Assembly: GCF_032062105.1 (NCBI RefSeq) | Contig: NW_026933408.1 | Span: 372,001 to 436,000 of the forward strand | DNA from: Saccostrea cucullata | Lineage: Eukaryota | DNA: 64,000 bases | Direction of reading: 5' to 3' | Program-made: the position numbers and the translations under genes | Notes under the pieces: generated by a model | Told to the model about the DNA's origin: nothing | Databases searched by the model: none | Seen by the model: the letters and a program-made list of their open reading frames with translations, nothing else | Shown: positions 1-64,000 of the stretch, piece by piece | Position numbering within the stretch: position 1 is the first letter of the stretch | Layout of the letters: each line of letters begins with the position of its first letter

Positions 1-528
1 CTTCAGTAAACATTTTCAATGGTAAAGTTATGTTTGGAAAGAAAAAGTTAGGACAGGCCTTCTTCCTCTATGAGTCATGTTTCAGCTTTAAGGTAAACTT
101 GTAAATTTATACAAGTAATTTCAAGAAAGTTACCTAAATAATTCTAAATTAAAGTCTCTGTCTATATTTACATGTTAGGACTTTTTTGCATGGATTAATG
201 TTTAGCTCAATGTTCTTGTAATTTGTTTATATTGTATTTTGGATTGTAAATATTGTGTAATGGGTATAATTTCTGCATTGGTCCAATTTTGTAATTCATT
301 CAATTAAAAAAAAATCAGAAATGTGCAAATCTATATTCATACGTGTATCAAAAAAGTTTGAATGCCAAAATATTAAAGCTTGAGTCACTTAGTGAATAAA
401 AAAAAGATATTTACACTGCAGAATTATCCTATATGTACTCACTGTTTATAATGTAATCTCTTCTCTTGCTATATTGTACATGCTTTCCTTCTCTATAATC
501 ACCTTGTGTTGTGTCCCCTCTCTTACAG

Positions 529-2318
529 TTTGGGTGGAGGTGATCTTCTGTCACCCCCTAACACCCAGTTTCTTAACCCCGCCTCTTTGGCGGGGCAACT
601 CCCACAACAGAAGCGACATTCATTTACTGCCACGCAGGACACGCCCACTCAATACCAACATAACCGCAGGTAAACATTTGGTCAAGTACTGCTCATACAG
701 GAGGTAAATATTATGTCAGTACTGAAAACGTGTCTCACTCTGATATGCCAGCTTTAGTTATACACTGTCTGTCAAAGTCAGAATTGTTCAAGGTAGGAGA
801 TAAGTAAGCTGCTTTTAACTTATTGTGATACTTGTAGAAATGCTTCAGATTAGTTTTCAGTTATATAGTATCTAAGTGGGTAGGTATACACTGTGGAGAG
901 TTTTTCTGATACACGTTTACAGCAATTTAGCAGTAAATTCCAAAATTAATATATTTATTAAAAAAAAAACCAAACAAACAAGTCATCCACTCAAAGGCTT
1001 TTGGTAACAAAAGGTATAATGAAATGTTTCTCTTTTATGTGGTGTGTGTAAAGTATAATGCATGATTTGCATGCTAGATGCTTTATTTTATATCTGACCA
1101 TTTTGAGTCATAAGTCTATATGCATATACATGTATTAGCTTGCGATATTTTACCACATTTAGCATGTACATTCTACTAGGAGAATAGTTTCTTTTCTCCT
1201 ATCTGTGTATACTACATGTATTAAAATATTCATATACTATTCACTTGGTTAATTCAGCCTTTGGAGAAGCCAAATTTTTTAACAGATAATAGGAATAGGA
1301 GTAGAATATGTGAATAATTAACAGATACCAAGCTTTTAGAGGGGGATGCATATAAGAAATAATATCTGAAGTGACAAAATAGTGAAGTCATAAATCTAAG
1401 GACTTTACAATGCTTGATCTTAAGATCTCTGGATTGTCTGCCCAGATTTTCTCAACCAGAGAGCTACAGATCTGCAGTTGTATTTGGAGAACTCTTTTCT
1501 TTTATAGATCTCTAGAGCTGAGCAGCAAAGGAAATCTAGTGATCCCACCAACATCTGTATCAGGCCAAGTGAGATCCCCACCCCCTCTTCCAAGGACAGG
1601 GCCAGAGAGGCCCCTCAATGTCACAGACCAGGCAGGGGGAGGCAGCAGGGAGAAGGTACAGGTTTTAAAAGGATCGCCCTAAATTAATGCTTCTGACCCA
1701 AGTAGTGCATTTGGACAAACAAACTATATTTCAAATTACGTGATGATCATTGAATGATCACATTTACCATTATAGAATGCAAGCATTTTAGCATTACATG
1801 TGTATTGCATATCAGTACGTAGAATATTTTTCAAGTTTAAATGTAGTACATGTATTTTGATATTCATGATATTCATTGTAGACATCTAGTAGGGGAGCTT
1901 CATTACTGCAAGAAGGCACCAGAGTGGGGTCTTCTAAAACCAAAATGTAAGTATGGGAATAGGAAAAATGTTCAGATAAGAATGTGAAGATGTATATCAA
2001 CTTGACAGTAGATACCGGTACATAATTTATTTGCATTGAATGTTGACCTTCCATTCTTAGCTTTGTTGCCTTGTATCACTACAAACCCCAGAAAGAGGAT
2101 GAGGTTGAATTAAGAAAGGGAGATTACTACAGTGTGATAGAGGCCTGTCTAGATGGATGGTTCAAAGGTCGATGTCTCAAGACTGGCAAAGCTGGGGTCT
2201 TCCCTGGAAATTATGTACAGCAAGCCAGGTTTGTTACCTGTAGTTTTAGACCTTCAGTTGTTTGCTGAAAGTGTAATTTATGAATATTGTTCAAGAAGTT
2301 TAAACTCATTTTTAATAC

Positions 2319-2364
<46 letters not shown>

Positions 2365-2420
2365 CATTTAGTCCGTCGTCCGTCTCTGTCCGTCCGTCTG
2401 TCCGTCTGTAAACTTTTCAC

Positions 2421-2457
<37 letters not shown>

Positions 2458-3935
2458 TGACCAAACTTGGTACAAAGCATCCTTGGGTAAAGGGGAATTT
2501 AAATTGTTAAAATGAAGGGACATATCCCCTCGCAAGGGGAGATAATCAAGAAAAGGGAAAAATAGGGTTGGGTCATTAAAAAATCTTCTTCTCAAGAACC
2601 ACTGGGCCAGAAAAGCTGAAACTTATGTGAAAGCGTCCTGGGGTAGTGTAGATTCTAAATTGTTCAAATCATGACTCCCGGTGGTAGGGCGGGGCCACAA
2701 TGGGGAATCAGTGTTTTACATAGAAATATATAGGAAAAATCTTTGAAAATCTTCTTCTTAAGAACCACTGGGTCAGAAAAGCTGAAACTTATGTGGAAGC
2801 ATCGTGGGGTAGTATAGATTCTAAATTGTACAAATCATGACCCCCGGGGGTAGGGCGGGGCCACAATGGGGAATCAATGTTTTACATAGAAATATATAGG
2901 AAAAATCTTTGAAAATCTTCTTCTCAAGAACCACTGGGCCAGAAAAGCTGAAACTTATGTGGAAGCATCCTGGGGTAGTGTAGATTCTAAATTGTACAAA
3001 TCATGACCCCCGGGGGTAGGGCGGGGCCACAATGGGGAATCAATGTTTTACATAGAAATATATAGGAAAAATCTTTGAAAATCTTCTTCTCAAGAACCAC
3101 TGGGCCAGAAAAGCTGAAACTTATATGGAAGCATCCTGGGGTAGTGTAGATTCTAAATTGTTCAAATCATGACCCCCGGGGGTAGGACGGGGCCACAATG
3201 GGGAATCAGTGTTTTACATAGAAATATATAGGAAAAATCTTTGAAAATCTTCTTCTCAAGAACCACTGGGTCAGAAAAGCTGAAACTTATGTGGAAGCAT
3301 TCTAGGGTAGTGTAGATTCTAAATTGTTCAAATCATGACCCCGGGGGGTAGGACGGGGCCACAATGGGGAATCAGTGTTTTACATAGAGATATATAGGAA
3401 AAATCTTTGAAAATCTTCTTCTCAAGAACCACTGGGTCAGAAAAGCTGAAACTTATGTGGAGGCATTATAGGGTAGTGTAGATTCTAAATTGTTCAAACC
3501 ATGACCCCCGGGGGTAGGGCGGGGCCACAATAGGGAATCAAATTTTACATAGAAATATATGGGAAAAATCTTTGAAAGGGCCACAATGGGGAATCAGTGT
3601 TTTACATAGAGATATATAGGAAAAATCTTTGAAAGTCTTCTTCTCAAGAACCACTGAGCCAGAGAAGCTGAAACTTATTTGGAAGCATCCTGGGGTAGTG
3701 TAGATTTTAAATTGTTCAAATCATGACCCCTGGGAACTGGCCGGGGCCACAATGGGGAATCAATGTTTTACATAGAAATATATAGAAAAAATCTGAAAAT
3801 CAAAACTGAAACTTATTTGGAAGCATACTGGGGTAGTGTAGATTTCAAATTGTTTAAATTATGATAAGTGGGAAGGGTGGGGTCACAATATGTATTACAA
3901 GGGGGAAATCTGGTAAAGAACAGAATGGCCAAAGC

Positions 3936-3974
<39 letters not shown>

Positions 3975-6737
3975 TTTTTTTTTTATACCAACTGAATTCA
4001 TCCCTTCTGATTGGACTGGAAAAATTAAAAAAGTTATTAAGACTTCGATATTGTCTTTGAATGATAAAATTGCCCCCAAAAATCTATCACTAGAAATTAC
4101 CAGTTTAATAAACATGGGGTTTTATTTTTTAGGTCTCCTTCTGCTGGTGGTTTACCCAATAATGTCCAGAATTTACGTGCCAAAACATCATCATCCAACT
4201 CAAAGTCTTCGTCAAGGCAAGAAATGTCATCCAGACCAGAACAGGCAAGTTCTGCCAGGCAAGACAACAGTGCTTCACATAAACAGGGGACTCACAACTC
4301 CAGACTGGATGGTCCGCCGTCATCATCATCCAGACAAGAACAGTCTGCCATCTCCAAACCTTTACCTACATCGTCATCAAGTTCATCATCCGGGTCACAG
4401 GTGCCCCCTGTCAAGTCTTCTCACAAACCTCACCTCCCTCCCCCCTCCTCAGCCTCACTGTCCACAGAGGCTAACCCTGACAGAATGTTAAACTCACAAA
4501 TGTCGTCCACATCTCATACTGCAGACCATTTATCATCACAGGCTAGAAGTGTTCCCAAACCTGTCTATATCAAAGCATCCAAAATGAGTCCTTTAAGAAC
4601 CACTTCATCTGATGTGCAGGGATTAGCAGCTAACGCAGTGGTCATACCACCTAACTCGGTGATCAGTAAAACAGGACCAGTGGTTGGAGTCAATGGACCA
4701 GGATCTTTGGTCCCCAGTGTACAGATAACAGATCCTGTGGGAGCCTCGGGGGAGTCTTCATCATCAAACAAGGTACACGATAATGTACATTGTCATTATT
4801 CAAAAAGGCAAATTCTGCTGTAGCAGCAAGGATATTATTTTCAGACTCAATGAATTAGATAATAAGATGATTTGTACCTGTAAATATTTTAGAGAGAGAA
4901 AAAAGAGAAAGAAAAGTTAAGCCTTGTAAAGAGACTGACTTCTGGGAAGGGTAGGAAGGCCAGGTCCACCCCAGACAGTGAGGGAGCCTTACCCTCGGGA
5001 AAAGTAGCTCATACAAGGTAAAATAGCATACGAAAGACACTAATGCACACATAGGATACATTTGCTCATAAAAGGAAAATAGCACATACAAGGTGTAATA
5101 GCACATAAATGTACAAGGTATAACTTGCTACATATGTGTATATACAGTAACTCTGAATTCTTCTAATTTAGGTAAGATTATTATTTTATATACATGCATA
5201 ATTAATTTTTCAATTCATTTAAGAAACCTGCAACTTAAGCATATATTTCCTAGATACCAAACATAAAACTTTTTTAACAATGTTTGGAGATGCTAGCTTT
5301 ATAAATATGTTTTCTGTTGGAATTGTAAATTTTCTAAAGTTCCATAGGTTTTGAAAGTACATGTGTATATTATCTATTTTTAAAATTACTATCATATACG
5401 TAAATAAATCTATGACAGACAGAACATCAAACAGAACCTCAATTTGACAGATAATTTTTTTGTAGGTCTGGATCGTATCCATCTGAGGTGGCCACGTCTG
5501 TAGAAGGCCAACATGTTAAGACTGGATCTTTTGATTCCTCTGTACACCCTCCTCTCGGGTCAAAACATCACAAACAAAAGTCCCTCAGTCGAGAAAAGTA
5601 AGTTCCTCAGTCAAAATATTTCAAACAAAAAGCCTCCATGGAGAAAAGTAAGTGTTTCAGTCAAAACATAAAAAACATAAGGCCCTCAGTGGAGAAAAGT
5701 TAGTGTCTCATTCAAAATACTGTATAACAAACAAAAGTCCCTCAGCTGAGAAAAGTAAGTTCCTCAGTTAAAATACATGTATAAGAAACGAAAGGCCTCA
5801 GTTGAGAAAAATAAGTTCCTCAGTCAAAACAAAACAAACAAAAGGCCCTCAGTCGAGAAAAGTAAGAACCTCAGTCAAAACATAAAAACTAAAGGCCCTC
5901 AGTGGAGAAAAGTTAGTGTCTCAGTCAAAATATAACAAACAAAAGGCCCTCAGTCAAGATGAGTACTCATGTAGTTGTGTAGGTCAAAAGATAACAAATA
6001 AAATACCCTTAGACAAGACAAGAAAAGTCCCTCAGTCAAAACATAGCACACAAAAGGTCATAAGTCTAGAAAACTGGGTACCTTGCTCAAAACAGCAATT
6101 AAAAGGTCCTCAGCCAAGAAAAGTAAATGTGTAGGTCAAATTACAAAAATCAAAAGGCCCTCAGTCCACAAAAGTGCCTTGGTTAAAACAAAACAAAAGG
6201 CCCTCAGCCAAGAAAAGTGTCTCCATCAAATGCCCCCAGTCGAGAAAAATGCCTCTGTCCAAACATAATGAGCAAAAGGCCATCAGTCATGAAAAATAAG
6301 CTTACCAGTCTCAAAATAGAGTTTTTGTCAACTTTTCATATACGGCATGATTTTAATCACAGCTGACCTTGATTATTCTAGCTCGTGTATTTTATCTGTA
6401 CACAATAGTCTTAATTTTTGTAGTTAGAGACCTTGATCAGTATAGCTCGTCTGTTTATCTCTACACAATGGCCTTAATTTTCAAAACGGCATACAATACC
6501 TTGTAATCTTGTCAGAACATATTGCATGTTACCTTGATATATGATTATTCTGTTGCTTGCAGATACCGATGTAAAGAGCCGTATCCTGCCCAACACGTAG
6601 TAGAGCTGGACCTAATGTTGGGAGACATTGTTTACGTGACAAAGAAACGCGAGGATGGCTGGTTCAAAGGAACACTGCAGAGAAGTGGAAAGACAGGGTT
6701 ATTTCCTGGAAGCTTTGTGGAAAAAGTGGATCAATGA
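529..6737 (+). CDS. SH3RF1: E3 ubiquitin ligase SH3RF1/POSH-like (SH3RF family), 3' portion; 5' exons lie upstream of the window
   Basis: Phase-consistent GT-AG exons 529-669, 1508-1655, 1882-1946, 2061-2228, 4133-4772, 4893-5017, 5466-5597, 6563-6737. They encode the POSH motifs KRHSFT and NRRSLEL, a third SH3 ([25 protein letters not shown]...DGWFKG...GVFPGNYV), [12 protein letters not shown] and a terminal SH3 ([39 protein letters not shown]). Paralog number (RF1 vs RF3) cannot be resolved in an invertebrate. Confidence 0.93.
2324..3970 (+). mobile_element. Non-autonomous Helentron/Helitron-like element (HINE type) with internal 166-bp satellite array, in an SH3RF intron
   Basis: 5' subterminal AGCTCACCTGAGC, (GTCC)n-like microsatellite, about 7-8 monomers at a 166-bp period (2581, 2747, 2913...), 3' inverted CTCAGGTGAGC and terminal palindrome GGCCCATGGGCC, inserted in a T run. 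Confidence 0.85.
5560..6300 (+). repeat. Degenerate ~45-55 bp tandem repeat derived from an SH3RF exon end plus its 5' splice site
   Basis: Recurring AAACAAAAG(G/T)CCCTCAGTCGAGAAAAGTAAGT(T)CCTCAGTCAAAA; the first unit overlaps the end of exon 5466-5597. Confidence 0.8.
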
Positions 6738-8381
6738 CATTTCAACATTACTTCTGTAGGGACGGTTTGACTAGATATGCAATTGCTAAACCTTCCCAAG
6801 GCTCAGGAAAATAGAAAGTTTGTAGACAGCGTGACTGTGGATTTTCCTACCTTGAAGGTTCACTCATCATGCAGTGGGGAATAAGACATGTCAGATACAA
6901 ATGTGATAGTTGATGTATTTTTTATACACAAAATTGCATTAAGTTTATTCACATGAATAAGTAAGTTCATTTAAACTTCAGGTTTTGTCCTAATATTACA
7001 ATGATTTTAACATCATCCTTTTCATGCACACATGTTGTACAGGAAAACGTTTTCTTATTATTTAGTATATAAACTGCCATTTTGTGCATTTTTGTGTATT
7101 AGATATTATTGATGCAATATTTTAAATATTGAGTTAAATATTTTCATTTCCTGCCTTTGACATCTTAGTTCATGTGTTAGTTGAACAATAACTGAAAAAT
7201 GTAGGATGCTAACCTCACTTTCACTTTCTTTTGTTATATGCAAGTATCTCTCATTCACTCTTGATAACTAAGGGCATTTTATTTCTTTGAATAAACATTG
7301 ATTTTTATTTCCTATATATGAATAGGCTGTATGTTGTTATTTGAATCTGTAGTTTCCCTTTACATGCATGTAATTGATACTATAAAATGTCTTCCAGTCA
7401 TTTTCGTTATTCAATTTGAATACTGTGTCTTGCTGGTTATTACAGTTTATACATTAGTAACCTGTGTATCTTACACATTATATTGTTGAAAAGAAATCAT
7501 TAAAAGATTTAACAGTGCCATCTTAAAATTTGTATATTAACTAATTTCTATTTGACTTACATGTATATCTAGTTACAAAAGTGATTATTGAAAGATTTTT
7601 AAAATGTTCATTGTATAGATAATTACCTGTATTAGTGTATTGTATAAGGATGTACTGTTTGATATATTCTCCTTAACTCTGTTACTTGAAGCATGCATCT
7701 TCTGTACCTTAAATGTAAAGTTTTTTTTTTTTTATTTGATTTCCTGTCAAACAGAGCATTGGATATACTCAAATCAGTGATATTTTTGAAGATGTTGTGA
7801 TTTTTACATTATTTAATTATACAACCAATTCTTAGGTTAGTGCTGTGGAGTAGTTTTTGAACTGATTTTATCAGAGTTTCTTGTCTAGAGAAGGTTGTCA
7901 TTTTAATTCTGTGTGTAGAGTCTCTATGCATTATGGATTTTACCTTTCTCGGTTTAGCATGGAGAAATTTTTTTGTCTATGCATTGTTTTGTACAAGGCT
8001 TCATATGTTAACATTCCAAAAGTGATTTGGCATGTCACATTCTGGTTATACCCCTAGGAAATACAAAGTAAAAATGAGATTTCTCTTTTGTTGTTAATTT
8101 CTTCTCAGCTGAGAGCAGGATTATTGGACATCATTGTTCTCTTTCTGAATTAACAATTTATAATTGTATGCTGTTACATGTAATTACTCAAAGTCAAAAC
8201 ATTCAAGTAGTTTATTTTGCTCACTGATGAAATCACACGTGAAAGTTGTTTTTTTTTTATTGTTTATTTAAAAAAAAATAACAGGAATAAAAATTTCTTT
8301 CAATATTAAGTTATACAACACCATAACAACTTTGTTCATATAAACACAGACTTTTCTTTGTAGATCTATCTTTGTGAGATT

Positions 8382-11300
8382 TCACGGTATTCTTGCATCC
8401 CCTGTATTAACTATTAAAAAGAAAATAAACAAATAATTAAAATACAGATAATATGTGTCTATCTTTGACAGAGTAAAAAGAAACCACAAGGAAATTTAAC
8501 ATAAAGTACTGGATACATACCACCCATGCAAGTAGAAGTTAATGCGTCAAAGCAAAACTCATTCTCAAAGCACGTTAGCTGAAACAGAAAATAAAAATGA
8601 GAAAGAAATCACTCATAATGAGAGAGAAAGAGAGAGAGATAGAAATAGAGATACCTGTCCACAGTTATCCCCTCTTCCTGCTGTATTTTGTGGAACCTCT
8701 GGTCTTTGATTAAGTCCAACGTTTGACCCTTAACATGTATAAAAACAATCATTAGATACAAAACTAAATCAGTCTACAACAACTATACAGCTATATAAAC
8801 AGGGTACTCACCAGGTCCAAGTGGCGCCCCGACACAGTTATTACCCTGACAAACCTCTGCAATGTCAGGAATACGGATTATATCCGGCCCGGGCCCCCCA
8901 GGTCCTTGTGGAATGGGTTGTTGAGGAATCACCGGCTGTGCGGGTCTGTTCTGTGTAGGAGGGACCCCACCCCCGGGTTGTAAATCACTAAGTGGTGGAA
9001 GACTCATCCCTGTGCCAGATGCTGATGTACCACTCAAAGCGGAAGTTCCAAACAAACCACGTGATGGAGTTTGCGGTACCGCTGCTGGTATATTATCAGT
9101 CATTGGAAACAGCTCTGTGTTTGGAATAGGGTTAAGATCAATAGGCCCAGAGGAACCTGGGATTGGTGAGAGGTCAGAGGAGGAACCAGGCGTTATTATG
9201 ATCGGTGGGTGTCTCGCCCACGGCACCCTGGAACCAGAAGAATCTCTGACGGTCCATCTGGAGTTAGGGTCAATATTTGTATTTGTTCGACTGTTTGGAA
9301 TCAAAGATGAAAAAGGTCCAGTCTGTGAATTCCTATTGATGGGCGATATTGGTCTGTTATTTGGAACAACAGGTATCATTGACGAAGCCTCTGAATTTGG
9401 ACCAAGAGGAGATAATGGACCCGTCTGCGAGAAAGGCATATTTGGTAGCGACTGTACAGGATTAACTGGGCGAACATCGTTCGGATTTACGGCACCTGTG
9501 TAACAAAAGAGACATCATCCAGTTGTATGGAATATATGGAGATAACGAACAGTATTCAAAATCAAAGTCCCTTAAACAATACAAAATTGGAGCAGAGCAA
9601 ACACGGACCTACAAAACATCAGAAGTGGGATCAGGTGCCAAGGAGGAGCGAGCATCCATGCTGATCGGTCACACACGCCGTGTGCTCCTTGTCATGATCG
9701 GGAAATAACGGAAAAACCGTCGAATATTCAGTGTGTATATTATGGTCTAACTATCAGTATGAAAAACACCAGTCGGCATTTGACTAAATGATGAATTGTG
9801 TACTGACAAGGTCATTGTATCGACCATAGATCTTACGAAATGATGACTATAGATGATTTATTATTAATATAATCATCATGAACGAGGGTATATGGTTGTG
9901 AGGTACGTGCTGTAGACGGCAATAGAAAGGTAGCCTGTTAGTGAAATGTCCTTCGAGATTTTTGAACTCGAATTGAGACGCCACCACATGCCGCTTGATG
10001 GCTGCAATTTAATTTAGACCTGTGCCACAGGCTTTTAGTAAGGGAACTTTACCATCGTCCCCTACTGTGACGTGGGACTTCGTTTTGTAAAGATTCATTC
10101 GAAGGACCGGTTTCCACGTCCTATAGTGGGATTCTAACTCGCAGAGTCAGAATCAGCCCGATCCTTATTCCGCGACTCAATCTAGAGCAAATGTTCAAGC
10201 CACTGCATGCGCTACCCGGGCGACATAGTTACGCGTTGCGATTGTTTTCCCTCTGCAAAATTGACGACGATATGTGCAGTACAATTTTGTATGCCTATAC
10301 ATGTTGGTTGTCATTGAAATTTATTTAACGAACCATCCTATGTAAATACTTAAGTTTATTTGGGACTTAAACTTTTTGTAAACTTCAGGCACAAGCATTT
10401 AAAATTACCCTTTAGACTAAAATTATGAATATATGTTGTTAATGATTTCTGGAGTTTTATTTCGAAAAAGCCTTTGAATTAAAAAAAAAATGATAAAAGT
10501 TAGAATTTATGCACTCCAGTTGATTTGATAAGATGCCTTTGGAGTCTCCCAGTTGATTCTTAAGGATACCGACAGTCCCCTTGTAAGTCAACATTTTGCA
10601 AATTCTATGATAAAAACAACGACCATTCTTTACACACTGAATCGTGTAAGGAGTTTTCTTATCGGTCTTTATGACAATGAGCAGACGATTATTGGACCAG
10701 AAGACATGGGGTTCTTACTCCTCCATGGCACTTGATCCTAACTCTGGTGTTTCTATTGGTCCTTGTTTGTTCTCTTCTCAGTTCCAGCATGACATTATAA
10801 CAAATCGAAAGATTTGTTATAAGATATCTTACCAACAGTTAGGGCTATTCCAGTACAATGACCATCTATACATCGGGAGTTTGGCGGACACGGTCTCTGT
10901 TACAGGAATAAAACGGACAGATCAAATACAAAGACCAATGACGAAACATGTGAGTTGATTTATTATTTTGTACATGTGTGTCGATTTTCTTGCTGAAAAC
11001 CTCTAAGTATATGTTGTATTTGAAATTATGAGATATTCAATTATCTAAACTTATTGCATAGATTTTTTTAAACAAATAAAATTTTATTCTAGCTAATTTT
11101 AATCTCCGAAAGATCAAAAATAAAAATTGTTCAGAAATATTCCAACTTTATTATTGTATGGACTTGAATGAAGGAAATATAACAACAGCAAGTTTTTTCC
11201 CTTTTTGTGCGATAGGAAAACTAAGTAAATTCACTTACATCACAGGTTGGATGTGGCCTAGCTACAAGATGAAAAATAAAAATTCAGAGTCAAGTGAAAA

Positions 11301-14300
11301 CCAGGTATAGAACAGATTACTTCTCAGCAATAGCAAATATATGATTTTTTAAAAATCATTTATTTAATTCATACAAAGAGGGGCTTAAGGAACTAAGACT
11401 ATGACCATGAGGGTATTAGAAGACCTACCGTTGAGAACATCGCAGTGACAATCCCCAGGACTGTCACAGTGGCACACGTAGCCGGGGGGACACGAGGGCT
11501 GTCAAAGAAACAAAATTAAAACTTCAGTAATGGCATCTGACCAATTGCCAAGTTAACAAAAAGTCACGTTAAATTAGTCATATTTTTGTCTATTTCAAAT
11601 AAGGAAATTTATTTGCAATCTTCAGTTAGTGCAACTTTAAAGTTAGAATTATATTTCTAAAAAGTATTATGATACATACACTACACTGAGAATTCCCGAC
11701 TGAAAGGAAAGAAATGACATCAAGTCAGTGTTATTGACAATGCTGCAATTCTTACTTATATTTTTGTCATATATAACCTGTAATTCAATATGAAATATTA
11801 ATATCAAATGTAAGCAGTTTAAGTTAAGGGAGTTCTGGTATAACAAGAGAGAAGGAGAAGAGATATCTAAGAACCATGACAAATCTTGAGAAAATTGTTG
11901 AAACCATGGATAAAAAAACAATTATTTAATAGAATATTGATATAACAGAAAATTGTAGACAAACATTTTCAGACCCACCCCCTCCCCCCAATATCACAAG
12001 AGACACTATTGAAAGTACAATATCATAGAGACTTTCAAGAAAGAAAATGCATCTTGCAGAGCTAGCATATTTGTCTTTTTTAGGAAAGGAAGATAACAGT
12101 AACATTTGGTAAAGATTTGAAATATGCTAGCATAAGACCTTTGGATAATGGAATGACCTGACAGCCCTTTGGAATGGAATATTCGTTAGTTATATATAAT
12201 GTAGGCAGTGGAATTCGCGTACGTATCAATTTTACCGAAATTTTCAGTCAGTAAATTTAAAACAATACGTATTACGAATATTTTTAATTTACGAAAAAAT
12301 TCGGTAAAATTGATGGGTACGCGAACTCCTGTGATATAAGGAAACTTTTAGAAACAGCGAAGTTAACAGCTGTGATAGAAGTTAACAGGTAAGACAGCTA
12401 TTTAGCATTTGTGTAATTTTATAAAACAAACCAGTATAATTGAATACAAACCTCTTTGGCATATTCCTTTGTTGCAAACTTCTCCGTTCCTGCATCTAGG
12501 CTTAACAGAAAATGGCTTCGATAATATTAGTAGCTGAGTAAGTTCAAAATACTTAAGTCATACAAGGTTCAAAAGCACACGGTTTACTGTTTATTTTATG
12601 GCACAATGATTTGACCTTGGTCTTGCTAATGTATTGTTTTATTTACGCCTAGTCGGCAATTTTTCAGCCATATTTCGGCGGTCTTGGAAATGGTGATAAC
12701 GAACAGTATTTAAGCTCCGATTTCCAATCAAACAGTACAAATATGAGCAGAGATAACAATGATAGCTCTTAAGATGGGATCAAATGACATGAAAGAGTAA
12801 GCATCCCCTTCGACTGGTCACAGCCGCCATGTGCTCCTTGACATGATCGGGAAAACTGGAGAAAATTGTAAACAATTCAGTGTGTAAATAATGGCTTAAC
12901 AATTAGTATGATAAATGTCAGTCAAAATTTGACTTAATGATAAATTGTAGTTGCTGACAAGGTCATGTATCGACCATAGAAACGATGACTTTAAACGAGA
13001 CTTCTGATATTGTTGTTTCGTTAGATAGCCAGCTTGAGAATGGCCTACCCCGTTTTAGAAAGTTTGTAGGTTGTGCATGGTCTTGTGTATCGAAACAAGA
13101 ATAGGAAGAGACATAGACCCAAAAGCCTCAGGTATATTGCTATATAGATAAGGGAAGTTAACGAATGAAAAGTTGAAGTCATCAAGTTTATTATATGGCG
13201 TTGCTGTTAGGTTATTTCAATCTTTAATTTCAAGCTCATTGGCTAGATCGATTCGACATATGACTTTTTTTCTTCTTATTTTTAAGATTTTGAATAAGTT
13301 CAACTTCAAATGAATACAAAAATACTAGTAGGTCCAATGATAATGATACCTGTAGGAATTCAGAAAGATTGTTAGATTATGATATTGAGTCAAGATTTTG
13401 CAAACCTAGGTAGTAAAATACTCGTTTTACTTTCCTACAATAAAGTGTTGTCAATCTTTTACATTACTCAGACGCTGACAGACAGACAGCTACAAATACG
13501 GCTATAGACAGAACAGCACTTATTGAGGCTTCATGAATTAAAAATTGCTTATTAAAATGTCCCAATTCCATCAGAGTTTTATGAAGTAAAATTGATTTCG
13601 ATAAACACAATTTGAAATAGATTAAATAAGAATGGAAAACCTTCACATATTATAACAAAATAAAGTAATTAAAAAATTATTTTCGTGCACTAGTATTTTT
13701 CCTAATGTGACTTCTGTCTGATCACTACTGATGAATTCTCTTTGAAAAAAATAAGTTTAATACACTATGTAAACCTTTATAATGAACCTACGGCGTATGT
13801 GACCAGTCGAAAGCTTACTACTCCATGGCACCTGATCCCACCTTTGGTGTTTTCAGAGGTTCGTGCACATTATAATTTCAGTGTGGTCCGTCAACAGATT
13901 TTGAATAATTAAAAAAAGATTTTACTGATGTCAGTTTCACTTTTACCATTAACACAGCTTATTTTTTTAAACATCTGAATCAATGCTTACCTCACATGGC
14001 TCTGCAATATAAAATCAATGGACATCATTATAAAATGATAAGACAAAGTTTTTCTTAAAATAACAATCACATACTGGCGGTTCCATGTATTATACGTATA
14101 CTATTATTTTAACAGAAATCTTGTTTCTACATTATCAAGCTTTTGCAAGTTTGTACCTCTCAATGTATAAATCAAAGAACCTTTATGGGGCATGTATTCT
14201 TTCACCCTTAACAACAACGTTTGCACGAAATCTTGACAGAAAACGTTTTAAAAAATATATGTATAGATAATTGGCTGTGAATAACAAATATCAATCGAAC

Positions 14301-17300
14301 ACACCAACATTTAGATTATTGATTTAAAGTTAAAATCATGTCAACATTTTGAACATGAGACAAACATTTGTTTGAAATCACTTACTGTCTTCACATTTTC
14401 CATTTATGCATCGTTGATCATTTCCACAAGCAGGCTAGATTAAAAATAGAATCTTAATTAAAAAATACCCCAATTGACATTAGATATTTTAGGAATGTGA
14501 CATTGTTAAAGATATAAAAGTAACATACCCTGCAGGGCTCTGTAAGGAAAAAGGAAAAAAAGTTTAAATATGAAATATTCAAAGTTATTCAATTTGGTTA
14601 ATTATTAGTCAGAAAGAAAAAAAGGAAAAAAAGTTTAAATATGAAATATTCAATGTAATTGTTATTTATCATAATAGTCATTCGAAAGAAAATATCATCA
14701 TTCAATCTTTGAAATTTCTTAGGAAAAAATGTAAGAATTAGTTAAAAATAAATTTTCAAAAATGAACACATGACAGTGTAGAACTTATCAAAATGACAGT
14801 GTAGAACTTACCAAAATGACAGTGTAGAACTTACCAAAATGACAGTGGCCATGGTGACAAGTCTGACTTTCTTTACAGATTGGCTAAAAATAAAAGATGA
14901 CAGAAACATATCATTAATAAGGATTAACGGATCTACATACCTCAGGTAGGAACAATAGCTCTTAATTGTTATTAAGTTGTAGAAGTCTCAACTTCATATC
15001 AACATCTTATTATGCAAGAATTTTCATTTTGCTGAATATTAAGTGATGGGCCTAATCCAATGTCTGTTGTACGTGTCTTTGGGTCCGTGTAAGTTCGTTA
15101 TCTTTAACTTTTACACGTGTATCACATAAGATGAAAATGCTAATACATATGACACCTGATCCCACCTCCGATGTTTGGAGGTCCGTGTTTGCGCTGCTCC
15201 TATTTTGTATTGTTTTATGGAATTTTGATTTTGAATACTGTTCGTTATCTCCATGTGTTTCATTTCAATTGAAAGTGATTTGTGATACATACTTAGCGAT
15301 GACATACTTGTATGCTTATTCCGAAGCGCATCACATGATAAATGAAGATAATAGATGAAATGGAAAAGCACATCTCCAGCTGCACGGTCATATACCCGCT
15401 CCTTGACATGATCGGAAAATAAACGGGGAAATTCGTCGACAATTCAATGCATAATTAATAATCTAACAATTTATATGATTGACGATATCTATGTTGTTTT
15501 GGGTTGCCAGGTCTTCCATTAATCTATTGGAATTCCCATGGGTACCAATTATGCCCCATTATTAGCAGACCAATTTTTATATTTATATGAAGCAGAATTT
15601 TTGCAAAATCGTATGCATAAAAAGAGGAAAACACTTGCTGTGGCCTTCAACTCGACATTTAGATATATCGACGACGTATTGTCAATTAACAATGGTTATT
15701 TCAATTCTTATGTCAATACGATATATCCTGGTGAGCTTGAGATAAAAGATACCACAAAGTCTGATATATCTGTTTCATATTTGAATATTTTACTTGAAAA
15801 AGACGTTAACAGTTATCAAACAACCAAGCTCTGTGATAAACGTGATGACTTTCAGTTTTCTATCGTCAATTTCCCTTACTTATGCAGCAATATACCATCA
15901 TCACCTGCATACGGAGTTTAGATATCTCAGTGGATTAGATACGCAAGAGCATGCTCTACATATGAAGAATTTCTACATCGAGGTAAATTATTGACAAACA
16001 AGTTGATGAAACAAGAATATCAGCAGGCTCGTTTAAAGCCATTGTTTCGTAAGTTCTATGATCGATACAATGACTTTGTCAGCAAATACAATTTATAATT
16101 GAGTCAAATGCTGACTGACGTTTTTCATACTAATTGTTCGTCCATTATCTATATATATAGTGTATATACACTAAGTTGACGACGGATTTTTCCGTTATTT
16201 CCCGATCATGACAAGTAACAAATGGCGGGTGTGACCTGTCAGCAGGGGATGCTGACTCCTCCATGGCACCTGATCCCACCTCTAATGTTTTGAGGTCCGT
16301 GTTTGCTCTGCTCCTATTTTTGTATTGTTTTATGGACTTTTGGTCTTGAGTGCCGTTCGTTACCTCCATATATTTCATAAAAAACTTCAGTCAGCATTAT
16401 TTTGACTTTATGATAGATTGTGTTTGCTAACAAGGTCATTGTATCGACCAAAAAAGTTACAAAATGATAACTAGAAATGAGACTGCTGATATTCTTGTTT
16501 CATCAACTTGTTCGTCATAAACATTTCTCGTTTTAGAAATTCTTGATAAGTAGAGCATGCTCTTGCGTATTGAATAAACTGGGAGATATAAACCCTTTAT
16601 GCAGGTGGTGAAGATATATTGCTGCATAAGTAGGTGATATTGACAATTGAAAAGTAAAAGTCATCATGTTTTTCATAAAGCTTTTTGGTTAGATTACCAT
16701 TAACGTTTGCTTCTAGTTAAATATCCAAATATGAAACAAACGTATCAGACTCTGTGAGATCTTTTATTTCAAGCTACTTGTATGTATCGTGTTGACATAA
16801 GAATGGAAATAACCATTGATAATTAAGAATATATATATTTAGATGCCGTGTTAAAAAAGCCGTCGATATATTTGTATATCTGAACGTCTCAGAAAGTTTT
16901 TTCTCAATTCTTCTAATAAAGGAGCTTTAACGCAAAGAGTTATGCTTAGGACGAAAAGATCATCTATCAAATGTAGATTTAAGGTATGTTTGTATTTTGA
17001 GAAAAATGATGACATTGGTACCGTGGGATAGACTGTAGAGGCACAATATATTTCAACTGCATTAACGAAATAAGTTACTATATCTAGAAACTGGAACCCT
17101 TTATTTTCTGACAGAGTACTTACCTAGACTTAAAACCACGGATCTGTGTTTTTAATCCCATTTCATATAACTTCAGAAACATGGATGTCTCTTTCTTACA
17201 TAGCAGGTACTTACATTACAAAGGGAGGCCCCCACTACAAAAGTGAAAGAGAGACATTAATGAGAGAGAAAAGATATATAATGCTTTTATATTGAATTGC

Positions 17301-20300
17301 TATTATCTTTTGCAGAATAATTTATTGAATTCCTTACTTCTTTGACATCCACCGCCATAACACACGTATCCCTCGTCACAACCACCCTAAAACATAGAAC
17401 ATCATACATATATAACCACCCTAAAACATAGCACATCATACATATATAACCACCCTAAAACATAGAACACCATTCACTTATAACCACCCTAAAACATAGC
17501 ACATCATTCACTTATAACCACCCTAAAACATAGAACATCATACATATATAACCACCCTAAAACATAGCATATCATTCACTTATAACCACCCTAAAACATA
17601 GAACATCATAGACTTATAACCACCCTAAAACATAGAACATCATACATATATAATCACCCTAAAACATAGAACATCATACACTTATAACCACCCTAAAACA
17701 TAGAACATCATACATATATAACCACCCTAAAGCCTAGCACATCATACACTTATAACCACCCTAAAACATAGAACATCATACACTTATAACCACCCTAAAA
17801 CATAGAACATCATACATATATAACCACCCTTAAACATAGAACATCATTCACTTATAACCACCCTAAAACATAGAACATCATACATATATAACCACCCTTA
17901 AACATAGAACATCATTCACTTATAACCACCCTAAAACATAGAACATCATACACTTATAACCACCCTAAAACATAGAATATATATACACTTATAACCACCC
18001 TAAAACATAGAACATCATACATATATAACCACCCTAAAACATAGAACATCATTCACTTATAACCACCATAAAACATAGCACATCATACACTTATAACCAC
18101 CCTAAAACATAGAACATAATACACTTATAACCACCCTAAAACATAGAACATCATACATGTATAACCACCCTAAAACATAGCACATCATACATATATAACC
18201 ACCCTAAAACATAGAACATCATACACATATAACCACCATAAAACATAGCACATCATACATATATAACCACCCTAAAACATAGAACACCATTCACTTATAA
18301 CCACCCTAAAACATAGCACATCATTCACTTATAACCACCCTAAAACATAGAACATCATACATATATAACCACCCTAAAACATAGCACATCATTCACCTAT
18401 AACCACCCTAAACATAGAACATCATACACTTATAACCACCCTAAAACATAGAACATCATACGCTTATAACCACCCTAAAACATAGAACATCATACATATA
18501 TAACCACCCTAAAACATAGAACATCACTTATAACCACCCTAAAACATAGAACATCATACACTTATAACCACCCTAAAACATAGAACATCATACATATATA
18601 ACCACCCTTAAACATAGAACATCATTCACTTATAACCACCCTAAAACATAGAACATCATACATATATAACCACCCTTAAACATAGAACATTATTCACTTA
18701 TAACCACCCTAAAACATAGAACATCATACACTTATAACCACCCTAAAACATAGAACATCATACACTTATAACCACCCTAAAACACAGAACATCATACATA
18801 TATAACCACCCTAAAACATAGAACATCATTCACTTATAACCACCATAAAACATAGCACATCATACACTTATAACCACCCTAAAACATAGAACATAATACA
18901 CTTATAACCACCCTAAAACATTTATAACATCATACATGTATAACCACCCTAAAACATAGCACATCATACTATATATACCACCCTAAAACATAGAACATCA
19001 TACACATATAACCACCATAAAACATAGCACATCATACATATATAACCACCCTAAAACATAGAACACCATTCACTTATAACCACCCTAAAACATAGCACAT
19101 CATTCACTTATAAACACCCTAAAACATAGAACATCATACATATATAACCACCCTTAAACATAGAACATCATTCACTTATAACCACCCTAAAACATAGAAC
19201 ATCATACATATATAACCACCCTTAAACATAGAACATTATTCACTTATAACCACCCTAAAACATAGAACATCATACACTTATAACCACCCTAAAACATAGA
19301 ACATCATACACTTATAACCACCCTAAAACACAGAACATCATACATATATAACCACCCTAAAACATAGAACATCATTCACTTATAACCACCATAAAACATA
19401 GCACATCATACACTTATAACCACCCTAAAACATAGAACATAATACACTTATAACCACCCTAAAACATAGAACATCATACATGTATAACCACCCTAAAACA
19501 TAGCACATCATACATATATAACCACCCTAAAACATAGAACATCATACACATATAACCACCATAAAACATAGCACATCATACATATATAACCACCCTAAAA
19601 CATAGAACACCATTCACTTATAACCACCCTAAAACATAGCTTATAAACACCCTAAAACATAGAACATCATTCATATATAACCACCCTAAAACATAGCACA
19701 TCATTCACCTATAACCACCCTAAAACATAGAACATCATACACTTATAACCACCCTAAAACATAGAACATCATACACTTATAACCACCCTAAAACATAGAA
19801 CATCATACATATATAACCACCCTAAAACATAGAACATCATTCACTTATAACCACCCTAAAACATAGAACATCATACACTTATAACCACCCTAAAACATAG
19901 AACATCATACATATATAACCACCATAAAACATAGCACATCATACACTTATAACCACCATAAAACATAGGACATCATACATATATAACCACCATAAAACAT
20001 AGCACATAATACATATATAACCACCCTAAAACATAGAACATTGTAGATATATAACTACCCTAAAACATAGAACATCATACATATATACACACACCCTGAA
20101 ACATAGAACATCATACACTTATAACCACCCTAAAACACAGAACATCATACATTTATAACCACCCTAGAACGTAGAACATCATACATATATAATCACCCTA
20201 AAACGTAGCACATAATACATATATAACCACCCTAAAACATAGAACATCGTACATATATAAGTACCCTAAAACATAGAACATCATACATATATATACACAC

Positions 20301-22154
20301 CCTAAAACATAGAACATCATACACTTATCACTTGCTTGGAATATTCTTTGCTCATGCTTCTCTGAGGTATCATTGACATTTGCTTGTGTAATTTTCCTGA
20401 CACATTACATCTTGACTCTTATTAACTGAAGACAAGTCTTTTAACTTGGTGACCTTCAACAAGAAATTGTTCTTTAATATATGTCTGACATTTACTTCTG
20501 AACAATACTGAGGATTAATGCTTCTTATTTTAATCAAGTATAAAATATTCATCACATAGTCTATTCATGTCAAAATAATGACAGTTAAAAGGTTCTTATA
20601 AATGATGATAAGTGTTTGATGTTTTCAAAATAAGTTTCTTATCAGAAAAATATTTCAAGTTTAAAATCTATTATTTGCAATTACAATTTTGTCTATCAAA
20701 TGTAAGGTTTAATTTTTTAATTTAAGTTAAATTTAACCATATGAGCATCCACTCAATCAAGTAATTACACAATGCTTGAATTTCTATCTGTATTCTAAAA
20801 CAAATGAACAATTCCATCATACCGGACACGGCGATGGTGGAGAAGGTGGCCCCCGATTGAAGGGAGAATGGGGTTGTGTCCTCCTTGACATTGATTGGGA
20901 TGGCCCCCGAGGTAGGGGAGAATGGGATTGTGTCCTTGACATTGACGGGGGTGGTCCTGGAACTCTTGGTACTATCCTCACACGAAATGGGTTATGAAAA
21001 ATCCGGGTCATTACATCTTAAAAAAATCAGAAAAATGGTGCTTGTTATAAAGCAAAATCATGTTTACAGCTCAACGCACTTTTTAAGCTCACATGTTTTT
21101 TCGCACAAATTAAGGGCAAATTTTTGCAATAAATATTACTAATGCGAACTTCAGTACGATGACATAGCCCTAAGTTTTATTACATATATAATGTTAGGTA
21201 TAAATGTCCTTTAAAATTGATATCTAAAGTTTCCAAAGTGGATGTTTTAGAGGGGAATTTATCAATAAATGGTATGGTGTTTCTACTATGGGATTCTACC
21301 ATAGTTACAAATTATGTAAAACGAGCTTCCTTTGATACAATGCAGTTGGAAATTTAAAATTTTCTTCTTAAAGGTGAGTATTAAAAAAAAAAATTCTTTG
21401 CTCATTAACCATACTCCTCTTGGTTTTGTCGAAATGTAGCAAAAGGGATAACATTACAGAAAGAAACCATACTAAAGGGTAGGGTAATAAAATATTGTTA
21501 ATTTTTGAATAGTAAATTCTAGGAAAAGGAAAATTAATCTGGATTTACGGTTGGCTGTGGAATGGATCTTTCATGATTCTAGATTTTAGAAGGTGACACT
21601 CTGAAAAAAGCCACGTTATAAACATACAAAGCAGTCAAACAGATGAAAAATACTATTATCACCCTGCGTTAAAGAGTCAGAATGTACAGAAATAAGAAAT
21701 TACAGTAGCTGAACTGTGCCCGTGTCTACCTTTCTGCAAAGAGCTACTGCTTTCAAAAGAACGGATAAAAAGACAGCTGCAATTGGAAAGAAACCACAAA
21801 AAATCAATGGAAATAGTTATTTTTCAGGAAAGAATATATTAAAGTTCCACCAATTGATTTGTGTGAATTATGTTTTAGTAAATGAAATAAATCTCAAATA
21901 ATGTAAACAAATACTTTTGAAATGTATATTGTCTCAGTACACAATTTTACATTATAACGTTGTGACTTTTATTTGTGCGAAAAAAACGTGAGCTTAAAAA
22001 GTGCGTTGAGCTGTATTTATATTGAAAAATCTTGATTTGTTTTGTGAAAGACTCATGAAAATCTATTTGTTTTTTTTTCCAGCTTACCAGCTACCGATCG
22101 TTGAGCAGAGCAAATATGGAACAGGTAAAAAAGTATGCATATTGGTAAGTACAT
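8382..22154 (-). CDS. Gene A: uncharacterised secreted Cys-module / Pro-rich protein, about 506 aa, 17 coding exons including microexons
   Basis: Exons 22088-22154 (signal peptide MYLPICILFYLFHICSA), 20823-21016, 17338-17386, 17215-17234, 14835-14883, 14529-14539, 14386-14434, 13991-14001, 12452-12500, 11680-11699, 11429-11498, 11239-11261, 10833-10896, 8812-9495, 8655-8728, 8521-8578, 8382-8410. All GT-AG with matching phases, 1521 nt open to TGA. Modules read CPGGCDEGYVCYGGGC, CNPICKESQTCHHGHC, CRPACGNDQRCINGKC, CEPRCRNGEVCNKGIC, CSPSCPPGYVCHCDSPGDCHC, CDRPCPPNSRCIDGHC. Minus-strand AATAAA at 8263-8268. Confidence 0.88.
9520..9850 (-). mobile_element. Penelope-like retroelement 3' fragment
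   Basis: Matches the 3' tail (GTGGGATCAGGTGCCAAGGAGGAG...) and end of the RT thumb region seen in the longer copies at 15476-16378 and 37417-38590. Confidence 0.75.
9975..10225 (-). mobile_element. Degenerate tRNA-derived SINE-like element
   Basis: Minus-strand head with A-box-like GGTAGCGC..AGTGG and B-box-like GTTAGAATCC; body loosely similar to 61105-61240. Heavily diverged. Confidence 0.4.
12206..12333. mobile_element. Short foldback MITE-like inverted repeat
   Basis: GGAATTCGCGTACGTATCAATTTTACCGAA at the left pairs with TTCGGTAAAATTGATGGGTACGCGAACTCC at the right. Confidence 0.65.
12685..13260 (-). mobile_element. Penelope-like retroelement fragment (RT C-terminal region and tail), degenerate
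   Basis: Same tail and thumb sequence as the other copies (GATGGGATCAAATG..., GACAAGGTCATGTATCGACCATAGAA, AAAAGTTGAAGTCATC). Confidence 0.7.
14770..14847 (-). repeat. 23-bp tandem repeat (3+ copies) of the gene A exon end plus donor site
   Basis: (ATGACAGTGTAGAACTTACCAAA)x3; on the minus strand each unit is CACTGTCATTTTG|GTAAGTTCTA, copying the end of exon 14835-14883. Confidence 0.85.
15150..16880. mobile_element. Composite of Penelope-like RT fragments in alternating orientation (pseudogenic)
   Basis: Plus-strand RT at 15476-16378: GIPMGTNYAPLLAD..LY..E, FRYIDDVLSINN, KRDDFQFSIVNFPYLCSNIPSSPAYGV then thumb and tail, with stops. Flanked by inverted pieces at about 15375-15475 and 16380-16880 and a solo tail at 15150-15260. 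Confidence 0.88.
17380..20326. repeat. 34-bp minisatellite, about 87 copies, in a gene A intron; each unit contains the exon's 3' splice site
   Basis: Unit TAACCACCCTAAAACATAGAACATCATACA(T/C)(A/T)TA with period 34 (17381, 17415...). The minus strand reads GTTCTATGTTTTAG|GGTGGTT, the same as the acceptor of exon 17338-17386. Confidence 0.95.
21067..22013. mobile_element. Tc1/mariner-type MITE
   Basis: TIRs CAGCTCAACGCACTTTTTAAGCTCAC..TTTTTTCGCACAAAT and ATTTGTGCGAAAAAAACGTGAGCTTAAAAAGTGCGTTGAGCTG, with TA on both flanks; no transposase ORF. Confidence 0.85.
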
Positions 22155-22261
22155 TTGACGTTATTGAGGTTATCTGAAAAATAAAATATATTGGTATAAT
22201 GCCAGTTTAAAACTTTTGAAACTGTTTCTATTGTGATTTAGATTGCATTTTGTATTTTAAT

Positions 22262-23137
22262 TAGGGATGTCAACGAGTACCCGGTTAACCGGGTACTCGA
22301 TCGAACGTCCGAGTATCGAATACTAAAACTGGTACTCGGTTACTCGGATGTATATTTTTTTTCTTTTTCCAAAATACATATATTTATGAAAAACTTATCA
22401 AAAAATAACTTTAATGTGGATACGATAATTAGCGTGTCGTCGTCTACACCTTTAAAACACCCGTTATAGCCTGTGGTTGTGTATATACAGTAATTAGTGG
22501 CCAATTACCTGGTACACAGCTTTTCTCACCTATTGGGATCCTTAATTTTTGGATGGTTTCAATGATTTGTTTTCATTGATGATCGATTGATGTGCTCTTA
22601 TCTTTAAAACATTTTAAAATTATTTAGTAAACGGTACCGAAATCTGGCATGCATAAATATACCGCTACCGACTTTAAAGTATAAAGAAATTGTATGTAAT
22701 ACATGAAATTGAAGATTGAAAAAAAATTAAATCAGCTCTGTGGAATAAATATAACGTATACGGGGCAATAACAATATACGACAACTCATTCCAACAATCT
22801 GCTTCGAGCTTCGCGAGTGTGGTCATTACAAAGGTGCATGGCAGATTGATTAATTTAAAGCGTCTTCCCAAACAAGAACTGTAAACCATTAATTTGTAAT
22901 TCTTGGTGAATCAAATTGATGTCTTTTATGTTAAATAAATAAATTAAGTACAATAAATCATTTTCGGTGGACTCCACGTTTTTAAACATGTACTAAAAAC
23001 ATAATAAAAAACAACATTGGGGTTAAAGAGAGCTTAACTAGGTTTAAGATTAAAATGAACAGCATTATACCCGGGTACTCGATCGGAAAAACGTCCGAGT
23101 AACCGATTATCAAATATTGACCGATTTGACATCCCTA
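22262..23137. mobile_element. Non-autonomous hAT element
   Basis: TIRs TAGGGATGTCAA / TTGACATCCCTA, perfect 8-bp TSD ATTTTAAT (22254-22261 and 23138-23145), subterminal GGGTACTCGATCG repeats at both ends. Confidence 0.9.
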
Positions 23138-23152
23138 ATTTTAATACATTAA

Positions 23153-23889
23153 GGTAGTACACAATAGATAGGACAAATTAAGGTAGTACACAAAAGATAG
23201 GACAAATTTTTCCTCATATTGAATTCTTTGAAACTTTGAAAATATATTCTAATTTACAAAATCTCTCTTATATATGATAGGAAAAAAATTCAACATCACG
23301 TTTTTCAAACATATTTGAATTATGATCTATCATAGAAGAATGTGAATTTTACATTCGACTTGAGAATGAACCTTACTTCAAAATTATCAATTAGTCTATT
23401 GCAAATGTGTCTGATTCTATTTGTAAAGACAACATTCTTGTTACTAAAATTCAGTAAGTTATATTTATACTAGTAAAGAGTAAAAGATGATGTAAAAATA
23501 GTAACATAAAGCGTCGGAATTGAAAATTCAGTAGATGACGGCACAATATTTGAACTTTGTACTCTTGATATGACCTTGACCTTTATAGTATATAAAGAAT
23601 GGAGACTCTTTATATATGTTTCCAAATATTAGCCCTCTACAATTTATGAAACAAAAGTTACACTGCAAATAATAACAGTCAGTTACACGCTTTTTATTGC
23701 TTTTAGACAGCACAGACATTCTAAAATGTAACCTGCGAAGTGACAATTAGTTACTCAGTATTCTCAGATTTCTTCCCAAAATATGAAGAACACGTGCCAC
23801 AACTTATTATTTTTAATAAGAATCATTCATTGTTGCCAATATAGTAATATTTATACATAAGATAAAATTCATGAGTGTTTTGTACTACC
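23153..23889. mobile_element. Probable Kolobok/TTAA-type non-autonomous DNA element
   Basis: TTAA|GGTAGTACA at the left and TGTACTACC|TTTA at the right; the left terminus is duplicated in tandem (~29 bp). Confidence 0.55.
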
Positions 23890-25321
23890 TTTATTTTATA
23901 TTTTTGTTAATATTGGCATACAAAGCACCAATAGCAATAAATAATAAAAATTATACATTTATCAACGTGAGAGTGAATTCAACATTCCCTACGTTGCCAA
24001 GATATACTTGAACATTTATATTTTATAAATATAATTACAAGAATTTTTCAAAATCTTCTTTCTAAAACAATTATTTATAGACAATTCGGAAACAAAATCA
24101 TACCTTGATGCTAATAAAAGATTAATTCCTATTTTAGAGATCTTATATTATTTTGATTCTCAGTTAGTCGTGCTATTATTACACTTTCCTTGACGTCGCG
24201 GACTGTGTAGCATTGGTAATACCTGGATCGACGGGAGTCGGTCATTATTTGTCACAATCCACATCAATCACACGCTTCAGTTCTCTGACAAATGTCGACG
24301 TCATAGTTACGTTTTAATTATCAGCTACAACAATGGTGACCCTTGACCTCCCACATAAACATCCGGAATGAATGCTACAAATGTGACAGAAGAGAAAATA
24401 TTTGTGTACATGAAAATATGCGCTTGAAAACACGTTTTAAAAGTACAGAGCTTTGGAGAGTGAAGATAAAAGCGATTTGCAGAGGTCACAAGCCAGGACT
24501 ACTGTGACGCCATTCGAGGTTTCTGAAGACTTTGACACATTAAAATAAATCAGTGGTTTACCTACGATGAACCATTGATTTAATTACGGAAAAGGAAGTG
24601 TAATGTGTAATTCATCAATAATTACACCTTGAGATTCCCCTGTTAATTTGTACCAGGAAATTTTCTTCCATATTTTAAAAGTTTCAAAAAAGTAACATCA
24701 TTTCATGATGCAAAACATATAATTATCTTCATCAAATACAAGTTAAGGTATTCTCAGACTATGGAAAATATAATTAAAGGATCTTGAATTATCAAGAAAT
24801 CAACTCACCTAACCTGTAAAGAGTATTCACAGAGAAACAAAGAAACAAATTTATAGAAATGGAAAGATTGATGATGTTTTGCGGTAATTAAAACTACAGA
24901 AAAATACAATAGATTTGTTTAAACATTTTAAAGAATGTGCAAGAACAAATAATAAAAATGAATTTATATGATCTATAACTTCTAGTATCAAATTGAATTG
25001 GTGACTGATTGGCATAGTCTTCGACCTTGGGAAACATTTTTGACTTCTGGTCCCACAACTTATTTCTTGTCAATTGTCATTTGCCAATTTTTTGGAGAAA
25101 AATCCTATTGTTCACACAAGTACTAAGACTTGAGTTTCGGATTGACAATATATGTAGTTTTGGATATCAGGTCTTCCATTTATCTGTTTAAATTGCTATG
25201 GGTACTAAATGTGTCCCGTTATTAACAGACCTTTTTTTGTATTCACATGAAGCAGAATTTATTCAAAATCGTATATTCGAGAAGAAAAAGTAAAAACGAA
25301 ACTCTAGTTTAGGACTACAAC

Positions 25322-25766
25322 CCCTTACAAAAAATACTGTAGTTAACTATAGTTTACTATAGTTAACTATAGTGAACACTTTGACCCTATGAAAACTTTG
25401 ATTTACTGTATAATAGTGAACACTTTGACACTTTGGTTTACTATAGAGAACACGTTGACACTTTGAGTTACTATAGTGAATACTTTGACACTTTGATTTA
25501 ATATAGTGATAACTATGAAAACTTTGATTACCCATAGTGATCACTATGGTAACTTTGATTTACTATGGAAAAACTTTGATTTACTATCGTGATAACTTTG
25601 AAAACTTTGATTTACTATAGTGATAACTTTAAAACTATAATGATCACTTTGAAAACTTTGATTTACTATAGCGATAAATTGACACTTTGATTCACTATAG
25701 TTTACTATAGTTAACTATAGTAAACTATAGTAATCTACAGTAAACTACATTATTTTTTTGTTAGGG
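25322..25766. mobile_element. CMC/EnSpm-like MITE with internal ACTATAGT repeats
   Basis: CCC...GGG termini with imperfect TIR (CCCTTACAAAAAATACTGTAGTT / AACTACATTATTTTTTTGTTAGGG), 2-bp TSD AC, many TTTACTATAGT / ACTTTGA sub-repeats. Confidence 0.7.
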
Positions 25767-25913
25767 ACTCGACATTTAGATATATCGACGATATACAATG
25801 TATTAATAATTAACAATAGTCATTTCTATTGGTATTTCCATTCAATGTATCCAACTGAACATCAAATATAAGACTCAACACACAGTCTGACGCATCTGAT
25901 TCGTATTTGAATA

Positions 25914-26063
25914 CTGTATACAGGGTTATTTTTGCACTTTCACACAAATATTTGCCCTGTTTTAAATTCGCCCAGTTACAATTCCTTAGAAATCATACTG
26001 TGTTTTCTAAATTCATCCTCCTGTGAGTAGAGCAAATGGAGGCGAAAATTTCCCTGTATACAG
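25914..26063. mobile_element. 150-bp TA-flanked MITE
   Basis: TA|CTGTATACAGGG ... CCCTGTATACAG|TA; removing it restores the host RT sequence TATTTGAATATTGTACTAGAAAAAGACG. Confidence 0.8.
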
Positions 26064-27709
26064 TATTGTACTAGAAAAAGACGTTAATAAATTTTTGTCA
26101 ACAAAGTGTTATGATAAGGGTGACGATTTTAACTTTTCTTACTCCTCCATGGTACCTTATCCTAATTCTGTTGCTTTTAGGGGACATGTTTACTCTGCTT
26201 CCCATTCGTATAGTTTGAGCTTGAATACTCTTCATTATCTCCATATTTCCTTGAACGAATTTCAGACAATTGCTGTTTTTCTGATTTCTCCATTTAAATG
26301 CGACTTGTTGACAAATCTGGATATCACTAACATTACTTGACATCTTCTTGGAATGTTTTGTACTGTAAAATCTTAATAAATGTGTAACGAACAATTTAGT
26401 ATGAACCTTTAAATGCTGATTTATAAACATTCTTAATTTTTTACTTTTTTAATTTAAAACGTTTGTTGTTGAATTTCAATGTGAATGAATACCTATTATG
26501 TTTTCATGATGAAAACTTATTTAATACATCTACTCGCAATGCTAAAATTATATATCAGATCACCTGCATATGTTTTTTTGTGCTAAAAGTATTTAGAATA
26601 CACCTTGATATTTTTGTAAATGAATATATAAATCTTAATGATTTATTAATATAGGTGATAGAGCACACAAATGAACAACATAATGTGCTTCACATACTGC
26701 CAATTTATGACAGTAATTGTCAAAGTGATTCTCATTATAAATACTGCAGAGTTAATCATACAAAAATGAAACAAGATGCTCTTTTGAATAGGACAACTTC
26801 ACATAGTCTATATAAATTATCTGCGAAATGGATGTATTTAAATCTTTTTTAAAAGAATAACGAGATATCAATTTCGATTAGTCTTAAATAATGCAAGCAT
26901 GAATCTCTCAGAAGCTAAATATAATAGGCAGACTCGGTTTTCTTCTTTACATATTATACTCAATTTTGTGTTCATTCTAGTAGGAAAATGCAGATTTTTG
27001 ATCAGGTCATCCTTTTTTTCCTGAGTTGCAAAGAAAACCCAGACTAAAGGTTAACAAGTTTTGTCTTCCTTTGCAGTGCTAGTAATTTAAACTTTATTGA
27101 AGAAGAATTACTAGTAAATATTATTATAATTCTTCATACATGTGTACGTGGAGATGGGATGATACTTACCTTGATTTTTCACCTCGTAACTGGCAAATAA
27201 TTTCTTAATATTCTAACCAGCGTGTTCGATATATTTCAAATGATGTTAATCATTATAAAAGGTCTTAAATCCTGCAAGCATAGTTAGCCTTGTTTTTGAC
27301 TGTAATAATGAAATTGTAAATCTCTCTTCTTTTGTTTGTTGAAGTAAATGTTAAGGTATTATCTCTTAACTTCTCGCCTACGCTGATCAGAACAATGTTG
27401 GATGTCTGTCAAAATTTCAGCCATTCTGATTGTTCTGGTTATTTGAATTCTTGATTATTACTTGCCAATTGTGTTACCTTTATCAAACAAAAATATGAAG
27501 ATGTATTTCTTATTTTTTTTTTCATTTTAAAGAGTAAGGTATGGTTTCAATACAGATCTTGTCCTTTTTTTTTCTAAAAATGAACTTGACGTAAAAAAAA
27601 ATTAAAACGCATGCTTTCTGAGTCTTTGAAATTCCATGAATGAATGTTAAACAAATCATTTTTTTCTCATGACCTTCTCAATGCTAATTGTAATGCCATT
27701 TAATTGTGC

Positions 27710-27885
27710 ACTTATTTCCCGATCATGACAAGGAGCACACGACTGGTCAGCAGGGAATGCTCACTCCTCCATGGCACCTGATCCCACCTCTGATGTTTTG
27801 GAGGTCCTGTTTGCTTTGCTTCTGTTTTGTATTGTTGTATGGTCTTTTGATCTTGAATACTGTTCGTTATCTCCATATGTTTCAT
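27710..27885 (+). mobile_element. Solo Penelope-like 3' tail
   Basis: TTATTTCCCGATCATGACAAGGAGCACACG...CAGGGAATGCTCACTCCTCCATGGCACCTGATCCCACCTCTG, matching 16195-16378. Confidence 0.8.
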
Positions 27886-28787
27886 TATTCTGAAAAACAC
27901 CCAAAATCAGGGGCCAAAAAGAGTCTTAGTTTATCTTTTTGTCCTTTTATTACTATTATTACTGTATTATATTTAAATAGAACATGAAATTGTTAAAAAA
28001 AAAAAAAAACTAAAAAAAAACTTGAAAACATACATTCGATCAGACTGACGGAAAGTCGAACAAGTTATTAAGAGTGAATAATGCTAAATCTGGTGCTCGA
28101 ATCTAGGAGGACCATAATTAGAAACTTTTAGTAAAGTTTATTTCATATATAAATTAATAAAACATTGTACAAATAATATATTATAAAAGATTTACGAACA
28201 AACGAACGTAACATTTACAACTACTGTATAATGTATCTTAAATATATAGAAATGTGATTGGCTATCTTTAAAGTGTACAAATGATAGAGGACACATGATA
28301 TGAATTGATTGAAATGTGAGTCTAATGCATGAACACATACAACTTTATTATTAGAGTAAAGTTATGTAGCTGGGGGCAAATATCTTCAAATGCTATTATT
28401 CTGTTTTCTTGGAGCTCTGAAATTCGTTTTCCACGCTTCTGAAGATTTTACTTGGAATGATATATCTGAATCATCAATCTCTTCTATCTGCTCTATATAT
28501 TGCATTTAGGTTAAAGGGTCAGACATGCACTTCTCTTTGTTTCATAACATTCACCGTGTTTTAAAATGTCTCTTAAACAATACACCTGCTATGCAGGTAT
28601 GCTTCGGCCAATCAGAACGTAGTCCATATCCCGTGAAGGGAGTAACACAGTGCGCTGTAATGAAATGAGTGGATTTCATGTACAATTTTGGTGAATTAAG
28701 TCCATTTTCAAACAAGCCACTAATCAATAAGGAGCCCATCTCATCTTCAGCTTAGTGACAAATGGCTTGCGATCACATAAGATCAAT

Positions 28788-31700
28788 TCAAGGATTAACA
28801 TTTACCCTCTGTCCTGTAACTGGGTCCTGAAACAAGACCGAGCTAAGATCTATTCCTAGCTGACTGTCAGGCACGTTAGACTGTCTAAACTCACTAGCAA
28901 TTCTGGCGTGAATATCTCCAAATCCAGAATTTTGTTGGGTCCCAAATCGTCCAGCTTGAGTTTGCTGTGGAACTCTCGTAAAACCCCCGCCTTGTGGCTG
29001 TTGAGGACCTGCACCAAACGCACCCGGGGTAGATTCTCTGAACCCAGTAAAGAAATCTGTCACCTGTCTCCCGGGGGCGCCTCCTACCTGTCCCCCACTG
29101 TGGTGGTGGTTGTGGGTACCCTGGCCTTCATGGTGGTGGTCATCGTGTCCCGTGTGTGTGTCTGGGATTGGGATTAATTGTCCAGTGGCCCCTGGTCGTG
29201 ATTGATCATGTGTGTGGTCGATGTTAGGGTTTGTAAGGTGTGTCAGAGTATGGGCATCTAACAAAACAAGATTAATAGTTGTAGATGCATAAAGGACTTG
29301 GTTAACTTTATATCCATAACAATTTATTTCCTTGATTAAATTCTGTGTTCTTACCGATTTCACAATGACCATTATGACAAACTTCGGGGGAGACACATGG
29401 GACCTGAAAAATGTACAAGAGTATAATTGATGTGGCCGCAAATAAATTAAGAAATTTATACATCTTTTGTTTTATAGAAATTCAAAAAGATCATTTTTGA
29501 AATGAAACTATAACTCGTTTCAATGTTCTTCGATTAAGAAAGTACTATGCATGTACTAGTATTTGTCTTTAAAAAAGAAGAAAATCAGTTTACTTACAGG
29601 ACAGGTGTTTTGTTTTGTCCCTTCTGAAAATAGAGAAAGCATGATATTTTATGCTAATAAAATTATTTTAAGTTAAGTTTCATGTATTATATGTTATTTT
29701 GTATTTCCCCACTTTGTGCCTCTTTATCTGTAAACCCGTGGGGACCCCCCGGTAACTTTATCCTTTTGAGATAAGAGAACTAGCATCATTATATCTACTG
29801 CTATTGTAAAGACAAGACGGCCAAACATTTGCTGAAATATTTTTTGGATTACTCGAGATTAAAACTTCCTGTGAGAGGTAATATTAATTGACGATTTATT
29901 TCGTATTCTTCTGTGGACATCTTCCTGTGTTGTTGTCGGTGTGGTGAAAACGAAAGTAGATACTCCAATGGCTCCCATTCGCGTAGCGATTATAGGACAT
30001 TCCTTTATTCGGCGGTTGCAGAATTTTATTGCTCATAACACTGAGAATGACAATTTGATACTTTATAGGCATTTATTTGATGTACAGTTTCTTAGTGAAG
30101 GAGGTTTGACTGTCGATCGCATGGTTCACGGACCCAAATTTACGTCATTTGATCCGCCTCCCCAGATCGTTTTTCTACAGATTGGAGGAAATGACCTAGA
30201 TAATACCCATCTAGATGTAGACGCCTTGGTGAGAAAAATCCAGAGTTATGTAAATTACTTGGTTCTGGGATGTGGAGTGCGGCATGTCGTTATCGGCCAA
30301 ATTCTGCGGCGCAACAGGAGGGGTGATTACAACTCCCGGGTCGTCGAGGCTAATTGCTGTCTACAGAACTGGGCCTCCTCTCTAGACAATATCTCGTTTC
30401 ATCATCACCATGGTTTCTGGAAGGACTTATCATTCCTAAGTACAGATGGCGTACACATCAGGTGTTCCCGCACCGACAGCAGCCAGATGAGAAAGTACCT
30501 GCAAAGCGTGAAGAGGGCCGTCTTGCGAGCTTCTCGCACCATTTGGTAATCATGTTCTATTTATACGCATGTGGCAATTAATGTATTGCTTCATGCAAAT
30601 CCATCCCATATAGCAGTAGATAACTATTATATCATTACCGCATTATATCTTACTTGAATTACATGTGGTAATTATTGTATTGCTTCGTGCAAATCCATTC
30701 CATATATAGCAGTAGATAACCATGATGTCATTATATCTTACTTCAATATGCTATATAAACTCAAATTTTCTCTTAGATTTCCATAATTTTAACATTTTTG
30801 GGTCTCGTGCAACAAGTCTTAACTAAATTAATAGGTTTACCAATGGACCAATTATTTGTTACTTACATAGATTAAGATCAATATTAGAATTTCAACTGGG
30901 TAATGTTACCATTTCTTATTCATTTATTAAATACCTGCAGTCTGAATTGATATTTGTTTCTAGGCACAAAGTGTACAGTCTGCTTGGTTAGAGTACCACT
31001 CTTCATAGCATTAGTTCATTGGTAAAACATGCTTTGTTTCTTTAGTTTAGAATTTGTGGTGTCAAAGCTCATAGCTTATTAGTTGGTTTCATTGCTGTTC
31101 CCATTGCATTAGTTGTATGAGATTGGACATCTTTCTATATGTATAAAGGTAGCACTAGATTTTGCTTGGATGACCATTTGTTATTCATACAGTGCTGCCA
31201 TACATTTTAATTATTTATTTATTTATCATGTTTATCACTGGTACCATTTGCACTTGTTTGTATGACCATTTGTCATTCATGGAGTGATGCCACATTTTTT
31301 GTACCAAGTACCATTTGTACTTGGTTTGAATGGCCATTTGTCATTCATTGCTGCTAGCAGGTTTGAACTTGTATAATTTTGACCATTTGTCAAAGTGCAT
31401 TGTACATGTTCTGGTACCATTTGTACCATTGTTTGTTATCATGTGCCATTTGTACATGATGGGATGACCATTTGTCATCTTTTTTCTGCTAGCAGTATTT
31501 CTTTGTGTTGAACTCTGACCACGTGTCAGTTTTCTATTGGCATCACTCACTTGTGCTTGGTATTTTTTGTAAAACATGTATTTCAGTTTGAAATTGAGGG
31601 CTAGAGACACCTACTTTCAATCATATATGACAATATAAGGCTATAGTATGGTCTTCATTTGCAATTAATATAGTCATATAATTTTGTATATACAGAACTT

Positions 31701-34700
31701 TACATTGGTACTGTTAGTTTAACTTAATTTAGAACAAAACTTTTTTATTATATGCCTCAATTTCAGCAATGCCACTCAAGAAAAGGCAAGAGCCTGGTAA
31801 ACTATATAAACTCAAAGTTTCTCTTGGGTTGCTATAACTTTAACAGTTTAGGTCTTGTGCAACTAGTCTGACCTACATTAATAGGTTTACCAATAGATCT
31901 ATTATTTGTTTACTTACATAGATTAAGGTCAATATTAGAATTCTTTTTAAAAACAAGTTTATCATGGGTTGCGACTATCAGTATGTATTTAATTACTAAT
32001 TGTCATTCAAATATAGATATATAGGTTAATGGATACATCTGCCATTTTCAACTGGGTAAATGTTACCATTTCTTATTCATTTATTAAATACCTGCAGTTT
32101 GAATTGATATTTGTTTCTAGGCACAAAGTGTACAGTCTGCTTGGTTAGAGTACCACTCGTCATAGCATTAGTTCATTGGTAAAACATGCACTGTTTCTTT
32201 AATTTGGAATTTGTGGTGTCGTAGCTCATAGCGTATTAGTTGGTTTCAATGCTGTTCCCATTACCTTAGTTATACGAGACTGGACATCTTACTATATATA
32301 TATATATATAGCTAGCACTAGGTTTTGTTTGGATGACCATTTGTTATTCATACAGTGCTGCCATACATTTTAATTATTTATTTATTCATTTATCATGTTT
32401 ATCACTGGTACCATTTGCACTTGTTTGTATGACCATTTGTCATTCATCGAGTGATGCCACATTTTTGTACCATGTACCATTTGTACTTGGTTTGAATGGC
32501 CATTTGTCATTCATTGCTGCTAGCAGGTTTGAACTTGTATAAATTTGACCATTTGTCAAAATGCATTGTACATGTTCTGGTACCATTTGTACCATTGTTT
32601 GTTATCATGTGCCATTTGTACATGATGGGATGACCATTTGTCATCTTTTTTCTGCTAGCAGTATTTCTTTGTGTTGAACTCTGACCACGTGTCAGTTTTC
32701 TATTGGCATCACTCACTTGTGCTTGGTATTTTTTGTAAAACATGTATTTCAGTTTGAAATTGAGGGCTAGAGACACCTACTCTTCAATTATATATGACAA
32801 TATAAGACTATAGTTTGGTCTTCATTTGAAATTACATGTAACATATAATTTTGTATATAGAGAACCTCACATTGGTACCGTTAGTTCAATTTTATTTAGA
32901 ACAAGAACTTTTTATTATATGCCTCCATTTCAGCAATGCCACCCAAGAAAAGGCAAGAGCCAGGGCCTAATGGACAGACTCGTAAAAGACAGCGGAGACA
33001 AAGGTCATCTAGTGACGAATCGTTGCCACAAATCGATTACAATAAACTAGCGGAAGCTATCCTAAAGAAGCAGGGCCGGGTGACCGAGACAGACAATGGG
33101 GAAAGTCCAGTATCTCTTGAGCCCAGTAAAGATGTGGAAACGCCACTACAAGCGCCTTCGGTGAATTGTTTGCCTGACACAGCCAATACAGCAGTGAATA
33201 CAAATAATGTTTTAGGTGCAGCCCAACAATCAAGTTTCCTCCTAACTTTGGATAAAATTTTTGGGGGTGAGTCTATTGTAAGTAGTTCAGTGGATGATAA
33301 CAATGTCACACCACTGCAGTTATCAGGGGGTATACCATTAGGGGCAACTATTCCCTTGCGTGTAAAGCAAAAAATTTGGGCTAATCAGTATATTGACTTA
33401 AGGGTGTTATTGCCTGAACACAAACAAGAAACTGTGTCTGTACAAATTGAAGAAGGATCAATCAAATTGAATGCCAAACAGTCAGAGAAAACCCCATTAT
33501 CCATTTATCAATGGACAAATGCCTTTATAACTTTCATGTCAATTTATATTGAGTCAAATTCACAGTCAGCCTCAAATTTGCTTAAGTACATGTCAACAGT
33601 CCGTCACCTCCATGCATCCAATGGTGAGTCAGCCTGGAGGTTATATGATGAGCAGTTTAGGAAGTTGCGTGAGGTGTCAGACCTGCCTTGGCAACAACCC
33701 CTTAATGAGTTAATCATAAGAGTAACAACAATGTCAAAATCACATAATCAAACATTCCCACGCAACATATCATCAAACAATCGGTCTTTTCGGGGACCAA
33801 TAAGGTTTTGCTACACTTACAACAATAGACAGCAATGTACATCAACAAATTGCCCATACAGACACATATGCTCGGTGTGCAAAGAGACACATCCCCGAAT
33901 TCGGTGTACAAAGCAAAAATCAGACACTCAAAATGCAACCAATTCTCAATCTCAACGTCAATCAGGAAAATCTAAACCTACCAACCCCAGTACAAGCACA
34001 TCATCTTGAGCATTACCTACAAGGTTATGACCCCTTTCTTTCTCATTACTTAGTTCAAGGTTATTCAGCCAAAAATACAGTTCAACAATAGCATCTCATT
34101 GCTTAGTTTTGTACACAAATTCAGGAAAGTAGTGATCTCTGTCAGTCATTTCTTTTTTAAAAATTGCTCAAAGGTGTCCATCACGCATCTGGTACTTCTG
34201 CAGATTTACGCCTGCCTATTACATAGTCAATTTTATTAAAAAATTATAATGCTTTGGATAAGACAGTTCCACGATATGATTTAAGACAACTATTGAAAAC
34301 ATTATTATTACTTGCTTTCCTTGCCTGCTTGCGTTTAGGGGAGTTGATAGTAAAATCTAAGGTTTCTTACAATATTGTGGTTCAGCGTTCTGATTTTCAT
34401 TTTGATGAATCCCGGTCAGATGTCTTTAGACTCAAAAATCTTAGAACTGAACAGACTAGCTCGCCTATAACCATCCAACTAACAGCATTAACTATGCCTC
34501 CTTTTTGTACAGTAGCAAACCTCAAGCCTTATTTAGTACAGTTTCTAAACCAACAGGTTCCCCCTTTTCAGTTTAAATCATCCATGCCAGTGATCTATCA
34601 GTTCGTCACTTCTCACTTAAACACTGCCACATCCTTCATTGGTTTAAATCTAAACTCTATAAGGGTCATAGTTTCTGTATTGGGTCTGCCACAGAAATGG

Positions 34701-37700
34701 CACAAAGGGGGGTTCCTGAGCACACAATTAAAAAGTTAGGTAGGTGGGGGTCCGATGCCTTTAGGCATTACATCCGTATTCAATCATTTCCCCTACAGTA
34801 AATTTTCCTACCCTTTGAGTTGCTCAGCAAAGGTCAGTGGCCAGCAAAATTGTTGCACTGCCCATATTTTTGTGCTTTTTGGACATTAACTTGGTGGCCA
34901 GCATTTTGTTGCACCAGTACTGCTATGCGTATTTTCAGTAATTGACTAATGGTCAGCTTTTTTGGTTGCATTAGTCAAGAAATCCATGGTTAACATATCA
35001 TTACTTGAAGCATGTTGCCCCACTGCCCATATTGGGGGGGCGGGGTGCATTAACTTGGTGGCCAGCATTTTGTTGCACCAAAAATTACATAGCGATTCTT
35101 TCCGCATTCGACTAATAGTCAGCAATTGAGTTGTATTAGTCATGTAATGAATAGTTAAAATACGGTTGCATTGAATTTCATTGTGAAGAATGCATTGTTT
35201 TGACTGTGTTGGACAATCATGTGAATACCAAGATGTACACTTAATTTGCAATTTGGAAATTTTTGGGATTCCTTTTTAGTGTTTATTTGCTTAGGATTGT
35301 TGATAACAATTTTACTTTTAATTGCTCCTCTTAAAAATTTCCCCATTGGGCTGCACCTAGGTTACTCATTTGAATCTTATATACATTGCCAGTATCATGC
35401 TATTGACAATATGTTTTATATTGAATCTAAATTAGTTATTTTGAATAAAACAATGATAATGCATTTTCTGACTATATTTCGGGTGGCGCAAGGAAAGGCT
35501 TGTAGCCTTTCCTTTTTTGGCCATATTTTGGAGGCCACCTATTTTGCCAAATTATATATGTTATGTAATAGTCACATACTGGGAGACTAATTGTTATTGC
35601 ATAATTGTGTTTATAATTTTTCTCAGGAATTGTGTTTTAAGGTTACATTGTCTCCCAGTCTTTTTTATTCAGTTTTATGTATTATGTTATATGTTGTCAT
35701 TTCATAATAAATGACATATTTTTGGAACAAACATGTCTTGCGTTATTTGGCAAAAAACAAGCTCAATGTTGTCAGACTGGTGTTTAATTGAAGGAATGAA
35801 AGCTAAACTTAAATGATATTTTATGCTAATAAAATTATTTTAAGTTAAGTTTCATGTATTATATGTTATTTTGTATTTCCCCACTTTGTGCCTCTTTATC
35901 TGTAAACCCGTGGGGACCCCCCGGTAACTTTATCCTTTTGAGATAAGAGAACTAGCATCATTATATCTACTGCTATTGTAAAGACAAGACGGCCAAACAT
36001 TTGCTGAAATATTTTTTGGATTACCCACCTCCATCCCCAAACAGACTTTAATTGTACACTAGGCCACCTCAAGCTCATATGTCTATGTTTTCATTGTAAA
36101 TAATTCTTTTTATATGTCTATTATATTGTTAGTCACATACTATGTAGGCCAAATAATGGAGTTTTGAGCCAATTCATATGTATAAGGCCATATTTTGGAG
36201 GCCACCTATTTTGCCAAATTATATATGTTATGTAATAGTCACATACTGGGAGACTAATTGTTATTGCATAATTGTGTTTATAATTTTTCTCAGGAATTGT
36301 GTTTTAAGGTTACATTGTCTCCCAGTCTTTTTTATTCAGTTTTATGTATTATGTTATATGTTGTCATTTCATAATAAATGACATATTTTTGGAACAAACA
36401 TGTCTTGCGTTATTTGGCAAAAAACAAGCTCAATGTTGTCAGACTGGTGTTTAATTGAAGGAATGAAAGCTAAACTTAAAATTTGTTATTATTTTGATTT
36501 GAAATAACTCAAATCGGTTCACAAGAAACAGAAATAAGATAGGAAAAAAGCAGTTGTTCAAATTTGGTTTGGTATTGTATTCTCCCTATTACGCAAATGT
36601 TCAAGTACAAATTGTGTGATTTTTCTCCCATGGAAATCAACATGTAAAGGTTTATATAATTCCATACAGGGATTGCAAAGTTATGATCCAGACACACAGA
36701 AAGACAGCTAACTAAACCTGCTTGTTTGTCCTTCCATTTATGGAGTTGGGATCAAGAAATATTTATTTCTGATGGGTAAGGAAAGAAACAAATTAAAAAA
36801 CACAAAACAAATAGATACCTAAGTCACAGTGTCCATCGTGGCAGTAATACCCCGGAGGACAGGGCTCCTGTAAAAACAAAATATTGTATATATTATTAGG
36901 GAAATTCGAGTAATTAAAAAGAGAACCTGAATATTTATTGTTTTACATCATGTACGTTTAATATGTAAAAAAAAAAACTCACTACACAAGGTTTTTCCAC
37001 TTTTGGAGTAGGCACTAAAACAAAGAGGATTGATATTAGTTTTATTTCGTTATCTCAAATTCCATTTCCCCGATACATTAAAATTTATTTGTTTTTCGAT
37101 CAATAAGTGTTTTGTAACAAGGTTTTGACAAAGTTGTGAGGTAATCAATTAAGTTGTGAGGTAATCAATTAAAATCAAAGAAAAGTGATATGAAGTTCAA
37201 CTGACATGAATTATTTATTCATAAAAAAGTAACTAACAAAAGTACAAAAAATGTATTCAAAGATAAAATTGTTGTCAAACAGGAAATCGATAAAATTCAA
37301 AATATTTGTTGCATTCGAAGAAAAAACCAGAGATATTCACATGATAAATATATAATGTATAATTAAAGTTTGCAAGAGTCATTAGTCCATATATTATGAA
37401 TAGAAGGCAGAATAGAGATGAAACATATGGAGAAAACGAACCGTGTTCCAGGTCTTAAGTCCATAAAACAATACAAAATAGGAGCAGAGCAAACACGGAC
37501 CTCCAAAACATCAGAGGTGAGATCAGGTGCCATCGAGGAGTGAGCATCCCCTGCGGACCGGTCATACTCGCCATGTGCTCCTTGTCATGATCGAGAATTA
37601 ACGGAAAAATCGGTTTTCAATTCAGTGTAGTGTAAATAATGGACTAACAATTAGTATGAAAAACGTTAATCAGCATTTGACTCAATAATAATTTGCATTT

Positions 37701-49640: not shown

Positions 49641-50542
49641 ACATTCACACAAACTGGTTATGGGTACATATACAACACAAGAAGATAACAGAAAATAAAA
49701 ATGAGAGAGAGAGAAAGAGAGAACATCATAAATCGTTTGGATAACTACATATTCATTTCAGGATATTTAAGTTTTTATACTTATCTAAATTATTACTTGG
49801 GATTTTATGTTGAGGAAGTATTGTATATGTATATTTCAAATGATAATTTAAGTACATGAATGTGGAGGATTGAAATCTGTAAGCACAGCATGAATTTAAA
49901 TAACAAAGCTTGTAGGTCCTATACAGGAATTTAAATGCCTGCGTGTTCTGACCTGATGTACATTTCTACTTTCGTTTTATTGTTGATCACATTTACTTCC
50001 CGAAGAGTAACGTTGTTATGGCTTTTATATAAACAATACGCAAAGGATGATTTGAGGTAAGATATATTTTAATATACTTACTATTCGCGTCTTAATTAAT
50101 CTAATGAGAAGCAAAGGGCTATAGTTTTTTATGCTTTATAAAATGAAGCACATCTTATTAAACAATATAAGTGCCATAATGTAAAGACCGATTAGGACTG
50201 ACATCCATTCACACTAAGATAGTATCCATTGTGACGTAATTTAGACCTCTCTACATGTATTTTCATTTTTGTTTTGAATAATTTCATTGACCTAAATTTT
50301 TTTTATCAATTTGGTTAACATGTTAATTTAACTTTTTACTAATTATAGCCTAGATTATATATGCTCTCTCATTATTTTTCTAATTTGGAAGTATTTAAAG
50401 GTGCTTTTAATAATATATACATTTTTAAAAAATTCTCACAATTTTTGACAAAAATCCCAAATTGAATTAATTATTTCTTTTATTTAAAGCGTCTGCGTCA
50501 ATAACGCTTTCTTTTTAAATTTTATAGTTGAAAACTCATGCT

Positions 50543-53500
50543 ATGGCGAGTAAATCGAGTAATAAGGGTAAACAAACCAAAAAGAAAATCAACTCAGCCA
50601 GTCCTAAAGCACCGGTAAACCCATCACCACATCAAGGGTAATTTTTTTTAGATTCAAGATTAAACTTGTTAAATATATTACTAGTAAGTCAAGTTTTGTT
50701 TACTTTTTAATTTTGACATTTTCAATTGATTTTTAATTAGTTTCATGCATCTAGATGGTTAAAGGCCATATTTAAAAGAATGTTTACTTGCTCTTTCCCG
50801 ACTCAGGGTAACATGATTGGGTCGGTAGGTGGGTTGGTTAATTTTTTTCAGAAAATTTCAAAATATTTATTGACTGGTTAAGAGGAATAAAAAGAAAAAA
50901 ATCGTGTCCTGGAATGTGAAAAGAAGTTTTGAGTCGGGCCATTTTTAGTCAGTCGGTCGGAAGAGGGCAACCAAACAATTATTTAAAGATGACCTAATAT
51001 TCATTCCTTGTTCTCAATTCCTTTTCAGTGAAATTAGCAACGATTTCCTGAAAGACCTTTACGACGCCCAAATAAAAAGGTAAAGAAATATCTAGAAATC
51101 GTAAAGGCTCATTCACTTTAATTTCTTTTTGTTTGATATTAAAACATTGTTTATTGATATATAATTCCTTTTATAATTGTACAGATAAGTATCGAATATG
51201 TGTTTTCATAGAAAATAGTTAATGAATGGATGGTCTTCCTAATTTTATTTTCAAATATAGAGACGAAGACACCATCAAACAATTAAAAGAGGAAAATGAG
51301 CGATTGAAAAGTGAAGTACAAAGGTAATGTTACTCCACCTGATTAATATACAGGGCTCACGGTGGGTGTGACAGATCGACAGGGGCACTTACTCATCCTT
51401 GGCACCTGATCCCACCACTGGTATTTCTAGGGGGTCTATAATTTTTTCCCGTTAATCGTAAACTTTTACCTTTAGATTATATTTTCACCTGCAGTTCTCC
51501 AAATTTAACAGAAACACACATGTCTATATTTTTAAATGATGAATAGAATGTTTCATTTATTTAAATTAGCAACGCAAGTTTGGTTGGTAAAATTAAATTA
51601 GGCTTTTTCATATGGAATGTTGATAATTCAAGTTGGACACGAAGAAATGACACACGTGTATATTTTTTCTTTTATTTTTTATTCAGACTTTCCGATGAGA
51701 ATAAACGTATAAAGAGTGAACAAAATGAATTTAAAGAAGGTTCTACACTCAAAAGGTAAATTGATTTTTCACTAACATTTTCTCGAAATAATTTTTCCCT
51801 TTTTCTCCACTGATTATTAAAACTTTTGACTAATTTAGATTGTGTTTTTACTGCATTATAGCATACTGTATATGAACATTTTTTATAAGTAAAGAAGGTA
51901 TCTTTTTACCAACGTTTCAGAATAAAATTATCCGAAATATACATGCAAGCTAGCTCTCCAACATGTCGGACGTTCTTAGTGAATTTGTCTTTGACTTTTT
52001 AACTGAGTTTGAAGATTTTGAAAATTTATTTTGAGGTTAGCACTCGACAAATGTGAAATCACAGAAGCAAATATCAAGGAATTTAACGATATAAAGTTTG
52101 GAGATTTTTCCGTAACTTTCAAAATTTCAAAATGGATTAATCTTTTGAACGACTGGGAACTTTCAACAGAGTTAAATACATGTGTTTTAATTTAGTTAAA
52201 GGCTAAGAAATAGCTTAACATCTTCATTTTTCTGTAGTTATGAACTTGTGAAATAAAATTAGTTTTTTTTTCTCATGAACTGATTTCTGCCTCCTGCAGT
52301 GATATATGAAGGGGCGTGGAAAGTATTATCGTATATGTGATATGGGATATTTCACCACACAAAGATCAAAGAAAATCACCGCAGATATGCGACAATAGTA
52401 CTTAATCTGTCCTTATCATCTGATATCATAGATTTATATTTTATAACATAATTAGATTTTTTTAAAGTTAATATAATTATGCATATTGAATTTTAGTGAC
52501 CCTTCCACAAATCGTGAAAATGCCGATGAGAAAATGCAAAGCCTTAGAAAACAGCTTGATAATATGATTCTACATCATGACGAGAATGAAAAATATTTGA
52601 CTGAAGCTCAGGACGAAATCAAAACGTAAGGATTGAATATTGTTAAGTTGTTCATTTCATTAATCTATTATATTTTACGCTAACAAATGCCTCAGAAATT
52701 CATCACCGAGACTAAGAGATGACTTATTTCACAAATAGAAAGTAACTGTATGCCTCTGTTAACCAACTTTTTTTTTATATTCCTATCCAGTAGAACTTTT
52801 TTCGGAAATATCCACGAGAGAAGGAAATTCTTGCTGTAATCTCCAACCCCACTTTTTTCAATTAGCATAGTTAATTTCATTTTAGTTCAACTCGATATCC
52901 AATTGAGCTCAAAATAATAGATACCACTCTGGAACATCATCTCCTTCATATTTGGGTATTTTACGGACGTATACGGAAAGGGCTAACTAACACTAAATTG
53001 TATAACAAACATAGATAACTTCAGCTTTTTCATCGTCAAATTTTCAGTAATATTTATGTCGCAATATTCCAATCTATCTTTTTCAAATAGTGTCCACGTC
53101 ACCCAACGTATTCGATACTAAAGTTCATGCTCTAAGAATGTACAATTTTTAACCAAATCAGGCTACTGATAAAGTTGATTTTACGGGGATGAAGTTTATG
53201 TTATGGGGATTTCGTTTTATCGTTATAATTGACTTTGTTAACTGCAAACATCACCTTTCAGGCTTTGGGTCGTTTGGCTGACGTGTTTTATAGAAATTGG
53301 TAGATTTTTGTTTTATACAAGATTTGACAATGGAATATATATTACGTCTGCCTGATTAATACATAGAACCCAGGGTGTGACACTGGCAGGATATATTCCT
53401 ATGGAATTTCTGTGAACATATGAGGTTTCGTGCCATGTTCATAGATCTGTATTGTTCAAGATATTTTTGAGACACTGGTATTTCTTCGTTCGTTATTTTC

Positions 53501-54821
53501 ACCCTTTTCATTCACAGATATAAATCCAAAGCAGAAGAACTGGAAAGACAAGTGTCAGTATTACAAAGGTATTTAATAGACGGGCTTTTCGTTAGATTCT
53601 GAATATGTTTGATATACCGGTATATCTTTGTTCGTTATTTTCAACTTTTTCATTCACAGGTATAAATCTGAAGCAGAAGATCTGGAAAAACAAGTGTCAG
53701 TTTTACAAAGGTATACCAATACAAGAGTTTTTCATAGATTCTGAATATGAAGTTTGATTATCTGTCAATATATTAAAGACACCCAGTGCCCCTTAGATTT
53801 AATCTAGGCATAAAACTGACAAAACACTTATCATTGAAGTTTTGGGAAATAATCAAGGTCTTTAATTATCGGTTTATAGATAAATTTTCACGAGAGGATC
53901 TGATCATTTAGGAATAAGATGGACTGTCAAAGAAATCAGTTATATTGTGATGAACTTAATCCCTTCCCCCTTTATAAATGAAATTTATGATATTCGTTTT
54001 TTTAAACAATCACGATTGCATTTTTCTTACTTGGATATTACGATAGTTAAAATATAAAAGAATTATTTGAAAATTCTATTGTTTTGTTATGTAAAAATGT
54101 TATAAATTAATATTTTCTGTGATTCATTTCCCATTTCTACGTACTTGGTGATCGAAAAGGGTGTTGATGATCTTGATCATCATTTTTTTTCATCATATTT
54201 CAGTGAGGTTAATAAATTAAAAGAAGAGCTTGAAAAGAAGAGTAAAGAGAAAGAAGAGAAACCGAGCTCCTCGTTGCAAAAGAACGAGAAATCAAACGAA
54301 ATACAGGAAAAGTCCAAAGAAGAAAACAACGACAAAGAACTCAAACAGTGAATAACTAAGTATTTTTCTTTTTCAAGTCTAAATAAAGCACTGGTAAGGA
54401 AATGATAAATGTGGTTGACTTTTTTTGGTTAGAGGTATTATTGGAATTTTATTTTAAACCGTTTTGTGATTCAGATTTTAGTTTGTTTTTGAAGAGAAAG
54501 GAGGTTAGGTTAGGTTTGGTGAATATGGGACGCGTGTCAATAGTTTCAAAGCTACTGATTTTCAGGTTGTTAAATGAAGCATCTGATAATGTATTTAGAC
54601 TCAATGTACTTTTTTAATTCTATAATTTGCAGTAGAATATTTAAAAAGATTTTATTATTTATTGTTGGCAGAAAAAGCACAGAGATTGAAAAATTAACTA
54701 ACCAATTAGAAGACGAAAGGAGGTAAGACTAATAGAAATCATTGTAATAAAGCTATTATTTGGACAAAAAGCTTGTTATAATTAATAATGGTTCCTTTTA
54801 ATATAATAGAAAATTTATTCA

Positions 54822-54864
<43 letters not shown>

Positions 54865-54941
54865 CATTTTGTCCGGGTCCGTCCGTCCGTCTGTCTAGCT
54901 GTCTGTCTGTCCGTCTCTCTGTAAACTTTTCACATTTTCGA

Positions 54942-54975
<34 letters not shown>

Positions 54976-55002
54976 CAACTTTCCATAAATCATCCTTGGA
55001 TA

Positions 55003-55034
<32 letters not shown>

Positions 55035-58000
55035 ATATAATTGGCGATATAATTGGGAATTAATGAAAATTTGGTGGTATCTTTTAAAAATCTTCTTCTC
55101 AAGAACTACTCTGCCAGGAAAGATGAAACTTATGGGGAAACATCCTCAGGTAGTGTAGTTTCAAGTTCGTTCAAATCATGACCCCCGGGGATAGGGCGGG
55201 GCCAAAATGGCCACCCAAAGTTTTACATAGAAATATATAGGAAAATTCTTTAAAAATCTTCTTCACAAAAATACCAAAGCCATAACTGATCATTTTATAA
55301 GGAAGCATCCTCAGGTAGTGTAGATTCAAATTTCTTCAAATCATGACTCCCAGGGGTAGGGCGGGGCCACAATGGCCGACCAAAGTTTTACATAGAAATA
55401 TATATAGGAAAATTCTTTAAAAATCTTCTTCTCAAGAATAACAGAGCCATAATTGATCAAATTTATATGGAAGCATCCTCAGGTACTGTAGATTCAAGTT
55501 TCTTCAAATCATGACCCCCTGGGGTAGGGCGGGGCCACAATGGCCAACCAAAGTTTTACATAGAAATATATAGGAAAATTCTTTAAAAATCTTCTTCTCA
55601 AGAATAACAAAGCCATAATTGATCATATTTATATGGAAGCATCCTCTGGTAGTGTAGATTCAAGTTTGTTCAAATCATGACCTCCGGGGGTTGGGCGGGG
55701 CCACAATGGCCGACCAAAGTTTTACATAGAATTATATAGGAAAAATCTTCTTCTCAAGAATAACAAAGCCATGATTGATCATATTTATATGGAAGCATCC
55801 TCAGGTAGTGTACATTCAAGTTTGTTCAAATCATGACCCCCGGGGGTAGGGCGGGGCCACAATGGCCGACTCAAGTTTTACATAGAAATATATATAGGAA
55901 AATTCTTTAAAAATCTTTTTCTCAAGAATAACAAAGCCATAATTGATCATATTTATATGGAAGCATTCTCAGGTAGTGTAGATTGAAGTTTGTTCAAATC
56001 TTGACCCGCGGGGGTAGGGCGGGGCTACAATGGCCGACCAAAGTTTTACATAGAAATATATAGGAAAATTCTTTAAAAATCTTCTTCTCAAGAATAACAG
56101 AGCCATAATTGATCATATTCATATGGAAGCATCCTCAGGTAGTGTAGATTCAAGTTTGTTCAAATCATGACCCCCAGAGGTAGGGCGGGGCTACAATGGC
56201 CGACCAAATTTTACATAGAAATATATAGGAAAATTCTTTAAAAATCTTCTTCTCAAGAATACCAAAGCCATAATTGATCATATTTATATGGAAGCATCCT
56301 CAGGTAGTGTAGATTCAAGTTTGTTCAAATCATGACCTCCGGGGGTTGGCGGGGCCACAATGGCCGACCAAAGTTTTACATAGAATTATATAGGAAAAAT
56401 CTTCTTCTCAAGAATAACAAAGCCATGATTGATCATATTTATATGGAAGCATCCTCAGGTAGTGTAGATTCAAGTTTGTTCAAATCATGACCCCCGGGGG
56501 TAGGGCAGGGCCAAAATGGCCGACCAAAGTTTTACATAGAAATATATAGGAAAATACTTTAAAAATCTTCTTCTCAAGAATAACAAAGCCATAATTGATC
56601 ATATTTATATAGAAGCATCCTCAGGTAGTGTAGATTCAAGTTTGTTCAAATCATGACCCCCAGGGGTAGGGCGGGACCACAATGGCCGACCAAAGTTTTA
56701 CATAGAATTATATAAGAAAATTCTTTAAAAATCTTCTTCTCAAGAATACCAAAGCCATGATTGATCATATTTATATGGAAGCATCCTCAGGTAGTGTACA
56801 TTCAAGTTTGTTCAAATCATGACCCCCTGGGGTAGGGCGGGGCCACAATGGCCGACCAAAGTTTTACGTAGAAATATATAGGAAAATTCTTTAAAAATCT
56901 TATTCTCAAGAATAACAAAGCCATAATTGATCATATTTATATGGAAGCATCCTCAGGTAGTGTAGATTCAAGTTTCTTCAAATCATGACCCCTGGGGATA
57001 GGGTGGGGCCACAATGGCCGACCAAATTTTTACATAGAAATATATAGGGAAATTCTAAAAAATCTTCTTCTCAAGAATAACTAAGCCATAATTGATCATA
57101 TTTGTATGGAAGCATCCTCAGGTAGTGTAGATTCAAGTTTATTCAAATCATGACCCCTGGGGATAGGGTGGTTCCATATAATGGCCGACCAAAGTTTTAC
57201 ATAGAAATATATAGGAAAATTCTTTAAAAATCTTCTCAAGAGTACCAAAGCCATAATTGATCATATTTATATGGAAGCATCCTCAGGTAGTGTACATTCA
57301 AATTTGTTCAAATCATGACCCCCTGGGGTAGGGCGGGGCCACAATGGCCGACCAAAGTTTTACATAGAAATATATAGGAAAATTCTTTAAAAATCTTCTT
57401 CTCAAGAATAACAAAGCCATAATTGATCATATTTATATGGAAGCATCCTCAGGTAGTTGTGATTCAAGTTTGTTCAAATCATGACCCGCGGGGGTAGGTG
57501 GGGGCCACAATGGCCGACCAAAGTTTTACATAGAAATATATAGGAAAATTCTTTAAAAATCATTCTTCTCAAGAATAGCAAAACTATAACAGTTCAAAGG
57601 TTTACTTTTGGATTTAAACTTTTCAATAAGAAACCAATTTCTATTTTTTCCTAGCCACATTTCTCAGGTGAGTGATGTGGCCCATGGGCCTCTTGTTTTA
57701 AATTTTATGATTCTTAATCATCTGGAAATGCAGAGTCATAAGCTAAAAAAAAACAATAATTGAAAAGGTTAACTTAAGTGTATGTCCAATAATCGATTGG
57801 GAAAAAACTATATACAATATAAATCTGTGTAAAGGAAAATAGAACAGAACAGATCCTGAACATGCCATAAGTGGCCTCACTAAATTATCCTTTAAATGAA
57901 TTTTAAATAATATTGAAGAAAACACAGTGCAGATGTTGAAGAAATGAAAAGGAAGAACAAAGAAGAAAAGGAGACACACCAAAAAGATATTACCGAGTAA

Positions 58001-59068
58001 TATAAATGAGAGAAATTATTCATTTCAGCAAAGATATTTTGTATGCAAATAGAGAATAAACATTTTTTTTAATAAGTTACCTTTTCTTAATATCAAATAA
58101 TGTCTTTCTATTCCTTCTCTCTTTATAACAGCGTTAAGAGATTAATTGTGGAATAATATTCATTTATTTGTTTTTCATTTGTAACTTATTATTAACTATG
58201 AAGGAAAATAGAAATTTATAATACCAATAAACATTTCTGATTTTTAAAACTACAAATCAGTTTCTTGCAGAATATAATGTTCAGCGATAAGAGATTAAAT
58301 TTTCTTTGAACAATTTTTTTTGGACAGAAAAACAAAAGAACTTGAGAAATTAAAGCGCCAGTTAGAGGATGAAAAAAGGTTACAAATTTCTATGTTTTAT
58401 ATCTGAATTATATAAAACATTGTTTTTGTTTTCCGTTTTATTTCTCTTTTAAAAACTACTTAAGTAGGTGGATGATAACTTTTATACATTGTTTAATATT
58501 TTGACATTGAAACACCATCCATCACATCAAAGCATTAAACATTCAAGTGCCACAATGTACATCGATAGAGCTAGGACAATATTGCATAAACAATGTTAAT
58601 ATTAATTAAAGTACCCATGATTCATTTCTTAAAGAGTTCAATACAGGGTTTCGTGATCAAGAGAAACAACGCAAGTTAAATAACAATAAGGAAATCCGAT
58701 TTAATTTTAATGTTGTCATCTTCATAAGTTTAAAAAGATAATTTAACCTTTTGTATTTGCAGGAAAAATGAAGATAAAAAAGGAGTTCAGGAAGATGGAA
58801 ATGTAAAGATGATTAAAGACTTAGAAAAATCTATAGAAGAATTGCAAAGGTACAGTTGATGTGTTTGAAAGTAAATTAAAAGTTTCTTAATTTTTACGTA
58901 CCCTGATATATTCATGTTCATTGAAGTGCATCCTATGTACTCTGTAATTTATGTTTACAAGTTTAAAATTGAAGGATAGATTTCCCTACTACTGGCCTAC
59001 CTATAATTTTTAGCTTATATGCAACTTGACTTATGAACATGAAATATTTTTCCTCATTTTAATTTTCA

Positions 59069-59160
<92 letters not shown>

Positions 59161-62100
59161 AAGGTAAATACCTGTATTTATGTATGCTTTTGAAAAATTG
59201 CTTGCTGACTTAGTATAACGATTTTTTTTTAAATTAAATGATATTGAAGAAAACACAAAGCAGATGTTGAAGATCTGAAAAAGAAGCACAATGAAGAAAA
59301 CGAGAAACACAAAGAAACTATAACAGAGTAATATCAATATGAATATATTTTTCCTGTTGAATAAGTACTGTGAAATATATCTGTAAGCAAAGAGAGTAAT
59401 TCATTTTAAAAACTTTTTGTTGTCATCCGGTCACCATATGAGCAAGTAAAATCTGGAATCAGATTCAATTTATTTCATGCTATCACTCATTATTCACTAT
59501 AACCCATAAGAAAAAAATTGAAATTCATATTTGTTTAATGAAACGTTTGAATAATGATACCGAGCAATTTTTGACAGAAAAACAAAAGAACTTGAAAAAG
59601 TAACCCGACAGCTCAAGGATGAAACAGGGTAACATTTTAAAAACTTTTTTAACAAAAGTCTCTATCATAAATTCATTAGAATGTTGATATCAATAAAATG
59701 TTTCTTATTAAAAGAATGTGTAACTATCACTGAAATCGTTGTTGATAAAAAGAAGTACTAATTTTATAAAAGAAAATGATATTCTAATAAAAAAAAAATG
59801 CATCAATAAAAATTGTAATTAAATTAATGATTATTCGTACAAATGAAATTTGAAATTTCAAACGAATGGAAAATATCTCTATTACCATGGCATTTACTCC
59901 TTACCTTCATTATATTTTTCTTAATCGGAACTTCATGTTTGTCAAGTAATACAAAATCTTTTAGAATAAAATCTTGGGTTAATATGGACTCACGAAAAAA
60001 ATTGTAAAATAAGAAAAAGATTTTTAAAATTATAAAGGAAAATATATTTTTTATAATTAACGTTATTGGGATTTACTAGTAGCATTTTGATTTAAAAATG
60101 GGGGATCTTATAAATATCAATTTAACCTCTTCTAAATAAAAGTGGAAGCTTTAGATTTTCTCTTTCGATGTTAGATATTTGTGTTATATCTATTTCTATA
60201 GCATCTATGTTTTACATTCATGTTTAATCTTTAATTATTTGGGATTAATTTTGCACAATAAGGAAAAACGCCTTAATGAGATTATTTTAGAAGATTCTCG
60301 TCAATGACAATACTTTTATTGTTCCTTTAAAACAGATACGGGTTTGATCCTTTTGTCATATAGCACGATTTACAAAATAAAAAAAAAAAAAACCAAAACC
60401 CACATATTATGAATTCCTGAAGATTTATCTGTTAACCTGGAGTACGAAACACACAAAAGTATAACTTGTATACTTTGTCTTTGCAGGAAAAACAAAGATA
60501 AAGAAGCAGTGCGGGAAAATGAAAATGTGAAAAGAATTAAAGAACTAGAAAACATTATAGAAGAATTGAAAACGTAGGCAAAATGTCAATTTTTTTTAAA
60601 ATTAAATTTTATCTTAAATACAAATTTTGAAATATTTTGATATGAAGAGCGTATTTTGCTGCATCAGTTTACATGAGTCACAATTGCCAGTCCACGTTTT
60701 TTGTGTACTTTCCATGCTTTCTAATGAATGAAGATGCATTTATTATACATTAATATTCTACTAGGATAAACATTTAAAGTGGGAAATTTGATTGTATGCT
60801 ACATGATATGTACTTTTCAAAGTATTCATACGGAACCGTTTTACAAAACAAATAGATAAATGTTGATTCATAATCAAAGTGGCTTTTAATAGCAATCATA
60901 TTTATTTCATTTAAAGGGAAAATAAAATACTTCAAGAAGATTTCGAAAAAAGAAAGTCCAAAAAGTAAGTATTGTTTATAGTTCCACCCATATAAATCGA
61001 ATTTGTAGAGGGCTAAATTGACTTTGCCTGCTACCCAATCCCGTTCACTTTCATTGGTGAATAAAATTTTGTATAAATAAAAAAAATGTAGCAAATTATA
61101 CATTACACCATGTATGCCGATGGAGGCCTAAAAATGAAGATCTGTACTCGGCACTTTAAGTACTGTTTGACCAGTGAAGGAACTTTTTCGTGGCAGAACC
61201 TACTACAGTACGAGACCTGTTTCTCATTTGAAGGACCGATTTCATGTAGAAGTTTTTGAATAAATTTTTGCTTCATATGAGTATGCAAATAGATCTGCAC
61301 ATAACGAGTTTTAATCAGTGTCCATGTGAATTCTGATATATTTCCCTTGATTACTCTCTACCTTTGAATAAATCTCTCTTTCCATTGCAGTCAACCGAAA
61401 CTAACAAAGACATCAGATGACATATTAGCTTTGAAAGAAGAGAATGATTCTCTCAAAAACAGGTAGACATAACATTGCCATAACACGATAACAGGGATTT
61501 TTTTATGTTGTAAACATTGCTCCATTATAACCACAGAGGATCTTTTTGTTGATTGTATCAATGTTTCAAGAAGATTACATTCTATATTGTTCTTAACTAT
61601 TTTCCTTTCTTCGTAAAGACTCAGTCAGCTGGCGGGTGCCAAACTAACGGAAGGAAATCCTAATATTGCGGATCTCAGCGACAAGAACAGGCCTATCAAT
61701 TTGGCAGAAAAATTCTCAGAACTTTATGACAATGAATGGACAGATGCATTAGAAGAGATAATGGATAATGAAAAGAAAAGTGAAGAGGAAGGAATTAATG
61801 TTTTGTTTCATATAGTCAAGGTAAAACTCGTACTTTCCTTTTTGTGCATTGAGAAACATTCATCCCTTAATTGTTCTTCTCTCCTTCTCCATCTTTCTTA
61901 ATCTCTAAAACAAGTCAAACAATTTTTCTTCTGTCTTGTATGTAACTGTGGCTGTTTATATTTGTAATTTTTGTGATTGAAGAATATAAAAAAACTCTTT
62001 TGCATTTATGTTTTATTATCCATGCATTCAGCTTTCTGTTTGTGTCTGTGTATGTGAGCTTAGATGGAAAAAAGGAAAAAAAAATCCGATTTATTCTTAT

Positions 62101-64000: not shown

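Follow-up and report, generated by a model that had tools for sequence, protein, structure and literature searches.

Alternating intron phases in two tandem cysteine-module genes of Saccostrea cucullata: a likely relic of ancient duplication with few recorded splice choices

The exon layout of two tandem oyster genes that carry strings of four-cysteine modules probably goes back to a single two-exon unit that was duplicated in tandem long ago, and the exon arrays are now mostly constitutive, with a few frame-preserving splice choices. Both genes lie in the window, the stretch of 64,000 nucleotides of Saccostrea cucullata that was analysed (contig NW_026933408.1, positions 372,001 to 436,000), in which all positions below are counted. 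The tandem paralogs A and B encode likely secreted proteins, and each four-Cys module is formed by a phase 1-to-0 (1>0) exon together with a phase 0-to-1 (0>1) exon. The unit is probably a class 1-1 module holding an internal phase-0 intron. The alternation of phases needs no selection on splicing, because duplicating a two-exon class 1-1 unit yields it automatically. Free shuffling is not what the recorded sequences show: they use this layout, probably inherited from an ancient duplication, for just a few splice choices. The underlying mechanisms are already known, and the breadth of isoforms hoped for in the original prediction was not seen.

Exon layout and phase arithmetic of the two genes

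Gene A (LOC134238245) lies on the minus strand, with its array running from 17386 to 10833. The 11 array exons, of 49, 20, 49, 11, 49, 11, 49, 20, 70, 23, and 64 nt, had AG/GT ends and alternating 0>1 and 1>0 phases. The 0>1 exons (49-70 nt) carried Cys2-4, and the 1>0 exons (11-23 nt) carried Cys1, located 2-3 codons before the end of each. Upstream of the array, the first coding exon (22088-22154, 0>1) encoded a predicted signal peptide and the N-terminus found in P0043, and a Pro-rich exon (20823-21016, 1>0) ended with Cys1 of module 1, whose Cys1 exon is shared with the linker. The Cys2-4 exon of module 1 (17338-17386, 49 nt, 0>1) was followed by the Cys1 microexon (17215-17234, 20 nt, 1>0) and Cys2-4 exon (14835-14883, 49 nt) of module 2, and by those of module 3 (14529-14539, 11 nt; 14386-14434, 49 nt) and module 4 (13991-14001, 11 nt; 12452-12500, 49 nt, with a weak AAG acceptor and a GTTTGT donor). 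Module 5 consisted of a 20-nt microexon (11680-11699) and a 70-nt exon with five Cys (11429-11498), the two extra Cys being likewise present in S. echinata, and module 6 consisted of a 23-nt microexon (11239-11261) and a 64-nt exon (10833-10896) separated by a phase-0 intron of 342 nt (10897-11238). Beyond the array, a Pro/Ser/Gly-rich exon of 684 nt (8812-9495, 1>1) was frame-neutral. It was followed by an isolated terminal module, with Cys1 on a 1>0 exon (8655-8728, 74 nt), Cys2-4 on a 0>1 exon (8521-8578, 58 nt) and phase-1 introns flanking it, and by the last coding exon with the stop (8382-8410). Exons 12452-12500, 11680-11699, 11239-11261, 10833-10896, and 8812-9495 were joined in transcript contigs. 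The spliced model equalled the RefSeq protein P0043, apart from a 17-residue insertion at exon 12452-12500, which came from a RefSeq acceptor 51 nt upstream and was absent from the transcript contigs. The coding sequence was 1521 nt, of which the five array exons of 11-23 nt made up 85 nt.

Gene B, the tandem paralog of gene A (28788-43577, minus strand), was alike in build save one exception. Its first coding exon (43475-43577), with a predicted signal peptide, matched P0013, and exon 2 (42952-43238, 1>0) ended with Cys1 of module 1. Two alternative exons for the rest of module 1 followed, a (42724-42772, 49 nt; RefSeq isoform X1) and b (42636-42681, 46 nt; RefSeq isoform X2), each with two Cys. 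Modules 2-7 were encoded by twelve alternating exons between 42115 and 29355 on the same minus strand, in the pairs 42093-42115 and 41919-41967, 41795-41805 and 41172-41223, 40905-40915 and 39438-39486 (with four Cys), 39167-39198 and 39000-39051, 36983-37014 and 36819-36867, and 29598-29623 and 29355-29403. The last exon (28788-29257) encoded a His/Gly/Gln-rich tail 100% identical to P0013. Each array took its first Cys1 from a large exon and closed on a 0>1 exon. In gene A, phase-1 introns stood on both sides of modules 2-6 and of the terminal module, and in gene B they did so for modules 2-7. Strict alternation, as predicted for both genes, held for 11/11 array exons of gene A, but the genomic alternation of gene B was interrupted once because the 0>1 exons a and b lie in tandem. 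The predicted placement of Cys1 on 1>0 and Cys2-4 on 0>1 exons was right as a general layout, but the Cys count was two in a and b, four in 39438-39486, and five in 11429-11498.

None of the array exons was divisible by three (0/11 in gene A and 0/13 in gene B). When skips were computed, every single-exon skip shifted the frame (11/11 and 13/13), and every skip of an adjacent pair stayed in frame (10/10 and 12/12), which bore out the claims that no single exon is frame-neutral, that each adjacent pair is, and that single skips frameshift. Since each module is a tiny exon plus a larger exon, the frame is kept only by even-numbered skips, and 144 of 2048 exon subsets of gene A and 377 of 8192 of gene B were phase-compatible. 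In gene A, each of the 11 single skips placed the predicted stop >50 nt ahead of the final junction, as did 10 of the 13 in gene B, and nonsense-mediated decay would remove such skips. This could suggest that the module stays split because its Cys1 microexon acts as a regulated off-switch, whose skipping leads to decay and tunes expression rather than diversifying the protein, and the retention of 11-nt exons in both paralogs would fit it. However, the same stop prediction holds for any exon that is not a multiple of three, and no skip product was seen among the 15 joints listed for the gene A contigs, which makes an off-switch very improbable.

Strict 0/1 alternation across 12 introns would arise by chance with a probability of ~1e-5 if introns were independent (with general phase frequencies assumed for one of two figures), but the introns of the array are not independent because they share descent from one unit. 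Modules 1-6 paired one-to-one between paralogs A and B in an alignment of Saccostrea, Magallana, and Crassostrea. The nine 49-nt exons had 14-27 of 49 nt in common, and among the module-exon introns no excess likeness was detected (best score 33, shuffled maximum 35). Modules composed of two exons are known from fibronectin type III and some Ig domains. Class 1-1 modules, which spread through duplication and shuffling of exons, predominate among extracellular modules (PMC8001218). The oyster module resembles these in being small, Cys-rich, predicted mainly-beta, flanked by phase-1 introns, tandem, and preceded by a predicted signal peptide, and differs from them in its conserved internal phase-0 intron and in carrying Cys1 on an 11-32-nt microexon. 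Through the internal phase-0 intron the oyster array gains another symmetric unit (0>1 plus 1>0) that is out of register with the modules, a compact natural example of how an intron splitting a module creates a further splice unit.

Use of the array exons in transcripts and proteins

Transcript contigs were checked for gene A in 4 of 14 runs, and 9 of the 11 array exons were joined in order in three of the four (X1, X3, and X5, with one such contig per run), the exons being without coverage in X9. The contigs derived from a relative, with 48 differences over 683 nt in the X3 piece on the large exon. In X1, X3, and X5, joints connected the large exon through to exon 14386-14434, and in X1 and X3 onward to 14835-14883; in X1 both 11-nt microexons could be read letter by letter between the joint ends. 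No exon-skipping joint was present among the 15 joints listed, with 780 others beyond them and the two top exons of gene A outside the 15; contig depth was not read as expression. No alternative array form of the window's gene A was seen in the contigs of X1, X3, and X5, from which rare variants are dropped. Among the array-spanning proteins listed, 30 of 31 for gene A had the six core modules intact and 16 of 17 for gene B the seven core modules, counts that are redundant and non-independent (15 members each listed from clusters of 34, 19, 16, and 16). In the Magallana gigas model P0060, one in-register pair of gene B and nothing else was missing from the array, equal to one whole module. Splice variants on record were few for both genes, in sources biased towards constitutive use, as Logan contigs lose rare variants and minor or frameshifted forms are under-represented in protein collections. 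Altered or frameshifted stretches were observed at the 11-nt exons in P0019, P0021, and P0030; gene models of oysters break down at such exons.

These counts bear on whether the phase alternation serves as a code in active use, by which pairs are skipped in broad combinations to give a repertoire of module numbers and chimeras, with decay as proof-reader. The 144 and 377 phase-compatible subsets, the missing whole module of P0060, and the out-of-register pair skipped in two lineages, with four-way combinations in C. virginica (see below), would all agree with such a code. However, the core modules were intact in nearly all proteins listed (the 30/31 and 16/17 above), the 15 joints held no skip, module identities were kept position by position across the paralogs, and a scan of the entire window turned up no Cys2-4 exon with splice sites beyond those listed. 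We consider this code unlikely. As for the predicted frame-gated route to isoform diversity, a few gated choices do exist, but its breadth was overstated, with few of the 144 and 377 subsets on record. In mostly constitutive arrays, probably left by duplication, these few choices include an optional pair in orthologs of gene A and a choice between two exons in gene B.

The optional exon pair and the alternative exons of gene B

In C. virginica RefSeq isoforms and in the cluster P0002-P0008, a 0>1 plus 1>0 pair was either in or out at one phase-0 junction, the one that corresponds to intron 10897-11238 of the window; the exon edges of the pair were deduced from the window's junction rather than from Crassostrea genomes. 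The extra 28-29 residues were present, at this single junction, in 8 of the 31 gene A proteins listed (six isoforms of C. virginica, belonging to two RefSeq loci, and two others). In C. virginica a single RefSeq locus has isoforms that contain the pair and isoforms that lack it, so the same genomic sequence stands behind both. At one C. virginica locus, two binary choices occurred in all four combinations, which is combinatorial splicing at small scale. In assembled sequences of a second Crassostrea-like lineage, one and the same upstream variant occurred with either form (P0007 against P0005 and P0008). Intron 10897-11238 of the window itself held no trace of the pair (best scores 1-10, shuffled 95th percentile 11-15), and a coordinated frame-preserving pair was found in the orthologs only, not in the window's gene A. 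Since the pair straddles two modules, its inclusion re-partners a Cys1 with the Cys2-4 of another module, and one optional pair alters both module number and cysteine partners. The predicted change of modules by pair skipping was borne out in these lineages, where the pair is out of register with the module, as expected, and can make chimeric modules, but not in the window. Nor did the relatives show one constitutive isoform with an invariant module number, given the forms with and without the pair in C. virginica and in the second lineage.

Mammals have coordinated neighbouring exons that preserve the frame only as pairs (PMC13247083). The Crassostrea pair is like these in that each exon alone frameshifts, but it lies within an array of repeats and spans two modules, unlike the mammalian exons. 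Schistosome micro-exon genes (MEGs) are built for the greater part of their coding region from very small symmetric exons (PMC4350168). The oyster genes share with the MEGs very short exons, a likely secreted protein, and alternative splicing among exons, but no array exon is symmetric and exons of <=32 nt form a small share of the protein. MEGs also have a large pool of splice variants; the oyster forms on record, in sources that drop rare forms, are few and conserved. The predicted difference from symmetric-exon MEGs stood, and on the forms recorded the oyster arrays do not amount to a schistosome-MEG-like generator.

A code in two registers, in which oysters skip pairs of both registers according to tissue or condition and decay removes every odd-numbered skip, is no less unlikely than the broad code above. 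If true, it would provide a repertoire of secreted proteins with varied numbers of His/Cys modules and with chimeric modules, and a micro-exon diversity system made of asymmetric exons; its visible part would be the optional pair, the four-way combinations of C. virginica, and P0060.

Alternatives a and b of gene B were mutually exclusive, and this was common to Saccostrea and Magallana. Both are 0>1, in tandem, with a 42-nt intron between them, and they were identical at 26 of 46 nt. Among the proteins listed, 17 of the 17 that span the site contained exactly one alternative (12 a and 5 b), and assembled sequences held both choices (P0068 and P0125 against P0065, P0067, P0126, and P0128). A reading of gene B with both exons was rejected since it breaks the frame. 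An early stop was predicted with both or neither, so such forms would not show up as full proteins; nonsense-mediated decay would clear them, and the 42-nt intron probably also prevents the splicing of a to b. A short intron and decay are known enforcers of mutually exclusive exons. Alternatives a and b resemble known cases as duplicated neighbours with 42-nt spacing and an early stop when both or none of them are included, but differ in that each is half a module and has two Cys where three are usual.

It is slightly less likely than the broad code that the arrays are purely relics of duplication and the apparent isoforms annotation artefacts or alleles. Models near microexons are often wrong, as in P0019, P0021, P0030, and the insertion of P0043, and the window's gene A showed no alternative array form. 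Against this reading, the C. virginica forms belong to one locus, the second lineage has both forms on one upstream variant, and a and b are both in the window, conserved, and each found in assembled sequences. Old duplication with a few retained choices was preferred over it.

Predicted fold and putative role of the modules

A short beta-hairpin from Cys3 to Cys4 was predicted for each module, at moderate confidence (pLDDT 68-79 over three modules, pTM 0.25), and an array of such hairpins would resemble disulfide-tied beads on a string. Signal peptides were called by eye and from a predicted N-terminal helix. The most likely role, at roughly even odds, would be that of structural or metal-binding extracellular proteins that contribute to mucus, shell matrix, or cement and whose length is tuned by one module; in such a role the predicted hairpins would have His-rich tips.

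No Pfam match was obtained across five oyster proteins. Foldseek returned nothing at E<=0.001 for the full-length gene B model, which was poor (mean pLDDT 38). For the small low-confidence model of P0030, a C. virginica protein model that is truncated and, past residue ~120, frameshifted, there was none at E<=0.001 in Foldseek or at Z>=2 in VIA-align, the best Foldseek matches being bdellastasin (E 3.9) and hirustasin (E 9.1). EGF-like, follistatin-N, and antistasin families gave no significant profile or structure match to these small low-confidence models. PDB sequence matches to Nab2 zinc fingers (E 0.002), VLDLR, and a conotoxin were rejected as matches of Cys spacing and set aside because the query profile was dominated by bacterial repeats. 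NF041328 (MXAN_6577-like) was also rejected, with 12.9 and 19.9 bits in two of the five proteins and none in three, against a cut-off of 100. Atlas feature scores were 0.78-0.79, below the lead threshold, matches <0.9 being leads at most.

The names of the oyster family in RefSeq (tenascin-X-like and other tenascin-, formin-, and PEAR1-like names) had no domain support, and a sequence search found no case of the module shuffled into other animal proteins. Literature on these genes was not found outside subscription journals and supplementary tables, where such identifiers often stand. The Cys spacing of 3-5-4 and the predicted hairpin are like those of myxobacterial Cys-rich repeats (NF041328, DUF7107) and of the N-terminal subdomains of follistatin and the antistasin family, a likeness between predicted features that is resemblance only, all matches being weak. 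The next-best matches after oyster genes were bacterial repeat proteins, and the motif shared with myxobacteria was short and dominated by Cys.

Architecture and reading frame of the arrays

Genes A and B formed a tandem pair on the minus strand of the window, with gene A (Saccostrea cucullata LOC134238245, 8382-22154) containing the array under study and gene B (LOC134238230) located at 28788-43577. Each gene encoded seven Cys modules along with a predicted signal peptide, a region rich in Pro, and an extended segment of low complexity, and sequence searches found close relatives only in oysters. The spliced model of gene A matched its RefSeq protein P0043, apart from one 17-residue insertion in the latter, and the RefSeq protein of gene B, P0013, was 100% identical to the last exon. 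The gene A array (17386 to 10833) consisted of 11 exons of 49, 20, 49, 11, 49, 11, 49, 20, 70, 23, and 64 nt, along which phases 0>1 and 1>0 took turns. Cys1 lay close to the end of the short exons and Cys2-4 were on the longer ones, with C-x3-C-x5-C-x4-C as the usual spacing. Transcript contigs from a relative showed ordered joints between the 684-nt exon and exon 14386-14434 in three of four runs, and as far as exon 14835-14883 in two; letters of both 11-nt exons were present between the joints in run X1. This evidence comprised the 15 joints listed, with a further 780 beyond the listing; the 15 did not include the top two of the gene A array. The alternating phase code with Cys1 split from Cys2-4, as originally noted, thus stood on the phases of the 11 exons and the contig joints in gene A. 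The frame rule also held, namely that no single exon is neutral and adjacent pairs are: all single-exon skips shifted the frame (11/11 in gene A, 13/13 in gene B), and all adjacent-pair skips kept it (10/10 and 12/12). Early stops computed for the single skips fell over 50 nt ahead of the last junction in all 11 cases for gene A and in 10 of 13 for gene B.

Several local features of gene A were also observed. For the module-4 exon (12452-12551, minus strand), RefSeq P0043 and P0011 used an in-frame acceptor located 51 nt farther upstream, adding 17 residues inside module 4; the short form was found in S. echinata P0001 and in contigs of a relative. Both acceptors were AAG, and the addition may be a real minor form or a model error. 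Module 5 (11429-11498, minus strand) contained, in each of the two Saccostrea species, an insertion with two additional Cys that was missing from Crassostrea and Magallana proteins. A 34-bp satellite of 87 copies (17380-20328) took up the greater part of the intron that lies above module 1 and overlapped the acceptor of exon 17338-17386, so that many repeat units bore a pyrimidine-TAG acceptor-like copy on the gene strand. Several of the public oyster gene models P0019, P0021, P0030, and P0017 broke or frameshifted at 11-nt microexons, and in more recent records for M. gigas and C. virginica the gene A ortholog was apparently divided in two.

Splice choices within the arrays

The alternation was broken once, by gene B exons 42724-42772 and 42636-42681 (minus strand), which were both phase 0>1 and in tandem. 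They were separated by 42 nt, the remaining 31 introns of both genes being at least 76 nt, and were identical at 26 of 46 nt. Transcripts taking both or neither would reach an early stop. RefSeq isoforms X1 and X2 represented the two alternatives in S. cucullata and M. gigas, and assembled sequences also carried either one; among the members listed, 12 of 17 array-spanning gene B proteins had the first and 5 the second. These mutually exclusive alternatives were conserved in Saccostrea and Magallana, and both were half-modules without Cys3. This is the sole within-array choice with both options in the window and confirmation by relatives.

A second choice was found in orthologs. Two of the seven members of cluster P0002-P0008 (assemblies nearest to Magallana sequences) had an additional 29 residues, placed precisely at the internal phase-0 junction of module 6. 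At each of two C. virginica loci, RefSeq isoforms X1-X3 had 28-29 equivalent residues in this position, which were skipped in X4-X5. Judging by the junctions of the window, the insert appears to consist of two exons, one of phase 0>1 and one of phase 1>0; this pair is out of register with the module, and its inclusion therefore gives Cys1 a new partner. That pair skipping can make chimeric modules was thus supported in orthologs, but no trace of the optional pair was found in the window's intron at the matching position. All four combinations of a Ser/Asn difference with presence or absence of the pair occurred in C. virginica, the difference pointing to a choice within the preceding microexon. 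This species also had a one-residue variant, apparently due to a tandem acceptor. The M. gigas model P0060 lacked exactly module 3 of gene B, in a model set with visible microexon errors. At gene B microexon 42093-42115 (minus strand), the acceptor was a tandem CAG-TAG, and P0060 read as if the second had been used.

Among the members listed, 31 proteins spanned the gene A array: 8 with the extra pair, 22 with six modules, and 1 frameshifted model. None of the 13 sequences listed for M. gigas or M. angulata had the pair, nor did either Saccostrea sequence, and a scan of the window for unlisted Cys2-4 exons found none. These counts were redundant and biased, with 15 members listed for each of the four larger clusters; contigs lose rare variants and protein sets conceal frameshifted forms, so low-level skipping is compatible with the record. 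Of the proposed frame-gated isoform diversity, a few frame-keeping choices do exist, but the forms on record were a handful against 144 (gene A) and 377 (gene B) exon subsets compatible by phase. The architecture is real and tidy, and its splice potential is used to a limited, partly lineage-specific degree; a working splice code for a broad pair-skipping repertoire is improbable.

Origin of the module and known systems

The isolated terminal module of gene A had Cys1 on a 1>0 exon and Cys2-4 on a 0>1 exon, with phase-1 introns on both sides. In both genes the first Cys1 of the array was on a large exon, and the last exon of the array was 0>1. Together these layouts indicate a class 1-1 module that is interrupted by a phase-0 intron. 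Mobile extracellular modules are usually class 1-1 (PMC8001218). Tandem duplication of such a unit would make the phase alternation automatic. Modules 1-6 aligned one to one between the paralogs, introns resembled one another no more than shuffled controls, and the 49-nt exons had 14-27 nt in common, which marks the copies as old.

Adjacent exons in frame only as pairs have already been described in mammals (PMC13247083). The suggested analogy to schistosome micro-exon genes failed on both features compared (PMC4350168): those genes have symmetric exons that form most of the coding region, whereas the oyster family has neither. The oyster arrays are a variant built from kinds of mechanism already known. 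A literature search outside supplements and subscription journals found no paper on genes A or B.

Predicted protein and other elements of the window

No Pfam family matched the oyster proteins, and the next relatives in a profile search were bacterial Cys-rich repeat proteins, with scores under the NF041328 cut-off. A three-module structure model had one predicted β-hairpin per module, from Cys3 to Cys4 (pLDDT 68-79), and gave no significant match in a fold search. Cys1-Cys3 and Cys2-Cys4 pairing would be expected if the modules resemble EGF, follistatin-N, and antistasin N-terminal subdomains. In all array-spanning gene B proteins among the members listed, module 1 lacked Cys3 and module 4 had one extra Cys; these odd Cys may form one inter-module bond. 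Several predicted hairpin tips and the gene B tail were His-rich, which makes a secreted structural or metal-binding role the best guess, with roughly even chances.

One intron of gene B contained a 6.2-kb insert (29641-36024) that had identical 212-nt direct repeats at both flanks and looks like a recent mobile-element insertion, possibly of the tyrosine-recombinase type. Its ORFs of 224, 369, and 170 aa had no Pfam match at E<=0.01. Similar decayed ORFs in introns of gene A (15523-15921) and gene B (37817-38230), which we take to be reverse-transcriptase-like, belonged to a dispersed repeat matched by thousands of contigs; the former had no Pfam match. On the plus strand, an SH3-domain exon (PF00018, E 1e-13) at 2062-2232 belonged to a neighbouring gene convergent with gene A, and two ORFs at 61617-63811 matched MIEAP (PF16026, E 3e-8 and 0.003).

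What the first reader, a model, noticed from the sequence alone, without database searches (positions are those of the whole stretch)
8382..43577. Tandem pair of microexon-built secreted Cys-module genes, largely missed by the ORF track
Seen: two adjacent minus-strand genes splice cleanly into ~506 aa and ~446 aa proteins with a signal peptide, an Arg/Pro-rich N-terminus, a run of C-x3-C-x5-C-x4-C modules and a low-complexity tail. Exon sizes are collinear (A: 49,20,49,11,49,11,49,20,70,23,64; B: 46,23,49,11,52,11,49,32,52,32,49,26,49) although the sequences have diverged strongly, so this is an old duplication that kept its microexon layout. I do not recognise the family. Inference: a lineage-specific secreted family (shell matrix, cement/adhesive, mucus or defence) that automated annotation would fragment. 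This is the best candidate for an undescribed system in the window.
Basis: partly seen in the sequence, partly recalled or inferred. Interest (0 to 1): 0.88.

Follow-up and report, generated by a model that had tools for sequence, protein, structure and literature searches.

The report
Oyster secreted cysteine-module gene pair
Two neighbouring oyster genes make secreted proteins built from a string of tiny disulfide-bonded hairpins, each encoded by a pair of very short exons; both are real, expressed and conserved, both are already listed in RefSeq under uninformative names, and their job (probably building an extracellular material) is untested.

Summary
Observation confirmed. Gene A (506 aa) matches an assembled same-species transcript at all 17 coding exons, both 11-nt exons included. 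The 5' junctions of gene B appear in contigs from four studies. Both genes are already in RefSeq for this assembly (Saccostrea cuccullata; 'uncharacterized' and 'PEAR1-like'), so they were not missed here. Newer RefSeq models of Magallana gigas and Crassostrea virginica do break at the 11-nt exons. A and B are paralogs with collinear modules and unrelated tails, under purifying selection (dN/dS about 0.1-0.25 in the modules). I found homologs only in true oysters. A has an optional module in Crassostrea/Magallana and an invariant RGD; B has a conserved His-rich segment. Modules are predicted beta-hairpins resembling Dumpy DPY and CREMP modules, but membership tests fail. Best guess: extracellular matrix, gel or adhesive components (about 50%). 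No tissue or proteome data were obtained. The scan had noted parts of this on the same DNA only.

The parts
24104..24208 (-).
   Evidence: first 105 nt of transcript contig L061
22088..22173 (-). Gene A exon with ATG at 22154 and signal peptide (67 coding nt)
20823..21016 (-). Gene A Arg/Pro/Ser-rich N-terminal exon (194 nt), ends with Cys1 of module 1
17380..20328 (-). 34-bp minisatellite, about 87 copies, each repeating the acceptor of the next exon; only the last copy is used in the transcript
   Evidence: single acceptor in S. echinata and C. virginica
17338..17386 (-). Gene A module exon 1 (49 nt, phase 0-1)
17215..17234 (-). Gene A linker exon (20 nt, phase 1-0)
14835..14883 (-). Gene A module exon 2 (49 nt); donor duplicated in a 23-bp repeat at 14770-14847
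14529..14539 (-). Gene A 11-nt microexon 1
   Evidence: 11/11 match in transcript
14386..14434 (-). Gene A module exon 3 (49 nt)
13991..14001 (-). Gene A 11-nt microexon 2
   Evidence: 11/11 match in transcript
12452..12500 (-). Gene A module exon 4 (49 nt). RefSeq uses an acceptor at 12551 (+17 aa); the transcript and orthologs use 12500
11680..11699 (-). Gene A linker exon (20 nt)
11429..11498 (-). Gene A module exon 5 (70 nt; two extra Cys in Saccostrea)
11239..11261 (-). Gene A linker exon (23 nt)
10833..10896 (-). Gene A last tandem module exon (64 nt)
8812..9495 (-). Gene A Pro/Ser/Gly/Asn-rich exon (684 nt) with conserved blocks and a Cys pair
8655..8728 (-). Gene A exon (74 nt, phase 1-0) with invariant RGD and first Cys of the terminal module
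8521..8578 (-). Gene A terminal module exon (58 nt, phase 0-1; module spacing C-x4-C-x5-C-x7-C)
8264..8410 (-). Gene A last exon: 29 coding nt to stop at 8382, then 3' UTR to at least 8264
43475..43696 (-). Gene B first exon: 5' UTR from at least 43696, ATG 43577, signal peptide
42952..43238 (-). Gene B cationic, aromatic, Pro/Gln-rich exon (287 nt) with a conserved C-x8-C loop
42724..42772 (-).
42682..42723 (-). 42-nt spacer between the alternative exons; same length and 79% identical in C. virginica
42636..42681 (-).
   Evidence: ortholog transcript P0072 and M. gigas model P0079; conserved in C. virginica
42093..42115 (-). Gene B linker exon (23 nt)
41919..41967 (-). Gene B module exon 2 (49 nt)
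41795..41805 (-). Gene B 11-nt microexon 1
   Evidence: letters between the joints in four runs
41172..41223 (-). Gene B module exon 3 (52 nt)
40905..40915 (-). Gene B 11-nt microexon 2
   Evidence: loose-end letters in four runs
39438..39486 (-). Gene B module exon 4 (49 nt) with a conserved extra Cys (CC)
39000..39198 (-). Gene B linker exon 39198-39167 (32 nt) and module exon 5, 39051-39000 (52 nt)
36819..37014 (-). Gene B linker exon 37014-36983 (32 nt) and module exon 6, 36867-36819 (49 nt)
29355..29623 (-). Gene B linker exon 29623-29598 (26 nt) and module exon 7, 29403-29355 (49 nt)
28788..29257 (-). Gene B last coding exon: His-rich segment (13 His in 55 aa), Gly/Gln-rich stretch, conserved C-terminal block

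Best explanation
A and B are secreted paralogs that most likely act as building or cross-linking components of an oyster extracellular material (soft-tissue matrix, shell or periostracal matrix, mucus or cement). SHOWN: both are transcribed and spliced; each C-x3-C-x5-C-x4-C module is split between a phase 1-0 linker exon (Cys1) and a phase 0-1 exon (Cys2-4), so only whole linker-plus-module pairs can be skipped or swapped in frame; B swaps its first module through two mutually exclusive exons; A skips one whole pair in Crassostrea/Magallana. PREDICTED: each module is a short beta-hairpin and the modules form beads on a string. INFERRED: C1-C3 / C2-C4 disulfides as in DPY and CREMP modules; mutual exclusion because the 42-nt spacer is too short to splice and including both or neither exon gives a premature stop; assembly through B's cationic-aromatic N-terminus, His-metal bonds and the odd cysteines of B modules 1 and 4; cell attachment through A's RGD.
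For: Transcript support. No hydrophobic stretch after the signal peptide. One hairpin per module, pLDDT 82 for two modules and low pTM 0.19 for the whole array. The closest described tandem two-disulfide-module proteins (Dumpy, CREMP, midge silk Sp185) are all fibre or matrix formers (bioRxiv 10.1101/2025.09.16.676614). One copy of each gene, fixed order MIEAP-B-A-SH3RF and dN/dS 0.08-0.25 fit a conserved structural role. His-rich segment, extra Cys and RGD are conserved across genera.
Against: No tissue, stage, shell, mucus or cement data were obtained; function rests on analogy. Known module-based fibres have tens to hundreds of repeats, against 6-8 here. The same cysteine spacing occurs in an intron-less gene on a bacterial-looking metagenome contig, so the module does not imply a function. 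No significant structural match (best Z 3.1; Foldseek E above 2).
Confidence: 0.5

Rival explanations
1. Defence proteins: B's Arg/Pro/aromatic N-terminus acts like the Pro/Arg-rich arm of penaeidin- or arasin-type antimicrobial peptides and the hairpin array binds microbes.
For: B residues 17-128 hold 16 Arg/Lys, 3 acidic and 21 aromatic residues; this region is the least constrained (dN/dS 0.30-0.46); weak sub-threshold likeness to knottin-type peptides. The comparison with penaeidins is from my own knowledge.
Against: No gene expansion, purifying selection throughout, only two alternative forms seen at one module, and proteins far longer than such peptides.
Confidence: 0.2
2. Extracellular zinc or copper binders: His residues on the hairpin turns and B's His-rich segment chelate metal for transport, storage or detoxification rather than for cross-linking.
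For: B has 26-27 His in three orthologs; His-x-x-Gly-His motifs in several modules of both genes; oysters accumulate zinc and copper (own knowledge).
Against: A has few His outside the modules; long conserved Pro-rich and aromatic regions are left unexplained; no metal data.
Confidence: 0.13
3. Soluble or matricellular ligands: A engages integrins through its RGD next to the terminal module (wound or shell repair, haemocyte adhesion), with B as partner.
For: RGD is invariant in five A orthologs, just before a Cys.
Against: The RGD lies inside a block that is conserved as a whole; B has none; one RGD in a Gly/Arg-rich 500-aa protein arises by chance about one time in eight (my estimate from composition).
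Confidence: 0.12

Closest known systems
[quoted passage not shown]
   Same: The B record equals the window model with the 49-nt exon; the A record equals it with one longer acceptor.
   Different: The names are automatic and fail domain tests; no paper found for these accessions or names; newer M. gigas and C. virginica models are split.
Dumpy DPY module (PF21164, PDB 1OIG)
   Same: About 20-residue four-Cys module ending C-x5-C-x4-C around a beta-hairpin, in an extracellular protein.
   Different: First spacing is x3, not x5; no EGF partners, ZP domain or membrane anchor; 6-8 modules against 185; no Pfam hit.
CREMP (avian eggshell membrane) and Chironomus silk Sp185
   Same: Tandem two-disulfide hairpin modules in secreted proteins. 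A's terminal module (x4, x5, x7) is near the CREMP spacing (x4, x5, x8).
   Different: Different spacing in the tandem array, far fewer repeats, long non-module arms.
EB module (PF01683), DUF7107 (PF23416), STIG1 (PF04885), conotoxin TVIIA/GS (PF08094)
   Same: Weak cysteine-pattern matches, E 0.011-0.46; Atlas feature scores 0.76-0.79.
   Different: All below curated cut-offs and within the range that chance gives.
Schistosome micro-exon genes (MEGs)
   Same: Secreted, lineage-restricted, several very short exons, alternative splicing.
   Different: MEG exons are mostly multiples of three and make up most of the coding sequence. Here none of the small exons is symmetric, 7-10% of the coding sequence lies in exons of 36 nt or less, and sequence change is slow.

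Membership tests
Dumpy DPY module | Cys spacing C-x5-C-x5-C-x4-C | tested here: not met
   spacing is C-x3-C-x5-C-x4-C
Dumpy DPY module | Pfam PF21164 hit above cut-off | tested here: not met
   no hit
Dumpy DPY module | beta-hairpin core | tested here: met
   predicted only; two strands per module, pLDDT 82
Dumpy DPY module | C1-C3, C2-C4 disulfides | not testable with these tools
   the model report gives no bond list
Dumpy protein | EGF-DPY-EGF triads, ZP domain, transmembrane segment | tested here: not met
   no Pfam domain; no hydrophobic stretch after the signal peptide
CREMP | C-x4-C-x5-C-x8-C repeats | tested here: not met
PEAR1/MEGF10/Draper receptors | EMI domain and EGF-like repeats of 6-8 Cys (own knowledge) | tested here: not met
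   no Pfam family for P0078; modules have four Cys
PEAR1/MEGF10/Draper receptors | single transmembrane helix and cytoplasmic tail (own knowledge) | tested here: not met
   best 19-residue hydropathy 0.69
Tenascin-X | EGF-like repeats, fibronectin III domains, fibrinogen globe (own knowledge) | tested here: not met
   no such Pfam family in gene A proteins
Schistosome MEG | most of the coding region in very small symmetric exons (PMC4350168) | tested here: not met
   7.5% and 10% in exons of 36 nt or less; no symmetric small exon
Schistosome MEG | secreted product with alternative splice forms | tested here: met
EB / DUF7107 / STIG1 / conotoxin GS | Pfam score above gathering cut-off | tested here: not met
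   11-16 bits against cut-offs of 24-25
Mutually exclusive exon pair | either exon alone in mRNA; both or neither breaks the frame | tested here: met
   P0072 versus P0073/P0075, laid contigs, stops at codons 169 and 131. The 46-nt form was seen in ortholog transcripts, not in this species' contigs
Mutually exclusive exon pair | mechanism (steric limit versus Dscam-type RNA pairing) | not tested
   the 42-nt spacer is shorter than any other coding-region intron in the two genes (76 nt or more); no RNA-structure test run
Shell matrix, cement or mucus proteins | peptides in the material and expression in the secreting tissue | not testable with these tools
   supplement look-ups were blank, and two of the three papers use other identifiers

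The most novel reading that the evidence does not exclude
A and B are unrecognised components of an oyster-specific cement or shell-matrix system, in which His-metal bonds and an unpaired cysteine cross-link strings of hairpin modules, and a conserved two-way splice switch at that very module tunes the material by tissue or stage.
Probability: 0.12. Interest if true: 0.75.

Novelty: new variant of a known kind. Interest (0 to 1): 0.42.

Why it matters
It gives a defined, conserved, oyster-restricted pair of secreted proteins that databases misname after tenascin-X, PEAR1, formin or sporozoite proteins, and that current models in the two most studied oysters split at 11-nt exons, so proteomic and expression studies can miss or mislabel them. 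The module-per-exon-pair layout with a mutually exclusive exon pair conserved between Saccostrea and Crassostrea is a clean small case of splice-tuned modular proteins. If the proteins prove to be in cement or shell, they would be direct handles on oyster adhesion or biomineralisation. Without that evidence they are one more well-built orphan family among several in this genome.

Tried and rejected
Chance splicing: rejected by transcripts. Third paralog on contig C1925: rejected; it aligns with window 614-14000 at 93-98% through introns and the neighbouring SH3RF gene, so it is an allelic haplotig. More family members in the genome: two motif scans and three protein searches found none; the ten hits on C17327 belong to a different six-Cys repeat. 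These scans need exact short motifs, so diverged paralogs are not excluded. The one non-oyster hit (P0082) is an intron-less gene among bacterial-type genes, treated as convergent. RefSeq names tested and rejected. Sequence and fold searches of solved structures gave nothing significant. Ten paper searches and three supplement searches found no study of these genes. The Cys-fixed shuffle control (score 292 against a maximum of 167) also destroys the generic module consensus, so paralogy rests more on module order, linker motifs and exon layout. My own joined models were never sent to a search tool: single exons were searched by reference, and full-length searches used database proteins that the tools returned. 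Exons were joined only inside local scripts to check frames. An earlier count said both genes split after the first 11-nt exon; for C. virginica gene A the break is at the second.

Full report
Observation. Reading the minus strand and scanning for cysteine-module exons recovered two genes. Each C-x3-C-x5-C-x4-C module is split: a phase 1-0 linker exon of 11-32 nt carries Cys1, and a phase 0-1 exon of 46-70 nt carries Cys2-4. No small exon is a multiple of three, so single exons cannot be skipped in frame but pairs can.

Transcript evidence. A 1762-nt contig from run SRR26159588 contains all 17 coding exons of A end to end, including both 11-nt exons, and adds a non-coding first exon at 24208-24104. 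It also uses only the last of about 87 tandem acceptor copies upstream of 17386. For B, contigs of four runs from four studies join exons 1, 2, 49, 23, 49, 11, 52, 11 and enter the next 49-nt exon. One run is on record as RNA and three are guessed; they carry substitutions and a 24-nt deletion, so they come from a close relative or a divergent allele. Contigs give no expression level or tissue.

A second phase 0-1 exon at 42772-42724 lies 42 nt upstream of the 46-nt exon. All four laid contigs and RefSeq isoform X1 use it. Ortholog transcripts carry one form or the other (P0072 versus P0073 and P0075). Including both or neither gives an early stop. In C. virginica the same pair is present with the same 42-nt spacer; the two exons are 92% and 89% identical to the window and the spacer 79%, against 63-80% for B's other exons. 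That is a conserved mutually exclusive pair. A steric cause is inferred from the spacer being shorter than any other coding-region intron here (76 nt or more). Both forms lack Cys3, and module 4 has a conserved extra Cys, so these two could pair within or between chains (inference). In Crassostrea/Magallana, A has isoforms with and without one whole module pair; Saccostrea A lacks that pair.

Relatives. The genome is the S. cuccullata assembly by the database records. Both genes are in RefSeq: XP_062576350.1 for A, and a 'PEAR1-like' 447-aa protein for B that equals the window model with the 49-nt exon. Orthologs occur in S. echinata, M. gigas, M. angulata and C. virginica and in unnamed transcript assemblies. 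Order is conserved: B-A-SH3RF in S. echinata, MIEAP-B-A in C. virginica, and both neighbours in the window. No homolog outside true oysters was found in a full scan with A's tail exon or a word-filtered profile search with the modules; that does not prove absence. Each gene is single in this genome apart from an allelic haplotig of A. A and B align module by module with shared linkers (46% identity over the modules, E 1e-18) while N-termini and tails show no significant alignment. dN/dS is 0.08-0.22 in the modules, 0.13-0.16 in the tails where it can be measured, and 0.25-0.46 in the N-termini; comparisons across genera are near saturation.

Annotation. Current M. gigas models of both genes and the C. 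virginica model of B read through after the first 11-nt exon, and the C. virginica model of A skips the second. The C. virginica DNA shows intact exons of matching size at these points. Older models were whole but misnamed.

Structure. No Pfam family passes its cut-off. A two-module model is confident (pLDDT 82) with one hairpin per module; the seven-module model is low-confidence (pLDDT 55, pTM 0.19), which fits independent beads but does not prove it. Fold searches gave only weak EGF-type and cysteine-rich matches. The best described look-alikes are the Dumpy DPY module (C-x5-C-x5-C-x4-C) and CREMP modules (C-x4-C-x5-C-x8-C, with C1-C3 and C2-C4 bonds), in fibre-forming proteins (bioRxiv 10.1101/2025.09.16.676614; PMC2930355). 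The oyster proteins probably work like these but fail the membership tests. They are not PEAR1, tenascin-X or MEG-type genes.

Function. No expression or proteome evidence was obtained. From anatomy: both proteins have a hydrophobic N-terminus and no membrane segment (SignalP itself was not available); B has a cationic-aromatic N-terminus and a conserved His-rich segment; A has a long Pro-rich arm, an invariant RGD and a terminal four-Cys module with the same two-exon layout. I put an extracellular structural or cross-linking role at 0.5, defence at 0.2, metal chelation at 0.13 and integrin ligand at 0.12.

Verdict. Real, expressed, conserved and unstudied as far as I could search, but already catalogued and built from a recurring module type. 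The exon-pair layout with a conserved mutually exclusive pair is the distinctive part. Novelty: new variant of a known kind. Interest 0.42.

Noticed in passing
G000:C17327:172840-183913 (L017-L026): At least ten exons on one strand, each encoding a different six-Cys, His-rich repeat (C-x5-C-x-C...CHHGHC-x-C), several preceded by dibasic sites; looks like a polyprotein of small His/Cys peptides near ACE-like exons. Unrelated to genes A and B.
   Followed up: partly
window 17380-20328: 34-bp minisatellite of about 87 copies that repeats a 3' splice site; absent in S. echinata and C. virginica; the transcript uses only the last copy.
   Followed up: yes
window 14770-14847: 23-bp repeat (3.4 copies) duplicating the donor of gene A module exon 2; single donor in S. 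echinata; the transcript uses the first.
   Followed up: yes
Not tested.
   Followed up: no
window 1-6737 (+): 3' part of an SH3RF/POSH-like gene, convergent with gene A.
   Followed up: partly
window 63470-63811 (+): Exon of a MIEAP-family gene, divergent from gene B; same arrangement in C. virginica.
   Followed up: partly
window 2580-3794, 46053-46542, 55083-57589: Arrays of a 166-168 bp satellite, typical of oyster helitron-associated repeats (identification from own knowledge).
   Followed up: no
window 37817-38161, 15538-15921, 26023-26340: Several decayed reverse-transcriptase-like fragments of one repeat family in introns and between the genes.
   Followed up: no
window 42989-43051: 24-bp in-frame repeat in gene B exon 2; all four laid runs lack one 24-nt unit.
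   Followed up: partly
G000:C1925:1-16351: Uncollapsed haplotig of window 614-14000, annotated by RefSeq as a separate partial gene LOC134238075.
   Followed up: yes
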